Positions 1-64,000 of a stretch of DNA of 64,000 bases are shown here, piece by piece; the first letter of the stretch is position 1, and every line of letters begins with the position of its first letter. The stretch lies in IMG/VR virus record IMGVR_UViG_2571042346_000003. One strand, given 5' to 3'. Source of the DNA: a virus. The translations under genes and the position numbers were made by a program. The notes beneath the pieces were generated by a model, which was not told the DNA's origin, ran no database searches, and was given only the letters and a program-made list of their open reading frames with translations.

Positions 1-2
1 TT

Positions 3-620
3 CTGTGCGCCACCGGCAGACGGGCCAACACCGAAACTCTTGGTCTGGAGCAAATCGGAGTGCGCCTTTCCGGGCAGGGCGAAATCCTGGTGGACGAACA
101 TCTGCAAACATCCCAGCCCGGAATCTTTGCCGCCGGAGACGTCATCGGCGAACCCGCTTTCGTTTACACGGCGGCCTACGAGGGACGCCTGGCCGCCGCC
201 AACGCCTTGTCAGGGGAGCCACAAAGGCGCGATTACCGGGCGTTGCCCTGGGTCATCTTTTCCGATCCGCAAGTGGCCGGTGTCGGTCTGAACGAGCTGG
301 AAGCGGCAAGCGCCGGAATCGAGGTGGAGGTGGCCAGACTCGATCTCAGGAACGTGCCCCGGGCGCTGGCGGCGAGGGACACCCGGGGCTTCATCAAGCT
401 TATCCGCCGCAAGGGTTCCGATGAACTGATCGGGGCACGCATCCTGGCACCTGAAGGCGGCGAACAGATCATGGAGGCCGCACTGGCGATCCGCCACGGC
501 ATCGGCGTGTCGGATCTCGCTTCGGCCTTCCACCCCTATCTGACCCAGGCGGAAGGGATCAAGCTCTGCGCCCAGACCTTCGGCAAGGATGTAGCCAAGC
601 TGTCATGCTGCTCGGCATAA
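3..620 (+). CDS. merA: Mercuric reductase, C-terminal part (5' end lies outside the window)
   Basis: Frame is open from base 3. It shows the flavoprotein disulfide reductase dimerisation domain, the GIFAAGDV FAD motif, HPYLTQAEGIKL, and a C-terminal vicinal Cys pair (KLSCCSA) typical of MerA. Confidence 0.75.
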   Translation: MCATGRRANTETLGLEQIGVRLSGQGEILVDEHLQTSQPGIFAAGDVIGEPAFVYTAAYEGRLAAANALSGEPQRRDYRALPWVIFSDPQVAGVGLNELEAASAGIEVEVARLDLRNVPRALAARDTRGFIKLIRRKGSDELIGARILAPEGGEQIMEAALAIRHGIGVSDLASAFHPYLTQAEGIKLCAQTFGKDVAKLSCCSA

Positions 621-644
621 ACAACTACAAAGGAGAACGATTTT

Positions 645-869
645 ATGGAAGATTTGGTCTGTTACTGCTTCGGGTACACGGCGTCCGACATTGAAGAGGA
701 TGTCCGTCTCAACGGCAAATCCACGATCCTGGAGAAAATTCTGTCCGAAAAGAAAGCTGGCGCTTGCCAGTGTTCCGTGAAAAATCCCAAGGGCCGCTGA
801 TGTGTCGGTAATGTCCGCCAGTTGGTGGACAAGATTATGGGCGGTTCCAACCTCTTCGTTGGACCCTGA
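645..869 (+). CDS. Small Cys-rich BFD-like/CopZ-associated metal-binding protein, 74 aa, candidate selenoprotein (UGA at codon 52)
   Basis: AGGAG RBS at 631-635 and ATG at 645. Translation is MEDLVCYCFGYT...ACQCSVKNPKGR-UGA-CVGNVRQLVDKIM...GP*. The UGA (798-800) falls at the first Cys of the NPxGxCC motif I recall for this family, and the frame continues sensibly after it. Confidence 0.6.
813..830 (+). promoter_or_regulatory. Candidate bacterial SECIS hairpin
   Basis: GTCCGCC-AGTT-GGTGGAC forms a 7-bp stem (one G-U pair) starting 12 nt after the UGA. The apical loop is 19 nt from the UGA and has G at its second position. Confidence 0.5.
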
Positions 870-883
870 CGGTTTCAAGAAGC

Positions 884-921
884 AGAAACCCCGGAACGGG
901 CTGGCCGTATCCGGGGTTTCT
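884..921. terminator. Hairpin between convergent genes, probably a bidirectional terminator
   Basis: AGAAACCCCGGA (884-895) and TCCGGGGTTTCT (910-921) are a perfect 12-bp inverted repeat with an inner ACGG/CCGT stem. Confidence 0.65.
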
Positions 922-945
922 GGGTTGGCGGTGGCAGTGAGCCGG

Positions 946-1203
946 TCAGCCGGAGGCGGTATCAGAGGTGATCAGGCTGGCGTGCAGCTCGAGGTTGCGC
1001 GACTCGTCGGCCCGCATCCGCGCCAGCAGCGCCGTGAAGGCCTCCGCTTCGTCGGCCGGGAGCTTTGATGCCCGTTCCAGCCGCGCCAGGCGCTGGTGAA
1101 GATTCTCCAGCAGGCCCAGGGCGTGGTCACGGATCAGCCCGTCGCGCTTCTCCTGCGGCGTGGGGATGAACTCGGTCAGTCCGCCTTTGCGTCGAACGAT
1201 CAT
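946..1203 (-). CDS. Hypothetical protein, 85 aa, last gene of the tail operon
   Basis: AAGGAG RBS upstream, helical composition, directly follows the DUF4815-like gene. Confidence 0.6.
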   Translation of the reverse strand: MIVRRKGGLTEFIPTPQEKRDGLIRDHALGLLENLHQRLARLERASKLPADEAEAFTALLARMRADESRNLELHASLITSDTASG

Positions 1204-1215
1204 GGACGTGCCTCC

Positions 1216-4200
1216 TTAGCTCAGGGTCGCGCCCAGCGAATGGATGCGCGGGTAGATCAGCGGTGTTCCGGTCATCTCGGCCTTGTAGCGGACCTTGTTG
1301 CCGGTGTTGTCGGTGAAGGTGCGCACCAGGGTGTACTCGGTCCAGTTCTCGTCGATGGGCCGGGTGTCTTGGATGGTCATCGCCTCCCAGGTCTGGCCGC
1401 CGTCGTTGCTGGCGAACCATTGCAGGGTGGTGCCGCTGGGGATTTGCATCTGCACATAGGCCTTGGTCGATTCCACTCCCTGGGTCAGCTCGTTCTCGCG
1501 GGTCAGGTAGGCCCCGGTGGTCTTGTTGAGGTAGCCCACCAGGTTGACGTCGCGGAAGTTGATGGCCGGGGTGTCGTTGGCAAGCGAGCTGCTCAGACGC
1601 ACGCGGATCTGGACCCGGGTGGCGAGGTTGGGCAGCCGTTCCTCCTCGGCGGGAACCATGGCGTCCCAGGTCACGCCGCCGTCGGTGGAGTATTCCCAGT
1701 CGAGGCCGGTGCCCTGCGGGATGGCCGAGTACTCGTCGAGGTTGATGTCGGAGAACTGCACGCCGGTGATCGGCTGGAAGCGGATCATCCCCTCGGATTG
1801 AAAGTTGTAGCCGTAGATCTTCATCGCCAGGTCGGAGCCGTTGAGCGGAGTCCAGGTTTCGGCGTTGGAGCTCTCCAGCAGCACGCCTTCCATGTAGGTC
1901 TGCCGGGTGATGATGCCCCAGCGGCCCATCTTGCCGAGGGTGGCGGTGCGGACCTTGTAATTGGTGCTGTTGGTCAGCAGCACCACGGCATAGCTGGTAT
2001 TGGCCTCGGCGTAGAACGGGTCGTCGAAGCGAATGCGGGTCTCGCCGCTCAGGCTGATCTCGTTCGGGGCCAGCACCTTCTCGGCGAACACCACGCCGTT
2101 GGGCAGACCGGTGGTGACGCCGCGAATCTGCACCGTGACCGGAATGCTCGGGTCCCTGGCGGTGAACTGCAGTCCGATGCTGGAGATCACCTGGTTTTGG
2201 GTGAAGCTGAAAGTCTGGGCCAGCGGATCGCGGGGTACGAAGATGGTCTGGGTGCGCCAGACCACCTGCACCACGGGCACGCGGATGATGCGGTTCTCGA
2301 TGATCCGCTCGATGCGGGTGATGACCAGCGGATCGTTGATCTGCAGGCTGGCCCGGGCCGAGTAGACGCCATCGGCCATCTCCACGATCCGGTTGCCGTT
2401 GCGGGCGTTGGTCGGAATGGTGAAGGAGGCGCTGACCCGACCGGCCTCGTCGCTGATCAGGTTGCTGGCCATCACCTGGCCGTCGCAGCGCAGCACGATG
2501 CCGGACTTGCTCGGGGTGAAGTTGATGCCGGTGACGGCGATCCCGGTCTGGCCGCGCCGCCCGAGGTTGGGCGTGATCTGCAGCATGGCCGGGGGCTTGT
2601 CGAACACGGCATAGGGGTTGATGTTGCGCTCCTCGGACCAGTCGTTCTGCTCCACCAGCACGGTCTCGTTGCCCGGCAGCAGCGCCAGGCTGCCGAAGAA
2701 GCTTGCGTTGCTGCCCGCCTGATCGACCGAGAGCACGGTGGAGTGCGGAATGCGGTCCGGCGCGACGAAACGGGCGATCTCGTTGACCCGGGCGTCCCAT
2801 TCGGCGTGGTAGATGTCCGACTGGGCGGTGTTCGAGAAGTCGTCCGAGTAGATGCCTTTCTTGGTCTGGGCGTCCCGGTTCTGCAGCTCGTTGTTCATCT
2901 GGTACTGGGCATCGTTGTACTTCAGGTCCTCGACGTCCTGGATGATGTCGTGGATCTGGTCCATGGTGATGCGGGTCAGACCGAAGTTGCGGATCTCCAT
3001 GTCGGTGGAGTTGGGCGGGCAGTCGATGCTGCACAGCCCCAGGGCGTTTTCCGGCACGATGGGCAGCTTCGGGAAATCCGCCGGAGCCCCTTCCAACCGC
3101 TTAATCTCGGTGGTGGTGGCGTAAACGATGTCGCGGCGGCCGAGGTAATAGTCGTAGTCCAGGCTGCAGTTGGAGCCGTTCACCGGCTGGTCGCCGAGGC
3201 TGCCGCGCCCGAAGTTGATCACATTGAGGTTGCCCAGCTCGAGCTGGACCGGCGACATGGTGAGTCCGGCCGTGTTGGTGGCCGGAGGCGAAGCGGTGCC
3301 GATCTCCTCGACACCGTCGTCGACGTAGGAGAGTGCCTCGCTGCCCAGTTCCATCAGGCGCTTGTAGTCGGTGCGTGCGCCGTTGGTGGCGGCCCGGTAG
3401 ACGCGATAGCCGGTCGCGCCGCTGACCGGCAGCCACGAGAGCTTGTTCATCTCCCCGGCGGCGGTGGCCCGGGCAATGACCGCAGCGGCGTTGAAGGCCG
3501 TCTCGCCGGTGGCGTTGTAGGCGGTCACCAGATAGAAATAGTTTCCGGCCGCCGGATGGTTGGCCTGTCCGAACCAGCCGCTGTCCACGTAGTCGGTGCC
3601 CTTGACCATCTGCTTGGTGTAGGTCCAGCGCACCGTGTAGGTGGTGCCGATGGCCGGTTCGTTGCCGGAGCCGAGCCAGTCGACATGGTTGCCGGACTGC
3701 TGCCAGTCCACGCCCTCCTGGAAGATGGTCGCCCCCTGACTGACCTCGAGGATGTCCACCACGGGATTGGGATCGAGCAGGTCTTCGCCGCCACCCACGG
3801 AGCCGCGAGTGACGTTACGGGTGATCTCGACGATGGCCTCCACCTGGGTCGTCTCCTTGAGTGGCGTGGAGTTGACCGGATAGCGGCGCTTGTTGATATC
3901 GAAGGTCTTCTGCTCGCCGCGCACCGACTTGGTGGCGATGGATTTAGGCACCAGGGTCGAGGTGGGCAGATCGCGCTGATGCCGGAAGCCCTGGATATAG
4001 GCGCGTCCGGCGTTGGTGATCGCCTCCACGCTGTCGTCGTCGACGCCGCCGATGAAGGTGTCGAAGCCCCGCACCAGATAGCTTCCGGCCTGGTCGAAGG
4101 TGCGCTCGGCCAGGTTCTGAATCAGGGAATTGAGCCCCTCGGCGGCGGCGAAGGAGAGCTGGTCCTCGGTGATCGAGGAGACGGTAATCCGGCTGCCCGG

Positions 4201-4764
4201 CAGCGTGCCCAGCAGATCCCGCAGGTAGAGGTTGGACTTCTCCTGCACCGTGGGCGTGACGTCTCCGCTCTCGCGGTCGAACTTGTAGATCGGGATCACC
4301 CGACGCTCGGTCACGTTGTTGGGCAGCGTCTGACCGCTGGTGTCCGTCGCCTTGAGGGAGAGCGCCCATTTTTCCCGCTCGGCGGTGGGCTCGCCGGTGG
4401 CCGGATTGATCAGGGCCGGGTCCTGGGTGTAGCCGTAGTTGTACTTCAGCAGCTCCACGTAAACGTAATCGGCCCCGCTGGTGGTGGCCGGATCATAGGT
4501 CAGGGTCGCGCCGCTCACCTGTTCCAGATGGCCGTCGATGTAGACCACGCCCGGGGCCAGGGTCAGGACGTTGGCGGCCGCGCTGACCTCGAGGCCCATG
4601 ATGATGGAGCCTTCCTTGAACAGGATGTCGGCGATCTTGCGCCGCTCCAGGTTGATGATGTCCTGCTGCTCGTTGAGTTCGGAATCCAGCAGGTCGCGAT
4701 CCTGATGGTAACGGATGCGCTTGTAATTCTTGGTCGGGTCGAATGTCTCGCGTGAGATGCTCAT
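1216..4764 (-). CDS. DUF4815-like large tail/baseplate structural protein with FN3/Ig-like segments, 1182 aa
   Basis: N-terminus YKRIRYHQDRDLLDSELNEQQD resembles DUF4815. Contains an FN3-like segment (YFYLVTAYNATGE...LSWLPVSGATGYRVYR) and an IPT-like segment (IAVTGINFTP). GGAGG RBS. Confidence 0.7.
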   Translation of the reverse strand: MSISRETFDPTKNYKRIRYHQDRDLLDSELNEQQDIINLERRKIADILFKEGSIIMGLEVSAAANVLTLAPGVVYIDGHLEQVSGATLTYDPATTSGADYVYVELLKYNYGYTQDPALINPATGEPTAEREKWALSLKATDTSGQTLPNNVTERRVIPIYKFDRESGDVTPTVQEKSNLYLRDLLGTLPGSRITVSSITEDQLSFAAAEGLNSLIQNLAERTFDQAGSYLVRGFDTFIGGVDDDSVEAITNAGRAYIQGFRHQRDLPTSTLVPKSIATKSVRGEQKTFDINKRRYPVNSTPLKETTQVEAIVEITRNVTRGSVGGGEDLLDPNPVVDILEVSQGATIFQEGVDWQQSGNHVDWLGSGNEPAIGTTYTVRWTYTKQMVKGTDYVDSGWFGQANHPAAGNYFYLVTAYNATGETAFNAAAVIARATAAGEMNKLSWLPVSGATGYRVYRAATNGARTDYKRLMELGSEALSYVDDGVEEIGTASPPATNTAGLTMSPVQLELGNLNVINFGRGSLGDQPVNGSNCSLDYDYYLGRRDIVYATTTEIKRLEGAPADFPKLPIVPENALGLCSIDCPPNSTDMEIRNFGLTRITMDQIHDIIQDVEDLKYNDAQYQMNNELQNRDAQTKKGIYSDDFSNTAQSDIYHAEWDARVNEIARFVAPDRIPHSTVLSVDQAGSNASFFGSLALLPGNETVLVEQNDWSEERNINPYAVFDKPPAMLQITPNLGRRGQTGIAVTGINFTPSKSGIVLRCDGQVMASNLISDEAGRVSASFTIPTNARNGNRIVEMADGVYSARASLQINDPLVITRIERIIENRIIRVPVVQVVWRTQTIFVPRDPLAQTFSFTQNQVISSIGLQFTARDPSIPVTVQIRGVTTGLPNGVVFAEKVLAPNEISLSGETRIRFDDPFYAEANTSYAVVLLTNSTNYKVRTATLGKMGRWGIITRQTYMEGVLLESSNAETWTPLNGSDLAMKIYGYNFQSEGMIRFQPITGVQFSDINLDEYSAIPQGTGLDWEYSTDGGVTWDAMVPAEEERLPNLATRVQIRVRLSSSLANDTPAINFRDVNLVGYLNKTTGAYLTRENELTQGVESTKAYVQMQIPSGTTLQWFASNDGGQTWEAMTIQDTRPIDENWTEYTLVRTFTDNTGNKVRYKAEMTGTPLIYPRIHSLGATLS

Positions 4765-4779
4765 GTTTGAATCCTCCAG

Positions 4780-5313
4780 TTAGATCTTGATGATCCCGAC
4801 CAGCTCCACGCGGGTGTCGGAAATCTTGTTGAAGTCGGGAATGTTCTTCACCTCGTACAGGTAGCCCGGGCGCAGCACCTCGCCGGTCGGGTTGGTGTCC
4901 TGATGGAACACGCCGCCCATGGCGAGATCCCCGGTGACGCTGGCCGTGTACTGCACGTCGCCGCCGAAGAAGCCGTATTCGCGGATGGTGATGCCGTTGG
5001 CCTCCGCCTCGTCGAAGCGGAAGAAGACACCGATGGTGTTGGTCTCCTCGCCGGTTTCCAGGTAGCGCACGCCGTTGACCAGGAGCGCCCCTTCGGCGTC
5101 CTCCTTGAGGAAGGTCCGCTTGTAGTAGCGCTTGCGGGCGCGTTCGTTTCTGAGCCCGGTCTGGCCGATGTCCGGCGCGGGCGGATTCTGCGGGTCGGTG
5201 AAGCTGGCGTCCCCGTCGCCGATTGCGCAGTGGGTGATGCCGTCCACGGCCTGGCCGAGGAGGAGTTTGGCCGTCAGTATCCGGCCGGTTTTGACGATGA
5301 GTCCCAGTGCCAT
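4780..5313 (-). CDS. Baseplate wedge/tail-fibre attachment protein, 177 aa
   Basis: ITHCAIGDG...QTGLRNERAR...IREYGFF resembles the tail-fibre collar N-terminal domain. Position follows the baseplate genes. Confidence 0.6.
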   Translation of the reverse strand: MALGLIVKTGRILTAKLLLGQAVDGITHCAIGDGDASFTDPQNPPAPDIGQTGLRNERARKRYYKRTFLKEDAEGALLVNGVRYLETGEETNTIGVFFRFDEAEANGITIREYGFFGGDVQYTASVTGDLAMGGVFHQDTNPTGEVLRPGYLYEVKNIPDFNKISDTRVELVGIIKI

Positions 5314-5325
5314 TGCTGTTCTCCT

Positions 5326-5787
5326 TTAGGTCTGAATTTCGTGGTCTTGATCGATGAGCACCGCGAACAGGATCTGGCGCGTGTCGGCCAGCAGCCCGGC
5401 CGGGATCGCGATGCGCTGAACGGTGTCGGATCGGCTGGTGTGTGCGCCGGATGTCCGGATGCTGGTATCGATGCTCCGCAGCCAGGGGCGCGTCACCCGC
5501 ACCGCCGCGTCGGTATCGACGCCCAGGCGGCCATGAATGACGAGCCACAGGTCGGCCCTCCGGTTCAGGCGGTTGTTCACGCGAAATGCGAGATCGGATC
5601 GACGTTCGAGCCGATGGACGACCCGCATTGCGCTGTCGGCTCGGACCATCACCGTGCGCCTGGCCGGTGCCCCGGAAAACAGCTCGAAGAGCGTTCCTGG
5701 TTGCGCCGCGCCGATGGCGAGCAGTTCCGGCCGTCGGATGCCTCGGAGGGTGGTAATGGATGCCAGTTGTCCCTTATGCACGGCCAC
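5326..5787 (-). CDS. Hypothetical protein with 14-aa periodic repeats, 153 aa (GTG start)
   Basis: GGAGG RBS before GTG at 5787. Repeats RADSAMRVVHRLER / RSDLAFRVNNRLNR / RADLWLVIHGRLGV and more. Confidence 0.55.
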   Translation of the reverse strand: MAVHKGQLASITTLRGIRRPELLAIGAAQPGTLFELFSGAPARRTVMVRADSAMRVVHRLERRSDLAFRVNNRLNRRADLWLVIHGRLGVDTDAAVRVTRPWLRSIDTSIRTSGAHTSRSDTVQRIAIPAGLLADTRQILFAVLIDQDHEIQT

Positions 5788-5905
5788 GGCGAATCCTCCC
5801 GCTGAGCTTGAGCGCCTGGCCACGGTTCATGGACAAGAGCGTTTCCGGGCGACGCTGGCCGGTGATCGTGGTGACGGTTTTGAGCTTTCCGTTTTGAGTT
5901 GCCAT
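5774..5905 (-). CDS. 43-aa small protein paralogous to the N-terminus of the next gene (absent from the ORF track)
   Basis: AAGGAG RBS and ATG at 5905. MATQNGKLKTVTTITGQRRPETLL aligns without gaps to MAVHKGQLASITTLRGIRRPELLA. Confidence 0.5.
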   Translation of the reverse strand: MATQNGKLKTVTTITGQRRPETLLSMNRGQALKLSGRIRRGRA

Positions 5906-5909
5906 GGCG

Positions 5910-6899
5910 TTACTCCTTCACCGCGCACCAGCCGCCGGTGGTCAGGTTGAACACGCGGTAGCTGTCCGTTCCGATTTGAATGGTGTCTTCCGAGGCGACG
6001 TTGCCGCCGCCCACGGAGAAGATCTCGATGAGTTCGCCGCGCAGTTCCTGGTAGACGGCGGAGCCGGACATCGAGGCGATCCAGGGAAAAAGGATGGTGG
6101 TGCCGTAGCGCATTTCCGGATCGGTTTCGCCCTGGAGACCGCCGTGGGCCGCGCCGCAGCGGCCCTGCTGGCCGGACGCGGAGGTCCAGCCGTCGAACTT
6201 GTTCACGGCGTAAAATGTGCCCGGCGCGTTGTAGTAGCTGTTGATGACCGGCTGCGGGTCCTCGCCGATCTTGGCTCCCGAGGCGTAATCCCGAACGAGA
6301 GTCTCGACGGTGATGGTGTTCGGCGTGGCAGCGGTGTCGATGGCGCTCACCCGCACGCGTTCGATGCCCGCGTCGTCTTTGATCACATAGTCCTGTCCGG
6401 GCGTGACCACGGTGGCGTCGTTGACCTGAATCACCACGCCGCTTCCGGCGGTGACCGCCGCCTGCGTGAGCGCGACGGCCCCAGACCAGAACCGTTTCAG
6501 CAATCCGCTGTAATGGCCGTAGTAGGTGGAGACGAGCTTGGTGACCACGAAGACGTGATCCAGATCGGCGAACAGCCAGAAGATGAAGTCGGCGCTGTCC
6601 TCCACCCGCAGGTAGGTGTAACTGGTGTGCGAAGCCTCGTTGACGCCGGTGTGGGTGGCCGCGTCCCAATACTGGAATGCAGCGACGTGAATCCGCCCGG
6701 AGGTGGTGCTGATACGGAACTGTAGATAGACGTCCTCGGCCCCGGATTCCCCTTGCGACTTGAAGACGAAATACGGCTGCGAGTCGGCCGACTGGTCGTC
6801 ATGCAGGGTCCAGCCGGTGGTGGTCACCAGGAAGGTCCGCAGTTGATTGAGCAGGTCGAGCCGACCGTGGGCGAGTCCTTGAATGCTGTGGTATGCCAT
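5910..6899 (-). CDS. Virion structural/tail-tip protein, 329 aa
   Basis: MAY...LL..LRTFLVTTTGW N-terminus is typical of phage distal tail structural proteins. GGAGG RBS, located in the tail operon. Confidence 0.55.
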   Translation of the reverse strand: MAYHSIQGLAHGRLDLLNQLRTFLVTTTGWTLHDDQSADSQPYFVFKSQGESGAEDVYLQFRISTTSGRIHVAAFQYWDAATHTGVNEASHTSYTYLRVEDSADFIFWLFADLDHVFVVTKLVSTYYGHYSGLLKRFWSGAVALTQAAVTAGSGVVIQVNDATVVTPGQDYVIKDDAGIERVRVSAIDTAATPNTITVETLVRDYASGAKIGEDPQPVINSYYNAPGTFYAVNKFDGWTSASGQQGRCGAAHGGLQGETDPEMRYGTTILFPWIASMSGSAVYQELRGELIEIFSVGGGNVASEDTIQIGTDSYRVFNLTTGGWCAVKE

Positions 6900-6909
6900 G
6901 GCGGCCTCC

Positions 6910-7503
6910 TTAGAGAATCGGGTTTTCCGTGCCGGTCAGGCGCAGCTTGATGTCGAGTTTGTTTTGCACTCGGGTGCCCGGGAGCACTGTGCAACGCCGC
7001 CAGAAAGACAGCGTCTGCTGGAAGGCCTTGTCACCGAGATTGAGCGGTGCGCCCTGAGTGGCGGTGTCGAGTCCGGCCTGGGTCAGGGCCAGGCGGTACC
7101 AGACCGATTCGTCGGTGCCGGTCTCATCAATGGGATCGAGCACCAGTCCGGTGTAGTCGTAGCCGGAATAGACGGTCGTTCCGGCGTCGTGCGCGGCCGG
7201 AGCGGTGTTGGCCACGCCCCGCTGCACGGTGAGATTGGCGGTGCCGCCGCCGCTTTCGATGAGCATCTGCTCGCCGTCGATGATGATGAGTTCGCCGTCG
7301 GCAAAGCGCGGTTCGGCCAGGACGATGGAGGTCTGCGCCGCGTCGATGGCCGAGGGGAGGCTCGTCTGCTCGTTGGCGACGTAGAGTTGCCGATCCTTGA
7401 TGTCGCCATCGGTGCCGTTGTAGCTCTCGGCCTCGGGGCTGCTGAAATCCCCCTCGGAAATCTGCTGAGTCAGCGCTTCGTCAAGATAGAGGTGAATCGC
7501 CAT
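6910..7503 (-). CDS. Tail-associated structural protein, 197 aa
   Basis: AAGGAG RBS before ATG at 7503 (MAIHLYLDE). Beta-rich IIIDGEQM...TVQRG...AAH segment as in tail proteins. Confidence 0.5.
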   Translation of the reverse strand: MAIHLYLDEALTQQISEGDFSSPEAESYNGTDGDIKDRQLYVANEQTSLPSAIDAAQTSIVLAEPRFADGELIIIDGEQMLIESGGGTANLTVQRGVANTAPAAHDAGTTVYSGYDYTGLVLDPIDETGTDESVWYRLALTQAGLDTATQGAPLNLGDKAFQQTLSFWRRCTVLPGTRVQNKLDIKLRLTGTENPIL

Positions 7504-7513
7504 GGGTTCTCCT

Positions 7514-9091
7514 TCAGGTGGGCCACTGGGTGGCACGATAGTTATTGGTGGCGGCCTCGAACCCGGCCTGCGTCGGTGCGTGCAGATCCTGCTGACGGAA
7601 CAGCCAGCGATAGGAAGGCCGCGACCAGCGGAATCCAGCCTGGTTGAGGCGCATGCGGCTGACGCGCAGGGGTCGGGTCCGATCCACGGAGAGGCGCAGG
7701 CCGGTGGTGTTGAGCGGGCTCGCGCCCAGCTTCATGGTCTCGACCCGATGGCGCTGGAGAGAGCCCGTGTCCACGTAGACTTCAAGCGAAGCCCGTTCGC
7801 CGGTCAGATTCGCATTGCTCAGATACCGGGTGTTCAGGGTGTTCGCGTTGAGCCGGAACACAGGCCCTCTCCGCCGCCATCGGTCGATCCGGTCGACGGC
7901 CAGGGTGACGTCCGCGTCGCAGCCAGCGGTGGAGGCGAGCAGCAGATTGCTGATGCCGCCCTGGTTGGCGGTGAGATCGAGACCTTCGTTGAGCCTGGCG
8001 CGGCCAAGCTGGAAACAGAGGCGGTGCCGGGATTCCAGCGGCAGGCGCAGGTCGTACTTGGCCTCCGCCCGTTCGACCGGTTCCGCCTGCGTGTCGAAAA
8101 AGAAATCCTTCTGCCGGAAGCAGTAGCGCAGCGCGGTCTCGCCATGGGTCAGCGGCTTGCGGTTGAGATGGCTCTCGCCCAGCCCGAAACCGCTTTCCAG
8201 CACATCCCCTTCGAAATCGCGGCCGGTGTAGATGGGCGTGCAGAAGGAAACCCGGTCCTCGCCGACACGGGTGTACGGCAGCCGCCAGTCGTTGAGGGCC
8301 TTGTGGTTCAGGCGCATCCGGTTCTGGCGGCCGTGAAAACGGGAGACCTTCACGGCGGCCCGGTCGATCTCCGGGATCATCTCCGTGGTGCTGGTGAGCT
8401 GCAGCAGCTCCCAGGCCCTCTGCTTGTTGGTCAGGTGACGGCAGGAACCGAGCGAGGAACGTCCGAGGACGAAGGTTTCGTCGAGAAACGCCAATACGAT
8501 CCGGCGCACGGCGTTGGCATGCCAGAAGTCGAGCATCGCGCCGCCTTCGATCCATTCCAGGAGGAACTGGAGCCAGAAACAGCGCGTGCCCGCCGGGTGG
8601 TGAAACACCAGGGCGTCGCGCAGCCCCTCGGTCTGGTTGAGACACAGCACGCGAAACACGCCGAGGCTGAACACCAGCCCGGGCAGCTTGGCGCTGCTGA
8701 GTTTTGAGCGGGCATTGAGACGCAGCGCCGAGCGGAAGGTCTCCTGCAGTTCCCCATGCCAACCGAGCGCGTCAAAGTCGCGTTCGATGGCCGGAATGGT
8801 GCCCTTGCGGCGATAGATTTCGACCGCCTCCCGCACGCGGCGGCGCTGGCAGTCCGGCGAACAGGTGCCGTCCACTTCGAGGCCGACCAGTCTCGCCAGC
8901 AGCGGCAGGAAGCGCTCGTCGCAGTGATCGACATCAAAAATGGTCGGGAAGTCGTCGATGGCCTGCTTGAGCTCGTCCAGCGTCCCGGCGGGAAGGCTCA
9001 GAAAGGTGCGCAGGTCACCGGATTCGTCGTTGTGCTCGTAAAGCGGCGGCAGCAGGCCGAGCAGATTGTCCTTGAACCAATCAGACATCAA
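7514..9091 (-). CDS. Baseplate wedge protein, P2 gpI-like N-terminus with repeated F/M-x-L-[GN]-x-x-x-L-N motifs
   Basis: FLPLLARLVG...RRRVREAVEIYRRKGT is the gpI/tail_P2_I pattern. Follows the baseplate J-like gene. Confidence 0.7.
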   Translation of the reverse strand: MMSDWFKDNLLGLLPPLYEHNDESGDLRTFLSLPAGTLDELKQAIDDFPTIFDVDHCDERFLPLLARLVGLEVDGTCSPDCQRRRVREAVEIYRRKGTIPAIERDFDALGWHGELQETFRSALRLNARSKLSSAKLPGLVFSLGVFRVLCLNQTEGLRDALVFHHPAGTRCFWLQFLLEWIEGGAMLDFWHANAVRRIVLAFLDETFVLGRSSLGSCRHLTNKQRAWELLQLTSTTEMIPEIDRAAVKVSRFHGRQNRMRLNHKALNDWRLPYTRVGEDRVSFCTPIYTGRDFEGDVLESGFGLGESHLNRKPLTHGETALRYCFRQKDFFFDTQAEPVERAEAKYDLRLPLESRHRLCFQLGRARLNEGLDLTANQGGISNLLLASTAGCDADVTLAVDRIDRWRRRGPVFRLNANTLNTRYLSNANLTGERASLEVYVDTGSLQRHRVETMKLGASPLNTTGLRLSVDRTRPLRVSRMRLNQAGFRWSRPSYRWLFRQQDLHAPTQAGFEAATNNYRATQWPT

Positions 9092-10497
9092 CCGGCCCTC
9101 CGCAGATCGAGGTTGACGCTGCCGAGAACCGGGATTTCGCCGTGGCGCAGCTCGATGTCCTGCTGCGGCGCGTAGAGATGCATGTGGCTGACGCCGCGCA
9201 CGCCATCGATCAGCGCCACCAGGTCGGAGAAGTGAACGGTCTGGCCGAAGGAGACCCGGTCGAAAGAAAAGAAATCGGTGAGCGCGGCTTCGATGCGGCT
9301 GCGTACGTTTTCCAGCGGTTCACCGGGCCAGATGTAGACCTCGGCGTCGATGGAAACGGGGCGGTAGATCGGGTCGAACAAGTTGATCTCGACCGTGATG
9401 ACCTTGCGGCGTTCGAGAAACTCCGCGAGGTCCCGCTTGAGCAGCGCCGAGGGCATGCCGCCGCCGTTGGGGGCGATGGCCAGTTGGACGTTGTAATAGC
9501 GGATGTTCTGGCAGGCATTGGTGTCGAGCACCTTGGCCTTGGCGACGCCTGGGTAACCTTCGGCGAGGGCCTGGTAATCCTCCAGGGTGACGGCCTTCCA
9601 GAGACTGCGCAGCTCCGCCGGTGCCTGTCGGCGGGCGTGTTCGAGGGCTTCCCGCGACGCTCCTCCGGTGGCGGGCACCGGGTTGGTGACGGTCAGTGAG
9701 ACCTGGCCGCCGTCGAGGTAGACCGGGCTCAGCAGTTGGTTAATCCGGTTCGGACCGAGATTGCCCTGGTCTCCGATGGTCTGCAGATAGCTGACGGTGA
9801 TGGCGCTTCCCTGAGCGGGTACAGCGCCGCTTTGCCCGTCGCCGAAAATCAGGGTGGAGATGTCGAGGGCGTCGAGATCTGCCATGAAATGGCGGCTGTC
9901 GGCCAGGCTGTCCTGGAAGTGATCGACCTCGCTCCAGGCGTCGTCCCCCACCGTAACGGTGATGGTGCCCTGGGCGATGACGTCGCCGGTCAGGCGGATG
10001 CGCTGGAATGGCAGCCCCGTCGACGTGAAGGCCTCGGTGCGGCGCACGCCTTGCCGGGCCGGAATATCCACCGAGAGTACGCCTCGCGGGAGCAGGCCGT
10101 CCTCGACCGTCTCGAAATCCGCCTCGCCGTCACTCAGCAAGGCGCGGCAGGCCGTTCCCGCCGGAATGGTCAGATCCTTGCCGAGCGGGGCGGAGAGCCG
10201 GAAACGCAGCGTGGTGGTGGAGGCCACCGGCGAATCCAGCCGGTAGCCGATGAGCTTGCAGAGGTTGATGACGTTCTGGCGCTGGCGGGCCGTGGGCAGA
10301 AAGGCCTCGGCCGCCTGGGCGTCCAGGTAGTAGGCCAGCATGTCGCCCACGCCGCAGAACAGATCGAGCAGGACGACGCCGAGATCGGAGTGATTGAAAT
10401 CGGTCCAGCGGTCGGTGAGCTGCGGGATCTTCGCCAGCAGCTCCTGGCGGATCGATTCGTAATCCTTGTTGATGTATCCGATGCTTGCGCGGCCCAT
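9088..10497 (-). CDS. Baseplate J/gp47-like wedge protein, 469 aa
   Basis: KDYESIRQELL...WTDFNHSDLG...FGDGQSG...GGASRE...AVTLEDYQ motifs of eCIS/phage baseplate J proteins. Confidence 0.85.
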   Translation of the reverse strand: MGRASIGYINKDYESIRQELLAKIPQLTDRWTDFNHSDLGVVLLDLFCGVGDMLAYYLDAQAAEAFLPTARQRQNVINLCKLIGYRLDSPVASTTTLRFRLSAPLGKDLTIPAGTACRALLSDGEADFETVEDGLLPRGVLSVDIPARQGVRRTEAFTSTGLPFQRIRLTGDVIAQGTITVTVGDDAWSEVDHFQDSLADSRHFMADLDALDISTLIFGDGQSGAVPAQGSAITVSYLQTIGDQGNLGPNRINQLLSPVYLDGGQVSLTVTNPVPATGGASREALEHARRQAPAELRSLWKAVTLEDYQALAEGYPGVAKAKVLDTNACQNIRYYNVQLAIAPNGGGMPSALLKRDLAEFLERRKVITVEINLFDPIYRPVSIDAEVYIWPGEPLENVRSRIEAALTDFFSFDRVSFGQTVHFSDLVALIDGVRGVSHMHLYAPQQDIELRHGEIPVLGSVNLDLRRAG

Positions 10498-10552
10498 GGT
10501 CTCTCCGGTTTTCGGGGTTACGCAAGAGCGCCTGATGCTCTCGCCACGCCGG

Positions 10553-10583
10553 TTACTTACCGGAAGGGGCCTGGATGTGTCGG
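10553..10583 (-). promoter_or_regulatory. Conserved element-specific promoter motif CCGAC-N14-TCCGGTAAGTAA, copy 1
   Basis: Exact motif, about 56 bp upstream of the baseplate J start. Confidence 0.75.
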
Positions 10584-10609
10584 AGGCGGGATGTGTCGGA
10601 GGCGGGATG
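10573..10609. repeat. 16-bp tandem duplication (GGATGTGTCGGAGGCG x2 plus partial copy)
   Basis: Copies at 10573-10588 and 10589-10604, then GGATG. Confidence 0.85.
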
Positions 10610-10611
10610 CC

Positions 10612-11547
10612 TCAGAGCGGGCCGCGCAGTTGCCAGACGGGATTGGGCTGCCCAGAGGTGTTGTTGAGGTAGTGGGATTCCTTCTTGCCCTCGAAATAGA
10701 ACAGACCGATGCGGCCCGGCTCCAGGGTGCTGATCCGGTGAACGGTGCCAGCGGCGTTGTCTTCCGCCTGGCTCTGGGTGTCGAAGCCCAGACCGTTCGC
10801 GGCCAGATAGAGGGCGTGCTCGGCCTGGGGCGTTTCCGTTTCTGGCGCTCCCTCGAAGACCAGGTAATGGCCGTGGTTGTCACCCGGATCGCTGACGATC
10901 CACTTGCCGTTGCGGTCCTGAAAGGCTCCCTCGATGTAGGCGACTTCGTATTCCCCGGCTGGCCAGATGAAGGAATCGTCCGGATCGGGGCTCATCTCGG
11001 CCGCGTCGAACCAGAGCAGATTGAACAGCGAGCGCACGTCCGGCGACAGGCGCACGCTGCGCACCGGCGGTGGTTCCGGATCGGGTTCGGGCTCTGGGGG
11101 TATTTCAGGCTGGGGGTAGCTGGGCGCGGGATTGTTCGGGTCTTCTCTGTAGAAGGGATAGACCAGGTTACCGTCCACCTGGCTCTGGATCACCCGGTAG
11201 GCGATATGCACCAGCAGCAGGTTGCCGTCGATGTTCAGCGGCCGGTCGTCGAAGCGCACCTCCGTGATGATCACCCGCTTTTCCCAGCGCTTGATGGCGT
11301 CGATCACGTAATGGCGCAGCAGGCCCTTGAGCACCTCGTCGTTCTGTTCGAACACCAGATCCTTCAGCCGGGAGCCGAACTCAGGATTCATGAACCGTTC
11401 ACCGATCCGGGTGCCGAGGATCTGCAGGATGCTTTCGCGGATGTGCTCGTGCTCCCGCGATGTGGCGGTCGAGACCTGGGTGCCGCCGGATACCGACTGA
11501 AACCGGAACGGGTAACGCAACCCCTTGCCGAGGAAATCGTAGCTCAT
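10612..11547 (-). CDS. gp25/GPW-like baseplate wedge protein with a C-terminal extension, 311 aa
   Basis: MSYDFLGKGLRYPF...HIRESILQILGTRIGERFMNPEFGSRL is gp25-like. A Pro-rich linker (PQPEIPPEPEPDPEPPP) leads to an extra domain. ATGA overlap with the upstream gene. Confidence 0.8.
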   Translation of the reverse strand: MSYDFLGKGLRYPFRFQSVSGGTQVSTATSREHEHIRESILQILGTRIGERFMNPEFGSRLKDLVFEQNDEVLKGLLRHYVIDAIKRWEKRVIITEVRFDDRPLNIDGNLLLVHIAYRVIQSQVDGNLVYPFYREDPNNPAPSYPQPEIPPEPEPDPEPPPVRSVRLSPDVRSLFNLLWFDAAEMSPDPDDSFIWPAGEYEVAYIEGAFQDRNGKWIVSDPGDNHGHYLVFEGAPETETPQAEHALYLAANGLGFDTQSQAEDNAAGTVHRISTLEPGRIGLFYFEGKKESHYLNNTSGQPNPVWQLRGPL

Positions 11548-12437
11548 CAGGCACGCTCCTCGCAGTCGAGGCCGCACTGTCCAGAGCAGCCAGTTTCCGG
11601 TGCGCCGTCGTCGATGGCTTCTCCCTGGAACCGGACCACCAGATCCAGACCGCTTTTCAGTCCCAGGTGGATGGTTCCGTCCGCCTCGATCAGCCCGCCG
11701 TGGCCGGACTGGCCACACTGGAATCCCTTGGCTCCGCCGGAGAGCAGACGGACAGCGATGGTTTCGCCGATGCCCTCGATGCGGCCGATGCCGATGATGT
11801 CGATAGGTCCGGCCGAGTTGATCAGGGTGATGAACCGCTCCCGGTGATCGACGTCGAGGCGGATGCCCTCGGGCAGAACCACCGCGAAGCGTTCCGCGCC
11901 CATGGTGGTCGGCTCGATCCCGGCGGGCAGTCCGCTGATACCGGCTGCCTCCTGGGTCGAACGCAGATAGGACTCGACCAGGGTGTAAAGGCGTCCCGGG
12001 GCGACCTCGATGGCCGTGCCGGGTCCGGGGGTGATGACCTGCTGTTCCCCTCCGTCGATAACGCAGATTCGCTGGTCGTCCGTGGTCCGCAGGATCATGC
12101 CGTCGGGCAAGGTGAAGAGCCGGTTGCCGTCCGGCAGATCCCGGGGTTCGGTGCCCACAGGCAGTTCGACGAAGGGATAGAAATCGGGCTCCGGCTCGAT
12201 CTGTACCTGCTCCAGGTACTCCTGGGTCCTGGCCTGCTGGGCCTCAAGATAGGCCTGGGCCTGGCCACGCATCGCCTCCGAGGCGGCGTGACTGGCATCC
12301 AGCAGCGTGCGGATGCCGGAAAGTTCTTCACGGATGCCGGACAGGTGATCGCAGAGCGCCCGCAGCACATACTGTTGTTGGCCGGAATCGGTTTGTTCTA
12401 TGGTGGCCTGCAAGTCGGCGGGTTCTTCGGAAATCAT
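11547..12437 (-). CDS. Hypothetical protein (coiled-coil N-terminus, beta-rich C-terminus), 296 aa
   Basis: GGAGG RBS before ATG at 12437, translationally coupled to gp25. Confidence 0.6.
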   Translation of the reverse strand: MISEEPADLQATIEQTDSGQQQYVLRALCDHLSGIREELSGIRTLLDASHAASEAMRGQAQAYLEAQQARTQEYLEQVQIEPEPDFYPFVELPVGTEPRDLPDGNRLFTLPDGMILRTTDDQRICVIDGGEQQVITPGPGTAIEVAPGRLYTLVESYLRSTQEAAGISGLPAGIEPTTMGAERFAVVLPEGIRLDVDHRERFITLINSAGPIDIIGIGRIEGIGETIAVRLLSGGAKGFQCGQSGHGGLIEADGTIHLGLKSGLDLVVRFQGEAIDDGAPETGCSGQCGLDCEERA

Positions 12438-12449
12438 GGACAACCTCCA

Positions 12450-13460
12450 CTACATGCCGACGTTGGCGGGTTGGGATTGATAGCTCATGGCGTTGACCGG
12501 CGTCACTGTCCCGGTCGCACCGTCTATTTCGAACACGGTCCAGACCGTGCCCGGGGCGTTGGGAACGGTGAAGGTCTGCTCACGGCCATCGCTCAGGAAC
12601 ACCTTCACCGATGCTCCCGACTGCGCCAGGCCGGTGCTCGGATTGGCGTTGCGGTTGGTGTAGTCGTGGACCGCGTAGCGGTAGACGCCGGGGATGAGCC
12701 GATGGATGGTGATGGTCTCCGGCCCGTAGGAACTGGTGTCGTCCACGTCCAATTCCGCCGCCTCGTTTTCGATGGTGTGGGAATAGAACACATGGAAGCG
12801 ACCGCCCGATGGCGTCGGTCCGGTGAGATGGGAATCGAGATCGCGGGGGTTGAGCCCCCACTGCAACACGATGCGGGCGACCTGGCCGTCGAGCTCGGGC
12901 GAGAGAACGATCTGGATGTCGCCGGAGGTGTTGGGGTCGGCGTTCACCCAGCCGTGCCAGGCGATGTATCCCGGCGCGGTGACCTCCACATAATAGAACC
13001 CTTCGGGCACGGATAGTTCGAACCCGCCATAGGCGTTGGCGAAGGTCTGGAACGCCGCCGGGCCGGTTTCCGAGCGGCGGAATTCGATCAGCGCGTTGCC
13101 GACGCCGCTGGTGTTGAGGGCGTTGACCACCATGCCGCTGAGGAAAACCGATGCTCCGCTGGCAAAGTCCGGGTGGTCGGCGAACCAGGACGGATCGCGG
13201 ACCTCCACCAGAACATGGCGGAGGCTGTCCCGGGCCGAAGACCGCCAAACCATGAGCACGGCGTTGCCGATGGTCCAGCCGCAGCGAATGACGCCATCCT
13301 GCCCGATCTCCGCGACCTCCGGATTGCTGGAGGCAAAAACCGGGGCGTCCACGTCGCCGCGCAGGGAGAGCGGAATCCGTTGCTCGGACTCGCCAGCGGA
13401 GAGCCGGATGGAGCGAGGCTGAACCTCCCAGTGGCTATAGTCTGGCGGGGTATCCGTCAT
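12450..13460 (-). CDS. Ig-like (Big-2) + carboxypeptidase-regulatory-like + YfaP/DUF2135-like protein, 336 aa
   Basis: VFASSNPEVAEI (Big-2), VVNALNTSGVGNALI...TFANAYGGF (CarboxypepD_reg-like), LQWGLNPRDLDSHL...LDVDDTSSYGPETITI (YfaP-like). Confidence 0.7.
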   Translation of the reverse strand: MTDTPPDYSHWEVQPRSIRLSAGESEQRIPLSLRGDVDAPVFASSNPEVAEIGQDGVIRCGWTIGNAVLMVWRSSARDSLRHVLVEVRDPSWFADHPDFASGASVFLSGMVVNALNTSGVGNALIEFRRSETGPAAFQTFANAYGGFELSVPEGFYYVEVTAPGYIAWHGWVNADPNTSGDIQIVLSPELDGQVARIVLQWGLNPRDLDSHLTGPTPSGGRFHVFYSHTIENEAAELDVDDTSSYGPETITIHRLIPGVYRYAVHDYTNRNANPSTGLAQSGASVKVFLSDGREQTFTVPNAPGTVWTVFEIDGATGTVTPVNAMSYQSQPANVGM

Positions 13461-13765
13461 GAAGGGACCTCCACCGGTGCGGAGACGCCGCCGCCATAGA
13501 CCTCGACCTGGACGTGCCGCAGGCTGAGCCGCTCGGGCGAATCCCAGACCAGGATCATGGCCGCTCCGGGAACGAAGCCGCACTCGACATTGCCGTCCTC
13601 ATCGACACTGGCCACGTCGGGATTGGACGATTCGAACACAGGCGCTTCGGGCAGACCCCGGATCGAGAGCGGAATACGCTGGACGAATGGGGATCGCGAG
13701 ACCCGGATCAGTTTCGGGAAGACATCCCAGTAGTGCGGTTCCTGCGGCTGTTCGAGATTGTTCAT
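13457..13765 (-). CDS. Stand-alone Ig-like (Big-2) protein, 102 aa
   Basis: VFESSNPDVASVDEDGNV, clearly paralogous to the N-terminus of the downstream gene. Confidence 0.7.
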   Translation of the reverse strand: MNNLEQPQEPHYWDVFPKLIRVSRSPFVQRIPLSIRGLPEAPVFESSNPDVASVDEDGNVECGFVPGAAMILVWDSPERLSLRHVQVEVYGGGVSAPVEVPS

Positions 13766-13775
13766 GGCGGCCCCC

Positions 13776-14039
13776 TCAGTTGTCGATGGTGTCGGGACTG
13801 CCGGTGACGATGATGGCTCCGCAGGCGGTGATGTCGCCGATGCGGGCGTTGGGCAATCCTTCGGTGATGGTGTCGAAGCTGCCGGTCACGATGGGCGTCA
13901 CGCCATGCCCCGGAATGGGACAGACGTGCAGATCCCCCATGCGGGCCACCGGCATGCCGTTGTCCAGCGTCCGACTGGCCCCGGTGATGATGACGCCGCC
14001 GTGACTGCTGATGTCGCCGAGCCGCGCCTGGGAGCTCAT
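13776..14039 (-). CDS. PAAR-domain spike-tip protein, 87 aa
   Basis: QARLGDISSHGG...PVARMGDLHVCP...PNARIGDITACGA gives three PAAR-like motifs. Confidence 0.9.
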   Translation of the reverse strand: MSSQARLGDISSHGGVIITGASRTLDNGMPVARMGDLHVCPIPGHGVTPIVTGSFDTITEGLPNARIGDITACGAIIVTGSPDTIDN

Positions 14040-14410
14040 GGGTTCACCTTCAGCAGCAGATGGATCAGAAAGCCGACGAGTCCGCCGATGGTGCTGCCGA
14101 TGGTCAACACCAGGCCGACGATCTTCCACATGGTCTCGGTCCCCATCTTGGAGCCGACCCGGGCGTGCAACCGGTCGATCTCCTCGGCGTGCCGGTGCAG
14201 ATCGGAATAGATCGAGCGGACCAGCACCTCGACGTTTTCCTTGTCCGATTTCTTCTCGATTTCACGCTCGATCTTCTCGAGGCGGTCCTGGATTTCCCGG
14301 CGGTGACTTTCGAGGATGCTGCGGAATTCCTCCCGCCAATGATCGAAGGTCCGGGCCAGCAATTCCTCGCTGGCCGAAAGTCCGGAGGGCGTTGTTGTTC
14401 TTTCTCCCAT
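14036..14410 (-). CDS. Coiled-coil protein with a C-terminal membrane helix (holin/XhlA-like candidate), 124 aa
   Basis: Charged helical N-terminus, hydrophobic WKIVGLVLTIGSTIGGLVGFLIHLLL at the C-terminus. Confidence 0.5.
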   Translation of the reverse strand: MGERTTTPSGLSASEELLARTFDHWREEFRSILESHRREIQDRLEKIEREIEKKSDKENVEVLVRSIYSDLHRHAEEIDRLHARVGSKMGTETMWKIVGLVLTIGSTIGGLVGFLIHLLLKVNP

Positions 14411-14422
14411 GCGATGCTTCCT

Positions 14423-15472
14423 TCAGGTGTTGATCAAGACGGTGTTCGTCGAGCGAATGATGATGTTTCCGGCCACCCCATCCATGAACACGAGGCTGCC
14501 GGACTTGTCGGTGGCGCTGATGCTCTCCTGGCCGGGCGCGGCGTTCATGCGCACCACCTGACCGGCCTTGTCGGTCAGCCGGATCTGTTCGGCGGCGGCG
14601 GTGGAATCGACGAGGATTTCCTGGGTGCCGTTGAGTCCCCAGATGTGAACCTTCTCCCGACCCTTGGTGGTATCGATGAGGATCTTCTGCCAGCGGGAGC
14701 GGCCCTTGTCGCACGAGAGGATGTGGACCTTCTCCTTGTCCTGCCAGGCTTCGAGGATCACCTGCTGGCGGCAGAGGTCGGTGAGCTGGATGCGGGCGCG
14801 GGAGCCGACGATCTGCGAGGCGATGTCGAGCTGGTCGCCTTTCTCGGCGTCCTTCGTGCCTCGGCGCAGAGCGTTGCCGCTCTGCATCTCCGGCTTCACC
14901 TTCCCTTCCATGGTGAGGATCTGTCCGGCGCGGTCGATGATCCGCAGCAGCTCGTCGCCGTCGCGGTCATCGGCCAGGATGGTGTGGCCGGTTTCGGTCT
15001 TGAGCAGGACCTTCAGTCGCGGGCAGTAATACGGCGGATGGCCGTGGTACTTCTTGTGTTCGAGATCGTCGTGCCGGTTGGCCTGATGCTCGATCTTGTC
15101 CTCGCAGTCATGACAGAAGGCGTTCGCGCAGGTGCGCTTCGATTCCTCGGGCTGCTCACCGGGATTGCTCTTGGCCAGCCAGACCCCAGTCCAGATCGGA
15201 TGCTGGACGACCCCGCCCTCGAACTCGGCCCAGACCGAGGCTCCTTCCTCGGGGACCAGGAACATGCCGGTGTCGTCGTTGCCGCCGTAGGGAAAACAGG
15301 GCGTGGCCCATTCGGACCAGTTCTCCCGCCCGCTGCCGAGCACGGCGGGGATTTCCAGGCGGACCCGGCCGAGGCGTTCGGGGTCGTTGTTGTCGCGCAC
15401 GAAGGCCCGGTACTTGCCGTACCAGCGGTTGCGGTAGCGCTCTTCGGATTGGCGGTCGCGGGTTTCAAGCAT
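14423..15472 (-). CDS. Baseplate spike (gpV/gp5/VgrG-like OB fold), 349 aa
   Basis: YGKYRAFVRDNNDPERLGRVRL...WA...GMFLVPEEGASVWAEFEGG...PIWTG is the canonical OB-fold motif. Confidence 0.88.
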   Translation of the reverse strand: MLETRDRQSEERYRNRWYGKYRAFVRDNNDPERLGRVRLEIPAVLGSGRENWSEWATPCFPYGGNDDTGMFLVPEEGASVWAEFEGGVVQHPIWTGVWLAKSNPGEQPEESKRTCANAFCHDCEDKIEHQANRHDDLEHKKYHGHPPYYCPRLKVLLKTETGHTILADDRDGDELLRIIDRAGQILTMEGKVKPEMQSGNALRRGTKDAEKGDQLDIASQIVGSRARIQLTDLCRQQVILEAWQDKEKVHILSCDKGRSRWQKILIDTTKGREKVHIWGLNGTQEILVDSTAAAEQIRLTDKAGQVVRMNAAPGQESISATDKSGSLVFMDGVAGNIIIRSTNTVLINT

Positions 15473-15884
15473 GCTCCGCCTCCCGCTTTCGACTGGCGTT
15501 CCAGGCCAGCCAGCCGCCCAGGCGAACCGCCCAATACATGATCTGGCGTTTCCACAGAGGCACTCCCAGGGCCGCCATCAGTTCGAGAAAGAGGCGGTCG
15601 GCCGCAAGCCGCGAGACCTTGCCGGTGTGGTAGAGGTAGTCGTGAACGACGGCCGCCGGGGAATATCTCCCCCAGGGCGGCACCACGCGCCAGAACAGGC
15701 GCGGCACCGAGGCGAAGTCGGTCTCGAACCCGGCGGGCACTTCGATGATGCGGCCAGCGCCGGTACGGACACGAAACGGCTGAGTCAGCCTGGCGGTCAT
15801 TCCATTGGGCAGGATCTCCACCCGAAGCGGCCCGGAGATACCCTGCGCGGTGCCGGAAAACAGGGTCTTGGTTTCGGCGCTCAT
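15465..15884 (-). CDS. DUF1353 family protein, 139 aa
   Basis: VPAGFETDFASVPRLFW...PAAVVHDYLY motif. Confidence 0.8.
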   Translation of the reverse strand: MSAETKTLFSGTAQGISGPLRVEILPNGMTARLTQPFRVRTGAGRIIEVPAGFETDFASVPRLFWRVVPPWGRYSPAAVVHDYLYHTGKVSRLAADRLFLELMAALGVPLWKRQIMYWAVRLGGWLAWNASRKREAEHA

Positions 15885-16255
15885 GACCGCCACCTCGCCT
15901 TGCCCGACTGGCGCACATCGAGATGGACCCAGGAGGCATAGACACCGATGCCGCCCTCGCGGAAGAGCGGAATTTCCTCGGCGATGACCGCCAGTTCCTC
16001 GGGCGAAACGCCTGCGGGACAGCTCACGTCGGCCGCCATGCCCAGCGTGTGGAAACTCTGCTCCGCGCCGCCCACGGTTTTGTTGTGCCGGTTGCACCGG
16101 AAGCCGCTGGTGATGGACAGCGGTTTGCCGATGCGGTCACGCAACGCCTGCAGGGCCTCGACCAGGTCGGGATGGACCGCAGCCGAATGGCCGCAGCAGT
16201 TCTTGCCCTTGCAGGCGAATTCCGAACGGTTGAAATTCTTACTGAGATCACCCAT
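15881..16255 (-). CDS. Peptidase M15A family endolysin/peptidoglycan hydrolase, 124 aa
   Basis: ITSGFRC..HN..VGG...SFHTLGMAAD...GIGVY..WVHLD zinc peptidase motifs. Confidence 0.88.
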   Translation of the reverse strand: MGDLSKNFNRSEFACKGKNCCGHSAAVHPDLVEALQALRDRIGKPLSITSGFRCNRHNKTVGGAEQSFHTLGMAADVSCPAGVSPEELAVIAEEIPLFREGGIGVYASWVHLDVRQSGKARWRS

Positions 16256-17531
16256 TGCCGCCTCCTTGTGTGACCGCGCCGGAATCCGCGTCGATGGTCA
16301 CCATGGCTGGCGGCTCGTTTTGCGGCGTGGGCGGGGCCTCCTTGTCATTGGGTTTGCCCTGGGACTCGGCGGACTTGTCGCCCGCGCCCTTGCCGAGGGC
16401 GTTCTTCTTGAGTTTGAGTTCGCAGAGATAGCCAGCGCCGCTGATGCTGTGGCGCACCGAGTGGCAGTAATAGATGCCGGAAAACTTCCGTCCCACGCCC
16501 TTGATCTCGACGTTTTTCTTGGCGCGTAGCTGGGGAATGCCGATGGTGGCCGCGTCCGCCTCGACCTGGCGCAGCTCGGCCTCGCGGAATTTGCCTTCGG
16601 CGCTGTCCTGGGCGGGCTCCTGGCGTGGCTCTTCGTGAAAGCCTTCGGAACGGTCGAAGCTGGGCACGATCTGCCCCGTCTCCTGTTCCTTGAAGCTGCC
16701 TTCGCCGGTGTTGCCGTCGACCAGATAGGTCTGCTTGCCCAGGGCCGTCCGCTCGGGCGTGGTGGCGTTGTTGGCCTTGTGCTCGACCACGTCCTTCTTG
16801 CGCGGGTCGATACCGACCGTCTTGGTCTCGACACCCGCGCCCTTGGCTCCCTGGGATTGGGTGCTGGGGCGGAACGAGCGCAGCAGGCCCTTGGTGTCGG
16901 TGAAATATTCGAGGGTCAGAAGCGGCGTCTGGTCGAGCTCGCGGGGATGGAAATGGAGTTCGTCGTCCTGGATGTAGAAGACATAGCCGCTCACGCCGTC
17001 GCCATCGCGGTCACGGGCCTTTTCCGCCAGCTCCTTGAGGAACTGGGCGTCCGAGATGTTGCTCTGGGTGACGCGGAGATGTGTTCCCTTGGTTGCCGTG
17101 ACCACCGGGGTGAGGCCGTTGGCGGCGGCGATCTGTTCGGCGATTTCCGAATAGAGGATGCCGGGAGCGGGTTTTTGCCAGACCTTCTGGTTCTCCTTGC
17201 CCGCGAGTTTGAAGCCCTTGTCGTAGGCCTTGATGCGGATGGTCGGATCGCCGTTTTCCGGGAAGTCGTAATCGATGTCCTTGATGACCGCCTTCTTGCG
17301 CGGGGAGAGGTTCCCCACGTAGCCGAAGCGGGCCACGATCTCGTTGCCTTCCTGGAACAGCGGATCGTCGACGAACTGCAGGTTGCGGTCGGTCACCGAC
17401 AGTTCGAGGACATCCAACTCCTCCTCGTTGTCGGTGAAAACGAACGAGGTGATCTCCTGGGTGATGTCCTTCGAGAGGTCTTGCCCCTCGATCTGAATCA
17501 GAAATGTCGGCTTGAAGGTATCCAGATCCAT
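16248..17531 (-). CDS. Baseplate hub (phage late control gpD/gp27-like), 427 aa
   Basis: FGYVGNL...IKAYD...QSNISDAQFLKELA...G.Y....VRHSISGAGY pattern. Confidence 0.8.
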   Translation of the reverse strand: MDLDTFKPTFLIQIEGQDLSKDITQEITSFVFTDNEEELDVLELSVTDRNLQFVDDPLFQEGNEIVARFGYVGNLSPRKKAVIKDIDYDFPENGDPTIRIKAYDKGFKLAGKENQKVWQKPAPGILYSEIAEQIAAANGLTPVVTATKGTHLRVTQSNISDAQFLKELAEKARDRDGDGVSGYVFYIQDDELHFHPRELDQTPLLTLEYFTDTKGLLRSFRPSTQSQGAKGAGVETKTVGIDPRKKDVVEHKANNATTPERTALGKQTYLVDGNTGEGSFKEQETGQIVPSFDRSEGFHEEPRQEPAQDSAEGKFREAELRQVEADAATIGIPQLRAKKNVEIKGVGRKFSGIYYCHSVRHSISGAGYLCELKLKKNALGKGAGDKSAESQGKPNDKEAPPTPQNEPPAMVTIDADSGAVTQGGGNG

Positions 17532-17561
17532 GCGTATCTCCGGCGGTTCGCAGTTCCCTGC

Positions 17562-17592
17562 TTACTTACCGGAAGGCATGGCGAGGTGTCGG
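17562..17592 (-). promoter_or_regulatory. Promoter motif CCGAC-N14-TCCGGTAAGTAA, copy 2
   Basis: Exact motif, about 31 bp upstream of the hub gene. Confidence 0.75.
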
Positions 17593-17597
17593 ACGCT

Positions 17598-17888
17598 TCA
17601 GTCGAGCAGGCGCATCTGGACGTTTTCGCGGGAGGGAATGCGCAGCGCCAGACCCGGCTCGAGCGCCAACGGGAAAAAGAGGTCGTTGTAGTCGCAGATG
17701 ATCCACCAGAGCCGGGCGTCGCCCAGATAGCGGTGCGCGAGCAGATCCAGACGGTCGCCCTCGACCACGGTGTGCAGGCGGTCGTCGTGTCTGGGGGTGG
17801 TGTCGATGCGCTGGCGCATGCCGAGGGAGGTGCCGTCGCTGTCCCGGTAGAGAACGCAGCGGGCGTAGCGGGAATCGCGGCCGATCAT
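17598..17888 (-). CDS. LysM/gpX-like tail protein, 96 aa
   Basis: HTVVEGDRLDLLAHRYLGDARLWWIICDYN motif. Confidence 0.85.
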   Translation of the reverse strand: MIGRDSRYARCVLYRDSDGTSLGMRQRIDTTPRHDDRLHTVVEGDRLDLLAHRYLGDARLWWIICDYNDLFFPLALEPGLALRIPSRENVQMRLLD

Positions 17889-18355
17889 GAGCGCACCTCC
17901 GACCAGTTGATGGAACGATCCACATATTCCTCGAGGACGATGTCCACCTCGGCGAGTTGCGGCAGCAGGTTGTCCCGGTCGAACAGGCCGAAGAAACGTG
18001 CCTTTACCTGCCGGACGATGCAGGTCACGCCAGGGTAGAGATCGCCGAAAATCAGCAGCACACGGTGCGGCGCGTTCTTGAGCATGGTTCCGGCGTGTTC
18101 CGGATATTGCAGCGAGCGGAGCCAGTCGACCTTCTGCTTCACCGGCCCCTTGAACAGCTCGACCTTAAAGGCGATCCGGCGCGGCTCCCCGGCGACGTAC
18201 TGGTAGCGCGGGTGGCTCATGCCGGGGATTTTGATCGTCGCGTAGTCGGTCGACTTTTCGTCGCTGATGGAGTTGGGGTTGTACTGGAATTCGAGCCGCT
18301 CCCCCGTGTCGGCGTCCACCAGATATCCCTTGATGGGCTGTTGATCCCAGGCCAT
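17885..18355 (-). CDS. Tube initiator (CIS tube N-terminal-like), 156 aa
   Basis: FQYNPNSISDEK...YQYVAGEPRRI..KVEL...PHRVLLIFG motif as in contractile injection system tube initiators. Confidence 0.75.
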   Translation of the reverse strand: MAWDQQPIKGYLVDADTGERLEFQYNPNSISDEKSTDYATIKIPGMSHPRYQYVAGEPRRIAFKVELFKGPVKQKVDWLRSLQYPEHAGTMLKNAPHRVLLIFGDLYPGVTCIVRQVKARFFGLFDRDNLLPQLAEVDIVLEEYVDRSINWSEVRS

Positions 18356-18358
18356 TGT

Positions 18359-18670
18359 TTACACCTCGGCGATCTCGATGATCGGCTTGCCCAGTTGCTC
18401 TGCATGGTCGAGTTCCTGCCGCATGCCGCTGGAAATGCCGTTGCCGGTGAACGCCCACACCTCGTCGCAACATTCCATGTAAGCCAGGCCGCAGGCGATG
18501 CCCGTCTCCCGCTGCTCGGAAATGCTGTCATCGGTAAAGGTTGGATACAGCAGGTGCGGCGCGAACGGCGCGTGACCGTTTCTCATGACCCGACGGCAAA
18601 GCGCCTCGGCTACCTTGACGTTTTGGGCTATGTCGCCCGCGAACGGGCTGCAGACAAAGATGCGTTTCAT
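18359..18670 (-). CDS. DUF4406-like/nucleoside deoxyribosyltransferase-fold protein, 103 aa
   Basis: IFVCSPFAGD...PFAPHLLY...CDEVW..G..ISSGM..E motif. Confidence 0.7.
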   Translation of the reverse strand: MKRIFVCSPFAGDIAQNVKVAEALCRRVMRNGHAPFAPHLLYPTFTDDSISEQRETGIACGLAYMECCDEVWAFTGNGISSGMRQELDHAEQLGKPIIEIAEV

Positions 18671-18678
18671 CGGTCCTC

Positions 18679-21600
18679 TCACAGGGTTTCGTAGTTTCTG
18701 ATCTTCCGTTCGCGAAGATCCTTGTAGACCGCCTCGGCCACCTTCCGGCCATCGATGTTGGTGGTCACGCTCAGTTCCACCGGGCGGTCGGCCAGACCAT
18801 CGAGGCGCGAGAGCAGCGATTCCAGAAGCTCGCGCAGACCCGGACCAACTTCCTCTCCCCGCATGGGTGTCGATGGAGCGGTGCGAGCCGGAGTAATCAA
18901 CCGTTCGGAAGGCACCGTCTCGGTGAGTCCCGATTGCAGTGGCTTCGCAATCGGAGTCGGCGCGGCCGTCTTGGGCCGTTCAATCCCGGCTGGAACTGGC
19001 GAAACACTTCCAATTTCCGGTGCCGGTTCCACGGCGAACGGCTGGATATAGCTCTTACTTACCGGCTCGACGGCCGCTGCGACGATCTGCACGGTACCGT
19101 TCATCGGTTGCGGGGGTGGCGCGGCCGTGGCCATGACCGGCTGGAGCATCAGCATGGCGCTCAGGGCCTTGGGCACCAGGCGCTCGTCCAGACGCGGCAC
19201 AAGACTGAGCACGCTTTCGATGATGCGTTGCCCAATCGATTCGTCGGGTGGCGCGGTTTTGAATGGTTGCTTCTGCTCGGCCACCTGCGGAATCGGGGTC
19301 TGGACTCCCAGCATGGCGCGAGCGGAGGAGAGCAAACCGTTGGCGATCCCGGCGCTGCGATCTTTGATCGCCTGAATGCCCGCGCTCGCGACGCTGGAAA
19401 GCCTCTGCCAGAGGGATTGCCCCTCGGTACCGGCACTGGCAAAGATTCGGCCCACAGCCCCGGGGACGGCCGACAGCGTGGCAACGATCCGGTCGCGGAG
19501 ATTGACGGCTCCCGTGGCCAGCGCGTCCCAGGTATTGGCTTGGGGCGGTTTGATCGCCAGCTCGGGCGTGTCGCCAAACAGGGATTGTTTGAGACCTCCG
19601 AAAATGGTACCAGCCTTGGCCGCGACGGTTTGAGCGCCGGAGGTCAACCCGTCCCAGAGTTTTCCGGCCATGCGGAAGGGAGCCGAGGCGGCGTCCATGA
19701 GGTTGCCGCCCGCCGTTTTGATCTGCTGCCACGCTCCCGCAGCGGCCGAGAGAATTCCGCGAGCGGCGAAGCCGAACACTTTCGCGGGCAGCGTCTGGGT
19801 AAGGCTCATGCCGTCGGCGAGGGTCTTGAGCAGCGCGGAACCGGAGGCGGTCAGGCTGGAGAGTGGTCCCTCGCGGGCATCGGAGAACGGCAGCAGATTG
19901 CGCAGCTTGCCCAGGGCGTTCTTGAGCATGGTGAAGGGATAGGTCACCGCCGACCAGATCCCTTCGCCAAGGGTGATCAGCAGCTTTTTGCCCGCCTCGA
20001 AGAAGGTGGTGTCCCCGGCGAAGAAGGAGCGCACGGTGGCAAACATCTCCCGCAGAGTGCTGATGATCGGCAGATTCAGAATCGCCTGGCCGATCTGTCC
20101 GGCGGCGTCGGCCACCAGGCGTCCGATGGAGGTGAAGATGCCGGAAATGAAATTCCAGACCCCGACCACCACATCCCGCGCCCAGCGGAACGGGGTGGCA
20201 AGAAAGTCGTAGACCGCGCCGCCAATGGCCTTGAGACCGTCCAGCAGGGAGATGTCGCCGGTCAGCACCTGCCAGACCGCATAGACGATCTTCCCGGCGG
20301 CCATAAATGCCTCGCCGATCATGCGCAAGGGCAACAGGAACTTGTAGATGAACTTGGTTGCTCCGACCAGGGACCCGACGATGACCTTGCCGACCCAGAC
20401 CACGCTGCGCACCACCACCGCCAGGGCTCGGACGATGAGCGACAGGTTCCAGGCCACGATCTTCAGCGCGAATGCCAGCCCCTGCAGAAGCACACCGGCG
20501 ACGGTGCCGATAACCGTGCCGAAGGTGCGCCAGGACGACCCGTCGGTGGCGCTGGCGGCAACGCCGAAGATCTCCACCACCGAAAAGACCGCGCTGGCCA
20601 GCGCCGCATAGGCACTCATCAGGGTGCGGACGGTGGGTTCGAGGATGGCGCGGATGCGGCCAAAGGCATGGGAGAACGCGGCCCACAATCCGGCCAGGGC
20701 CTCACGAACGCGGTAATAGGCTTTGAAGACGGTGACCACGAAGTCCATCAGTCCGGCGGATTCGAGCTTCTGGGCCAGTTCGGCCGACATCTGCCCGACG
20801 CCGCCGCTGAGCGAACCCACCAGCTCTCTGATCCCCCGGAACACCAGCGAGACCTTGTTCCAGGCACCGGTGATGATTTCCTGGATGCCGCCGAAGTTGG
20901 TTTCCCAGGCGCGTTTAAGCAGATACACCGAGAGGATCACGCCCGCGATGGTCGCGGTGACGGGCAGAAAATAGGTCGCGACCGCCGAACCCACCCCGGC
21001 GAGCGCGGCGCTGATGGCCACGAACCCGGCCTTGATGGCGGGAAGCATGAGTCCCACCATGCCTACGGCGGCGGTGACGGCTCCGGCCACGACCAGAATG
21101 GTGCCGAGGGCCATGGACAGTCCCAGGACCACCCGGGTCACGCCCGGCATCGATTTGGCCATGCGTTGCAGGAACAGAATGAAGCGGGAGACGCCGTTGA
21201 TCACCGGCGTGACCACCGGTAGCAGAGTGCGTCCCAGGATTTCGCTGAGGTTGGCCACCTGCTGGCGCAGGAGCAGGAACCGGGCTCCGATGTCCTGGTT
21301 CATGGCGTCGGCCATCTGTTCGGTGACCGCCGTGCCGGTTTTCATGGCTCGGCCCACCGACTGGATATTGCCTTCGAGGCTCTCCATGCCCGCCGACATC
21401 TGCAGCAGGAACTTGACCGCCTCGTCGGAGCCGAAGGCCTTCTTCAGCTTCACCTGGGCGGCGGCGTTGGAGAGATCGGGGAACTGGCGCTTGATCTCCT
21501 GCAGAATGGGAACCACGCCCTTGAGACGGCCGCTAGTGTCGGTGAAGGACAGCCCCAGCTCGTCACCGGCCTCGGCCGCCTTCATGATGAACGCCTTGTA

Positions 21601-22314
21601 CAGCGTGCCAGCCTCTGAGCCGGGCATGGTGGTCTGGAGCTGACCGAGCACGGCGAGCTGCTCGTTCAGGGGAATATTGCTCGCCGCCGCCACCGCGCCG
21701 ATGTTCTTGATGGCGTCGGCCATCTGGGTGCCGTTGGTCTTGAACGAGGCCACGGTCTGCGCCATGGCTCCGGAAAAGGCGGTCGCCCATTCCATGTCGT
21801 TCATGTCGGCCATGATGGGCTTGAAGATCCCGTAGGCCGTGGTGAAGGTGCCGACCATCTCCTGGGTGGTGGCCTTGGTCGCCTTGGCGGTCATGGCGGC
21901 CATGGAGGTGAAGACGCCCACCGCCTCGTCGCTGAGGTTGGACAGGGCCGATTTCACATCGTAGGTGGCAGTGATGAACGCCGCCTTGTCAGCACCGGAC
22001 CACTGGTTGGTGAAGGATTCTGCGGCGTCCTCGATGGCCCGGAGGTCCTGCACGCCGAGGGACGCCAGCTCGCCCAGAGCCTTCTGGGTCGCGGCGGTGG
22101 AGGCGACCAGGGCGGCGGGCACTGCCATCAGGGCCAGTCCCGCCCCGAGCATCATGGTGCCTTGCTGGATGCGGTCCAGGTTGCGGGTCATCCGCTCGCT
22201 GGCATCCGCCACGGTGGAATCGAGGTCCATCATGGAGCCACGGATGCGCTGCGCGTTCTGCGAGAACGCATCCTTCATCGATACCACTATGCCCAGTCCG
22301 AGATCGCCGTTCAT
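18679..22314 (-). CDS. Tail tape measure protein (TP901-like N-terminus), 1211 aa
   Basis: Long Ala/Gly-rich amphipathic protein with MPGSEAGT and central hydrophobic repeats, downstream of the tube and chaperone genes. Confidence 0.9.
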   Translation of the reverse strand: MNGDLGLGIVVSMKDAFSQNAQRIRGSMMDLDSTVADASERMTRNLDRIQQGTMMLGAGLALMAVPAALVASTAATQKALGELASLGVQDLRAIEDAAESFTNQWSGADKAAFITATYDVKSALSNLSDEAVGVFTSMAAMTAKATKATTQEMVGTFTTAYGIFKPIMADMNDMEWATAFSGAMAQTVASFKTNGTQMADAIKNIGAVAAASNIPLNEQLAVLGQLQTTMPGSEAGTLYKAFIMKAAEAGDELGLSFTDTSGRLKGVVPILQEIKRQFPDLSNAAAQVKLKKAFGSDEAVKFLLQMSAGMESLEGNIQSVGRAMKTGTAVTEQMADAMNQDIGARFLLLRQQVANLSEILGRTLLPVVTPVINGVSRFILFLQRMAKSMPGVTRVVLGLSMALGTILVVAGAVTAAVGMVGLMLPAIKAGFVAISAALAGVGSAVATYFLPVTATIAGVILSVYLLKRAWETNFGGIQEIITGAWNKVSLVFRGIRELVGSLSGGVGQMSAELAQKLESAGLMDFVVTVFKAYYRVREALAGLWAAFSHAFGRIRAILEPTVRTLMSAYAALASAVFSVVEIFGVAASATDGSSWRTFGTVIGTVAGVLLQGLAFALKIVAWNLSLIVRALAVVVRSVVWVGKVIVGSLVGATKFIYKFLLPLRMIGEAFMAAGKIVYAVWQVLTGDISLLDGLKAIGGAVYDFLATPFRWARDVVVGVWNFISGIFTSIGRLVADAAGQIGQAILNLPIISTLREMFATVRSFFAGDTTFFEAGKKLLITLGEGIWSAVTYPFTMLKNALGKLRNLLPFSDAREGPLSSLTASGSALLKTLADGMSLTQTLPAKVFGFAARGILSAAAGAWQQIKTAGGNLMDAASAPFRMAGKLWDGLTSGAQTVAAKAGTIFGGLKQSLFGDTPELAIKPPQANTWDALATGAVNLRDRIVATLSAVPGAVGRIFASAGTEGQSLWQRLSSVASAGIQAIKDRSAGIANGLLSSARAMLGVQTPIPQVAEQKQPFKTAPPDESIGQRIIESVLSLVPRLDERLVPKALSAMLMLQPVMATAAPPPQPMNGTVQIVAAAVEPVSKSYIQPFAVEPAPEIGSVSPVPAGIERPKTAAPTPIAKPLQSGLTETVPSERLITPARTAPSTPMRGEEVGPGLRELLESLLSRLDGLADRPVELSVTTNIDGRKVAEAVYKDLRERKIRNYETL

Positions 22315-22485
22315 CTATCGCCGTTCCGTTTGCTCACGTTCAAAATCAAGCTGCCGCTCGAGGGCCTCGACGAACTGACGCCGGACTCTGAGCGGCAGCG
22401 AGCGGGTTTCCGACCAGCCCCAGTGCAGTCCGCCGTAAGCGAGAAAGAATGCGTCGCTTACAAGCGAACTCCGGGGAACAAAAAA
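22315..22485 (-). CDS. -1 frameshift extension of the tail assembly chaperone (gpGT-like)
   Basis: The -1 frame reads FFVPRSSLVSDAFFLAYGGLHWGWSETRSLPLRVRRQFVEALERQLDFEREQTERR*, lacks its own start and RBS, and ends next to the TMP start. Confidence 0.75.
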   Translation of the reverse strand, partial: FFVPRSSLVSDAFFLAYGGLHWGWSETRSLPLRVRRQFVEALERQLDFEREQTERR

Positions 22486-23135
22486 GCCGGTTCTGCCTCC
22501 AGACGGGTGCGGATCTTGGTGCCGCAGCCATCGCATTCGGTTTCGACCGAGGTGTCGATTCCCGCGTCGACCCGCGACATCTCCTGTCGCAGCGCGTTGC
22601 GGTCACGCATCGACATTTCCGCCAGGCTCTTCTTGGAGGGAGCCTTGCCGTCGATGTCGAGGATACGGATGAGCATGGCCGAGCTGATGTTGGGCTCGCG
22701 CAGGCTGGCCAAACGTTTTTCCTTGTGGCCGTCGAGATATCCGAAGCGCACGGTTTTCTTCGAGCCGGGAAGCTTGAAGGCGAACTCGCGCTCCTCGCCG
22801 TAGGGGGTGACCTTGAGATCCTCGAGATTGATGGTCACGAAGTTGGTCATGCGGCAGGCGCTGTTCGGGCAGCTCAGCTCCAGCTCCACCTCGTCCCCCA
22901 GGGAAATCTGGCGCAGGCGGACCAGGGCGAACAGCCGGTCACCCGAGAGCAGGTTCATCACCTCGGAAAGATCGGGGGCGGTCTTCTCGCCCAGCCGGAC
23001 GAAACAGTTGCGGAGCACCTGGTTGATCGCCTCTCCGGAGCGGATCAGACGCTGGTTGGTGAGCAGTTCTTCCTCAGCCCCGGTCATTTCCCGGAGCTCG
23101 AGTTCAGTGCCGCTTGGCAGTTCAAAGCTGTACAT
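22458..23135 (-). CDS. Tail assembly chaperone (T4 gp26/gp51-like, with CxxxxC and CxxC), 225 aa
   Basis: ELREMTGAEEELL...DRLFAL..LR..S.G......CP..C pattern, located between tube and TMP. Confidence 0.75.
   Translation of the reverse strand: MYSFELPSGTELELREMTGAEEELLTNQRLIRSGEAINQVLRNCFVRLGEKTAPDLSEVMNLLSGDRLFALVRLRQISLGDEVELELSCPNSACRMTNFVTINLEDLKVTPYGEEREFAFKLPGSKKTVRFGYLDGHKEKRLASLREPNISSAMLIRILDIDGKAPSKKSLAEMSMRDRNALRQEMSRVDAGIDTSVETECDGCGTKIRTRLEAEPAFLFPGVRL
22479..22485 (-). promoter_or_regulatory. Slippery heptamer T TTT TTG (X XXY YYZ)
   Basis: In the chaperone reading frame GCT TTT TTG, 7 codons before the stop. Confidence 0.7.
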
Positions 23136-23150
23136 GGTCGATCCTCCGGT

Positions 23151-23612
23151 TTAGGTCCAGTATTGGAAGCAGATAGTGAGCTTCTCGATGGTGTTCTCGG
23201 TGTTCCCGCCCTCGAGCTCGTCGTATTCGAGCGCCTTCACCCAGGCCCCGTGCAGGGTCCAACGGCGGGTCTCGTTGCCGGTGCGGTCGTAACGGACAAC
23301 GTCGATGTCGCGCATGTAGTCGGCCGGAAGGCCGCCGGTGACGGCGTTCACGTCCACCTGTTTCTTGATCCATTCGCGGGCCGCCTCGTCGGAGCCGTCC
23401 TGCAGGTTGCCTTTCTCGAGGGTGATGTCCTCGAACTTGACCCGGCCCGCCACCTTCTGGTCGAACATCGAACCAGCCGGGGCAAAGGCCACTTCCTCGA
23501 ATTCGGTTTTGGGCTCCTGTCCCTTGTGGAACAGGGCCACGTCGAAGCCGTTTACCTCGATGGCGAACTGCCAGTTCTGGTAAAGGCTCTTGGGCATGTT
23601 TCCGCTTCTCAT
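23151..23612 (-). CDS. Tail tube protein (T4 gp19-like), 153 aa
   Basis: F.IEVNG...F...GRVKFEDITLEKG...W....AWVK motifs. Confidence 0.9.
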   Translation of the reverse strand: MRSGNMPKSLYQNWQFAIEVNGFDVALFHKGQEPKTEFEEVAFAPAGSMFDQKVAGRVKFEDITLEKGNLQDGSDEAAREWIKKQVDVNAVTGGLPADYMRDIDVVRYDRTGNETRRWTLHGAWVKALEYDELEGGNTENTIEKLTICFQYWT

Positions 23613-23627
23613 AGCCGTGTTCTCCCG

Positions 23628-25157
23628 TTAGATGATTTCTTTGAAGTCCGCGCCGGTGCTGGTCAGGATGAAGTTCAGCTCGATGAACTCCGCCGTCTTG
23701 GTCGGCTTGACGAACACGCGGGCCACCATTTCGTTGCGGTCGATGACCGCCGGGGTGTTGGTCTCCTCGTCGCACTGGAAAGCGAAGTCGTAGAGGCCAC
23801 CCTTGTCCTTGATGTCCTGCAGGAAGGGGTTGATCAGGCGACCGAGGGCACGCCAGGTCTGGGGATGGTTCGGCTCGAACACCACGAAGCGGGAGGATTC
23901 CGAGATGGCTTCCTCCATGTACATCATCAGGCGGCGCACGTTGATGCGGTCCACGGCCGAGGGCTGGCTTTGCAGTGTCTTCTGGCCCCAGATGTTGATG
24001 CCGGTGTCGGGGAACACGGCGATGACGTTGACCCCTTCCGGATAGAGCACATCGCGCTCGCCACGGCTGGTCTTGTAGGCCAGGGAGAGCGTGTTGAAGA
24101 TGCGGCCCCGGTCGATACCGGCGGGCGCGTTCCAGACGTTGGTCTTCTGGTCGCTGCGGGCGATGCAGCCCGCCACCGCGCCGCAGGGCGGCACCAGCTT
24201 CTTGCGCGAGTTGACCGGATCGCTGATCTCCAGCCAGGGGTAGTAGAGCGCCGCGTAGGAGGAGTTGAAGGCCGCGTGGCTGTACATCCCTTGTCCCTTG
24301 CGGAAGTCGACCGCTTCGAGCGGCTCCAGATGCATGGGCGTGTCGGCGATGAACAGCAGATCCTTGCGCCCTTCGGCATAGGCGATTCCGGCGTTGATTA
24401 CCGGCACTGTGGTGACGCCGGGAACCAGCAGCAGGTTCAGGGCGTCGATCTCGTCAAAGCCATAGAGGCCGGTATGCTGCGAGGGATCGCCGATGAAATC
24501 GGCATCGGCCAGGTCGGTCAGCCCGTTGTCGCCGCCGGTGAGCGTGAACACGCCCAATGCCGGACGGTCGCTGGGCGTTCCCGACGCTGCTGCCATATCC
24601 TGGACCAGGATGAAATCCGAACGGTCGTTGATTGCCAGCTCCACATGATTCGGCAGCGTCTCGTCCATGCTCAGATCCTTGAATACCTCGACCACATCGC
24701 CTTTATGCCGAACCACCAGGTTGAAATGGTTGGCTGGGTCAAGGGAGCCATCCTCGATGGAAACGGAGAGCCGGTCCCCCCAGACGCCTTCGTTCACGGC
24801 CTCGATCCGCAGGGCGTCGGCGGGCGTCGCCTCCCGGTTCTGCAGCACGATGGAAGATTTGAGCGCCGTCAGGGTGTCCCGGTCGGTGGAGTCGGTGAGA
24901 TGGGAGATGCGGGTGACGTAGAGGACCGATCCGCCGTTGTCGAAAAACGCCCGTGCGGCGTAGGCCAGATAGCTCTCGTTGATATAGGAGCCGAAACGGT
25001 TGATGAACTGCTCCCAGCTCGTCACCAGCACGGGCTTGTTGATCGGGCCTTTTTCGGCCACCCCGACCATGGCGGCCGACGAAGTCGAGATCTGCTTCAC
25101 ATAGAAACTGAAATCCGTTTCCCGGGTGTAAATCCCGGGCGATAGATAGGTCGGCAT
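23628..25157 (-). CDS. Tail sheath protein, 509 aa
   Basis: MPTYLSPGIY...VWNAPAG...RINVRRL...VVFEPN...VKPTKTAEFI canonical sheath motifs. Confidence 0.95.
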   Translation of the reverse strand: MPTYLSPGIYTRETDFSFYVKQISTSSAAMVGVAEKGPINKPVLVTSWEQFINRFGSYINESYLAYAARAFFDNGGSVLYVTRISHLTDSTDRDTLTALKSSIVLQNREATPADALRIEAVNEGVWGDRLSVSIEDGSLDPANHFNLVVRHKGDVVEVFKDLSMDETLPNHVELAINDRSDFILVQDMAAASGTPSDRPALGVFTLTGGDNGLTDLADADFIGDPSQHTGLYGFDEIDALNLLLVPGVTTVPVINAGIAYAEGRKDLLFIADTPMHLEPLEAVDFRKGQGMYSHAAFNSSYAALYYPWLEISDPVNSRKKLVPPCGAVAGCIARSDQKTNVWNAPAGIDRGRIFNTLSLAYKTSRGERDVLYPEGVNVIAVFPDTGINIWGQKTLQSQPSAVDRINVRRLMMYMEEAISESSRFVVFEPNHPQTWRALGRLINPFLQDIKDKGGLYDFAFQCDEETNTPAVIDRNEMVARVFVKPTKTAEFIELNFILTSTGADFKEII

Positions 25158-25159
25158 GG

Positions 25160-25417
25160 TTATTTCCTCCGCTTGCTGGTGGTCTTGGCCTCATCGGTTC
25201 CGGCGTCCTCGGTCGCCGTGGGCCTTTCCGGCTCCGGTTCCGCGCCGCCGGTCAGGTCGGTGATGCGCACCAGTCCGCGTTTTCCGGCGGTCTGGATCTC
25301 GGCGGAGAGGTCCTTGCGGGCGATGCTCTTGCGCTCTCGCGGTCCGAGGTGGAGGGTTCCCTGGCCGGAGAGGTTGAACGTCAGGGGTTGGAACTGCAGG
25401 TTTCTGATCTCGATCAC
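25160..25417 (-). CDS. Hypothetical protein, 85 aa
   Basis: GGAG RBS, tight packing. N-terminus resembles the ORF at 27310-27669. Confidence 0.6.
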   Translation of the reverse strand: MIEIRNLQFQPLTFNLSGQGTLHLGPRERKSIARKDLSAEIQTAGKRGLVRITDLTGGAEPEPERPTATEDAGTDEAKTTSKRRK

Positions 25418-25429
25418 GGTTGTTCTCCT

Positions 25430-25978
25430 TTACGGTTGAATGGTTCGTTGCTCTGTCACGTCGCCGTGAAACTGGAAGGTCCGGTCCCGGATCAGCCGAC
25501 CGTCGCGCAGGTCGCCGTCGTACACCGGGCAGGATTCGATGCGGATGCGTCCGGAGCTCTGCCGGAGATTGGAGAGGTTCACCCGGGTCAGACCGCCCAG
25601 AGGAACCAGTTCGGTGAGGTTCAGGCTGCCCTGGTCGGCGATGGCGATCTCCGGGTGAAGCTGGAGGAACCGCGATACCGACTCGTGAAACCCGAGCAGT
25701 TCGGCCTCCCGGTCCACGGTCACCACCAGGTCGAAATCGAGGTGATAGAGCCGGGGAAACCGGCACTCCTCGAAACTCAGCTCCGCGACATTCTTCTCGA
25801 ACAGGCGGCTCTGGCTGCGGCGGAAACGGTCTTCCGCCAGCTTCGGCCCCTGGAGGATGACGCTGGGGGTACGCTGGACCTCGAACAGGTCATCCGGGAA
25901 CACCAGCACGGTGTCCGGGTGGATGGCCTGCTTGGCCAGGCGGATCAGTGTTTCTGTGACGGTCTGTATCGTGCTCAA
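25430..25978 (-). CDS. Tail terminator/cap (Pvc16/DUF4255-like), 182 aa
   Basis: Position between neck and sheath, MSTIQTVTETL N-terminus, YHLDFDLVVT strand. Confidence 0.55.
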   Translation of the reverse strand: MSTIQTVTETLIRLAKQAIHPDTVLVFPDDLFEVQRTPSVILQGPKLAEDRFRRSQSRLFEKNVAELSFEECRFPRLYHLDFDLVVTVDREAELLGFHESVSRFLQLHPEIAIADQGSLNLTELVPLGGLTRVNLSNLRQSSGRIRIESCPVYDGDLRDGRLIRDRTFQFHGDVTEQRTIQP

Positions 25979-26002
25979 GGGACGCCTCCGTTTTCTGCCT
26001 GG

Positions 26003-26033
26003 TTACTTACCGGAAGCGCTGGCGATGTGTCGG
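26003..26033 (-). promoter_or_regulatory. Promoter motif CCGAC-N14-TCCGGTAAGTAA, copy 3
   Basis: Exact motif, about 25 bp upstream of the 25978 start. Confidence 0.75.
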
Positions 26034-26037
26034 AGGA

Positions 26038-26523
26038 TCAAAGCGCGGAGCGGATCGCCTCGCGATAGTTCTGGAGGATCTGTTCGCGGTACTTCTCCAT
26101 CACCGGATGCAGAAAGGGTCTTGCGGGGATGATGATGGTCGCGCCGTTCGGATGGTTGATGGTGGCCCCGTACTCCATGACGGCACCGATGTTCACCATG
26201 TCTTCCCCGTCCTTGTTGACGGTGCCGCGCAGCAGGCCGACGAACGCCTTGTCGGCCATGATCTTCTGGGTGATGGCGTTGACGAGAAAGCCGGTGTCGA
26301 TGAGCGCCTTGCTGGAGCCTTTGCGCTCGATGGTGCTTGCGGCGAGTTTCACGAAGGCCTGTCCGCCCGGGGCCTGCGAGCGAATCCCCCGCTGGATCTC
26401 GCGCACCAGAAAAAGGGCGTTGCGGATCGTGGCCTGACGCAGGGCCGTGGCCAGGCGCGGCCCCATGCCGGTGGTCAGCTTGGCGCGGGCCTTGTCCCAG
26501 TCACCGGTTCGCCTAACGCCCAT
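26038..26523 (-). CDS. Neck/virion morphogenesis protein (Mu gpG/HK97 gp10-like), 161 aa
   Basis: LAASTIERKG...LIDTGFL...EYG...IPARPFL motifs. Confidence 0.8.
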   Translation of the reverse strand: MGVRRTGDWDKARAKLTTGMGPRLATALRQATIRNALFLVREIQRGIRSQAPGGQAFVKLAASTIERKGSSKALIDTGFLVNAITQKIMADKAFVGLLRGTVNKDGEDMVNIGAVMEYGATINHPNGATIIIPARPFLHPVMEKYREQILQNYREAIRSAL

Positions 26524-26872
26524 TGAGCTTCACCAGTTGCAGGTTCTTATGGGTGACGGTGCCGAAGAAGTGTTCTTCTTCCACACTCTGTATGCGATAG
26601 GTTTCCCTGTCTGAGGCCAGGCGGTCTTCACCCCGGACATCGGCATCCGGAAGGACACAGGCAAGCGCGTCGATCTTGCCGCTCAGCTCCTCCGGCGGGG
26701 TTTCGTTCAGTTCGAGGGGGATGACGGAGATTTCCGTGTATTCGGCATCGTCGGTGCCGTAGAGCCGCTCGCCGGGAACCACGCGCAGGACGCGTGCTGT
26801 CTGGCCCGAGGAGAGGATCAGCCGGGCGACGTCGGCCACGGCTTCGGCGCGTTCCCGGTCATTCAACAACAT
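26513..26872 (-). CDS. Head-closure/head-tail joining protein, 119 aa
   Basis: Position in the neck cluster, DRL....ETYRIQSV beta pattern. Confidence 0.55.
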   Translation of the reverse strand: MLLNDRERAEAVADVARLILSSGQTARVLRVVPGERLYGTDDAEYTEISVIPLELNETPPEELSGKIDALACVLPDADVRGEDRLASDRETYRIQSVEEEHFFGTVTHKNLQLVKLNGR

Positions 26873-27323
26873 CGAGATCGATCCCTTGTTCGTAGATGAC
26901 CGGCGTAAGGCCGCTCGGGGTCAGGATGTAGGCTTCCTGATCGAGCTGGGTGTCCGGACGCAGCTCGGTGAGCCGCTGGCGGTAGTCGGCGAGCAGATCG
27001 GCCTCGAGCTTGGCCCAGTGGCCGGGCTGGCCGGTTTTGTCCACCCGCTTGTCGCCGCTGGAAAAGGAGAAGGCGTTGGCGGTGGCCGAACGCATGACCT
27101 GGCAGGCGTGGATCTGCGCCATGATCACCAAAAGCTCGCGGACCTCGCCGGTGGGATCGGGGGTAATCTCTCCGGCCGTAATCGTCAGCGATTGGTCGAG
27201 GTCACGGCTGACACGGAAAACGGCCTTCCGGACGCATCTCTCCAGAGTCTGGTCCTCGAAGAGAGATGCGCCCGGATCGGACAGGTCGAGCCGCAGGTCG
27301 GCGATCAGGTCACTCAGCAGCAC
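26859..27323 (-). CDS. Head-tail adaptor, 154 aa
   Basis: LIADLRLDLSD...FEDQTL helical adaptor pattern and position. Confidence 0.55.
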   Translation of the reverse strand: MLLSDLIADLRLDLSDPGASLFEDQTLERCVRKAVFRVSRDLDQSLTITAGEITPDPTGEVRELLVIMAQIHACQVMRSATANAFSFSSGDKRVDKTGQPGHWAKLEADLLADYRQRLTELRPDTQLDQEAYILTPSGLTPVIYEQGIDLDVVE

Positions 27324-27669
27324 CTTGCAGGCCCTCCAGACGGCTCTTGAGCGCGTCGATCACCGTGCGGCGTTTTTCGGTGTCCATGTAGCCTTTGAGG
27401 GTCTCCGGATTGGCCTCCTCGTTGACCCTGGAGATGGCGTCGGTGGCGGAGAGTTTGCTCAGGTCCACCGGTTCCGCGTCCTGGTCGGGTTCTGGAGGGG
27501 CGAGCGGTTCCTGCTTCGGTTTGTCGGCCATGGCCAGGCGGCCATTCTTGAGCGCCGCCTGGATCTGCTTGGTGAGGCGTTCCACCTCGACCACCTGACC
27601 GGGCTTGAGTTTCAGCCCGGCGTCGGGGATCACCAGAACGCCGGGACGGATGTTCTTGATTCGATTCAT
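27310..27669 (-). CDS. Hypothetical head-associated protein, 119 aa
   Basis: Follows the capsid gene. C-terminal helical hairpin E...EKRRTVIDAL. Confidence 0.55.
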   Translation of the reverse strand: MNRIKNIRPGVLVIPDAGLKLKPGQVVEVERLTKQIQAALKNGRLAMADKPKQEPLAPPEPDQDAEPVDLSKLSATDAISRVNEEANPETLKGYMDTEKRRTVIDALKSRLEGLQGAAE

Positions 27670-27688
27670 CTCACGTCACCTCCTAAGA

Positions 27689-28552
27689 TTACGGAACCAG
27701 TTTGACTTTGGCCATGATGTCGGGGCGGGTAATGCCCTGGCCGATCTCGGACCACACCAGCCAGCCGGTCTTGAAGCGGGTCTTCTGGTCGATGGACTCC
27801 GTCTTCAGGTTTTCGCGCACCGGCATCTTCCCGACCTCTTCATCCGGGACGATGATGATCTCGTCCAGCGGCATGGAGGCGGTCAGCAGAATGCCGCCGG
27901 TGCCGTAGTTCTTGATGACACCCTTCTGGCGCAGCTCGAGCTTGGTCTGGGGATCGAGGTTCCAGCCGCGCATGTCGTTGAACCGACGGCCACGCATGAC
28001 GACGTACTTCACCGACAGCTCCAGGTCCTCGATGATCGAGATGGCCTCGTTCAGTGCCTCCTCGGTGAGCAGGTCGCCGGTAACCTCGATGATGTTGGTC
28101 GCCGGGATGGCCGAGGAGAGCACCGAGATGGTGCGGCGATCCATCTCCTTGCGGATGGCGTCGGCGGCGCTGGTCTGGATGTCCATCAGCGTGCCGATGT
28201 TGCCGTTCTTGAGAACGGAAACGTCCACCATCGGGTTGGAGTGGATGCGGTTGGTGGGGAACTCGACCTCGTCCTTGCCCACCTCCTGCTCCTGGGCGTC
28301 GCCGTCCTTGCTGATCCAGTGGGCCTTGACGGTCGGTTTCTTCTGATAGACCGGACGTTCGCCCTTGGGCAGCGTGTGCTTGGTGAGCAGCAGCGAGGAG
28401 ATCTCCTTGCGCTTGATCTCCTGTTCGATGGGCGCGGCGATGGCGGCGGCAAGCGCCCGCATGCCTTCGGGCGACTCGAGAGCCTCGCTCATGAGCCGCG
28501 CCATGGTTTCCATGTATTCCTGGGAATGGATCTTCAACTGATTGGTTTTCAT
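27689..28552 (-). CDS. Major capsid protein (HK97-fold, compact), 287 aa
   Basis: Size, position after scaffold and decoration genes, GWLVWSEIGQGITRPD C-terminus. Confidence 0.75.
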   Translation of the reverse strand: MKTNQLKIHSQEYMETMARLMSEALESPEGMRALAAAIAAPIEQEIKRKEISSLLLTKHTLPKGERPVYQKKPTVKAHWISKDGDAQEQEVGKDEVEFPTNRIHSNPMVDVSVLKNGNIGTLMDIQTSAADAIRKEMDRRTISVLSSAIPATNIIEVTGDLLTEEALNEAISIIEDLELSVKYVVMRGRRFNDMRGWNLDPQTKLELRQKGVIKNYGTGGILLTASMPLDEIIIVPDEEVGKMPVRENLKTESIDQKTRFKTGWLVWSEIGQGITRPDIMAKVKLVP

Positions 28553-28570
28553 GTGCGTTGGCTCCTTGGG

Positions 28571-28933
28571 TTAGACGAGCAGGCGGAATTTGAGGACGCC
28601 GCTCTGTACGGAAATGGCGTGGGCGACGACGTGCTCTCCGGCCGCGACACCGTTGGTCAGGCGACCGCCCGCTGAAACTTTCAGGTCGTCTCCGGCGACG
28701 ACGGTCCCTTCGAAGGCGTCGGTCTCGTAGACACCGCCGTCACAGTAGATGCCGGGCATTTCGCCACCGGCGTAGTCCTTGATCAGGATGCCGAAGGAGC
28801 GCTTGGTGGGATCGGTGTTGACGGCGAACAGGTCGTCGCCGACCACGCGGACCACCTGGCCGAGTTGGCCGTCGCCCTGGATGTGGCCGTCGCCATAGGC
28901 GAGGCTGCGGTGACACGGATTGATGAATGACAT
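28571..28933 (-). CDS. Capsid decoration/cement protein, 120 aa
   Basis: Small Gly-rich beta protein (YETDAF...GDDLKVSAGGRL) directly upstream of the MCP. Confidence 0.6.
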   Translation of the reverse strand: MSFINPCHRSLAYGDGHIQGDGQLGQVVRVVGDDLFAVNTDPTKRSFGILIKDYAGGEMPGIYCDGGVYETDAFEGTVVAGDDLKVSAGGRLTNGVAAGEHVVAHAISVQSGVLKFRLLV

Positions 28934-28945
28934 GGTGTTTCCTCC

Positions 28946-29533
28946 TTATGCGTTGATTTCCGAGTGTTCGGGAGAGTCCTCGCCGACACGGTTGCGGTAA
29001 GCGGCCATGAACCCGTCGCGCAGGCGGTCCTCGAGCGATACCTTGCGGTCGTCCACATCGTGGGGCCGGACACCGGCGTCGCTGCGCAGCGGGGTTTCCG
29101 TCGATGCCTTGGCGGCGGGCTTGCCGCCCTGGTCGCTGTCGGTGGGTTTCTCTTCCTTGTCCTTGTCAGCTTTGGCCGATTTGGGCAGGCGTTCGTAAGC
29201 GGCCTCGGTGGCGGCGAAGGCTTCGTCGGACAGTTCGGCCAGGCGTTTCAGTTCGGCTTCCCGGTCCTCCTCGGAAGCGAAAGAGAGTCCCTGCTTTTCC
29301 AGCCGGGTGAGCAGCTTCTTGGCCCGGGAGCGGCAGGCGACCGCCTTTTGTTCGGCTTCCAGTTCCTGGACTCGTTTCTGCAGCTCGGCCACCTGGGCTT
29401 TGAGCTGCCGGTTTTCCTTTTCCAGGTCGGAAACGCGGGCAGGATCGCCTTCCTGCTGGGCCGGTTTCTTCTTGGCCGCGTCAGATTCAGTCTTGGCGGC
29501 CGGTTCATCGGTAGGTTTGGTTTTGTCTTCCAT
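28946..29533 (-). CDS. Internal in-frame start giving a stand-alone scaffold protein, 195 aa
   Basis: GAAGGAG followed by 8 nt then ATG (MEDKTKPTDE) inside the fusion gene. Confidence 0.6.
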   Translation of the reverse strand: MEDKTKPTDEPAAKTESDAAKKKPAQQEGDPARVSDLEKENRQLKAQVAELQKRVQELEAEQKAVACRSRAKKLLTRLEKQGLSFASEEDREAELKRLAELSDEAFAATEAAYERLPKSAKADKDKEEKPTDSDQGGKPAAKASTETPLRSDAGVRPHDVDDRKVSLEDRLRDGFMAAYRNRVGEDSPEHSEINA

Positions 29534-31354
29534 CGTGAAATCTCCTTCGGGTTGGGATTGGTCGGGCTGGCTCTGAAGGGACGCCACCTGCAGAATCCTG
29601 GCGTTCTCGTCCGCGCCTTTGCGGTCGAGCAGTCCCAGTCCGGTGAAAGTGACGCCGTGCAGAATCTCGAAAACGGGTTGGCCGTTGAAATCACGGCCCT
29701 TGAATTTGCGCAGGTGTGTGCAGTAGTCGGCCTTGTTCTGGAAGCGCTTGTGGCAGACCGAACATTCGCCTTCCTGGTAGTCGCACTCCATGGAGACTTG
29801 GGAGATGATCCCGCGCTTCATCAGCTTGTAGGCCAGCCGGGCGGCCGGGGTGTCGTGGACGTACAGCTCGCCGACGCATTCCACGCGGCCGCCGTTGTCG
29901 TCCTCCAGGTAGTCGGCGGCGACGATGCCACCGACGATGTCGTTGAACTCCTGCGAATGCTGCAGATCGACCTTCTTGTTCACGGCCGTCATGTGCCGAC
30001 CGGACAACTCCTCAGCGGTGAAGTGGTCGCCGTTCTTGTTGGTCCCGGTGCGGCAGAGCACGAAGCTGAACTGAGGGTCGCCCGCCGAGCCGACATCCAT
30101 GGCCTCGGTCGCGAGGCGTTCGCCTTCACCCAGCCGGATGTCCACGGGAATGCTGGTGTGAAAGTTCGCTGCGGCGGCCATCGGAACGGGTTTCTCCTCC
30201 CGCTCGGCGCTGGCCTTGGCCCCGGGAGCGCAGACGAACAGACGCTCCTTGGCATTGGAAGCCTCGCCGTGCTTGGAGGTGATGGCGTAGTGGTGATCCT
30301 TGGACTTCATCCGGCTCTGTTTGCCGAAGGAGCCGATGATCCGCTTCATCTCCTGCTCGTTGGGATAGGCGTGATCGCGGTAGGAGATCAGCCAGTTCGG
30401 GATGTGTTTGGCGTTGCCGAGAAAGGTCTGGAAGAACTCGCTGGCGTTGGCCTTGGTGACGGTCTTGTGGTCGGTCTCGTAGTACTTGACCTTGGTGTCG
30501 GCCTTGATTTCGAGCCCTTCCCAATAGGTCATGAGCCCCTCCACGAAGTGGTAGGCCCGCTCGTAGTTGGTGGTCGAAAACTCGGTGGCGTAAGGCGGGT
30601 CGAAGTAGGCCAGATCCGCCTTGGCTTTCGGCAGCAGGTCGTTGATGTCCTGCCGGTGCGCCTTGTTCTCCTTGTCGTTGTCGAAGACCAGGGCGTTGAT
30701 GCGCTGCAGGTTCTTGCGCAGACGATCCTTGAACTCGTCGGGGGTGTCCTGGCGGCGGCCATAATCGGTGGACGACGAGAAGTGGCCGAAGCCGCCCTTG
30801 CCGCTCATGCAGGTTTTGCCGAGGCCGAACAGGGCGATGTCTTTCTTGAAGCCGGAGAGCTTGTCGCAGTTGGCGCGGATGGTGTCGATCAGCGCATGGA
30901 CGCCCTTGGCGAAGAAAATGCCCTTGAAGTTGTCCTGGACGAAGCTGCCCGCCTTGGCGTTGTCGGCCAGAAGCGCTTCGATCTCGTCCTCGCTCAGGCG
31001 AACCGAGTTGTTCTCGATGATCGCCTTGGCGGCATGGTGGCAGTAGCGGAGCCGGTCGTTGGCGATGACCTGCAGGCCCTTGGTCTTGTACATGTAGGCC
31101 ACGACCGCAGATCCCGAAAAGGCGTCCAGCACCGTGCCAGTGCCTTCCGGGGTATGCTTCCAGATCCAGTCGACGAGCTTCTGCTTACTGCCGATGTAGT
31201 TGGTGATGTACTTGGGGCGCTTCTCGGGAGGGAGCTCTTCAGGAGCGGGCTGTTCGGCGGCCTCGGTCCCGAGCGCATCGGGATCGAGAGTCAGCGCCGC
31301 ATCGGCCTCCAGTAGAAACGCCAGCCTTTCCAGGTCTGTGGCGAACAGTTCCAT
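28946..31354 (-). CDS. Fusion protein: N6-adenine DNA methyltransferase (D12/COG3392-like) + prohead protease with Cys/His cluster + scaffold, 802 aa
   Basis: One uninterrupted ORF. MTase motifs YIGSK, VLDAFSGS, YFDPPY. Protease-like region NKNGD.F...VDLQH...VSMEC...CSVC...YC.HL...EILHGVTFTG. Acidic/basic coiled-coil C-terminus. GGAG RBS before ATG at 31354. Confidence 0.8.
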   Translation of the reverse strand: MELFATDLERLAFLLEADAALTLDPDALGTEAAEQPAPEELPPEKRPKYITNYIGSKQKLVDWIWKHTPEGTGTVLDAFSGSAVVAYMYKTKGLQVIANDRLRYCHHAAKAIIENNSVRLSEDEIEALLADNAKAGSFVQDNFKGIFFAKGVHALIDTIRANCDKLSGFKKDIALFGLGKTCMSGKGGFGHFSSSTDYGRRQDTPDEFKDRLRKNLQRINALVFDNDKENKAHRQDINDLLPKAKADLAYFDPPYATEFSTTNYERAYHFVEGLMTYWEGLEIKADTKVKYYETDHKTVTKANASEFFQTFLGNAKHIPNWLISYRDHAYPNEQEMKRIIGSFGKQSRMKSKDHHYAITSKHGEASNAKERLFVCAPGAKASAEREEKPVPMAAAANFHTSIPVDIRLGEGERLATEAMDVGSAGDPQFSFVLCRTGTNKNGDHFTAEELSGRHMTAVNKKVDLQHSQEFNDIVGGIVAADYLEDDNGGRVECVGELYVHDTPAARLAYKLMKRGIISQVSMECDYQEGECSVCHKRFQNKADYCTHLRKFKGRDFNGQPVFEILHGVTFTGLGLLDRKGADENARILQVASLQSQPDQSQPEGDFTMEDKTKPTDEPAAKTESDAAKKKPAQQEGDPARVSDLEKENRQLKAQVAELQKRVQELEAEQKAVACRSRAKKLLTRLEKQGLSFASEEDREAELKRLAELSDEAFAATEAAYERLPKSAKADKDKEEKPTDSDQGGKPAAKASTETPLRSDAGVRPHDVDDRKVSLEDRLRDGFMAAYRNRVGEDSPEHSEINA

Positions 31355-31410
31355 CAACGTCTCCGGTCAGTTTGCTGTGCTCTCCGCGACCTGCGGGGAG
31401 CGTTCAGCGG

Positions 31411-31441
31411 TTACTTACCGGAAGCGTCGGCGATGTGTCGG
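31411..31441 (-). promoter_or_regulatory. Promoter motif CCGAC-N14-TCCGGTAAGTAA, copy 4
   Basis: Exact motif, about 57 bp upstream of the MTase-protease fusion. Confidence 0.75.
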
Positions 31442-31582
31442 AGGGTGACGGTGAATTTCAGCGGGCGGAGTCCGGCCGGGAATTTCCTGGAAGTCGCCGA
31501 GATTTGGCTTGAAAGTCGGTCTGCTATTCGTTATCTTGTGTTATCATGTTTTATTACGGAATCCAAAGAAGCGGTGACTGAC

Positions 31583-31792
31583 ATGGAACCACAAGACAAA
31601 TGGCTGACTATCGAAGAGCTTTCCGGCTATCTGAAGATGAGCCGCAGCAAGCTCTATCAGATGGCGCAGAAAGGCGAGCTGCCCGGTTCCAAGATCGGAA
31701 CCCAGTGGCGGTTTGATCGGGACGAGGTTGACGACTGGATGAAAAGCCTTCGACAGACGGCACCGCAAAAGGCATCGGCCAACAATGGATAG
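31583..31792 (+). CDS. Excisionase-like HTH protein (possible R-M controller), 69 aa
   Basis: WLTIEELSGYLKMSRSKLYQMAQKGELPGSKIGTQWRF is the HTH_17 pattern. A candidate TTGAAA-N17-TATCTT promoter lies at 31509-31537. Confidence 0.8.
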   Translation: MEPQDKWLTIEELSGYLKMSRSKLYQMAQKGELPGSKIGTQWRFDRDEVDDWMKSLRQTAPQKASANNG

Positions 31793-31813
31793 CCACAATA
31801 AAGAGGGATTCCC

Positions 31814-33553
31814 ATGCCGAGCCTGATACAGCCAACATTATTCGACCTACTTGATGTTCCGGCCTTTCCGAGACCTGCGGCGGTCACGAACGCGATTGAA
31901 ACACTGGCTTCAAACAGTGGCATCGAGGCGCGAGGGGCAATCTTTACGCGCATCGAGGTCGTTGATTTTATTCTCGACCTGGTTGGCTACGTCGCCGATG
32001 AGCCATTGCACCACCTTCGCATTCTGGAGCCCTCTTTTGGCGAAGGCGATTTCCTTCTTCCGATTATTGAACGACTCCTTTCTGCGTGGCGGGAAAATGG
32101 CGGGAATGTTTCTTCCGCTGGCGTTGAATTGGGAGAAGCCATTCGTGGCGTGGAGCTGCACAGGGAAACCTTTGTCTCAACACGCAAGATTGTCGTCAAC
32201 CGCCTTATCAAGGAGGGGATTTCGGCATCCGTGGCTTCAGAGCTCGCCGACCAATGGCTGATTCAGGGGGACTTCCTTCTTGAGCGGCAAAGCGCCCGCT
32301 TTGATTTCGTTGTCGGTAATCCGCCATATGTCCGGCAAGAGCTGATTCCAGCGCCGTTGTTGTCTGAATACCGTCGCCGCTATCAGACGATGTATGACCG
32401 CGCCGACCTCTACATTCCCTTCATCGAACATTCGCTGTCACTTCTCGACAAAGGCGGAACTCTTGGTTTTATCTGCGCCGACCGCTGGATGAAAAACCGC
32501 TATGGCGGTCCATTGCGGGAGTTCATAGCAAGAGGTTTCCATCTCAAAGCCTATGTCGATATGGTGGATACCAACGCCTTTCATTCCGAAGTCAGTGCCT
32601 ATCCCGCGATCACCGTCATTGAGAAGACGAAAGCAGGCGCAACCCGGATTGCCCACAGGCCCAAGATTGAGAAAAAGGCGTTATCTGCTGTTGCCGCAGA
32701 AATCAGGTCTGAAGCCCTGTCCAAAGACTCATCTGTCCGGGAAATGGTTGGAGTGGCAAGTGGTTCGGAACCTTGGCTTTTGGAATCATCGGATCAAATG
32801 TCGCTGATTCGACGTATCGAAAGCCACTTTCCCGCACTAGAACATGCTGGCTGTAAGGTCGGAATTGGTGTGGCCACTGGCGCTGATAAGGCGTTCATCG
32901 GGGATTTCGAATCTCTTGACGTCGAGCCCGACCGAAAACTTCCTCTTGTGGCGACCCGTGACATTCAATCCGGTGAAGTCGTCTGGCAAGGTCAAGGAGT
33001 TATCAATCCGTTCGCAGATGACGGCGGCCTTGTCGATTTGCGGGATTATCCCAAATTGGGCAGCTACCTTGAAGAGCGCAAGGCGGTCATTGCAAAGCGC
33101 CACTGTGCCCAGAAAGCACCGTCAAATTGGTATCGGACGATTGACCGGATATGGCCGGAGCTCACCAGTAAACCAAAGTTGCTGATACCGGATATCAAAG
33201 GCGAGGCTCATATCGTTTTTGAGCCCGGCAAACTCTATCCGCACCACAATCTTTACTATGTAATCTCGGATACCTGGGATTTGCGGGCATTGCAGGCGGT
33301 GTTGCTCTCCAGCATCGCCAAGCTCTTTGTGGCAACCTACTCGACGAAAATGCGCGGAGGCTACTTTCGCTTTCAGGCTCAGTACCTGCGGCGCATCCGT
33401 ATCCCATTCTGGCAGGACGTATCCGAGAATCTCCGGAGGGAATTGATCCATGCCGCGACCTTCCGCGATCTTGACGCCTGTAACAGAGCGGTTTTCAAAC
33501 TTTACAAACTGAACCAAGAAGAACGATCCGCTCTTGGCGGCAATGGAGAATAA
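31814..33553 (+). CDS. Type II N6-adenine methyltransferase, M.PaeR7I/XhoI-like (Eco57I/TaqI gamma class), 579 aa
   Basis: [11 protein letters not shown] and VVGNPPYVR motifs, adjacent to a PaeR7I-like endonuclease. Confidence 0.85.
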
Positions 33554-33555
33554 CA

Positions 33556-34296
33556 ATGGCAATTGATCTTGTGGATTACGAGCGCAAGGCTCATGAAGCT
33601 GTGCAGGCGTTTTGGGGAAACCGGGAAGCCGCCAGGCAGAAGCAAATTGAATCGGGCAAGGCCGACCAGGGCGAACGCGCAGGCGTGACCGCTGGCAAAA
33701 ATATGGATGGGTTCATTGCTTTGATACTCGATATCATTCGAGCCAATGGACTCGCCCATGCCGACATCCATCAGAAACGCGCCGTCCTGACGCTGCCCGG
33801 TTTCTTTCGGCCAACCAAACTCTGGGATCTGCTGGTCATCCACAAGGGTGAACTGATCGCGGCTATCGAACTGAAAAGCCAGGTCGGACCTTCCTTCGGC
33901 AACAACTTCAACAACCGGACGGAAGAGTCCATCGGCACAGCCCATGATTTATGGACAGCATACCGAGAAGGGGCATTCGGCAAACAGCCCCGCCCATTTG
34001 TAGGCTGGCTGATGCTGGTTGAGGACGCGCCCGAATCCCGGTCTCCGGTCAAGGACAACTCGCCTCATTTTCCCGTGTTCGAGGAATTCAAGGGCGCATC
34101 CTATCTCCAGCGGTACGATTTGCTGTGCCAGAAGTTGACTCAGGAACAGCTCTACACAACCGCTTCGGTAATCGCCTCTCCGCGAACAGCCGCTGACAGC
34201 GGTGATTTTTCCTCGTTGTCATCAATGACCAGTCTCAAGACCTTCGTCTCCTCTCTTGCCGGGCACATCGCAGGCGAAGCGGCAAGACTTGAGTAG
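33556..34296 (+). CDS. PaeR7I/XhoI-family type II restriction endonuclease (expected site CTCGAG), 246 aa
   Basis: [26 protein letters not shown]...[16 protein letters not shown] and [20 protein letters not shown] match my recollection of PaeR7I. Confidence 0.85.
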
Positions 34297-34299
34297 TTA

Positions 34300-35862
34300 T
34301 CAGGAACCTGCCTTCACCTGCCGGAGAATCCACTTCCTCAACGTTTCCTCGGTCGCCAGCCGGATCAACGCCTCGACGAGCTGCTGCTTGTTCTTGAGGA
34401 TGCCGATACCGTGCTTCTGTTTGGCCGCCGCGAGTTCCTTGCCCATCAGGCCGCTGTGGTCCACGCCGGGCTCCAGCTTGTCCAGCAGCTCGATGGTCTC
34501 CTGCTTGGTCATGTTGAGGGAGATGCCGTTTTCCTTCGCCATCTCCTTGAGCTGCTGGGCGGTCATGCCCTCCAGCCCCTCGGCGGGAGGGATCTTCGCC
34601 ATCTGGGCGGCGAGCAGCTTGGCCTGTCTGAGTTCCGCCTGCTTCAGTCCCAGCAGCTCGACCAGTTCTTCCTTGGTCCGCAGCAGACCGATCTTGTGTT
34701 CCTTGAGCTTGGCGCTGAGCGCCGCTCCGGCCAGGTCACCGTGATCGATCCCCGGTTCGGCCAGATCGAGCAGCTTGATGAAATCGGCCTTGGTCCGGGC
34801 AATGGCCACGCCGTTCTGTTTCGCCAGGGTCTGGAGCTGTTTGACCGTCAGCGAACCGAGGTCGGCGATGTCGCCGGTTTCAAAGGCGCTCTTGAGCTTG
34901 GCGTTCTCCTTGGCCTGGGCATCGGCCATGCCTTCCAGCACATGGGGCGGTAGAATGCAGGCGTCCCCCTGCGATGCCTGGGCGGCGGCCTTGGTTGCCA
35001 TCTCGCTACCGCAGACGGTCATCGGCCAGGCCACGATGTTGGTACAGCGGCAGTGCGGATGCGCGGGTTGCTGGGGGAACTTGTCGATGGGAAAGGTCTT
35101 GCCGTCCAGGCCGCCGCAGACCGGGCACATGCGCTCATCCTCCATGGCCAGCCATTCCAGTTTCTGGATGCCGACCCGCTCGTGGAATTTGAGCCTGCCC
35201 ATGTTGTGGGCGCGGAGGACCTCGGTGCGGGCGATCATCTCCATGCGGTACTGAGCCTTGTTGAACACCCGGCTTCCGGCCTGGCGAAAGGAGTCCTTGT
35301 CGATGATCACCTTGCCCATATCCCGGACGATGTCGTCGGCTCCCTTGCCCGTGGCGACGCCGTTCAGGATGGTGCGCTTGATGCCGTCTGCGAGTTCGCG
35401 GTGAACGTCACCGGCGAGTGTGAGGTTGTACTGCGCCATGAAGTCGAGAGCATTGGTGTCGACGATGGTGAACACCTTGGTGGCCAGCTTGTCGATGCCT
35501 TCGGGTTTGAGGTCGGCGTAGAACGGCAGCGCCGCGTCGGCGAGTTCGCCGATTCCCTGCTGGATGCCGAGCTTGAAGGAGTCCTTGGTTGTCTTGCGAA
35601 AGACCAGGGTCTGCTCCCGCTTGAGCCGCTTCATGGTGTCGTCGAGTTCGAGCTGGAGCTTTTCCAGCCCTTTGAGGGCGGCGAGCTTGTTGTCCGGCAG
35701 GGAGCCGAGGGAGCGGTACTGGAGAATGGCGCGGGCGACCTCGTCTTCGGCCTGTTTCAGTGCCTGGGTGAGTTGGGCCGTGACCTGGTCGTTGTAGCGG
35801 TTGCGGGCCGTCAGGCTTTTCAGGGTGGCCGCCTGGATGCGCTGCTTGAGGTCCGACGGCAT
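34300..35862 (-). CDS. MuF/SPP1 gp7-like minor head protein with a C-terminal extension of duplicated HeH/SAP-like motifs, 520 aa
   Basis: IARTEVLRAHN...DERMCPVCGGLDG...PAHPHCRC MuF motif, followed by two roughly 70-aa repeats. Confidence 0.85.
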   Translation of the reverse strand: MPSDLKQRIQAATLKSLTARNRYNDQVTAQLTQALKQAEDEVARAILQYRSLGSLPDNKLAALKGLEKLQLELDDTMKRLKREQTLVFRKTTKDSFKLGIQQGIGELADAALPFYADLKPEGIDKLATKVFTIVDTNALDFMAQYNLTLAGDVHRELADGIKRTILNGVATGKGADDIVRDMGKVIIDKDSFRQAGSRVFNKAQYRMEMIARTEVLRAHNMGRLKFHERVGIQKLEWLAMEDERMCPVCGGLDGKTFPIDKFPQQPAHPHCRCTNIVAWPMTVCGSEMATKAAAQASQGDACILPPHVLEGMADAQAKENAKLKSAFETGDIADLGSLTVKQLQTLAKQNGVAIARTKADFIKLLDLAEPGIDHGDLAGAALSAKLKEHKIGLLRTKEELVELLGLKQAELRQAKLLAAQMAKIPPAEGLEGMTAQQLKEMAKENGISLNMTKQETIELLDKLEPGVDHSGLMGKELAAAKQKHGIGILKNKQQLVEALIRLATEETLRKWILRQVKAGS

Positions 35863-37370
35863 CAGCGGGGCTCCCGGCGGTCGATGAAACGACAGGCCGG
35901 GGCGTCGAAGGTGCGCTCGCTGTTGTGAACCCGGCAGTGGTTGGTGTCAGCAATGAAGTGGCTGCACTCGTCGCACACGGCAGCAATGCCGGTGGACTCC
36001 AGGTCGCCCGACCAGACCAATGCCGCCTCCGCCGTGGGTTCATCGTCCTCGGCCGGAATCCCGAGCATCTTCCGGGCGCGAGGCACGCTGAGGATGCCGG
36101 AGACGACCATATCCACCACCGGCTTCACCTGTTTCTCGTCCATCAGGTCGATCTGCTTACGTTCGGTCTCGCGGTTGGCGGCCTCGATGTCCGGGTCCAG
36201 GTCCATCTTGAGCTGAAGGCTGGAGCGGCTGATGAGTTTGCGGTCGTAGAGTTCGATGAGGAGCTTCTTGAAATCGACCGCGTCGCTGGGGTCGAGGTCG
36301 TTGAAGATGAACTGGATGCTCTTGTCGCCGTGGCCGTTCAGCTCCATCCAGTCGTCGAACACCCAGTCGAGGAGCTTGCGTGCGGCCTGTTTGATCTCGC
36401 GGATCATGACCATCATCTTCTGCATGCTCACCGAGGCAGTGGCGAAATTCGGACCGTCGCCGGTCACCAGCGAGCGAGACAGACCCAGGGCTACCACGAT
36501 GTCTTCCTTCACCTCCTTTACCTTGTCCTCGACGTTGAGGACCTGACCGTCGGTGCCGTGGGTTTCGACATTGACGTAGAACGGGACCACCAGGCCACTT
36601 TTCATGTCCATCTTGTTGACCATGTCGCGAACCTGTTCGAGCATCCGCTGGTCCGGCATCACCATCTTCTGGCCGAACGCGCCGCCCACCTTGAGCAGAC
36701 GGAACGGCGTGGCCCAGCGCTTGGCGATGGCCTGTTCGGCCCGGCGGTAATCGCGCAGCAGTTCGATGGCTTGAAAGGCGGGAAGCACGAGGGAGTTGCC
36801 CCTGGGCGAAAAGGCGGGTGCGTCCCATTTGAGATGGACCACCTGCTCGACGGGCAGCGGGATGGATTCGCCACCGCCGGGGGTGTCCTCGGGAAATTGC
36901 CGGGCCTCGATCAGTTCGCCCTGGGCGTATTTGACCTTGACCGAAACCGGGTTGACACAGACCAGCTCCTCGATGTCCTGGCCGGACTTGGTGAAGCGCT
37001 TGAAGCCGATGGCGTCGCCTTTCACCAGGAGCTGAAGAACCATGTCCTTGATGAACTGCGAGACGTTCAGCCGCCAGGCGGCCTCCAGAGCCTGTTCCTT
37101 GAGGTTCTCGTCATCGCTGGTGATCTTGATCTCGTCGCCCACGGCGAAAGTGCGCCAAGAGTTGACGCAGTTCTTCACCAGCGGCTCCTCGACGTAGTAT
37201 TCCCAGGCCTTGCGGGCGCGTTCTTCCCAGGTGGCCGGAATCGCTTCGGCGGCGTTGACCTTGCTGAAGGCGGCCGAGTCGAGCGCTGCCGCTGCGGCCA
37301 GCGGCGCGATGACAAAGCCGGTGGTGTCCAGGCTTTCGGGTTGTTCGTCCTGATGGGCGGTGCTTTCCAC
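35862..37370 (-). CDS. Portal protein, 502 aa (GTG start)
   Basis: Position between terminase and MuF, VVHLKW...PRG.SL, LSRSLVTG.G.NFATA. AGAGG RBS. Confidence 0.8.
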   Translation of the reverse strand: MESTAHQDEQPESLDTTGFVIAPLAAAAALDSAAFSKVNAAEAIPATWEERARKAWEYYVEEPLVKNCVNSWRTFAVGDEIKITSDDENLKEQALEAAWRLNVSQFIKDMVLQLLVKGDAIGFKRFTKSGQDIEELVCVNPVSVKVKYAQGELIEARQFPEDTPGGGESIPLPVEQVVHLKWDAPAFSPRGNSLVLPAFQAIELLRDYRRAEQAIAKRWATPFRLLKVGGAFGQKMVMPDQRMLEQVRDMVNKMDMKSGLVVPFYVNVETHGTDGQVLNVEDKVKEVKEDIVVALGLSRSLVTGDGPNFATASVSMQKMMVMIREIKQAARKLLDWVFDDWMELNGHGDKSIQFIFNDLDPSDAVDFKKLLIELYDRKLISRSSLQLKMDLDPDIEAANRETERKQIDLMDEKQVKPVVDMVVSGILSVPRARKMLGIPAEDDEPTAEAALVWSGDLESTGIAAVCDECSHFIADTNHCRVHNSERTFDAPACRFIDRREPR

Positions 37371-37444
37371 GTGATCCTCTCGGTAGTTTCGGCCATGACA
37401 GCCGCACATCCGGCCCGTGTGGGCCGAACCCGGCTCGATGCCGG

Positions 37445-37475
37445 TTACTTACCGGAGATGGGTGGAAAGCGTCGG
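37445..37475 (-). promoter_or_regulatory. Promoter motif CCGAC-N14-TCCGGTAAGTAA, copy 5
   Basis: Exact motif, about 75 bp upstream of the portal start. Confidence 0.75.
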
Positions 37476-37500
37476 AGGATGAGTTTGGCGGGTGGTCAAT

Positions 37501-37544
37501 ATGCAAAACCTCTTCATTTGAGAAGAAGTAAAGAGGTTTTGCAT
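37501..37544. repeat. Perfect 14-bp inverted repeat with 16-nt loop
   Basis: ATGCAAAACCTCTT (37501-37514) and AAGAGGTTTTGCAT (37531-37544). Confidence 0.8.
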
Positions 37545-37669
37545 CAGACTGCATTGAGGCGGCCGAGGCCGAAACCAGAAATTTACCTTGCCATTTCAAG
37601 CCTAAACTGGCAATAATTATTTCCGGTTGTTATATTGACCGGAAAAATTGATAGCCGGAGGTTTTCGCG

Positions 37670-38980
37670 ATGATTGACATGCTTAAAGAAATAATCCTCG
37701 ATTTTCAGGAGATTGACCTTCCGACGGGTGTGCCCAGGCGGGTTGCTGTTTCGCCAGTGCCGGGAAAAGCCACGGTTTGCATCGGTGTGCGCCGCAGCGG
37801 TAAATCGACTTTCATGTTCCAGCTTATGAAGAAGCTGCAGGACACTGGCGTTGCCCGTCAGAACATCCTCTATCTGAACTTCTTCGATGATCGTCTGCAT
37901 AGTCTGCAACACGACAATCTGGGTGTGATTCTGGAAGCCTACTTTTCGCTCTATCCGGAAAAAAAGAATGCCGAGAAGGTTTATTGCTTTTTCGATGAGA
38001 TCCAGGTCGTACCTGGCTGGGAGCCCTTCGTTGACCGCTTGATGCGCATGGAAAAGTGCGAGGTGTACATTACCGGGTCGTCGGCTCAGATGCTCTCACG
38101 AGAGATAGCGACCCAGATGCGCGGCCGGGCACTCTCCTGGGAAATGTTCCCGTTTTCATTCCGGGAGTTTCTCGACTACAAGGGGATCGAGAGCGACGGT
38201 CCACTCTCGACCAAAAAACGTCTGACTGTCCAGAAGGCATTCGAGGAGTACTGGGAAACCGGTGGCTTCCCCGAGGTTGCAGGCCTTAACCGTATGCTGC
38301 GAATCAAGACCCACCAAGAGTATTTCAACGCAATGCTGTTCCGGGACCTTGTTGAACGCCATGATATCTCTCACCCCAAGGCGGTCACGGATCTGGCGCA
38401 TTGGCTGGTGGACAATACGGGTTCCCTCTATTCCATCAACAACCTGACCGGCTACCTGAAATCCCTGGGGCACAAAGCGCCGAAACCCGCCGTCTCCGAT
38501 TATCTCGAATGGTTCGAGGATGCCTACGTTCTGTTCACGGTGCGCATCTTTGACGCCTCGCTGGCCCGGGCCAACACCAACCCCAAGAAGATTTACTGCG
38601 TCGATCACGCGCTGGTGACGTCGATCAGCTCCGGCATTCTGGTCAACTCGGGCCATCTTCTGGAGAACCTGGTGTTCACCGCGCTGCGTCGGGTCACGCC
38701 GGATATCTTTTACTACAAGACCAAGGCGGGCCGGGAGGTTGATTTCATCGCCGGACGACAAGGCCCGTCCCGCAGGCTTGTTCAGGTTTGTGAATCGATG
38801 GCCGACCAGCAAACCCGCAAGCGGGAAACCACCGCGCTTGCCGAAGCCATGACCGAACTGAAACTGTCGCATGGCATTATCGTGACGCGTAACGAGGAAG
38901 AGCAGATACAGGTAGATTCCGGAAAAATTGACGTGGTGCCCGCCTGGCGGTTTCTGCTGAACATGCCGGAAAGCGCCTGA
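37670..38980 (+). CDS. AAA+ ATPase with C-terminal DUF4143 nuclease-like domain, 436 aa
   Basis: GVRRSGKST Walker A, FFDEIQ Walker B, ITGSSA, KKIYCVD, ENLV...EVDFI motifs. Confidence 0.85.
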   Translation: MIDMLKEIILDFQEIDLPTGVPRRVAVSPVPGKATVCIGVRRSGKSTFMFQLMKKLQDTGVARQNILYLNFFDDRLHSLQHDNLGVILEAYFSLYPEKKNAEKVYCFFDEIQVVPGWEPFVDRLMRMEKCEVYITGSSAQMLSREIATQMRGRALSWEMFPFSFREFLDYKGIESDGPLSTKKRLTVQKAFEEYWETGGFPEVAGLNRMLRIKTHQEYFNAMLFRDLVERHDISHPKAVTDLAHWLVDNTGSLYSINNLTGYLKSLGHKAPKPAVSDYLEWFEDAYVLFTVRIFDASLARANTNPKKIYCVDHALVTSISSGILVNSGHLLENLVFTALRRVTPDIFYYKTKAGREVDFIAGRQGPSRRLVQVCESMADQQTRKRETTALAEAMTELKLSHGIIVTRNEEEQIQVDSGKIDVVPAWRFLLNMPESA

Positions 38981-39064
38981 CATCCAAGCCACGGCCATTC
39001 CCTGGCCCTCGGGCATCAGACCTATTGTTGCCACTTCCACAAAACTGGTAACGATTTGTCTGGT

Positions 39065-40588
39065 TCAGATAAAAATCGGGTTGGTGAGCACCGGCTTAAG
39101 CGAGACCACCTCTTCGCCGACCGGGTCGAGGTTGCCTTCCTCCCGGATCAGCATGGCGCAGCGCACCGCGTCAATGATGTGGTCGTTGCCCTTGGAATAG
39201 ATGATCTTGCCGTCCCGCAGGGTGTAGGTGTGGGTGGTGAACTGGTCCTCCACCTCCAGGTCGTCCGAGGGGAAAATGACCTGCTTACGCTGCAGGGCTC
39301 CGTTGATGAGGCTGGTCATCAGCTCCTTGGTCCGCTTCTTGATTTCCTTGCCGTCGCGGACCGCCAGCCGGGTCATGCCGCCGAAGTCGTATCCCTTGAG
39401 CCTGCCTTCCAGCTCCAGCCCTTTGTACTTGTCCAGGGTGAGCAATTCCTGAACCACCGCCAGACCGTTCCCGCCGTTGTCCACGCCGATGCCAGCCGGG
39501 GTGTAGTAACGCTCCAGCAGCGCGATGATCTGGGCGATGTGCGGATAGGAAACGTGTTCAAGATGCACGCGCAGGATCATCTTCAGCAGCGTCCGCTCGC
39601 CGACCTCCATCTCCTGAAATACGACGATCTCGGTGGGGTCGTTGGTGTAGCCCAGGTCGCCGCCGACCCAGAACTGCCCGCTGCGGGGAGTGAGGTTGAG
39701 CAGCATCTCCAGCCGGTCGTGGGCCGCTTCCTCGGTATCGCAATCGCGCAGCTCGGAATCGGTGATGACGATCTTCTGGTACTCCAGCAGATCCTGCCGA
39801 CAGAGGTTGAACTGCTCGACATTGAAGGCCCCATAGGAAGGCTTGCCGTGTTCACCGGCCACCTCGTGCTGCCAGCCGGAGCTGTCGCGGCCGCCGTAGA
39901 ACTCCAGCAGTTCGGCCTCGCGATCTTCGGTCCACAGGGGATTGAGCCAGGACGGCCAGCGGAACACATGGAACTGCTCCGACGAGGTGAGCCGGTAATA
40001 GGTGGTGTCGCGCAGGCCGTTGGGCGTGGAGTAGATGCGCAGGGTTCCCCCGGCCTTGAGGCACTGGCGCAGCGCCTTCCAGGCCCGTTCGGTCAGCCAG
40101 GCTCCTTCATCGACCCAGACGCGGCCCACGTGCAGGGACCGGAAGGCGTCGCCATAGGCCCCGGCCGGGCGGAAATAGAGCACCGAACCGTTGGTGAACT
40201 CCAGCCGGAAATAGGGTTTGCGGTGGATTTTGGGTTTGCCATATTTGGTCAGGGCGATGCTGTTCATCAGATCCGGGTTGGTGTCGAGCTGGAACTCGAT
40301 CTCCTCGATGATGGTATCGAGGTGCCCCTGGTGTGGAGCCGCGATGAGGCCCTGGCCGCCTCGGGTGGTGAAGGCGTAATGGAGCGCGTCGGTCGAGAGC
40401 ACGATGGACTTGCCCACGTCCCGGCCGTCGAGGTGGATGATGTTCTTGGCCGGGCAACGCAGGTCCTCCACCTGGTGCGGCCAGTAGTCGCGGCCTGAGC
40501 CATCCCGGTTGTAGAGGTAGGCTTGCCCCCACAACACGGGATCGCTCAGGGTCGCCGCGAGTTTGCGCTCCTTGTCGGTTACCGCCAT
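39065..40588 (-). CDS. Terminase large subunit, 507 aa
   Basis: GRDVGKS Walker A, VWVDEG Walker B, STPNG, GGDLG and HIIDAVRC nuclease motifs. Confidence 0.88.
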   Translation of the reverse strand: MAVTDKERKLAATLSDPVLWGQAYLYNRDGSGRDYWPHQVEDLRCPAKNIIHLDGRDVGKSIVLSTDALHYAFTTRGGQGLIAAPHQGHLDTIIEEIEFQLDTNPDLMNSIALTKYGKPKIHRKPYFRLEFTNGSVLYFRPAGAYGDAFRSLHVGRVWVDEGAWLTERAWKALRQCLKAGGTLRIYSTPNGLRDTTYYRLTSSEQFHVFRWPSWLNPLWTEDREAELLEFYGGRDSSGWQHEVAGEHGKPSYGAFNVEQFNLCRQDLLEYQKIVITDSELRDCDTEEAAHDRLEMLLNLTPRSGQFWVGGDLGYTNDPTEIVVFQEMEVGERTLLKMILRVHLEHVSYPHIAQIIALLERYYTPAGIGVDNGGNGLAVVQELLTLDKYKGLELEGRLKGYDFGGMTRLAVRDGKEIKKRTKELMTSLINGALQRKQVIFPSDDLEVEDQFTTHTYTLRDGKIIYSKGNDHIIDAVRCAMLIREEGNLDPVGEEVVSLKPVLTNPIFI

Positions 40589-40866
40589 CAGTGCATTCCT
40601 GTCCTCAAGGCGTTGCCGAGGATGGTGCCCACCAGTTCCGTCAGGATCTGCTGCACGGCCAGGGTGTTCTTCCGGTCGTGGACAGCCTCCTGAATGTCGA
40701 TGATGGCCTGGTCCAACTCCGCCCAGGCCCGGTATTGCTGCTGGGCCGCTTCCAGACGGCCGAGGGCGTTCTCGATCCGTCCCGCCGCCAGTTCGGTCCC
40801 GATTTCAACCAGGGCCTCACCGGCCTGGCGGACGGCATCGCTGTTTTCCTGAAGGATCTCTTTCAT
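40588..40866 (-). CDS. Hypothetical helical protein, 92 aa
   Basis: GGAGG RBS, coupled to the flanking genes. Confidence 0.55.
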   Translation of the reverse strand: MKEILQENSDAVRQAGEALVEIGTELAAGRIENALGRLEAAQQQYRAWAELDQAIIDIQEAVHDRKNTLAVQQILTELVGTILGNALRTGMH

Positions 40867-41135
40867 TGGCCTGCCTCCTGGTTCGATCCGTTGGCCCACT
40901 GGTCAAGGGCTTCCACGGCGGTCTGCAGGCGCAGGCCGACACCGGTCAGGCGCTCGGCGTCCGGGTGGCCGACCTCGCGCAGCGCCTTGTTGGCCTCGGT
41001 CACATACTCGGGCGTGTGGCGGTTGACGGTGGCCACCGCCGACTGGATCTGGGCCGGAGGCCGGTAGGTGGCGCAGCCGGTCATGATCCCGGCCAGGACC
41101 AGCGGGATGGTCCATTCGAGGGTCTTCTTCAACAT
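40863..41135 (-). CDS. Small lipoprotein, 90 aa
   Basis: MLKKTLEWTIPLVLAGIMTG-C signal peptide with lipobox-like Cys. AAGGAG RBS. Confidence 0.65.
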   Translation of the reverse strand: MLKKTLEWTIPLVLAGIMTGCATYRPPAQIQSAVATVNRHTPEYVTEANKALREVGHPDAERLTGVGLRLQTAVEALDQWANGSNQEAGQ

Positions 41136-41275
41136 GTTGATCTCCTTTGGGTTAGGGGTTTGGGGTACATACAGAAAGATCTCTGCAAACACTTGATTTC
41201 CAACGAAATAGAAGCGTCATTGGATGTGACGCGGGATGGTCCCGCATCCACGAAAACCGGAACCGGAGGCAGGCC

Positions 41276-41470
41276 ATGACCTACGACAGAAACCGCCAGC
41301 AGGCACTCAAGGCGTACCGAGAAAAGCAGGAGAACATCGCCCGGCTGATCGAGGGCATTCGCGGCAAGCTCGAAGCGGACGCGAAACAGCCGGACATCAC
41401 CTGGGCGAGCGTCGGCTCCCTCGGCCACGTCGAGGAACTGCTGCGGGAGCTGGACGAGTTCCTGTCCTGA
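41276..41470 (+). CDS. Hypothetical helical protein, 64 aa
   Basis: GGAGG RBS, first gene of the plus-strand recombinase trio. Confidence 0.6.
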   Translation: MTYDRNRQQALKAYREKQENIARLIEGIRGKLEADAKQPDITWASVGSLGHVEELLRELDEFLS

Positions 41471-41503
41471 ACACACCGGGCCACCGACAAAGGAGACATC
41501 GAC

Positions 41504-41878
41504 ATGACCGAATGCACCGTGCATCAAGCCGCCGAGGCTTTCATCGGCCACCTGCGGGAATCCGGAAAGAAAGAGCGGACCCTTTACACCTACCGGAAGG
41601 ACCTCGATGCGGTTGAGGCCTTCTTCGGCGCGGATCGCCAGCTCGCCGAGATCCGGCTTCCCCAGGTCGGCAAGTTCTACAAGTCCGACCTGCTGCTCAA
41701 ACTCCCCGACGGCAAGGAGCGGGCTGAGCGCACCATTGCCAAGACCATTCGGGTGTTCCGCATGATGATGGTCTGGGCCAGGGAGTCGGGGCGCATCGAG
41801 GAGTTGCCTCTGCCCAAGAGCACACCCATGGGCCACAGCCGGGTGAAGGAGACCAGCGATGAGCAACCGAACGGCTGA
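41504..41878 (+). CDS. Stand-alone integrase core-binding (SAM-like) domain protein, 124 aa
   Basis: F..HL...GKKERTLYTYRKDL...RTIA.TIRVFR..MVWA pattern, no catalytic domain. Confidence 0.7.
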   Translation: MTECTVHQAAEAFIGHLRESGKKERTLYTYRKDLDAVEAFFGADRQLAEIRLPQVGKFYKSDLLLKLPDGKERAERTIAKTIRVFRMMMVWARESGRIEELPLPKSTPMGHSRVKETSDEQPNG

Positions 41879-42773
41879 CCTCGACCTGACGGGCGCGACG
41901 GAGGCGTTCTGTGCCCGCCTGTCGGCCGAAGGTCGCTCCCCTGCGACCATAGCCGCATACCGCCGGGACCTTGCCCTGGTGGCCCGCGTTGCCGATGAGC
42001 TGGCCCCGGGTATCGTCTGTCGGGCGGTCACGGCAGGATTCCTCGACCAGGTGTTCTCCGCCGGGGCGGTCACCGAGAGTGAGCGAGGCCCACGCTCGGC
42101 GGCCTCGCTCCATCGGATGAAGGCGGCGGTGCGGGCGTTTTTCGCCTGGGCCGCCGAGGCGGACGTGGTCGATGACAATCCGGCCCGGTCCATCCGCATG
42201 CATCGGCTGCCGAGAAAGCTGCCGGTGTTCCTGACCACCGCCGAAAAGAAACGCCTGCTCAAGGAGCTCAAAGGACGGACCGACTTCTCCGCGCTGCGCG
42301 ACCGCGCCATGATCGAGGTGCTGCTGGGCACCGGGATCAGGCTTGGCGAGCTGGCCGCGCTCGACATGGATGACATCGACCTCGACGCCAAGCATCTGCG
42401 GGTGCGGGCCAAGGGGAATGTGCCGCAGGTCAAGTTCATCAAGACCGACCTCCGTGCATTGCTTCGCCGTTACCTGGCCGAGCGCCGTCGACACGGCCGC
42501 CCGGAAATGGAAGCCCTGTTCCTGTCGAACCGGGACGGCAGACTCTGCCAGCGGCAGATTGCAAACCGGCTCGCCCACTGGCTGCGGAAGGCCGGGATCG
42601 AAAAGGAATTGACGCCGCACGGGCTGCGGCACACCTTCGCCACCCACCTCTACGGCGCGACCAACGACCTGCTCGTGGTGCAGCGGGCCTTGGGGCACCG
42701 GGACGTGTCCACCACCCAGATCTATACCCACCTCGTGGACGGTCAGCTCGAGGAAGCCCTCGAACGCCTCTGA
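41859..42773 (+). CDS. XerC/D-like tyrosine recombinase, 304 aa
   Basis: TGIRLGE (R), KG (K), HGLRHTFAT (HxxR), LGH, TTQIY (Y): the catalytic residues are all present. Confidence 0.9.
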   Translation: MSNRTADLDLTGATEAFCARLSAEGRSPATIAAYRRDLALVARVADELAPGIVCRAVTAGFLDQVFSAGAVTESERGPRSAASLHRMKAAVRAFFAWAAEADVVDDNPARSIRMHRLPRKLPVFLTTAEKKRLLKELKGRTDFSALRDRAMIEVLLGTGIRLGELAALDMDDIDLDAKHLRVRAKGNVPQVKFIKTDLRALLRRYLAERRRHGRPEMEALFLSNRDGRLCQRQIANRLAHWLRKAGIEKELTPHGLRHTFATHLYGATNDLLVVQRALGHRDVSTTQIYTHLVDGQLEEALERL

Positions 42774-42793
42774 TCCTTCCGGACCCGACGATG

Positions 42794-42820
42794 GGAGCGG
42801 CCTCGGCTGCTCCTGTTTTC
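42794..42820 (+). terminator. Probable intrinsic terminator after the recombinase gene
   Basis: GGAGCGGC-CTCG-GCTGCTCC followed by TGTTTT. Confidence 0.5.
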
Positions 42821-42974
42821 GTTGGCCGAGACAGTGCCGAAGACAGTGAATGACAGTGCCCGCAGAAGAACACATCTGCCGATGATGAATGATCATGACG
42901 ATGGTTCTCAGCCTCCCTGGCAGAGCGGGAAATATCGATTGACCGGAATTTCTCCTTTTCTGTTTGTCGGCCGC

Positions 42975-43205
42975 ACATGGCTATAACTGCTTGGCTTGTG
43001 CGCTCCGGGCGCGGAACACACATGGCAATATCTGCTTGGCATATGCGAGGGCCGCTGTCGAAGGAATGGCTGTTTGCGGGGCTTGGCCGGTTCTGACTGG
43101 GGCTCGACATGCCCATATTTACTTGGGTTGTGTGAGAGAGCCCCGGCGTGAACATGCCAATATCTACTTGGGTTATGCGGCTCGGCTTATGCGTACACAT
43201 GCCAA
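42975..43205. repeat. Array of 28-bp imperfect dyad repeats (4 full copies plus 1 half copy)
   Basis: Starts at 42975, 43020, 43107, 43152 and 43197 (spacings 45, 87, 45, 45). Consensus ACATGSCHATAWYTRCTTGGSWTRTGYG. Confidence 0.8.
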
Positions 43206-43373
43206 GCGGATATCGAGAGCTGCAGGAAGAAATCGAGGAGTGGGAATGATGATCGGCCGCCGGAGAATGCCGATTCCGAAAGTGCAAGGAACACGTCTTA
43301 TCCGCAATCCCTGGTGAAGCTGTCTGCCGCAAGTCGCCGTGTGCCGGGGTCATCGGAAAAGCCCTCCATGGTG

Positions 43374-43874
43374 TTATCCGCAATTCTTTCCGCGTTTCTT
43401 GCGGCCGGAGGGTTTCGCGCCCGGGGCGTTGGCGGCCTCGGCTACCTTTTCGAGCAGCGCCGCCGCCCATTCTGCCGGAGAGGTCTGCGGGCCTTTCGGC
43501 TCCTCACCCTCGCGGGCAATCTTGGTGGTCTTGAGATCCTTCATGTGGCAGCGGATCATCCGGTCGAGCTTTTCGGCGGCGTCCGTGTTCCCCTCGATCT
43601 GGGCGCGGACCAGCTTCACCGAGTAGACGCCCACCAGCTCCACCTGCAGGAAGTCGCTGGACTTGTTGAACTCGAAGTCCTGGTTGAGGCGGTCGATGAT
43701 CGCGTCGAACATGACCTTCTCTTCCGGCGTCAGGCAGCGGTCGGCAAAGATGCCGTGACGCAGCCGGTTCTGATTGCCCTCGGGCGCACCAGGCCCGCGC
43801 CGGGGCGGTTCGGTCTTGCCCTCGTTGCGGTGCCAGCGGTCCAGCGTCTCTTTGTCCGGTTTGTTCAGTGCCAC
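43374..43874 (-). CDS. Terminase small subunit, 166 aa
   Basis: GAPEGNQNRLRHG motif (GAPxGNxNAxxHG type), upstream of terL. Confidence 0.75.
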   Translation of the reverse strand: MALNKPDKETLDRWHRNEGKTEPPRRGPGAPEGNQNRLRHGIFADRCLTPEEKVMFDAIIDRLNQDFEFNKSSDFLQVELVGVYSVKLVRAQIEGNTDAAEKLDRMIRCHMKDLKTTKIAREGEEPKGPQTSPAEWAAALLEKVAEAANAPGAKPSGRKKRGKNCG

Positions 43875-43965
43875 GTGGAAATCCTGCGGAATATTGTTTT
43901 CCCAAGCCGGGATGCGGGGCGGGAGGCCGATTTAGCCTCCAAACGCGCTCCCGCCGGTTCAGGGG

Positions 43966-43996
43966 TTACTTACCGGAAGCGGCGGCCAACTGTCGG
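43966..43996 (-). promoter_or_regulatory. Promoter motif CCGAC-N14-TCCGGTAAGTAA, copy 6 (overlaps the stop codon of the Mor-like gene)
   Basis: Exact motif. TCC GGT AAG TAA encodes the final S-G-K-stop. Confidence 0.75.
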
Positions 43997-44244
43997 TCCC
44001 GATCCTGTTTTCGTTCGGCGGCGATGATCTGATTGACCCGGCGGGTGGTCACTCCGGCGAGGTTGGAGATCTCCTGGCTGCTGATCCCCTGCAGATGAAG
44101 GGCAAGCACCAGGTCGCGGCGCTCTTGGTAAAACCGGCTCGGTGCCGGAACCCAGAGAATCCCGGTGTAGTGCTTCTGGATCTGCGCGAACAGTTCCTCG
44201 GGCAGAACATCCTTGGCGTTGGCGTAGCGTTTCTTTTTCTTCAC
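43966..44244 (-). CDS. Mor/CD3324-like transcriptional activator, 92 aa
   Basis: YANAKDVLPEELF.QIQKHY.G.LWVP plus a C-terminal HTH (ISSQEISNLAGVTTRRVNQII). Confidence 0.7.
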   Translation of the reverse strand: MKKKKRYANAKDVLPEELFAQIQKHYTGILWVPAPSRFYQERRDLVLALHLQGISSQEISNLAGVTTRRVNQIIAAERKQDRDRQLAAASGK

Positions 44245-44247
44245 GGC

Positions 44248-45018
44248 TCAATCCTCCACTTTCTTCATCCATGGCTGCGGCACGTCCGGGTTGTAGAACC
44301 GCAGCGTGCTGGGACGCCCGGACTTCGGCCCGTGGACAATTTCGATAAAACGCTCGGTGACCTCGCCAATCTCCTGATCGCCATCGACGAAACAGACCAG
44401 ACCGTAGTCCTCGCCGCAGGGAAACCGGAAGCGGCCCTGGTTCTGATAGAGCCGTGCCTCGGACCAGCCCTTGGCCATGGCCTCCTCACGGATGGTGTCG
44501 ACCTTGGCGACGGCCTGGGAAGTCACCGGCTGCTTACATTTCCAAGCTTGGTTCCCGGGATAAAGCCAGTCCTTTCTGGGAGCTTCGACGGGTTTCTCCT
44601 GGGGCTCGGAACGAAGCGCGGGTGGCCGGTAGTTCTTTGGGGAAAAGGACTGCAGGACCTCTTGTAGGCTTTCCTTGCCGAATTCTCGGATGGCCAGCTC
44701 CTGCAGGGCGTTGAATCGCTGCCGTAGCGTGTTCCAGGCATCGTCGGGGAGTTTTCCGGCCTTGTGCGCGGCTTGGGCGGTGACCATGCGGGAACGTAGC
44801 CAGGCAAAGTATTCAGGCGACAGACGGCGACACAGCGTGCCGTCGATCTCCATGTCTTCAGGCCAGTCGCGGGCGTCTTCGATCTCGTGGATGTCGAGCC
44901 CGGTGGAGACATAGATGGCGGGCTGCGGTGGTTGCGGTGGTAATAATGGGGTTTCACATCCGGCCGAGGCTTCCTGCCCTCCGGCGGTGTGCTTGATCAT
45001 GGTTTTCAGAAGGCTCAT
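44248..45018 (-). CDS. Hypothetical protein, 256 aa
   Basis: GGAG RBS, lies downstream of motif copy 7, good codon style. Confidence 0.6.
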   Translation of the reverse strand: MSLLKTMIKHTAGGQEASAGCETPLLPPQPPQPAIYVSTGLDIHEIEDARDWPEDMEIDGTLCRRLSPEYFAWLRSRMVTAQAAHKAGKLPDDAWNTLRQRFNALQELAIREFGKESLQEVLQSFSPKNYRPPALRSEPQEKPVEAPRKDWLYPGNQAWKCKQPVTSQAVAKVDTIREEAMAKGWSEARLYQNQGRFRFPCGEDYGLVCFVDGDQEIGEVTERFIEIVHGPKSGRPSTLRFYNPDVPQPWMKKVED

Positions 45019-45058
45019 GGTTTCAGGCTCCAGAAATACGGGTTAATCGCTTTTCCCG

Positions 45059-45089
45059 TTACTTACCGGAGCTGCCCTGAAACCGTCGG
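45059..45089 (-). promoter_or_regulatory. Promoter motif CCGAC-N14-TCCGGTAAGTAA, copy 7
   Basis: Exact motif, about 41 bp upstream of the 45018 start. Confidence 0.75.
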
Positions 45090-45100
45090 TGACCACCCGC

Positions 45101-45452
45101 TGCGGTGGATATGTGCGGTGGTTGCGGTGGTCGTGCGGTGGAAGGTTTTCTCGTCCCACCGCAGGGGATGGCGCTTTGTTTGTTATTTGTTTTTAGATAG
45201 TTATGAAGAAAGAGAAGATAGAGTGCGGTGGTTGCGGTGGTATTTGGGGAATGTCTCTCACGCTGGGCCGGAATTTCTCTAGCGGGAAACGCCAGGTTGG
45301 TAGGAAGGAAAAATATTTCAGCCCATAGGGGGTGAGACCTCTGGGTTTACCACCGCAACCACCGCAAAGGCCATGAAAGCCTTGTCTGGCAAGGGTTTGG
45401 CGTGCGGTGGTCATCCACCGCAAGGGACAACGGTGATCACCGCACCACCGCA
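45101..45452. repeat. Candidate replication origin: TGCGGTGG octamer iterons in both orientations with an AT-rich spacer
   Basis: TGCGGTGG at 45101, 45114, 45123, 45134, 45224, 45233 and 45403. CCACCGCA at 45350, 45359, 45415 and 45445, with a near copy at 45437. AT-rich tract at about 45176-45220. Confidence 0.7.
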
Positions 45453-45508
45453 AAAGAAAAGGACGCCCGAGAGCGTCCTGGATGATTGGGGATCGAATTG
45501 GTTGAGGT

Positions 45509-46105
45509 TCAGACCTGGAGAATGTTTTCGACCAGCTTGTAAACCGTGGTGCCGCCAAGGGCTCGTGGCCAGTCGGCACAAGGAGGATTGTCGCGCAGCC
45601 TGGCGCGGCGGATGGCCTCATCGATTCGGTCGCGGGTGATCTTGCGTGCGTCGATCCCCTTGTCGTAACCGGGAAGATGCCGCTTCAGCCGGTCGCTGCA
45701 ATCCCGTGACGATGCGATGCCGGTGCCGTCCTCGAAATGGAGCAGCAGCCAGTATTCGAACTTGGGGTTGCTCAGGGCGAAGCCGTAATTGTCGCGTGCC
45801 TGAGCCCAGGCATGAAGCTGGTCCAACTGTTCGTCGGTCCACTGATCCTTGTCCACCACGAGCCAGGCTTCGTCGGAGGATCTCAGCTCCTCCTGGCGGA
45901 GATGGTCCTCCATCCGCTTCAGGACCTGCGGCGGGGAGCTATCGTGGCTGCCTTTGAGACAGTTCACCCGGATCACCGATTGCTGGTCATTGAAGATGGC
46001 GAAATACTGCGGCTCGGTCTTCACGCCTTCCACCGCGATCACGAACAGTTTGCGGTAGCGACGCTCGCCAAGGGGTCTCTGGAATTTGCGTCTCTTCGGC
46101 GGCAT
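45509..46105 (-). CDS. RloB-like (TOPRIM-fold) protein, 198 aa
   Basis: [13 protein letters not shown]...AWLVVDKD...[13 protein letters not shown] motifs. Confidence 0.85.
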
Positions 46106-47451
46106 CAGTCATCCCCCTCACTTTCCTCGGTGAGGCAGGGATTGGTCAAAGCGCCTCCCAACAGAATCCGGGGAATCCCACCCAGTCGCCCCTGCAGGTA
46201 GCTCTTGCGGATATCCTTGTCGTATCGGACATCCTTGTACTCGCTGAAGGAGAGCAGGTTCGAAGCTCCGGTGGCGTCTCTTTCGGCGACCCACATCTCG
46301 TCGCGGCGCAGGAGTTGCTGATCCATGAGCAGAACGTCATGGGTGGTCAGCAGCAATTGCGTTCTGGTTTCCGTGGAGCAGTTGGCCAGGTACGCTTCGA
46401 GCAATCTGCGTGTCAGCAGCGTGTGCAGGCTGCGGTCGACCTCGTCTATCACGTAGACCTTCTTCGAGACCTGGGCCGACAGCTCAAGAAACGCGGGCAG
46501 CAGATCGATCACCCGCTGCGAGCCGTCGGACTCCTGACGGATCTCGAACTTGGCTTCCGTGCCGTCCGCCTTCGGATGATAGGTCACCAGCTTCTTGGCG
46601 ATCAGCTCGCCACTTTTGCGGGTCACCACGAACCGTTCGTTGATCGGCTCGGTCAGCAGACGAACGGTCATGCCTTCCTTCACGTCTTCCTGCAGCTTGG
46701 TTTTCAGCGGCTCGGGCAGCGGAATGTTTTCGAAGGGGATCTCCTCGCCACCCAGGTGCGCGATGCCGGTGTCGAGCTGCGGCAGCATCTCGTTCATGGT
46801 CGAGTAGAGCGGATGCCCCTCGTCGAGGAACTGCTCGAACGGTTCGAAGCGGGAATCGGGCGCGACCAGCTCGAGCGTGTCCTTGAACCAGTCGTAGACC
46901 GGCCGGAAATTGTCGACCTTCTGGGAGACCGAGTTGGTCAGAAAGAGTTGATTGTCCCGGGTCCCTTTGAAGGCGAACTGGAGGAACTGGTCCTTGGCCA
47001 GGGAATCATCGAAGTTGGGCTTTCCGTCTCGACGGTGGTAGAGCACCTTTTCACTGGTGCTGGTGATGACCACCAGCTTCTCTTCCAGAACCGCCTTGCG
47101 GGTCACCGCGAAGCTGAACTCGTAAATGATCTCGTCGATCAGCAGCTCGAAGCCAAACCGTGACGGCTGATCGGCCACCTTGGCGTCCAGCCGAAACGGC
47201 TCGACAGGAATCAGGCTGTCGGGCTGGGTCCCCTTGACGACCAGCGCCTTGGCGAAACTCAGTGCCTTGAAAAAGTTGGTCTTGCCCGACGCGTTGCCGC
47301 CATAAATTGCCGCAACCGGAAGAACTCTCGTCTGGTACTTGCCGAGCTTGGGAACCCTGTCTCCATGCTGGCGCTCCCTGCTGGCGACCATCGAAAATGT
47401 GACCTGGTTGCGGAAGGACATCCAGTTTTCGAGTGAGAAACTGACTATCAT
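46105..47451 (-). CDS. RloA-like ABC/AAA_21 ATPase, 448 aa
   Basis: [10 protein letters not shown] Walker A, ESDGSQR signature, [10 protein letters not shown] Walker [20 protein letters not shown]-terminus. Confidence 0.85.
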
Positions 47452-47494
47452 CTTACCGCCTCCTAAAGTGAAATATTCGCTTTATCATGCCTTT

Positions 47495-47523
47495 AATATA
47501 GGCATGGGCGACCGGAAAGTCAA
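47495..47523 (-). promoter_or_regulatory. Sigma70-like promoter for the RloAB pair
   Basis: TTGACT-N17-TATATT on the minus strand. Confidence 0.55.
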
Positions 47524-47544
47524 TCTAAAAGAGAAAATATCTCG

Positions 47545-50500
47545 TTAAACACCTTTGCTGCTGATCCGGTACTCGAAGTTCTTGGTGTGGGCGTTGCGCT
47601 GCCGGACGATATCGAACCCGGCATCCCGGATGACGTCCAGGTCGTTGCTGATGCGCCGACCGAGCTGGGCGGGCTTCTTGTATTCGAACTCGATGTTGAA
47701 TTCCCGGCCGACCCTGCGCAGCGCCGCGAGCAGCCGTCCCGCAGACACCGGTTCCATGGTGTTCTCGTTCTCGAACCTCACCTGGTAGCGTTCGATGAAC
47801 CCCACCACATGGTTTGCCCGGTCGTCCTCGCCGTAGCGGGCCTTCTCGTCCAGCTCCACCGCGTTCCGATAAGCGTGGAAGAGCGACGCCAGCGCCGTTG
47901 CGATGGGGTTCGACTCCCGGGCCATCTCCTGGCTGGTGTCGTTGATGGAATGGATCTGCTCGATGAACAGCGGGCTCAGCTCCTCGAGTCCGGTAGTCAC
48001 CTCGTGCTCCTCGGACCCGGCCAGCATCATCAGGTACATCAGGCTCAAATAGTCGTTGCACCGGCGCTTGCCATGGGTCGGCATGGTTCGGTGCAGCAGA
48101 CGCATGACCTGTTTCTGGGCTCCGTCCCGGATCATCGCCAGCACATGGCTGGTCCGCTTCATGATGGCCGAGATGATCAGATCCCGGTTCTGCTGGATGG
48201 CGGAGATGACCTCCGATTCCAGAAAGCAGTCGCTGGCCTGGTTGGCGAGGTCGAAGTTGATGACGAAGGACCTCGACAGGATCTCCGAAAGCTCTCCGCA
48301 CAGCGGCTCGATGCCGGTGGTGTTCAGCAGGCATTTGGTCCGCTCGGTGATGGTCTCGCTGTCGGTGCCGCTCTTGCGTTTCTCCTTGGCGATGCCGGTG
48401 ATGCTGGTCAACATGAAGGTGGTCAGATCCTCGGTCATCTGCTTGACCTCGATGTTGTCGAGGACGATGAGCGGGTTCTGGGAACCATCGGTGTAGTTCG
48501 CCGCGTCGGTGGCCTTCTTGTGCTGGGGCTCGCCGTAAAGCAGTGTCGACGTGATCTTGCTGGCGGTGGTCTTGCCCGATCCGGCCGAGCCCTCGAAGCG
48601 GGTCATGGGCCGCGTCCCGGCGAAGTCGATCAGCAGGAAGCAGGAGAGCCAGGAAAGGATGAGAAAGCGATCCCCCTGCGGGCAGGTCATGTTGCCCACC
48701 AGCAGATCGACCAGGAGCCGGTCCGCCTCTTCGAGGTCGGCGTCGGGCAGGAATTTCAGCGGCTTCATCTTCCGCGAGCCGTCCAGGATGATGCCGTCCT
48801 CGTTGCCGCCGTTCTTCATGATCCGGATCTCGTCCGGGGTGATCTTGGCGATCTCGTGCTCCGGATTGTTCAGATTGAAATAGACGGTGTAGGAGGCCAC
48901 ATCGGTGTGCAGCCAGGAGAAATGGTCGCGCACCTGGCCACGGATCATGGCCAGGCTGGGCAGCACCTCGAAAAATGTCCGTCCGCCGCCCGTGGTCGGC
49001 ACCATACCCGTGTGCTTGTAGAGCATGGCCGCGTAGTGGCGCTTGCGGCCCCGGTCCGGCGAATCCATCCAGTAGATGGCGTTGTCGAAATACATGAACG
49101 GCTCGCCCTGCAGGGTGTGAAAGAACTGGGCACCGTTGGCGGTGAACCAATCGTAGGCGGCCTCGGCGGCCAGGGTGTAGTCGGGAGCTCCGTTCTCCAG
49201 CTCCGTGTCGATCAGCACCTCGTCGACCCGGGCGCGGCACGATCCGGGCATCGCGCCGGACATCCGCTTGGCCTTCTTCTTTTCGTTGCGGAACTCGACT
49301 TTACGGTCCTTCTGGATGGCGCGGATCTGCTCTTTGAGGGTGGCCATCGAAACACCACCGCCGATGCGCTCCTGCACCAGCTTCAGCAGACGGGCCTGTT
49401 CCAGCGGCGACTGCTCGGAAATCTCCCCCAGGATCGGTTCGAGCAGGCGGTTGCGTTCCTCCTCTTCAGCGCCCTCGGGCAGCGAGCGCACGCCGAACTC
49501 GATGGGCGTGCTGGCCTCGGCGAGCAGACGTTCGAAATCCTCCCGGGTATGCCCGGCGGCAATGTAATCGTTGACGTCGATCTTGGCGGTGGCGAGAAGC
49601 GCTTCGGCCGCCTGAATTTCCTGGGCGGAACGCCCCGCCAGCAGCTTGGCCAGCTCCTTCGGCCCCACGCTCGCCGTCAGGCTGAAGCGTTCGGTCAGCT
49701 CCTGCCGGGCCGAGATCTGTGTCTCCGACAAGGGCAGCGTCACCAGGCGGGTGTCGATCTTGTGTTCGGCCAGGGTGCGGGCGGTTTGCAGCGCCCCTTT
49801 GAGACCGGCCTGGGAGAGCTCGTTGTCTTGACAGATGTAGACGGTTTCGACGCCGCGCAGCTTGGGGATCAGGCGCTCCCAATCGGCGGCCCGGATGCGG
49901 ACGGTGACCGGAGATACGGTGGGCAGGCCCAGTTGCATCAGCGCCAGGCAATCGGTCACCCCCTCGGTGATGATCACCTTGCCGGGCCGGGCCAGCAGAC
50001 AGTCCTCGTTGAACAGCAGCGCGTTGTTGATGAAGTCGGCGACGTAGGGCCGCTGGTGCTCGTCATGAACCGGCAGTTTCTTGTATTTCCCTTGCTCCCA
50101 GCCCACGTCCGGAGTCCACGGCGTCTTGCGGCCGATCATGAACACTACCCGGCCACGGCTCCAGTAGGGAAAGACGATGCGGCGCTCGAAAAATGGCGTC
50201 AGGCCGTCCTGGCTGGTGGGACGGAAAGCGCCGGTGGCGGCGAGCTCCCGCTTGGAAAAACCGTCCTCACCCCCGGTCAGTTGGGCGACCGCGCCGGACG
50301 CGTTGTCCGCGTAGCCGATCAGGAGATCGTCGATGGTCTCCTCGCTCAGGGCGTATTTGGATTTCAGCCAGTCGAGGACCTCCGGCGACTCCTTCAGCCT
50401 GGCGTGGTAAAGCCTGGCCAGCGAGGTCAACGCGTCCTTGACCCGCAGTTCGAAGGCGCGGTCGGCCTCCGTCTGGGCCAGACGCTCCTGGCTGAGGCCA

Positions 50501-50856
50501 TAGCGCGACAGCGGAGGCAAGCCCGCCTTCTTGGCGAGATAGTCCCGGGCCTGACGGTGGCTGTCCGGCATCGGACCAGATTGCCCGGCGGTGACCGAGC
50601 CCGTCTGAATGAACTCAACGAGCTGCAGCACATCACCGCCGACTCCGCAGCCGAAGCAGTACCAGCCCTGCTTGTCGAGCATCACGTGCAGCGACAGACG
50701 CGACTGGCTCTGATGGTTGGGGCAGTCGCACATCAAGCGCTGGCCGGTCTCCTGGGTGATCCGTCCAGGCAGGAGTTCCCGGGCCACCTCACCGATGTCC
50801 ATCTCGGTGACGAGCCGGTAATATTCCCTGACGTTATCCGTTCCGCCCATACTCAT
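47545..50856 (-). CDS. Primase-helicase fusion (CHC2 zinc finger + TOPRIM + P-loop NTPase), 1103 aa
   Basis: CPNH...WYCFGCGVGGDV zinc finger, IITEGVTD...YICQDNE TOPRIM, EGSAGSGKTT Walker A, IVLDN Walker B. Confidence 0.85.
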   Translation of the reverse strand: MSMGGTDNVREYYRLVTEMDIGEVARELLPGRITQETGQRLMCDCPNHQSQSRLSLHVMLDKQGWYCFGCGVGGDVLQLVEFIQTGSVTAGQSGPMPDSHRQARDYLAKKAGLPPLSRYGLSQERLAQTEADRAFELRVKDALTSLARLYHARLKESPEVLDWLKSKYALSEETIDDLLIGYADNASGAVAQLTGGEDGFSKRELAATGAFRPTSQDGLTPFFERRIVFPYWSRGRVVFMIGRKTPWTPDVGWEQGKYKKLPVHDEHQRPYVADFINNALLFNEDCLLARPGKVIITEGVTDCLALMQLGLPTVSPVTVRIRAADWERLIPKLRGVETVYICQDNELSQAGLKGALQTARTLAEHKIDTRLVTLPLSETQISARQELTERFSLTASVGPKELAKLLAGRSAQEIQAAEALLATAKIDVNDYIAAGHTREDFERLLAEASTPIEFGVRSLPEGAEEEERNRLLEPILGEISEQSPLEQARLLKLVQERIGGGVSMATLKEQIRAIQKDRKVEFRNEKKKAKRMSGAMPGSCRARVDEVLIDTELENGAPDYTLAAEAAYDWFTANGAQFFHTLQGEPFMYFDNAIYWMDSPDRGRKRHYAAMLYKHTGMVPTTGGGRTFFEVLPSLAMIRGQVRDHFSWLHTDVASYTVYFNLNNPEHEIAKITPDEIRIMKNGGNEDGIILDGSRKMKPLKFLPDADLEEADRLLVDLLVGNMTCPQGDRFLILSWLSCFLLIDFAGTRPMTRFEGSAGSGKTTASKITSTLLYGEPQHKKATDAANYTDGSQNPLIVLDNIEVKQMTEDLTTFMLTSITGIAKEKRKSGTDSETITERTKCLLNTTGIEPLCGELSEILSRSFVINFDLANQASDCFLESEVISAIQQNRDLIISAIMKRTSHVLAMIRDGAQKQVMRLLHRTMPTHGKRRCNDYLSLMYLMMLAGSEEHEVTTGLEELSPLFIEQIHSINDTSQEMARESNPIATALASLFHAYRNAVELDEKARYGEDDRANHVVGFIERYQVRFENENTMEPVSAGRLLAALRRVGREFNIEFEYKKPAQLGRRISNDLDVIRDAGFDIVRQRNAHTKNFEYRISSKGV

Positions 50857-53081
50857 TCGGCCTCCGCGACACGGGCGAAATCGGCTTCCGCGTGTTGGGC
50901 GGCGTCCAGGAACAGGGGCAGAAAGGTCCGGCGGTCATCCACCTGGCAACGCTTGGCGCAGTTCTGGATGCCCCAATGGTCACCCAGGACAATGGCGGTG
51001 CGCCGGGCACGAGTCACCCCGGTGTAGAGCAGATTGCGGTGGTGCATGAAGGAATGCGCCTTGTGGACCACCACCACGGCGCAGGGGAATTCGGAACCCT
51101 GGGTTTTGTGGATGGTGAGCGCATAGGCGAGCTGCAGGTCCTGAAGGTCGGGCGAACCCTTTTCCATCTCCACCGGCATGCCGTCGAAGTCGATGACCAG
51201 GGTGCCGTTCGCGAGGACATCAACCACATAGCCGATGGCACCATTCATCACATTCAGGTCGTAATTGTTCCGGGTCTGGATGACCTTGTCGTGCTTGAGA
51301 AACGGAGCGCGGCGGCCCATAGCGACCGTCGGTACCTCGGCGTTCCAGAGCTTGCGCTGGATGAGCCGCTGCAGTTCCTCGTTCAATTCCTTGGTGCCGA
51401 GCGGCCCCTTGTGGGTCGGCGTCAGCACCTGCACGTCCTTGATGATGTCGAACCCCAGGGCGTCGAGCCGCTCCTGAAACAGCTCCAGCAGGAACGAGCG
51501 TGCCGCCATCGGGTCGGTGAACTGATCCACCAGATACCAATCCCGGCATCCAGCCACCGATGCCTCGCTGGTCTTGCGCACCTCGCCCTTGAGAACGGCG
51601 GTGCAGTTCTCCTTGAGGACACCAGCCTGGCGCACGACCTTATCGAGGATGACCGTGGGGATGGCGCGTGTCTGGATCAGATCGCGCAGGATGTTTCCGG
51701 GTCCCACCGGCGGAAGCTGGTTGTGGTCACCGACCAGCAGCACCGTGGTCCGCGACAGGTCGACCGCCTCGAACAAGTGCCAGGCCAGGGGCACGTCCAC
51801 CATCGAAAACTCGTCGACCACCAAGACGTCGGCATCGATGGGGTTCTCCTTGCTACGCGAGAAACCCTTGCCGTCATAGCCGAGCAGACGGTGGATGGTG
51901 GTGCCGCTACGGCCGCTGACTTCCTCCAGGCGCTTGGCGGCCTTGCCGGTCGGCGCGGCGAGCACGACCTCCAGGTCGCTCTCCTCGCAGATAGTGTTGA
52001 TGACCGAAATGGTGTAGCTCTTGCCCGAACCGGCTCCACCCGAAATCAGGCTGATGCTGTGCTGGAGGGCCGAGCGCACCGCTTCGAGCTGCTTCTCGTT
52101 CAGCGTTGATGCGCAGCGCCGAATCAGGGCATCGAGTTTCTTGACGGACTGGAAATGCGGGTTGGGTGTTTCGGCCTGGCCGAACAACGAGGCCAGCTCC
52201 CGCTCCATGCGGACGATCTCCGGCAGAGCGACCACGAAACGTCCGCCGTGGGAATCGCAGGAAAGCGCCTGTTCTTCGATGAGCGCGTCGAGGGCGCTCT
52301 CGATACGGACCCGGCTGTCCAGGGCATCCATGACCAGCAGCAAATTGGCCTGGTCCACCAGATCCTCGTATTCTATCCAACAGTGGCCATTGTCCAGGGC
52401 TTCACGGACGCAGAAATTCAATCCGGCCCGGATACGAGGGGTATGGTCCTTGGGGGTTCCCAGCTTGCGGGCGATCTTGTCGACCTTCTTGAAGCCGAAT
52501 CCCCGGATCTCCCAAATGAGGATGTACGGGTCTTCCTTCAGGATATCGAGGCAGTTGCCGCCGAGTCTTTCGACCAGGGTGGTGACCTGATGATGGGTCA
52601 GGCCGAATGCCGACAGCCAGGCCATGACGGTGTTGACGCTACGGTTCTTCAACCATTCGTCACGCAACCGCCGGGCCGCGTCCAGGGGCAGTCGAGCCTT
52701 GAGCGCAATGCGCTCGGGGTCGTTCAGAAGGGTTTCTTCAAAGGCGTCGCCGAAGCTCTCGACGATCAATCTGGCCTTGGCCGGTCCAATGCCCTTGATC
52801 TCCGGATGGTTGGCCAGATAGTGGATCAGCCCCTCCGGATCGAGTTCGAGGTCGTGCTCCATCCCGTCGACCTTGAACTGACGGCCGTATTTGGGATGGG
52901 TGGACCACGACCCGAGCAGGACCACAGGCTGATTTTCCCGGGCGAACAAATTGCCCGCGAACTGGACTTCCTCACCGGCCGGGGTGAGCAGTCGGCCTGC
53001 GGAGAACTTGGGTCCGGCATAGTAAACGCGCTCTATTCTTCCCCGGAGTCGCGCCGGGTTACTCTCATTTCTTTTTGGCAT
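50853..53081 (-). CDS. RecD2/TraA-like SF1B helicase, 742 aa
   Basis: HhH region (IKGIGPAKA), GGAGSGKS, VVDEFSM, GDHNQLPPVG, YALTIHKTQGSE, LLYTGVTRA. Confidence 0.9.
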   Translation of the reverse strand: MPKRNESNPARLRGRIERVYYAGPKFSAGRLLTPAGEEVQFAGNLFARENQPVVLLGSWSTHPKYGRQFKVDGMEHDLELDPEGLIHYLANHPEIKGIGPAKARLIVESFGDAFEETLLNDPERIALKARLPLDAARRLRDEWLKNRSVNTVMAWLSAFGLTHHQVTTLVERLGGNCLDILKEDPYILIWEIRGFGFKKVDKIARKLGTPKDHTPRIRAGLNFCVREALDNGHCWIEYEDLVDQANLLLVMDALDSRVRIESALDALIEEQALSCDSHGGRFVVALPEIVRMERELASLFGQAETPNPHFQSVKKLDALIRRCASTLNEKQLEAVRSALQHSISLISGGAGSGKSYTISVINTICEESDLEVVLAAPTGKAAKRLEEVSGRSGTTIHRLLGYDGKGFSRSKENPIDADVLVVDEFSMVDVPLAWHLFEAVDLSRTTVLLVGDHNQLPPVGPGNILRDLIQTRAIPTVILDKVVRQAGVLKENCTAVLKGEVRKTSEASVAGCRDWYLVDQFTDPMAARSFLLELFQERLDALGFDIIKDVQVLTPTHKGPLGTKELNEELQRLIQRKLWNAEVPTVAMGRRAPFLKHDKVIQTRNNYDLNVMNGAIGYVVDVLANGTLVIDFDGMPVEMEKGSPDLQDLQLAYALTIHKTQGSEFPCAVVVVHKAHSFMHHRNLLYTGVTRARRTAIVLGDHWGIQNCAKRCQVDDRRTFLPLFLDAAQHAEADFARVAEAE

Positions 53082-53515
53082 CTCGCGATCCTCCGGTGAA
53101 AACGTGTCAGGTACTCCTCGACAAAACGGCAGGCGGCCTGCCGGTCCGAGCAGAAGTAGACGGGGACACCGAAGTCGACGACGATGGAGGCGACCGTTCC
53201 GATCAGCGCATGCGGGTGGGCATCGCTGCGGTAGCGGCCATCGACCAGATCGCGAAAGTTGCACTCGACAACCACGCAGGCGGATTCGTAGGCTGAGAAC
53301 TTTTCCAACTCGCGGTGAAACCGCTTTCGCCCCCGAATGACGGTGGAGACGAAATCCGTCAAAGATTTGCGCTCCACCGCCACCCGTTCCTCGAGGCCAA
53401 CCAGCGAGTAATCACCGGCGGGCAGCGCCTTGCGAACCGCCGAAACCTTATCGCTATCGAAGCTGTAGGGCTCCTGTTCGCGGGTGTCGACGACAACGGT
53501 GATCCGGTCCATCAT
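53033..53515 (-). CDS. ERCC4-domain nuclease, 160 aa
   Basis: VVDTREQ...GDYS...VERKSLTD motif. Confidence 0.88.
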   Translation of the reverse strand: MMDRITVVVDTREQEPYSFDSDKVSAVRKALPAGDYSLVGLEERVAVERKSLTDFVSTVIRGRKRFHRELEKFSAYESACVVVECNFRDLVDGRYRSDAHPHALIGTVASIVVDFGVPVYFCSDRQAACRFVEEYLTRFHRRIARCQKEMRVTRRDSGEE

Positions 53516-53988
53516 CAGAACGGGATCATGTCGTCCATCGCCGCGCCGGGAGCCCCGGCATCGTCGGCCATGACAATGCGACGGTTGAAGTAGATGTTCT
53601 CGTTTTCACCGCGAGTGCGCTTGGTCACCTCCAGCTTGATGTTGAGAAGCTGCTCGAGGTGGCCCGGCAGGTCGGAGAGCTTCTGAAGCTGCAGCCCGCA
53701 GGTGTAGAGGTCCTGCTTGAGCCACTTGATGTTCTCGTTGCTGGCCATGACGTTGTTGCGCCAGAGCAGACGACCCTTGTGGGTCGGCGCGAGAATGCGC
53801 AGAGTCCACTTGAGCATGGGATTGCCCGAGGTCTGGGCGCGGGTCAGTTCGACCCGGTCGACGTTGACCTGGTACTTGCCGTCGGGGACGGCCTCGAACT
53901 CACGTTCCTCGACTTCGGCGGTTTCAAAGGCGTCGTCGAACTGCGCCAGGTCGAGGTTGCTGCTGGATTGGTTTTCGTAGTGTTCCAT
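53515..53988 (-). CDS. DUF669-like single-stranded DNA-binding protein, 157 aa
   Basis: VPDGKYQVNV...SGNPML.W pattern and acidic DDMIPF tail. Confidence 0.75.
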   Translation of the reverse strand: MEHYENQSSSNLDLAQFDDAFETAEVEEREFEAVPDGKYQVNVDRVELTRAQTSGNPMLKWTLRILAPTHKGRLLWRNNVMASNENIKWLKQDLYTCGLQLQKLSDLPGHLEQLLNIKLEVTKRTRGENENIYFNRRIVMADDAGAPGAAMDDMIPF

Positions 53989-54000
53989 GGTCGGATCTCC

Positions 54001-54771
54001 TTACTGTTGAGGTTTCGCCGCCGCACTCGCGGTCGGCTCCGGCTTCGGCCGGGCGGCACTCGCCGCAGCTCCGGCTGCCGCGTTGTTGAAGGCTTTCACG
54101 AAGCTCGAAAAATCGAGGGGGATGACTTCGGGGAGTCGGCCGGTGCGGTCACCGGCGTCGTAGTTGGGACTGGGCTTGGTGCGCATCACGCGCTGCCAGA
54201 CCGGCTTGCCGTCCTCGCCGGTTTTCATGTCCAGGTCGCAGAACAGGATCAGGTCCACCAGACCGGTGACCAGCTTCCGCGCCTTTTCCGGAAGCGTCGG
54301 CACGATGCGTGTGTGTTTGCCGGTCCGGGTCTCGATCTCCCGCTCCTGAGAGTGGGAGATCAGGATCAGCCCGTAGGGCAGGAAGGCGAGCTTGTTGATG
54401 ACGCGCTGGAACTCGTTGTTGATCAGCGCGTAGCCCTTGCCGTAGCCTAGGTCGGACTCGTGCTCGATCTTGAATTTCTTGCAGACGTAGTCCGAGCACA
54501 TCTTGTATGCGTTATCCACCGTGTCGACGACGATGGTCTTGAACTCGTGCTTGCCCTCGGCGATCTCGGCGCAGGCTTGCAGAAGGTCGTCCCAGCAGGT
54601 GATCGGGGTCTGGAACACCTCCAGGGCGTTCAGACCCGGCTCGGTCGCCAGGAACAGTGCGTCATCGGCCTTGGAGCACCAGGTGCTCTTGCCGATCTTG
54701 CTCGGGCCGTACACCAGGGCGGTGAGGTCCGAGAGCGTGTGTTTGGGTTTGCTTTTGGTCTTGGGAAGCAT
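54001..54771 (-). CDS. Sak4/AAA_24-like phage NTP-binding recombinase, 256 aa
   Basis: VYGPSKIGKST Walker A, TIVVDT Walker B, GYGKGY, LISH. Confidence 0.8.
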   Translation of the reverse strand: MLPKTKSKPKHTLSDLTALVYGPSKIGKSTWCSKADDALFLATEPGLNALEVFQTPITCWDDLLQACAEIAEGKHEFKTIVVDTVDNAYKMCSDYVCKKFKIEHESDLGYGKGYALINNEFQRVINKLAFLPYGLILISHSQEREIETRTGKHTRIVPTLPEKARKLVTGLVDLILFCDLDMKTGEDGKPVWQRVMRTKPSPNYDAGDRTGRLPEVIPLDFSSFVKAFNNAAAGAAASAARPKPEPTASAAAKPQQ

Positions 54772-54797
54772 GGCTTCGTCTCCTTATGGTTGGGATT

Positions 54798-55814
54798 TCA
54801 AAACACCGGAGCGGCGTCTTCACCGGCTCCGTCCCGCAGCTCTTCGTGCGGGGCGATCCGTTGGAAATGGTTTTCGATGACGTTGGGGTTGCCGCCCGAG
54901 CGGCAGAGCTGGAAGTAGGCGCAGGGCCTTCCGTACTGGAAGCAGTAGCTGGTGTTGCGGTAGAAGGTGTCGCGCCGACGGGCGTCGAGCATGGCCTTGG
55001 AGAGTTCCCACAGCTCCGCCCGCAGTTCCTCGAACTGGTCGCGGGAGATGTAGAGCACCTCGCGGTGGAACATGCCCGGCTCGAGGTATTTCTCCTGGAG
55101 CCGCTGCTGAAAGGTGTCGTCGTCCTCCGGCAGCTTGCGCTTGGCGCTGCTCTTGCCGGTTTTCGACTTGGCGATCAGCTCCGCCCGGCGGGCCTCGAAT
55201 TCGGCCTCGGTCTCACCCTTGCCCTGGCGCAGCTTGGCCTTGACCAGGACGTTGTAGATGATGCCGCTGACCGTGATGCCGAGGGTCTGCTCCAGGTACC
55301 AGGCGTAGAGGATGATCTGGAAATCGGTCCACAGCCGTTCCAGGTAGCTGGCGTCGATCTGCGAGGCGGTTTTGTGTTCCAGCAGGAAATACTGGCCATC
55401 CTGACGGACGATGCCGTCCACCTTTCCGGCGAGAATGAAACTGCGCGAGGTCGCGCCGGTCGCCGGGTTGACGATGGGACCTTCGAAGGTCTTTTCGAGC
55501 GCGACGACCTCGAACTCTTCGGCCGGGTAGTGTTCCGCATAAGCGCTCATCATGGCCCGGGCGAGATGCCAGTCGGCCTGTTGATGATCGTCCTGAGCCC
55601 GGTTCGGATAGGTCCGGTCGATGTGGTCGAGGACCTTGGCCAGATCCCGCTCGCCGTGCCAGCACTCCAGGCAGTCGTGAATGACCGAGCCGAAGGCCAG
55701 ATTGGGGTCGCGCTCGAGCGGCACCAGCTCGTTGATGTAGCGCCACTTGCAGGCCATGCGGCAGTTGCGGAACAGCCGCCACATGGAATAGGTGGTGGTC
55801 ATTAGCTCGCTCAT
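54798..55814 (-). CDS. PD-(D/E)XK exonuclease (Cas4/AddB-like), 338 aa
   Basis: FRNCR...FGSVIH...GKVDG...LEHKT...Q...Y and C...G..C.YFQLC cysteine staple. Confidence 0.85.
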   Translation of the reverse strand: MSELMTTTYSMWRLFRNCRMACKWRYINELVPLERDPNLAFGSVIHDCLECWHGERDLAKVLDHIDRTYPNRAQDDHQQADWHLARAMMSAYAEHYPAEEFEVVALEKTFEGPIVNPATGATSRSFILAGKVDGIVRQDGQYFLLEHKTASQIDASYLERLWTDFQIILYAWYLEQTLGITVSGIIYNVLVKAKLRQGKGETEAEFEARRAELIAKSKTGKSSAKRKLPEDDDTFQQRLQEKYLEPGMFHREVLYISRDQFEELRAELWELSKAMLDARRRDTFYRNTSYCFQYGRPCAYFQLCRSGGNPNVIENHFQRIAPHEELRDGAGEDAAPVF

Positions 55815-56149
55815 ACCGCCACCCCCGCTGTAGCAGCGGCGGGCGCTGCGCGATGCTTGGAGGCGCAGGCACAGCCCGACGGCTGGGTTCGTTCGATCAG
55901 GACCGAGCGTTCGCCGTACTCCTTGGTGGCGAAGCCGGTAAAGATGCGGGCGAGATCACTGCCGACATCGGTGGAGGCGTCGATCACGCAGGTACGGCGG
56001 GCCTTGTCCAGATTGAACCGGCTCTCCATCCGCACACGGGAACGTCCGTGCAGGCTTTCGACGGCCAGCATCGCCAGCATGAAAGTGTCTTCCAGTTCCT
56101 GGGCCGGGACCGACTCGTCAAAACGGTACTTGTAGGTGTCGTGAGTCAT
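55811..56149 (-). CDS. Hypothetical protein, 112 aa
   Basis: GAGGAG RBS before ATG at 56149 (MTHDTYKYRF), first gene after motif copy 8. Confidence 0.6.
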   Translation of the reverse strand: MTHDTYKYRFDESVPAQELEDTFMLAMLAVESLHGRSRVRMESRFNLDKARRTCVIDASTDVGSDLARIFTGFATKEYGERSVLIERTQPSGCACASKHRAAPAAATAGVAV

Positions 56150-56219
56150 GGTTGAACTCCTCTTTTGTTCAGGTTCTGATTTCCGAGGCCCCGGATAGCC
56201 GCACCATGCGGCACGGTGC

Positions 56220-56250
56220 TTACTTACCGGAGGCGGAGCCGATGCGTCGG
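56220..56250 (-). promoter_or_regulatory. Promoter motif CCGAC-N14-TCCGGTAAGTAA, copy 8
   Basis: Exact motif starting 3 bp after the sigma gene stop. Confidence 0.75.
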
Positions 56251-56253
56251 AGA

Positions 56254-56838
56254 TCACAGGTAGTCCTCGAGCCCGGCCTCGCGGAACGCGTCCCGGAGCT
56301 TGCTCAGCCGGTCGTAGAGGGTGGTTCTGGGAATGCCCATCTCCCGGGCGACTTCGGCCATGGTGCTGTCGTGCAGGCGCACGCACAGATCCCGGAGCTC
56401 TTCCGGCAGCGAGGCGATGGCCTGGCCGAGATCCATGCGGATCTCATGGGCGAGGCGCTCCCTTGTCTCGCGGGTGCCGCCTCCCAGAGAACCTTCGCTG
56501 TCCAGGAACTCGATCCGCTCGGTGGTGTCGCCTTCGCCGTTGTCGAGGGGTTCGTTGAGTGAGGTTTGGCAGAGCCGCCAGTCCCGGCATTGGGCGAACC
56601 GGGCCTCCAGGATGGTGGAGATGTGACGTTCGACGATCCGGGCCATGAAGGTGGTCTTCTTGGCCTTGGCGGGATTGAAATGCCGCATCCGCTGCAGCAG
56701 ATCGATCATCAGTTCCTGTTCGAGGTCGGGTCTGTCGTCCTCGGTGAATCCGGCCTTGCCTACGAGTTGACGTGCTTTGTGCCGAATGAGGTCGGCGGCA
56801 TACTTGTCGATGCCGTCGTAAGAATTTTGTGAAACCAT
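56254..56838 (-). CDS. Phage-encoded sigma70-family (ECF-like) sigma factor, 194 aa
   Basis: Region 2-like DLEQEL...L..M..FNP.K....TF...IV and region 4 HTH LPEELR...TMAEVAREMGIPRTTLYDRL. Confidence 0.8.
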   Translation of the reverse strand: MVSQNSYDGIDKYAADLIRHKARQLVGKAGFTEDDRPDLEQELMIDLLQRMRHFNPAKAKKTTFMARIVERHISTILEARFAQCRDWRLCQTSLNEPLDNGEGDTTERIEFLDSEGSLGGGTRETRERLAHEIRMDLGQAIASLPEELRDLCVRLHDSTMAEVAREMGIPRTTLYDRLSKLRDAFREAGLEDYL

Positions 56839-56843
56839 CGGGG

Positions 56844-56971
56844 CCTCCTCGGAGCGAGGAGGAGGTCCGCGTGGGTGTCGGCACGGGCCAGATCACAGGA
56901 CAAAGCTGTCGCGTGGGCGAAGGGGTCGCAGGTACGCCGCCAATTGCCGTATTCGGCTCGGCGACACCCAC
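56844..56971 (-). promoter_or_regulatory. Structured 5' leader of the sigma gene with an RBS-sequestering hairpin
   Basis: CCTCCTCG-CTC-CGAGGAGG hairpin occludes the RBS. A long-range 10-bp stem pairs GTGGGTGTCG (56971-56962) with CGACACCCAC (56880-56871). Confidence 0.5.
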
Positions 56972-57033
56972 AACAGCCTCCGCCATGCGTCCAGCTTGTT
57001 GTCCAGTGTCTAAGGGTTCAGGTCGTTACGTGT

Positions 57034-57360
57034 TCAGGCTGCCCGTTCCTCGATGCGCATCAGGAACGGGAGACCGTGCTTGATCTCGAGCAGGCAGACT
57101 TTTCCGCTGCCCATCTGCGCGAGGTGCTCCAGCAGCGCCACGACCTCTTGTTTGAGAATGAAGTCATCCTGGTCGCGCTCGGGCCGGGGACCGCTCTGTC
57201 CTCCCAGCTTGATCTCGCGCTCGATGACCGTGTCAGGGGTGAGTTCCGGCTCGCCGTCGCGGACCGGAATGTTGGTGATGCGGCCGAAGTTGATGTCCTG
57301 CATCAACTCGATGAGTCGCCGCTTCGGTGGGGTGAGGTGTGCTTTGCTTGTCTGGTTCAT
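57034..57360 (-). CDS. Hypothetical protein, 108 aa
   Basis: AAGGAGG RBS, first gene of the early operon. Confidence 0.65.
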   Translation of the reverse strand: MNQTSKAHLTPPKRRLIELMQDINFGRITNIPVRDGEPELTPDTVIEREIKLGGQSGPRPERDQDDFILKQEVVALLEHLAQMGSGKVCLLEIKHGLPFLMRIEERAA

Positions 57361-57619
57361 GCCGAACCTCCTTCATTTCTGGACCGACCGGGAGACAGGT
57401 CCGGCATGAATTTCCCGGGTGGCGGTCGTGAACTTTTTGTGTTCACCAGACCTGTCACCCTGCTTTGGCGAATTTTCGTTGCGACCCCGAAAAACGCCCT
57501 GGCTCAAGAAGGAGGAAAGCCCGTAAGGCTCTGATTGGTGTTGGATTTACAGAGGAAAACTTTTTTAACTTTTTTTGCCCGGCCCCAGTGAAATTTCACC
57601 GAGCGGGCCTCCAAGACGC

Positions 57620-57653
57620 AAAAAGCCCCGATCCAGAATCCTGAATCGGGGCT
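57620..57653 (-). terminator. Intrinsic terminator of the lexA operon
   Basis: AGCCCCGAT/ATCGGGGCT stem followed by TTTTT on the minus strand. Confidence 0.7.
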
Positions 57654-57682
57654 ATAGATTTGTCGGGCGCTATAAAGGGTGG

Positions 57683-58747
57683 TCAGTAAACCTCGGCACC
57701 TTCCGGGAGGATGCTGAACTTACACCGGTAGGTCTTGGTGTCCTTGACCCATTCGATGGGATCGTCATCGAGCCGGAAGAATTCCCGCAGGTGCCTCGAC
57801 AGCTCTTGCTTCTGTTTTTTCAGTTTGTCCGACGCGTATCGGCTGTGCCAGTCGATCTCGCCACGGGAGTTGGCAAACCCCTCGAGCAATTTCCATTGCT
57901 CGGTAGGATTGCCATTCTTCCTGCTCGCCATTCCCATTTGCGTATAGGTGTATCGACCGCTCTGATCTCCCGCCCATATTGTGACGGTATGGCCATCACG
58001 GAATTGAATCTTGATTTGCGCCCATGTGGTGCCCGGCGGTGTTGAAAAAAACACCGTGCCGCCAGAATCCGGCTCAGGCACCTGGCCGATAAGGGGGGCG
58101 AATATCGCGGCCTTGTCCCGACGTGTCAGAAACCGTGGTGCATCTCCCAGGTGCAGCTCTTCGTTCAGCGCAATGAAGGTGCTGCTTCTCTGCGCCAGCA
58201 GTGTTTCAACTGCAGGACTCAGATGAAGGCGCGTGGGCGCGATCAGGACAAAGGGTTTGGGGATCGAGAGACATAATGATCGAACGACCTCTGCCAGCGC
58301 ATCCTTGCTGTCCTGCATCGTCAGAACAACCGGGAAGTCCATCCCCGCCGTGGGTATGAAATCGCCCAGTCTCCATGTATGGGGCAGTCCATCGAATTTC
58401 GATTCTCGGTGTTCTATTCCCAAGGCCGCACAGATAGCACCATTGATGGCTGACTGCTTGAGCCGGTAGATCAAGGTCTGCCTTGTGGTGAGTTGGACGG
58501 CTGGATATTCCTTTTCATTGCAGATGGCCCGGATGTTGGTCTTCACATGGGTGACAACACTCCGTGGGCATCCGAGGCCACATTCCGTTGGGCAATCCAC
58601 GGCGGTCGCGTGATTCTTGGTCAGTTGAAGGAAGTGATCCCGAAACAACGGGTATCGGTCCCAACCGGAGAGCGCCTTATCCCAATCGAACAGCGCCGCC
58701 GAATTTCCAGGCAATCTCTCCAGATATGCCCAGAAGGGATCACTCAT
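57683..58747 (-). CDS. Hypothetical protein with Cys motif (CPTECGLGC) and possible C-terminal wHTH, 354 aa
   Basis: GGAGG RBS before ATG at 58747, coupled to the upstream gene. Confidence 0.65.
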   Translation of the reverse strand: MSDPFWAYLERLPGNSAALFDWDKALSGWDRYPLFRDHFLQLTKNHATAVDCPTECGLGCPRSVVTHVKTNIRAICNEKEYPAVQLTTRQTLIYRLKQSAINGAICAALGIEHRESKFDGLPHTWRLGDFIPTAGMDFPVVLTMQDSKDALAEVVRSLCLSIPKPFVLIAPTRLHLSPAVETLLAQRSSTFIALNEELHLGDAPRFLTRRDKAAIFAPLIGQVPEPDSGGTVFFSTPPGTTWAQIKIQFRDGHTVTIWAGDQSGRYTYTQMGMASRKNGNPTEQWKLLEGFANSRGEIDWHSRYASDKLKKQKQELSRHLREFFRLDDDPIEWVKDTKTYRCKFSILPEGAEVY

Positions 58748-59906
58748 CCGATGTCCCTCCGGCTCCGACAATAAAGCCCCTGAGTCCGAGCCAGCGCTCG
58801 ATAACCTCGGCATCACCATCCCGCTTGAATTGCGCTCGGTTACCTGAACTCAAGGTGACCGACCTGGGCGTCTTCGAACCGTCGAATTTAATCTGGAAGC
58901 TTGCCTTCACGATCTTTCCGCCTGCGGGAAGGGATTTTTCGCGATCACGAAGGGAGGCAAACAGATCCTCGGACCGACGAATCTCAACGTCCTTATGAGC
59001 GCCGCCCCAAAAGACCTGAACTTCCTTGAGCCTGACATACTCGATGCCATCGACATCGTCACATAGAAGCGCGTCCTCACCAATTTGCCGCAAAGGTTCC
59101 AGATCAAATCGGCTGCGCTCGTTGAAAAACTCTTCGTCTCCGAACAGGTGGAATCCGAATTTCTTGCGGTAGAGCTCCTTCTCACCCTTGGTTTCAGCGT
59201 TCATGCGGATTTCCCCGATCACGGGGTTGTAGGCAAGCACGTCGAATTTTTCAGGACGGAAGTACTGGCTGGTGGACTCACCGGCCTCAATGACCGCCTC
59301 ACGGGCATAGGGCTTGCCATGGCGCACGAGGAACCATGTGTGGCCCTCTTTGGGATAGACGAACACCTTGGAATACTTACCGCGACGTTTCTTGGAAAAC
59401 CATTCGTCGAGATCGGCTTCGAGGGCCGCGAGGGTTTCCTCCGATGGCAGCACGAAATCCGGCAGCGGGTTTTTCTTGGTCTTGAAATACTCGAAGGACC
59501 TGACGTTCATGAAGAACTGTTCGGCGTGTACCTTCTCGATGATTTCCCGGTCAGCCATCCAGACCTGGATCGCCAAGTCTGCCGGTGCGGCGTTCTCCCC
59601 GATTTCCACGTCGATGTCCGTTCCGGCGATCTCATCCTGAATGGAATCAAAACCCTCGGGGGTCGAGACTTCATTGACATAAAACAGCGCCTCGGCGAGA
59701 TCATCCGGGGTCGTACTGTCCGGCGTCAGCAAAAGGTGGCTGAGGGCGTTGTAGTCCAGGCCATCTTCCTGCTGGACTGGTGGCAACTCTACGCCGCGAG
59801 CTGAAAAATAGGCGGCATGAGGCTCCAGAAAGGCAATGAGATGCTTCCTGTCGATTCGCCGGAGCATCTCCGGCTTCGAAAAGCGGCGTAGGTTAAAAGT
59901 TGCCAT
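58740..59906 (-). CDS. Hypothetical protein, 388 aa
   Basis: AGGAG RBS before ATG at 59906 (MATFNLRRF), downstream of lexA. Confidence 0.65.
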   Translation of the reverse strand: MATFNLRRFSKPEMLRRIDRKHLIAFLEPHAAYFSARGVELPPVQQEDGLDYNALSHLLLTPDSTTPDDLAEALFYVNEVSTPEGFDSIQDEIAGTDIDVEIGENAAPADLAIQVWMADREIIEKVHAEQFFMNVRSFEYFKTKKNPLPDFVLPSEETLAALEADLDEWFSKKRRGKYSKVFVYPKEGHTWFLVRHGKPYAREAVIEAGESTSQYFRPEKFDVLAYNPVIGEIRMNAETKGEKELYRKKFGFHLFGDEEFFNERSRFDLEPLRQIGEDALLCDDVDGIEYVRLKEVQVFWGGAHKDVEIRRSEDLFASLRDREKSLPAGGKIVKASFQIKFDGSKTPRSVTLSSGNRAQFKRDGDAEVIERWLGLRGFIVGAGGTSDE

Positions 59907-59952
59907 CAAATACTCCTGTCGTTTTGTCGTTATTCGTCCATGTCTGTCTCGG

Positions 59953-60576
59953 TTAATTCCGTTTCCATCCAACGACCTTGCCTAAAACTCGAAGGTCATC
60001 CTCCGGCCTGATCCGGATCTTTCTTACCTCCGGGTTCTCGGGCACCAATTCGATGAGCTCGTCTTTGATTTTCAGCCGCTTGACGGTCGCCTCGTTGTTG
60101 AGCAGCGCGACAACGATGTCTCCGTCCTCGGCGATGGGCTGCTGCCGCACGATGATCAAATCACCATCGTTGATACCGGCACCGACCATGCTGTCACCCA
60201 CCGCACGGAGTGCAAAGTGCTGACCGGAACGAACGACGTCCGATTCGACCAGTACTTGGCCGATGATGTTCTCTTCCGCCAGGATGGGGCAGCCAGCCGC
60301 CACCATACCCACAACAGGGATTGAAACCAGGGAGGCAGCCATCTCGCTGGGACGGCGGGCGACGGCAATGCCGCGAGACTTACCGTCCTCTCGCTTCAGG
60401 TATCCCTTGCGCACCAGTTGATTGATCCGGTCGTGGGCACTCGCCGGGCTGATTTCAAAGATCTCGCTCAGTTCCTTCATCGTTGGAGGGAAGCCCTTGG
60501 CATCGACAAAACGACATATCGCTTCGAGCGTTTTCCGCTGCAACGGCGTTATCTCATCCGTCTTCGCTTTGCCCAT
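59953..60576 (-). CDS. lexA: LexA-type SOS-cleavable repressor, 207 aa
   Basis: LexA wHTH (GFPPTMKEL...SAHDRINQLVRKGYL), VAAG cleavage site, GDSM Ser and ATVK Lys of the S24 peptidase. Confidence 0.85.
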   Translation of the reverse strand: MGKAKTDEITPLQRKTLEAICRFVDAKGFPPTMKELSEIFEISPASAHDRINQLVRKGYLKREDGKSRGIAVARRPSEMAASLVSIPVVGMVAAGCPILAEENIIGQVLVESDVVRSGQHFALRAVGDSMVGAGINDGDLIIVRQQPIAEDGDIVVALLNNEATVKRLKIKDELIELVPENPEVRKIRIRPEDDLRVLGKVVGWKRN

Positions 60577-60632
60577 GGCGTCTCCATTTCTGTTGAAAGA
60601 CAAAAAGGCGCAATGCGCCAGCAAACCCTAAT

Positions 60633-60660
60633 AATATAAACCTGATGCATATCAGGTCAA
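60633..60660 (-). promoter_or_regulatory. lexA promoter (TTGACC-N16-TATATT) overlapped by the palindromic operator ACCTGAT-N4-ATCAGGT (60640-60657)
   Basis: The 7-bp arms are perfect inverted repeats lying between and over the -35 and -10 elements. An additional ACCTGAT half-site is at 60674-60680. Confidence 0.65.
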
Positions 60661-60682
60661 GAAATAATCTCACACCTGATTT

Positions 60683-60713
60683 CCGACACTTCCATGAGCC
60701 CCTCGGTAGGTAA
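60683..60713 (+). promoter_or_regulatory. Degenerate plus-strand copy of the promoter motif (CCGAC-N14-CTCGGTAGGTAA)
   Basis: Same 14-nt spacer and 9/12 match in the second block, upstream of the rightward recombinase operon. Confidence 0.6.
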
Positions 60714-60877
60714 GGCCTGAAGAAAGCCGGTTTGAAACCGGACGAGCAGTTAGAAACCAGATAACCGACCAGAGGCGGAGCTGAGGCGGTTGTGGGTGCC
60801 ATCGAACGCGCATCCCGACCGCCACCGTTTTCTGGCATCCACACCATCCAGCCCCCCGGTCCCACCGGAGGTGTTCG

Positions 60878-61120
60878 ATGTTGGATGTACAGGAAATGAA
60901 TGATGTACCGGGGACGGATGACCTTGGCGAAAACGGCAAACCCGGCCGCCTGTCGGGTGAGGCGAGGCTCCAGTCAGCCGCCTCCATTCTGGCCACTGCG
61001 ATCCTGCGCCGAAAGGCCAAAAAAGCATGTGGTGGCAGTGAGTTAGAGATTTTCGAAGATTCTTCCCCTGTGCTCGGAGAAGGACTTGATTCATTGCCGG
61101 AACAGAGCATTCATTCATGA
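60878..61120 (+). CDS. Small hypothetical protein upstream of DUF2924, 80 aa
   Basis: GGAGG RBS and a LD...EQS.H C-terminus that I recall in genes preceding DUF2924. Confidence 0.5.
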   Translation: MLDVQEMNDVPGTDDLGENGKPGRLSGEARLQSAASILATAILRRKAKKACGGSELEIFEDSSPVLGEGLDSLPEQSIHS

Positions 61121-61154
61121 CAACTCGTCCGGAAACCAAAATAAGGAGTTGAAA

Positions 61155-61679
61155 ATGAATGAGTTACAGAACGTCGCCACCGGCGGCAAGAATCAGGACC
61201 GAACCCGAAACTCGGTCCTTCGGCAGATGGCCCTGCTGCAATCCATGTCCCTGGAGCAGCTCCGGGAAAAATGGCTCGACCTCTACGGCGAAGAGCCGCC
61301 CCAGTACAAGAAGCAATTCCTCATCAAGCGGCTGGTCTATCGCATCCAGGAGCTTTTCTACGGTGGGTTGTCGGAGCAGGCCAAGGTCCATCTCCAGCAG
61401 GCCGCCAAGGAGGACCCGGTCGCCACTGTCAATCGACGCATCCCAGAAGAGCGGAAATCAAACGAGGCGATCCTGCCCGGGACCAGACTGGTGCGGGTCT
61501 GGAACGACCGGCGCTATGAAGTGACTGTCCTTGCCGATGGCTATGAGTTCGAAGGCCGCACCTTCCGGTCGCTCAGCGCGGTGGCCAGGGAGATCACCGG
61601 GACCAGGTGGAACGGCAAGGTCTTTTTCGGGCTGAAGAAGGTTTACGGCAGAAAAGCCGAGGGAGGTTCGGATGCTTGA
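61155..61679 (+). CDS. DUF2924 family protein, 174 aa
   Basis: LPGTRLVRVW...V.VL.DGYEFEGRTFRSLSAVAREITGTRWNG..FFGL. AAGGAG RBS. Confidence 0.9.
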   Translation: MNELQNVATGGKNQDRTRNSVLRQMALLQSMSLEQLREKWLDLYGEEPPQYKKQFLIKRLVYRIQELFYGGLSEQAKVHLQQAAKEDPVATVNRRIPEERKSNEAILPGTRLVRVWNDRRYEVTVLADGYEFEGRTFRSLSAVAREITGTRWNGKVFFGLKKVYGRKAEGGSDA

Positions 61680-63258
61680 TAACAGCAATGTCGCGCCGGG
61701 CAAGAACAAGACCCTGCGCTGCGCCATTTACACACGCAAGAGCCACGAGGAAGGGCTCGAACAGGAGTTCAACTCGTTGGATGCCCAACGGGAGTCGGCG
61801 GAACACTATATCGAAGCCCAGCGGATGCGGGGCTGGACGGCTCTGCCGGATCGCTATGACGATGGTGGTTTCTCGGGCGGGAACATGGAGCGTCCGGGGC
61901 TGCGCCGCCTGCTGGCGGACATCGACGCCGGGAAGATCGATGTGATCGTCGTCTACAAGGTCGACCGGCTATCCCGCTCGCTGCTGGATTTCATGAAGAT
62001 GATCGATCTCTTCAATGAAAAGGGCGTCAGCTTCGTCTCGGTCACCCAGCACTTCAGCACCACCGATCCCACTGGCCGGATGTTTCTCGGCATCCTGATC
62101 ACCTTCGCCCAGTACGAGCGGGAGGTCATCGCCGAACGCATCCGGGACAAGGTGGCGGCAGCCAAGCGCCGAGGTAAATACTGCGGCGGCGTGCCCATCA
62201 TCGGCTACGACGTCGACCGGGATAATAAGAAGCTGCTGGTCAATCCCGATGAAGCCAGGACGGTGCAGTACATCTTCCGCCGCTTCATCCAGATCGGCTC
62301 GGCCAAGAAGCTGGGCCAGGAATTGAACGAACAGGGTTACCGCACCAAGGCCTGGACTACCAAGAAAGGCAAAGTGCGCGAGGGCTCCGAATGGAACACC
62401 GCCCACATCTATCGACTGCTGAACAACCGGATCTATATCGGCGAGATCGCCCACAAGGACCGCAGCTACCCTGGCGAGCACGAAGGAATCATCGACCGGG
62501 CGACCTGGGACAAAGTGCAGGCCATCCTGGAGGACAACAAACCGGTCAAGGTTTCCATGGCCAGAACCAAAATGGTCGCCCCGCTGAAAGGCGTCATCCG
62601 CTGCGGCCACTGCGGATGCGCGATGGGACCGACCTACGCCCGCAAGAACGGTCGCCACTACACCTATTACATCTGCCAGAAGGACAGCAAGCGGACCGTG
62701 AGCCGGTGTCCGCTCAAACGGATTCCCGCCGGGGACATCGAGCAGGCCGTGGTCGAACAGTTGAGCGCGGTGTTCCGCACACCGACGCTGGTGGCCAAAA
62801 CCTACTTCGCGGCTCGGGACATCGAGCAGGCAGAGCGGGAGCGGTTGTTCAAGCAGAAAGCCCAACTCGAGATGGAGCTGTCGCAGGCGCGGGAGCAGGC
62901 TCTCGAATTAATGAAACCCGGCAGCGATCAGCCGGGCAAGACCGAGATGCTGACGACGGTCAATCGCCAGGCGGTTGAGCTCTCGAAACAACTGACCCAT
63001 GTGAGCGAGCGCTGCAGAGCCTACCGGGGGAACAGCATCACGGAACAGGATGTCTCGGAGGCCTTCCAGAATGTCGAGGGCTTCTGGGAAGACCTTTTCC
63101 CGGTGGAGCGAAACCGGCTCATCCGCCTCCTGGTGGATAAGGTGGAGATCCGGGAGACCGGAATCGATATGGAGCTGCGCACCAACGGGCTGACAACACT
63201 CATCGCCGAGCTGGCCGGTCTGGCATGCGAAGTCACCGAACGGAGGGCAAGCCGATGA
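61672..63258 (+). CDS. Large serine recombinase (integrase), 528 aa
   Basis: CAIYTRKS catalytic Ser, FNSLDAQR, DDGGFSGG..ERP, VYKVDRLSRS, recombinase domain, zinc ribbon (C..CG...YYIC...C). Confidence 0.93.
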   Translation: MLDNSNVAPGKNKTLRCAIYTRKSHEEGLEQEFNSLDAQRESAEHYIEAQRMRGWTALPDRYDDGGFSGGNMERPGLRRLLADIDAGKIDVIVVYKVDRLSRSLLDFMKMIDLFNEKGVSFVSVTQHFSTTDPTGRMFLGILITFAQYEREVIAERIRDKVAAAKRRGKYCGGVPIIGYDVDRDNKKLLVNPDEARTVQYIFRRFIQIGSAKKLGQELNEQGYRTKAWTTKKGKVREGSEWNTAHIYRLLNNRIYIGEIAHKDRSYPGEHEGIIDRATWDKVQAILEDNKPVKVSMARTKMVAPLKGVIRCGHCGCAMGPTYARKNGRHYTYYICQKDSKRTVSRCPLKRIPAGDIEQAVVEQLSAVFRTPTLVAKTYFAARDIEQAERERLFKQKAQLEMELSQAREQALELMKPGSDQPGKTEMLTTVNRQAVELSKQLTHVSERCRAYRGNSITEQDVSEAFQNVEGFWEDLFPVERNRLIRLLVDKVEIRETGIDMELRTNGLTTLIAELAGLACEVTERRASR

Positions 63259-63677
63259 AAATAAAGCCGACCATTACCGTTGCCGACAACGGCAACCTGC
63301 AGATCCATATCCCGATGCTGATCCGGCGCATGCGCGGCCGCAAGACGGTCATCGCTCCCCAGGCCCTGGATGGAGAAATCACCGGAGCGCAGGAACCGGT
63401 GCAGTCCGCCGTCCTCCAGGCGCTGGGCAGGGCCTTTTCCTGGGCCGACATCCTCGAATCCGGCCAGATCAAGTCCATCAGCGAGCTTGCCCGTACCCTC
63501 GACGTCGATGGCTCGTATGTGGCCCGCATCCTCAAGCTAACGACCCTGGCCCCCGACATCGTCGAGGCCCTGATCAACGGCGAGGAACCAAACGGGTTAT
63601 CGCTGGCCAAGCTGACCCAGACCTTTCCCGAGGACTGGGCCGAGCAGCGCCGCCAGTTCGGCTTCGCCACCGACTGA
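63255..63677 (+). CDS. HTH-containing protein coupled to the recombinase, 140 aa
   Basis: ATGA overlap. SISELARTLDVDGSYVARILKLTTLAPDIVEALING pattern. Confidence 0.7.
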   Translation: MKIKPTITVADNGNLQIHIPMLIRRMRGRKTVIAPQALDGEITGAQEPVQSAVLQALGRAFSWADILESGQIKSISELARTLDVDGSYVARILKLTTLAPDIVEALINGEEPNGLSLAKLTQTFPEDWAEQRRQFGFATD

Positions 63678-63703
63678 CGACCGGACCGGAGACCGCCCCA
63701 GAG

Positions 63704-63734
63704 AGCCGACCATCAGCGTCGGCTTTTCTTCTTT
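63704..63734 (+). terminator. Intrinsic terminator of the recombinase operon
   Basis: AGCCGAC-CATCAGC-GTCGGCT followed by TTTCTTCTTT. Confidence 0.7.
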
Positions 63735-64000
63735 GGGGGCAGGAAACCGGAGTTGACCACGCTTCTTTTCACGGCCGATGCAGGCAATTTCGAAAAAAAC
63801 GTCCGGTTTCGGCATCGAGCGATGACCTAAGACAACCGCCAAAAACGGCAACCAGCCGCAACCCCATATCAATCAAGGATGTAGCTTTCCGGACGCGCTT
63901 CGGACTTGGTCCGGAGAAAACAGAGAATCAGGGGCCAAACAGAGAAAGAAAGGCTGGAGGATGGGGAGAATCGATGGTGCAAAGAGGTGCTTCGGAAAGA

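Follow-up and report, generated by a model that had tools for sequence, protein, structure and literature searches.

A repeated bipartite motif in a temperate myovirus of sulfate- and metal-reducing bacteria: predicted promoters for a phage-encoded ECF-type sigma factor

The prophage studied here is a 62-kb temperate virus with a contractile tail (myovirus) whose hosts are sulfate- and metal-reducing bacteria. The window, i.e. the whole stretch of DNA that was analysed, comprises 64,000 nt of a 90,363-bp virus record. A sequence-only reading had found in it eight exact minus-strand copies of the motif CCGAC-N14-TCCGGTAAGTAA, with a variable spacer of constant length, 25-92 bp before start codons. 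All eight were recovered at the same positions (copies 1 to 8 in Table 1), each spanning 31 nt and 8/8 on the minus strand, where 100 dinucleotide-preserving shuffles gave an expectation of 0.00; the spacer measures 14 nt in every copy and differs in sequence. A scan of the whole 90,363-bp record yielded no exact copy beyond the eight. The downstream block, TCCGGTAAGTAA, is the top repeated 12-mer of the record (8 copies versus 4 for the next unrelated 12-mer), and a repeat-word search of the 90-kb record revealed no other repeated or over-represented motif. All copies are directed toward downstream genes, at the head of functionally coherent operons, and end 24-91 nt ahead of the likely start codons (70, 40, 91 or 60, 35, 53-56, 24, 30 and 55 nt for copies 1 to 8), in good agreement with the earlier figures. 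Replication, packaging, head and tail operons had been placed under the motif; this was borne out for replication, terS, portal/head, sheath/tail and baseplate genes, but not for terL, which lacks a copy of its own.

Table 1. Predicted promoter copies and selected genes and elements around them (positions in the window).
Feature	Position	Strand	Remarks
Predicted promoter copy 1	56220..56250	-	begins 3 nt past sigma stop codon (56254-56256); operon: 112-aa gene, then replication/recombination genes (PDDEXK nuclease, AAA_24, DUF669, ERCC4, RecD-like helicase, primase)
Predicted promoter copy 2	45059..45089	-	heads 256-aa gene (44248-45018) and 92-aa HTH gene
Predicted promoter copy 3	43966..43996	-	heads terS-like gene 43374-43874 (phrog_1889 terS, weak)
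Predicted promoter copy 4	37445..37475	-	heads portal (35862-37409) and MuF-like minor head protein (34300-35862)
Predicted promoter copy 5	31411..31441	-	heads 803-aa gene annotated DNA methyltransferase (28946-31357) and operon of the major head protein, down to 26038
Predicted promoter copy 6	26003..26033	-	tail operon: sheath 23628-25157, tube 23151-23612, tape measure 18679-22314
Predicted promoter copy 7	17562..17592	-	tail/baseplate-hub operon: tail protein 16248-17531 down to gp25-like 10612-11718
Predicted promoter copy 8	10553..10583	-	baseplate J (9088-10497), tail protein 7514-9091, large distal-tail ORF down to 1216
Ninth copy (3 mismatches)	60683..60713	+	-10 block CCTCGGTAGGTAA; heads small ORF, DUF2924 (61086-61679), large serine recombinase (61672-63258)
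Candidate tenth site	19055..19085	-	inside tape-measure gene; -10 block GCCGGTAAGTAA
Phage sigma factor, 194 aa, ECF-type	56254..56838	-	sigma-2 and sigma-4 only
Conserved 112-aa gene	55811..56149	-	first behind copy 1
Conserved 108-aa gene	57034..57360	-	directly upstream of sigma; strong SD
Intrinsic terminator, strong	57624..57653	-	13-bp stem and T-run; between repressor operon and 108-aa/sigma operon
LexA-like repressor	59953..60624	-	LexA_DNA_bind and Peptidase_S24
Sigma-70-like promoter TTGACC-16-TATATT	60660-60633		overlaps palindrome 60640-60657
92-aa HTH protein ("Mor-like")	43966..44244	-	encoded directly upstream of terS
terL	39065-40588		

When up to three mismatches were allowed, only two extra sites appeared in the 90,363-bp record (the last two promoter rows of Table 1), where by our own arithmetic chance would give about 0.2 sites per record. 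Both have orthologues in relatives that match the motif better. The orthologues of the ninth copy, often full matches, head the serine-recombinase operon, and in a subgroup of relatives at 70% identity the sigma gene forms the continuation of this operon, so that a motif copy there heads the operon containing sigma itself. Positive autoregulation is a hallmark by which ECF promoters are found. In the window no motif copy precedes the sigma gene, the nearest ones following it or pointing away from it. The tenth candidate has TCGTC in place of the upstream block, the relatives having CCGTC; its orthologues in relatives G001 and G004 fit CCGWC.

The ORF lying just before copy 1, at the 3-nt distance previously noted, encodes a genuine two-domain sigma factor of the ECF type. 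The protein scored 56.4 bits against NCBIfam TIGR02937 (sigma70-ECF; cut-off 42.9), the match covering positions 12-163 of 165, and matched phrog_1740 (sigma factor) at 9e-25. The Pfam r2 and r4_2 profiles each fell just below cut-off for this protein; r2 matches 37/38 members of the family. With the AF2 model (pLDDT 79.5) as query, nearly all top Foldseek matches in the PDB were ECF sigma factors (sigmaE 6jbq_F, SigH, AlgU, SigL), aligned over nearly the full length (187 columns for sigmaE 6jbq_F), and the best PDB sequence match was RpoE of R. sphaeroides. The FliA/WhiG model gave 12.5 bits, far under its cut-off. No anti-sigma partner could be recognised: neither the 108-aa nor the 112-aa gene beside sigma has a match in Pfam, PHROG or NCBIfam. 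Syntenic genes of like size occur ahead of sigma in most relatives for the former (none is called in relative L077) and after sigma for the latter. Further upstream, the LexA-like repressor is likely to be an SOS-cleavable master switch acting above the sigma factor.

The motif itself consists of two short blocks separated by free sequence, the downstream one A/T-rich within DNA of 61.6% GC, a geometry matching that of sigma-2/sigma-4 recognition. The association of motif and sigma was followed in other genomes, where the sequence-only reading had predicted enrichment restricted to elements carrying this sigma. In four host genomes (22.4 Mb), 37/37 motif matches lay in clusters beside a homologue of the sigma gene, the sigma copies (2, 1, 2, 1) equalling the numbers of motif clusters, and a reversed control pattern gave 0 matches. 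Similarly, in a sample of 401 genomes of the host phylum, sigma adjoined the motif in 5/5 of those with at least eight matches. Barring the orphan copies described below, the motif is thus confined to sigma-carrying elements, host chromosomes having no copies outside these elements and the orphan module. At sigma identities as low as 44-57%, relatives still have the core CCGAC-N16-CGGTA-N-GTAA, and all relatives examined, including those at 44% sigma identity, carry a motif at the position of copy 1, behind the sigma stop codon. Copy 2 has orthologues in relatives with different spacers. All of the 63 unique 31-mers gathered with the N16 pattern (63/63) fit the two-block architecture, with 16 nt between CCGAC and CGGTA; when six distant loci were scanned with N15-17, only two N15 exceptions emerged. 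The 12-nt block had been described as unusually long for a −10 element. It is invariant in the eight exact copies, but across relatives the invariant part shrinks to CGGTA-N-GTAA, and distant relatives carry a CGGTAG variant.

Taken together, co-occurrence, fold and conservation suggest, with a probability of about 0.8, that host core RNA polymerase, carrying the phage sigma factor, uses the sites as promoters, as the sequence-only reading had proposed. Sigma region 4 would then contact CCGAC as the −35 element, and region 2 would contact CGGTA, 16 nt downstream, as the −10 element; the A/T-rich GTAA next to it would fall within the melting or start region. We envisage that in the lysogen the self-cleaving LexA-like repressor silences the early region. 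Upon induction, a transcript made with host sigma-70 would yield the 108-aa protein and the sigma factor, and the latter would fire all nine or ten promoters as a single switch. The units presumably switched on are those for replication, HTH/terS, portal-head, capsid, tail and baseplate and, on the opposite strand, the DUF2924/serine-recombinase excision operon.

The sequence-only reading had also named a Mor-like activator as an alternative binder. It meant the conserved 92-aa HTH protein, which is found in one copy per element in 4/4 genomes tested. Its gene has copy 3 embedded in the final 10 codons, the −10 block reading S-G-K-stop, and the C-terminal SG[K/R] is conserved. It counts against the sigma reading that this protein accompanies the motif no less strictly than sigma does. 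The missing copies before terL and, in the window, before the sigma gene also weigh against it, as do the orphan copies in sigma-less genomes. Its match to Pfam Mor (PF08765) reached 13.5 bits over profile positions 29-103 of 107, below the cut-off of 24.9, and Mor was absent from the hmmscan matches at E<=0.01; NCBIfam CD3324_fam gave 25.5 bits, below 65. The AF2 model produced weak HTH fold matches only, including Mu C/Mor at Foldseek E 0.3-1 (Mu C, E 0.3). The protein may be a remote relative of Mor/C. As in Mu, a small gene for an HTH protein, here a possible activator, precedes late genes in a temperate phage, and its location before terS is also that of the late activator genes of phages of Gram-positive bacteria (PMC3753634).

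If the motif were the site of such an activator working with host sigma-70, chiefly the 92-aa protein, the phage sigma would have another target or no dedicated one. We consider this improbable. The HTH gene sits behind two motif copies and so could not start the cascade, its Mor membership fails the Pfam cut-off, and the phage sigma would be left without any candidate promoter in the phage genome. Mor/C sites are dyads that overlap the −35 region and are used with sigma-70. In contrast, dyad symmetry is absent from the motif, as is, over the 63 unique sites, any information content upstream of CCGAC. A sigma-70-type −10 hexamer is also absent at 17±1 nt, where GTAAGT and TAAGTA (17-18 nt) lack the TAnnnT signature; in addition, a dedicated sigma factor is present. 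The motif does not match the Mor/C-dependent middle and late promoters of Mu, which have both the dyad and the hexamer. The co-occurring HTH protein is real, its kinship with Mor tentative.

An alternative sigma factor of the host, FliA-like or ECF with a preference for a CCGATAA-type −10, might read the motif and be exploited by the phage, which we judge very improbable. CCGGTAA is one base off the sigma-28 −10 core CCGATAA, the upstream block lies at a similar distance, and orphan motif copies persist in genomes without the phage sigma. However, a host regulon would put copies before host genes, and the chromosomes have none outside the elements and the orphan module. The hosts are moreover so diverse (Desulfobacterota orders; contigs labelled Gammaproteobacteria, Verrucomicrobiota and Phycisphaerae) that a shared specialised sigma is unlikely, and CCGAC is unlike the TAAA of sigma-28. 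Least probable of all is that the sites are not promoters but recombination sequences at module junctions or an ops-like pause/antitermination element: cargo insertions and deletions in natural variants do end a few nucleotides from motif copies (joint 37481, loose end 56221), as with a 1.58-kb insertion 6 nt upstream of copy 4 (37481->39065), and the CGGTAG variant matches the core of ops (GGCGGTAGnnTG, containing CGGTAG), but recombination is to be expected at conserved promoters as a by-product and is no alternative function, and a single 12-nt block of the ops type, which acts on the non-template strand in the transcribed leader with a NusG paralogue as reader, cannot account for an invariant CCGAC at a fixed 16 nt. 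The RfaH/ops type was rejected since the motif is bipartite and a NusG-family search, which gave matches in control genomes, found no NusG/RfaH-like gene in the record; the sites also have no Rfam family, consistent leader or upstream hairpin.

A phage sigma factor with private promoters is a familiar strategy. In the virulent podovirus phiEco32, early genes use host sigma-70 and the small two-domain sigma gp36, which requires the co-factor gp79, steers the host core RNA polymerase to private middle and late promoters (PMC12276001). Here, too, sigma is encoded by the phage and one conserved motif stands ahead of the middle/late operons, the predicted private promoters. The phiEco32 −10 element, AATGTA (centred at −11.5), is likewise rich in A/T and has GTA as its core, the counterpart here being AAGTAA; the −35 is contacted by region 4. 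The present phage differs in being a temperate myovirus whose promoter has a strong, fixed −35. No gp36 was found among the PDB sequence matches at E<=10 or among the best 50 Foldseek matches listed, and no gp79-like co-factor was recognised in this phage. The system would work like the gp36 type without being a homologous member of it. Among deposited phage genomes, the closest homologue is the sigma-70-like gene of Wolbachia phage WO (25% identity over 94% of the length), where sigma is again followed by an AAA_24 replication module; neither a CCGAC/CGGTA-type motif nor a repeated 14-mer that might be a promoter turned up in WOVitA1.

Cellular ECF factors of group 4 (E. coli sigmaE, B. subtilis sigmaW, M. 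tuberculosis SigH) have no regions 1.1 or 3 and measure about 170-220 aa; their promoters typically have an AAC-type −35 and a CGT-type −10. The phage protein shares with them the sigma-2 plus sigma-4 composition, the size of ~190 aa, the fold and the TIGR02937 match, and the motif resembles their promoters, which are stringent and bipartite, with a spacer of 16-17 nt and CG in the −10. Their autoregulation may have a parallel in the relatives at 70% identity. As ECF promoter blocks, GAC and CGGTA are atypical, with CCGAC in place of a GGAAC-like −35; this departure from the usual AAC/CGT signature speaks against the sigma reading. Control differs too, anti-sigma proteolysis being replaced, probably, by the LexA-like repressor, and the sigma here is phage-encoded. 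Sigma-28 (FliA) promoters, TAAA-N15-GCCGATAA, have an 8-nt −10 element (GCCGATAA) with a CCG[A/G]TAA core and similar spacing to an upstream block, the −35 being unrelated. A long −10 block is thus not unprecedented, and CGGTA-N-GTAA is no longer than that of sigma-28.

The phage family is undescribed and unusually widespread. Sulfate- and metal-reducing bacteria commonly carry it, and it was found in sequencing runs from wastewater, sludge and aquatic samples. The same temperate phage, at 94-97% nucleotide identity, occurs in different Desulfobacterota orders and on long contigs labelled Verrucomicrobiota and Gammaproteobacteria; elements of the family extend to contigs labelled Phycisphaerae. 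For these prophages the analysis provides a complete, testable prediction of a promoter code, CCGAC-N16-CGGTA-N-GTAA, with its likely regulator. A compact and apparently orthogonal sigma-promoter pair spanning such different hosts could serve for expression in genetically difficult anaerobes, and might give a handle on prophage induction in communities of sulfate and metal reducers.

A more speculative proposal, which we hold to be rather unlikely, is that sigma and private promoter form a portable, host-independent module that lets one phage span diverse hosts, the promoter perhaps being captured in trans as an orphan. Were this so, the orphan would stay silent until a phage of the family expresses sigma, and could act as a satellite-induction or infection-sensing switch. 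Single orphan copies are kept in genomes lacking the sigma gene, such as that of Desulfobacter postgatei; hence, a resident sigma is not required for keeping the sequence. The orphan copy is accompanied by a conserved 63-aa ORF and has the tmRNA gene on one side and variable defence islands on the other.

A sequence-only reading of the window had listed eight exact copies of CCGAC-N14-TCCGGTAAGTAA on the minus strand. Pattern search returned the same eight sites, all on that strand, with no match in 100 dinucleotide-preserving shuffles of the window. The window corresponds to bases 26260-90259 of a 90,363-bp IMG/VR virus record, whose remaining 26 kb contain no further copy. In an unbiased k-mer count of the whole record, the 12-mer TCCGGTAAGTAA topped the list of repeats with 8 copies, the runner-up among unrelated 12-mers having 4, and CCGAC-N16-CGGTA was one of the leading gapped dyads with 9 copies, the highest count being 10. 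Other high-count 9-mers and gapped dyads that we inspected were dispersed in coding sequence with unrelated flanks and were set aside as coding-composition noise. Allowing up to three mismatches added just two sites in the record, 60683-60713 (+) and 19055-19085 (within the tape-measure gene), where we estimate that about 0.2 would be expected by chance; the orthologues of both sites in relatives match the motif better.

Alignment of 63 unique 31-mers, gathered with the N16 pattern and thus all having a 16-nt spacer, confined the information to CCGAC, a single T nine bases from the start of CCGAC, and CGGTA-N-GTAA. Scanning six distant loci with spacers of 15 to 17 nt gave two N15 exceptions, one of them within a coding region. 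The 12-nt downstream block, previously thought unusually long for a -10 element, now appears less so, since only ten positions are kept across the family and a sigma-28-like precedent exists: the CCGGTAA of the motif resembles the 8-nt sigma-28 -10 element GCCGATAA. Literature searches found no paper in which the -10 block appears in a comparable setting, and none on a sigma regulon or motif of this phage family. Folding of the leaders and of the sequences upstream of the motif copies gave no consistent hairpin, and no Rfam family was found at the motif sites. Elsewhere, in the tail region, positions 13870-13941 (-) matched the Pseudomonas sRNA P10 (RF01668) at 37.9 bits against a gathering score of 37; this match is probably spurious.

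The element is a temperate myovirus of about 62 kb with nearly all genes on the minus strand. As had been proposed, the copies stand shortly before start codons: they are aimed at the downstream genes, with 24-91 nt between the motif end and a start codon provided with a Shine-Dalgarno sequence. Several are lodged in gaps of 3-6 nt after the preceding gene. The predicted terS promoter (43966-43996) overlaps the final codons of the gene for a 92-aa helix-turn-helix (HTH) protein; the conserved C-terminal S-G-K/R-stop is specified by its -10 block, and TAA stops in two frames come from the motif. In line with the proposal that the copies control replication, packaging, head and tail operons, they precede genes of all these groups, terS among them. 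The terL gene has no copy of its own; a plus-strand module with a tyrosine recombinase among its genes separates it from terS.

Predicted promoter copies, the genes they would serve, and neighbouring features
Feature	Position	Strand	Genes served or description
Motif copy	56220	-	112-aa protein, PDDEXK nuclease, AAA_24, DUF669, ERCC4, RecD-like helicase, primase
Motif copy	45059	-	256-aa protein, 92-aa HTH protein
Motif copy	43966	-	terS-like gene
Motif copy	37445	-	portal, MuF-like protein
Motif copy	31411	-	803-aa gene annotated DNA methyltransferase, major head protein
Motif copy	26003	-	sheath, tube, tape measure
Motif copy	17562	-	tail and baseplate-hub genes
Motif copy	10553	-	baseplate J, another tail protein, large distal-tail ORF
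Motif copy	60683	+	small ORF, DUF2924, large serine recombinase
Orphan copies	L090:7938-8660 (D. postgatei), L091, L092, L093; L086:6006-6105; L087:6240-6494		
Sigma gene	56254-56838	-	194 aa
HTH gene	43966-44244		92 aa
terL	39065-40588		
Tyrosine recombinase	41859-42773	+	phrog_1 integrase
LexA-like repressor	59953-60624		S24 family
Terminator	57624-57653		
Palindrome	57428-57446		GTGAAC-N7-GTTCAC

The 803-aa gene had earlier been labelled a methyltransferase-protease-scaffold fusion. A second CCGACACATCC half-site lies in 10584-10615, 16 nt upstream of the -35 of the baseplate J copy; the -35 block is tandemly duplicated here, the extra half-site lacking a -10 partner. Natural variants lack, or carry replacements of, the stretches 37481-39065 and 45455-47563. 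The deletion of 37481-39065, by which the plus-strand ORF 37670-38980 is lost, ends 6 nt upstream of the copy at 37445-37475. Cargo cassettes thus sit directly upstream of predicted promoter copies.

The protein encoded at the end of the early region belongs to the ECF-type sigma superfamily, as had been suggested from the sequence. It scores 56.4 bits against NCBIfam TIGR02937 (sigma70-ECF; cut-off 42.9), covering almost the whole model, and matches the phrog_1740 sigma factors at 9e-25; its best PDB sequence match is the ECF factor RpoE of R. sphaeroides. Nearly all top Foldseek matches of the AlphaFold model (pLDDT 79.5) are ECF sigmas, among them sigmaE, SigH, SigL and AlgU, with alignments of about 180 columns. 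Upstream of the sigma gene lie, in order, a LexA-like S24 repressor gene, a strong terminator and a conserved gene of 108 aa. The repressor gene has a sigma-70-like promoter overlapping a palindrome at 60640-60657. Another palindrome, a perfect one, is found upstream of the 108-aa/sigma operon just past the strong terminator; as it is present in some close relatives only, it probably serves as an immunity-specific operator. Two loci of the subgroup whose sigma is 47% identical (L075:5527-8499 and L076) carry a 990-aa protein with a Sigma54_activat domain in the early operon, between the LexA-like repressor and sigma.

Comparison of sigma relatives from 40 IMG/VR loci and 25 genome loci tied the motif to the sigma gene. 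A copy follows the sigma stop codon in nearly every viral locus covering that place, with varying spacer sequences and a -35 of either CCGAC or CCGTC. Relatives whose sigma is only 44-57% identical share the synteny and have also retained the core CCGAC-N16-CGGTA-[A/G/T]-GTAA; down to 44% identity, no specificity swap was seen, the core being near-constant except for the A/G/T at one -10 position. In the subgroup at 70% identity the recombinase operon runs co-directionally into the sigma gene, and a motif copy heads the predicted operon of the sigma itself, an arrangement typical of classic ECF autoregulation. The expectation that the motif would be enriched only in elements carrying this sigma was borne out in four host genomes (22.4 Mb): all 37 matches lay in one-directional clusters adjoining a sigma homologue, a reversed control pattern gave none, and the sigma copies per genome (2, 1, 2 and 1) equalled the number of clusters. 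A sample of 401 genomes from one host's phylum gave matches in 16; five of these had at least eight, the sigma adjoining the cluster in all five; the control pattern yielded nine scattered singles. On this comparative evidence, a regulon in which the phage sigma reads the motif appears a well-supported and mechanistically familiar case.

The 92-aa HTH protein, previously described as a Mor-like activator, could in principle read the motif instead. It is kept once per element, and its gene precedes terS, a position like that of known late activators (PMC3753634). However, its Mor membership falls below the Pfam cut-off; profile, PDB-profile and fold searches returned generic HTH matches only (Mu C at E 0.3); its gene is itself behind two motif copies; and the motif lacks a dyad, nor are any bases conserved ahead of CCGAC. 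We consider it quite improbable as the reader of the motif, while a role as a modulator at late promoters is possible. Recognition by a host sigma is unlikely, given the absence of the motif from host chromosomes and the great diversity of the hosts. CGGTAG, seen in distant variants, also occurs in the ops element of RfaH antitermination, but that reading was rejected as the motif is bipartite and no NusG paralogue was found in the record.

If the phage sigma reads these sites, induction would inactivate the LexA-like repressor, host sigma-70 would transcribe the early operon with sigma last, and sigma would then fire all its promoters, that of the excision operon among them. Transcripts would start about 3-4 nt beyond GTAA if CGGTA is an ECF-type -10. 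If AAGTAA is instead the counterpart of the phiEco32 gp36 element AATGTA, which is centred at -11.5 (PMC12276001), the start would lie about 8 nt beyond AAGTAA. The phage sigma/motif system would work like phiEco32 gp36 and the ECF paradigms; homology of the sigma to gp36 was not detectable. A phage collection gave no nucleotide match for window positions 44000-57000 and protein matches to the sigma in phage WO only, whose WOVitA1 record showed no convincing family motif or repeated 14-mers.

The more novel leads are host breadth and orphan copies of the motif. The prophage occurs at 94-97% nucleotide identity (window positions 44000-57000 against loci L049-L062) in isolates of Desulfofustis, Desulfobulbus, Desulforhopalus and Desulfosarcina, which span different orders of Desulfobacterota, and in MAG contigs labelled Geobacteraceae, Oleidesulfovibrio, Verrucomicrobiota and Gammaproteobacteria, the contigs with the last two labels measuring 134-253 kb. 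Near-identical elements are present in the cultured strains Desulfofustis glycolicus DSM 9705, Desulfosarcina alkanivorans PL12 and Desulfobulbus rhabdoformis DSM 8777. Judged from these identities, the recent host range is unusually broad, with the proviso that MAG labels may be wrong. Sequence of window positions 47500-57400 occurs in 20 public sequencing runs; 19 small runs from eight studies each contain 54-58% of the sampled words, and some of these are "metatranscriptomic" libraries of 60-460 Mb from wastewater, sludge and aquatic sources. In four mapped runs (three RNA, one uncertain), hundreds of variant contigs map per run, with numerous co-existing variants and cargo indels; no transcript starts were seen in these contigs. 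The phage family occurs across wastewater, sludge and aquatic samples, with microdiversity inside single runs.

Single orphan copies, with the spacer conserved, precede a Shine-Dalgarno sequence and a conserved 63-aa ORF that forms at least 153 clusters at 90% identity. This ORF is rare in viral contigs and shows no similarity to the small ORF served by the ninth predicted promoter (60683). The D. postgatei genome has just one motif copy, and no sigma homologue was found in it. In L090, L091 and L092 the orphan copy has the tmRNA gene on one side and variable defence islands on the other, with smpB past the tmRNA gene in L090 and L092; L093 has the same island flank, the locus ending before any tmRNA. 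The islands carry type I R-M, RadC, Fic, PDDEXK_3 and SIR2 genes. The orphan copy and its ORF may represent a satellite, a switch that senses infection or a prophage-end relic.

Follow-up and report, generated by a model that had tools for sequence, protein, structure and literature searches.

A temperate-phage gene that joins a DNA adenine methyltransferase in frame to a prohead protease and scaffold

The analysis of a 64,000-nucleotide stretch of viral DNA (IMG/VR record IMGVR_UViG_2571042346_000003, referred to as the window) has revealed a conserved gene of a temperate phage that encodes in one frame a prohead protease and a scaffold preceded by a complete DNA adenine methyltransferase (MTase). 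The open reading frame (ORF) of 802 amino acids is located at positions 28946-31354 on the minus strand, with the ATG at 31354 and the stop codon at 28946-28948. An alternative TTG start is found one codon upstream (ORF 28946-31357, minus strand), and the 802-residue length given by the ATG agrees with the database proteins. Residue numbers used here are those of protein P0001, in which the TTG is residue 1, and the database numbering is one lower. A first-pass annotation of this DNA, which gave no strand, had proposed the same three parts in the head-assembly slot, and the Pfam searches, the fold comparisons and the conservation described below all agree with that proposal.

The frame was confirmed as real by database proteins and independent contigs. 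When clustered at 90% identity, proteins of 798-803 amino acids with 97-100% identity to this one fall into more than 120 clusters, and this same frame is present in hundreds of independent assemblies. The 64-kb contig of an independent isolate contains the entire ORF with 6 substitutions and zero gaps, and a sludge-metagenome contig that runs across the MTase-protease junction shows no differences. The sole indel seen among independent contigs removes 12 nt in total and keeps the frame, and a stop codon or frameshift between the domains, a possibility raised in the first-pass annotation, was absent from the independent assemblies. Contigs from RNA libraries (metatranscriptomes, possibly including DNA) also span the gene, and for that reason they are not taken as a sign of expression. 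The family phrog_27806 matched the fusion ORF over its full length (1721 bits). When 50,697 phage records were searched, a set that may omit near copies, megablast with the gene gave no match and tblastn with the protein gave distant, partial matches only. Public databases label the protein merely as 'DNA adenine methylase', and the head protease and scaffold of the whole phage group are thus unannotated in them.

The N-terminal segment (residues 2-45; 31223-31354, minus strand) includes a helix kept in the fused homologues and the motif LGTEA. Its consensus in alignment A2 is F.T....L.FLLE.DA.L, and AF2 placed helices at residues 8-22 and 26-33 with modest pLDDT. The following D12/Dam-family N6-adenine DNA methyltransferase domain (residues 46-375; 30233-31222, minus strand) was recognized by Pfam as a D12 MTase (PF02086) over residues 54-293, with E=3.4e-25 and 89.7 bits versus a cutoff of 22. 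Its motifs are found in the order YIGSK (residue 54), DAFSGS (78), a helical insert (about 100-245) and DPPY (253). Residues G56, K58, D78, G82, D253, P255 and Y256 are invariant across 48 MTase sequences, with F80 conserved in at least 90% of them, and D78, F80, G82 and DPPY are all invariant in 14 fused homologues with 37-68% identity. The AF2 model of this domain (pLDDT 90.6, pTM 0.87) gave in Foldseek, as its best 26 matches, Mcbe1, E. coli Dam, T4 Dam and DpnM, with E values from 1e-6 to 6e-4 and 12-16% identity, a level at which GATC specificity cannot be assumed. The MTase part is under purifying selection, its dN/dS being about 0.035-0.056 and similar to that of the protease part. The complete-looking N6-adenine MTase described earlier is thus supported by the Pfam match, the Dam-like fold and the invariant motifs, and the domain is predicted to be an active Dam-family enzyme. 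It is joined to the protease by a linker rich in Ala, Ser, Pro and Lys (residues 376-400; 30158-30232, minus strand) that varies in length and sequence in A2; in relatives, this region carries 0-2 extra modules of about 90 amino acids each.

Residues 401-600 (29558-30157, minus strand) form a predicted prohead (capsid maturation) serine protease domain. The AF2 core of this domain has a pLDDT above 93, and structural comparison with VIA-align gave T4 gp21 (5jbl; Z 11.3, rmsd 2.9, 130 aligned residues) and the assemblins (Z 8-10.8, with VZV assemblin, 1vzv, at 10.8). All entries in ranks 1-36 were proteases with Z of at least 6.5, and the first unrelated fold appeared at Z 5.4. A search of BFVD yielded 229 matches at E<=1e-3, headed by Bacillus phage G gp19 (E=4.9e-18), and many of the top 50 were named prohead protease. 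Together with related prohead proteases (phrog_18299, phrog_2774), gp19 is the nearest phage sequence relative of this domain (tblastn E=5e-11 over residues 438-604). It matches both phrog_18299, 'head maturation protease', and phrog_27806, but it has only 300 amino acids and is devoid of the MTase. The Pfam family Peptidase_S78 scored 17.4-19.3 bits (best E=1.3e-3), below its cutoff of 21, several PHROGs named 'head maturation protease' matched weakly (E 0.007-0.07), and when the complete protein was compared with PDB sequences by phmmer, neither an MTase nor a protease was matched. His467 and Ser522, candidates for catalytic-type residues, are invariant in 35 sequences and lie within the weak S78 match (462-529). 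From the modelled structure, the protease is assigned to the T4 gp21/assemblin fold superfamily and not to S78 itself. The middle domain had been called prohead-protease-like in the first-pass annotation, a description with which the fold and the BFVD matches concur.

A C2H2-like zinc knuckle (29702-29770, minus strand) is inserted after the strand of the putative catalytic Ser. Its motifs, CSVC (532-535) and CTH (546-548), contain the invariant residues C532, C535, C546 and H548, and the protease model shows at this place two paired strands and then a helix. When profile A1 was compared with the PDB, C2H2 zinc fingers were the only matches (ZBTB20 fingers, E=1.6e-5), and Pfam zf-C2H2 matched the knuckle with E=0.048. 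The CxxC...CxH cluster had been noticed before, its identity as a C2H2-like finger being missed.

The C-terminal region has the layout of a scaffold, composed of an acidic and Lys-rich spacer, a coiled coil at residues 640-690 that is matched by coiled-coil families, a conserved helix (AF.ATE.A) and a conserved C-terminal tail. This agrees with the coiled-coil scaffold reported at first, when a nested start was overlooked: an internal frame from Met609 to Ala803 (195 amino acids; 28946-29533, minus strand) is preceded by the Shine-Dalgarno sequence GAAGGAG (29542-29548, minus strand), 8 nt before the ATG at 29533. Equivalent signals are present in L008 (GAAGGAGG...ATG), L009 (GGAGGA...GTG) and L006 (AAGGAG...ATG), so that the internal start signal is kept in 4 of 4 divergent loci, this one included. 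By analogy with lambda C/Nu3 and Mu I/Z, a scaffold-only protein would be made from Met609. A second internal start at Met393, from which a protease-scaffold lacking the MTase would be produced, was discarded; GGAGGAG is found about 12 nt upstream, but this Met is not conserved (Leu in P0123).

The gene lies in a head module on the minus strand that includes the terminase (39065-40588), the portal protein (35862-37409; phrog_2739, E=2e-83, and Pfam portal families), a MuF-like minor head protein of 520 amino acids (34300-35862; Pfam Phage_Mu_F, E=8.7e-17) and a major capsid protein (MCP) of 287 amino acids (27689-28552; phrog_2522, E=2.2e-97), which is without a long delta domain. Among the head-module ORFs scanned from portal/MuF to MCP, the fusion ORF is the sole protease/scaffold candidate, and it lies, as capsid protease genes do, after the portal and minor head genes and ahead of the MCP. 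The slot between MuF and the decoration and capsid genes that was originally described holds as far as MuF and MCP are concerned, although a 2.5-kb XhoI-type R-M cassette on the plus strand separates MuF from the fusion ORF. The decoration gene did not find support: for the 120-amino acid ORF directly downstream of the fusion (28571-28933, minus strand), a slot occupied in all relatives, neither a family match nor evidence of a decoration-protein identity was found.

A blastn-short search of the window with the upstream sequence detected a 36-nt promoter-like repeat ahead of the fusion ORF (31409-31444, minus strand), with further copies at 26001-26036, 43957-43986, 10550-10586 and 56220-56252. 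The core TCCGGTAAGTAAC, whole or for the most part, was found again at 37442-37456, 17562-17575 and 45058-45070. There are about eight copies in the window, every one on the minus strand, and the copies that were compared with the ORF table are each just upstream of a gene. This is in line with the late-type promoter copy previously proposed ahead of the fusion ORF, and the repeat probably acts as a promoter. Logan contigs break at the copy at 31409-31444.

The fusion is kept in at least 19 full-length protein clusters (50% identity), and also in junction-spanning fragments, down to about 40% identity; the homologues are not, as the first-pass annotation had considered, nearly always split into two genes. 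In one relative of about 40% identity, located on a 275-kb contig, the portal, MuF, fusion gene, small ORF and MCP follow one another in the same order, so that synteny is also maintained. A protease gene is found between the portal/minor head genes and the MCP in L003, L006, L010 and L012. Relatives without the MTase occupy the same head slot in L010, L011 and L012, tandem-MTase versions are known (P0122 and P0124), and other same-slot relatives bear extra modules of 90 amino acids. The MTase is therefore considered an optional N-terminal add-on. A Pfam search of the N-terminal extensions of the MTase-less relatives found no family. The maximum-likelihood tree of the protease domain was poorly resolved, and the MTase label changes at least 4 times on well-supported branches and is clustered no more than shuffled labels. 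Given these scattered labels and the poor resolution, a single origin of the fusion was not adopted and neither single nor multiple gain is claimed; the scatter does indicate that the fusion is dispensable for head assembly.

Two similar motifs flank the MTase, LGTEA at residues 29-33 (31259-31273, minus strand) and LATEA at residues 415-419 (30101-30115, minus strand), the latter 15 residues ahead of the strand that opens the protease core. The flanking L-x-T-E-A sites originally proposed were upheld in part. A degenerate motif, L-x-(A/T)-(E/Q)-A, is about 9-fold enriched across homologues just before the MTase and protease modules, being present in 21 of the 64 windows that precede MTase motifs (against 3.6% expected) and in 11 of the 30 that precede protease cores (against 3.9% expected). 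The literal sequences LGTEA and LATEA were rejected as conserved sites, since they vary among homologues and enrichment is confined to the degenerate class. A similar sequence, LMSEA, is found within the MCP at residues 20-24. The junction motif falls in segments predicted to be helical or of low confidence. On these sequence patterns the motifs are tentatively regarded as candidate cleavage sites, with the chances a little below even, and they may instead have a structural role. Relatives that lack the MTase have the protease-proximal motif too, and consequently it is not a dedicated MTase-release site.

The reading towards which we lean, with some reserve, is that of a head-assembly polyprotein, composed of a helix, the MTase, a flexible linker, a zinc-knuckle protease and a scaffold, that is loaded into the procapsid and processed there. 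The full-length protein and the shorter scaffold-only protein from Met609 would both be produced, and both would co-assemble with the 287-amino acid MCP, on whose inner face the conserved C-terminal tail of the scaffold would dock, so that a minority of scaffold positions would bring the protease and the MTase inside the procapsid. The protease would then cleave itself and the scaffold, probably at the L-x-(A/T)-(E/Q)-A motifs, the scaffold fragments would exit and the MTase would be left free within the head. Finally, the MTase would go with the DNA and methylate the genome as it enters the next host or, alternatively, the progeny DNA would be methylated by the MTase before assembly. The incorporation of the MTase into the procapsid is likely, whereas it is doubtful that it remains in the virion, is ejected and protects DNA by methylation in the cell infected next. 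A Dam-type enzyme depends on S-adenosylmethionine (SAM) and turns over slowly, and timely protection of a genome of about 90 kb may be beyond a few tens of MTase copies, whether these are in the capsid or ejected with the DNA. By our own reasoning, methylation during packaging is kinetically unlikely, due to the lack of a SAM supply in the capsid and the slow Dam-type turnover.

A stronger form of this polyprotein scheme, in which the junctions are cut, every mature head contains free MTase that is ejected and pre-emptively methylates the genome, and the N-terminus is a dock for exchangeable cargo, is considered improbable. The cargo of such a dock would be one or two MTases, the 90-amino acid modules and perhaps, in other phages, Dps/ferritin. 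A rather less improbable explanation, to which we still give little more than a quarter of the weight, is that the MTase works in the producer cell as a late cytoplasmic enzyme on newly replicated phage DNA, ahead of or during head assembly, the fusion tying its synthesis to a late, abundant head gene, and that it is then lost, through degradation or by leaving together with the scaffold, without being delivered. The gene does lie behind a late-type repeated promoter motif, SAM is present in the cytoplasm and not in the capsid, related head genes occur with or without the MTase, and many phage MTases, such as T4 Dam and P1 Dmt, modify progeny DNA before packaging. However, placement in the operon alone would give equal timing without a covalent fusion, and a link to the minor, protease-containing product limits the dose, which would be odd for a bulk methylase. 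Moreover, the fusion is kept in about 19 divergent clusters and in tandem-MTase forms with a conserved junction motif.

It is very improbable that the domain is MTase-like without catalysis and acts in the head as a DNA-binding or structural module, for example by organizing or anchoring the packaged DNA. The neighbouring C2H2-type zinc knuckle hints at contacts with nucleic acids, but the SAM-binding D78 and G82 and the catalytic DPPY are invariant in the 48 members (F80 conserved as indicated above), the low dN/dS applies to this domain and the model shows a complete Dam-like fold. The probability is negligible that the long ORF is artefactual, or arose recently when two neighbouring genes were accidentally fused through a lost stop or a frameshift, and has no function as a single protein. 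Short 'stand-alone' database entries such as P0149 could be taken in its favour; nevertheless, P0149 was rejected as a stand-alone protease-scaffold since it is cut off by the end of a contig and its frame is still open upstream, hundreds of independent assemblies have the same frame, divergent homologues retain the fusion and independent contigs cross the junction without an indel.

In lambda C/Nu3, Mu I/Z and HSV UL26/UL26.5, a shared scaffold C-terminus brings the protease into the procapsid, where it goes on to cleave both itself and the scaffold. The gene described here is like these systems in that a single gene encodes maturation protease and scaffold and a shorter in-frame product is predicted. 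It differs from them in the 330-amino acid MTase (two in some relatives) placed before the protease, a position at which those systems are not known to carry an unrelated enzyme, and in the zinc knuckle contained in its protease. Lambda gpC belongs to a different, ClpP/SppA-like protease family. The internal proteins and Alt of T4 and the ejection proteins of phiKZ-like phages and SPN3US are cargo that enters via the scaffolding core and has short motifs at which a prohead protease of the gp21 fold cuts after Glu. The junction x-(A/T)-E followed by A resembles this (S/A/G)-x-E class, although the specificity of the present protease is inferred, and such cargo is made as a protein of its own that bears a short targeting peptide, whereas here the cargo is covalently bound to the protease-scaffold.

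An adenine MTase domain encoded among late/head genes is also found in P1 DarB, a head-packaged anti-restriction protein with an MTase domain (PMC5512222). DarB-type MTases belong to the EcoKI/TaqI family and are nearly always associated with an SF2 helicase and LPD36, and for the DarB-like modules of 'polyvalent proteins', packaging in the head and action on injected DNA against restriction are shown (P1) or predicted (Iyer et al. 2017, PMC5512222). In contrast, the MTase of the fusion is of the D12/Dam family, and Pfam found no helicase domain in the protein. DarB enters the head via the DarA/Hdf pathway, and polyvalent proteins are linked to MuF/portal domains and not to a protease-scaffold. 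A full-text search of the literature outside subscription journals found no account in which an MTase is joined to a prohead protease/scaffold.

If the MTase does enter the capsid on the protease-scaffold, this would constitute a second delivery route for an anti-restriction or epigenetic enzyme, differing in mechanism from that of P1 DarB. It would also represent a natural use of the protease N-terminus as a dock for head cargo, useful for engineering capsids as protein carriers. Copies of the head-tail module that are 95-96.5% identical in nucleotides over 12.5 kb are present in chromosomes of Kiritimatiellota, Gammaproteobacteria and Desulfobacterota. The same premise would make it possible to test whether methylation carried by the virion is connected with the unusually broad range of taxa in which the element occurs; in the stronger form of the scheme, considered improbable above, such portable protection would help to explain near-identical head-tail modules in different phyla.

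The 802-aa reading frame reported by the first-pass annotation is a real gene of the minus strand, located at 28946-31357 when read from a TTG codon (residue 1 in the numbering used here); the second codon is an ATG at 31354, from which the product has 802 aa, in agreement with the database proteins that it matches, and its database name is 'DNA adenine methylase'. The source virus record has 90,363 bp with direct terminal repeats, the window being a part of it. The GC3 of the frame (0.83) is similar to that of the neighbouring genes. The methyltransferase (MTase) motifs previously named were all found in the ORF (YIGSK at residue 54, DAFSGS at 78 and DPPY at 253), as were the Cys/His cluster (CSVC 532-535, CTH 546-548) and the sequences LGTEA (29-33) and LATEA (415-419), placed before the MTase and the protease, respectively. 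No stop codon or frameshift was detected: an independent isolate contig spans the ORF with 6 substitutions and zero gaps, a sludge contig crosses the junction without change, and the sole indel seen, 12 nt in total, lies in a spacer past the protease and keeps the frame.

More than 120 clusters (90% identity), from both isolates and metagenomes, contain proteins of 798-803 aa that are 97-100% identical to the fusion protein. Cluster representatives at 50% identity, searched exhaustively, include 741 relatives (E<=1e-10); among the best 150 of them, about 19 full-length clusters combine MTase, protease and scaffold within a single chain, with identities of 39-74% in the MTase and 40-75% in the protease, and several fragments bridge the MTase-protease junction. 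Synteny is also kept, as P0143, one of these fusion proteins, with about 40% identity, is encoded within the same gene order in a 275-kb contig. When the window was compared with copies in two bacterial chromosomes, dN/dS was 0.035-0.056 (MTase) and 0.015-0.07 (protease). This conservation in divergent clusters, the independent contigs without frame break and the low dN/dS values led us to reject both an artefactual origin of the long ORF and, as judged from the MTase values, a dead MTase domain.

The head-tail block (window 18946-31478) shares 12.5 kb with the chromosomes of Kiritimatiella glycovorans (CP010904.1, L002:9877-22407; 95.3% nucleotide identity) and Mangrovibacter phragmitis (CP134782.1, L003:9905-22409; 96.5%), and proteins with 97-98% identity are listed under Pasteurella, Geoalkalibacter, Desulfovibrionaceae, Desulfatitalea, Thiovibrio and Chromatiaceae; strains of Mangrovibacter and Pseudodesulfovibrio also appear among the named carriers. 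These identities point to one phage module that has spread very widely and recently across phyla. The Kiritimatiella block begins about 90 nt upstream of the promoter-like motif described below and is preceded by host genes; this copy is a truncated prophage.

The fusion protein matches the Pfam D12-class N6-adenine MTases far over threshold (E=3.4e-25). Residues 1-395, modelled with 48 homologues, reached a pLDDT of 90.6, and the top structural matches were Mcbe1, E. coli Dam, T4 Dam and DpnM (E about 1e-6). Since this predicted fold matches Dam enzymes at 12-16% identity, the MTase part is best described as a complete but divergent Dam-family enzyme. Residues G56, K58, D78, G82, D253, P255 and Y256 are invariant in 48/48 sequences. 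In the whole window GATC occurs 456 times against about 220 roughly expected from base composition alone, that is, about twofold, so GATC is not avoided.

Sequence evidence for the protease is weak (Pfam S78 at 17-19 bits, under the cutoff of 21; several 'head maturation protease' PHROGs at E 0.007-0.07). The expectation that the C-terminal half folds as a prohead protease was supported by the model of residues 385-640 (35 homologues, core pLDDT >93), which resembles T4 gp21 (Z 11.3, rmsd 2.9 over 130 residues) and also herpesvirus assemblins, with Z up to 10.8; gp21 and the assemblins take the first 36 rows of the fold comparison, the next fold having Z 5.4. Among predicted viral structures, Bacillus phage G gp19 ranks first (E=5e-18) and many of the next matches bear the name prohead protease; gp19 itself matches phrog_18299 'head maturation protease' (E=2.6e-19) and the PHROG of the fusion protein (E=5e-15). 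His467 and Ser522 are invariant among homologues and constitute a candidate catalytic pair. Directly after the Ser522 strand lies a C2H2-like zinc finger, C-x2-C-x10-C-x-H (29702-29770, minus strand; residues 530-552), in which C532, C535, C546 and H548 are all invariant with the spacing of a C2H2 finger; searched as a profile, it matches ZBTB20 zinc fingers (E=1.6e-5), and it is present in 35/35 family members, including those without MTase. Two phage proteins in BFVD, A0A6J5N5R9 (679 aa) and A0A6J5RFH1 (622 aa), also match the protease model (E about 1e-9 to 1e-8) and have the annotations 'Ferritin/DPS domain containing protein' and 'DNA-binding protein Dps', so further cargo-protease fusions may exist.

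Downstream of the protease, residues 640-690 match many coiled-coil families and the last 40 residues of the scaffold are conserved. Met609, at the protease-scaffold boundary, has GAAGGAG upstream of it at a spacing of 8 nt and is kept in most homologues, and an equivalent Shine-Dalgarno sequence and start codon are found in three divergent loci. This would be the nested protease-scaffold arrangement of lambda C/Nu3, Mu I/Z and UL26/UL26.5, which by analogy would imply two products, an abundant scaffold-only protein and a minor full-length protein, with a common capsid-binding tail. The 12-nt in-frame deletion (29483-29496) comes from a metatranscriptome-library contig and affects an acidic/Lys-rich spacer just past the candidate nested start.

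Nearly all genes around the fusion ORF share its minus strand, including terminase (39065-40588), portal (35862-37409) and a 520-aa MuF minor head protein (34300-35862); past the fusion ORF come a 120-aa ORF and, at 27689-28552, the major capsid protein (phrog_2522, E=2e-97), and the sheath (23628-25157) lies in the same region as neck and tail-completion genes, the tube and a tape measure of 1211 aa. A plus-strand XhoI-type restriction-modification cassette of low GC content (53%) is inserted at 31814-34296, between MuF and the fusion ORF, encoding an Eco57I/TaqI_C-type MTase of 579 aa and a XhoI endonuclease family protein (E=2e-106); with 27 copies of CTCGAG, the window does not avoid this sequence. 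The Mangrovibacter copy bears another cassette at this position (DUF4160, DUF7424, zinc ribbons and HTH_17), and locus L006, from a relative, only two small ORFs. MuF has 520 aa in the window versus 1529 aa in Mangrovibacter (L003:1711-6300) and 1460 aa in L006 (1724-6106), so a second head-internal protein is also variable in this lineage, as polyvalent or MuF-toxin proteins are. Two ATPase genes, AAA_14/DUF4143 (37670-38980, plus strand, between portal and terminase) and AAA_21, AbiEii-like (46105-47451, minus strand, near replication genes), are likely cargo or defence genes interrupting phage modules. The 'late-type promoter copy' formerly noted before the fusion gene is a real repeat, a 36-nt motif at 31409-31444 that recurs on the same strand at 10550, 17562, 26001, 37442, 43957, 45058 and 56220, as four longer and three core-only copies upstream of further blocks of genes, and it is a putative promoter. 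The repeat is bipartite: CCTCCGACACATC ... TCCGGTAAGTAAC. Logan contigs from four runs end exactly at 31409-31444, which fits a repeat exceeding the assembler's word with variable cargo on its flanks.

Both sequences flanking the MTase, similar as first described, fall in the degenerate class [LMIVF]-x-[ATSG]-[EQ]-A, which has a background of 0.0015 per residue across the family. This class was found upstream of the MTase N-terminal motifs in 21/64 windows (3.6% expected) and upstream of the protease core in 11/30 (3.9% expected), with many near-misses besides; L-Q-A-E-A-x-W-like strings come before the ~90-aa modules of some relatives, and LMSEA, partly conserved among relatives, is present at residues 20-24 of the capsid protein. 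Gp21 and phiKZ-type prohead proteases take Glu at P1, a specificity that the junction motif would resemble if cut after its Glu. Relatives without MTase also have the motif, which lies in helical segments too, and it is a candidate cleavage site, a lead rather than a demonstration.

Concerning function, the first-pass annotation proposed that the MTase is loaded into the head, released by self-cleavage and methylates DNA during packaging or after injection. This interpretation is partly supported: the conserved MTase-protease-scaffold fusion stands, and head loading, release and delivery stay proposals. In the reading that we favour, the fusion would act as a cargo-protease-scaffold polyprotein setting the MTase inside the procapsid, an incorporation that we consider probable. 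Cleavage at the junction motif is possible, with the balance slightly towards doubt, and ejection of the MTase with protective methylation is doubtful. Methylation inside the capsid during packaging is unlikely because there would be no SAM and too little time. The main rival, a late cytoplasmic methylase for which fusion fixes only timing and disposal, would place the activity outside the head, and we regard it as rather improbable.

T4-type cargo carries short targeting peptides, and we know of no nested protease-scaffold gene with a foreign enzyme. No description of an MTase-prohead protease/scaffold fusion was found in full-text searches of non-subscription journals. The packaged methylases of the DarB type are EcoKI/TaqI-family enzymes that occur with a helicase and have ties to MuF, to the portal or to Dar pathways (PMC5512222). 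The fusion gene would be akin to two known kinds, the nested protease-scaffold gene and the head-packaged anti-restriction enzyme.

The N-terminal region of the family is modular. Relatives without MTase occupy the same slot (P0170, P0171 and P0221, in loci L010, L012 and L011), none of them with an MTase gene directly upstream, and P0122 and P0124 bear two MTase domains in tandem. In other relatives, an uncharacterised ~90-aa module (W-E-E-T-x-N-E-[IL]-R-[FY]-R-V-R-D-P ... Q-S-[YL]-R-F) stands once or twice between MTase and protease. Across relatives with or without MTase, 0-2 copies of it precede the protease domain (P0125:470-590, P0126:400-600, P0138:400-600, P0132:365-440, P0170:20-100 and P0171:1-190); the module belongs to no Pfam family and does not occur in the fusion protein of the window. 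MTase-bearing and MTase-less forms are interleaved in the poorly resolved protease-domain tree. The MTase-less relatives in the same slot and the tandem and module-bearing forms indicate that the MTase is carried as an optional passenger at the N-terminus of a head-assembly protein and is not part of the assembly machinery.
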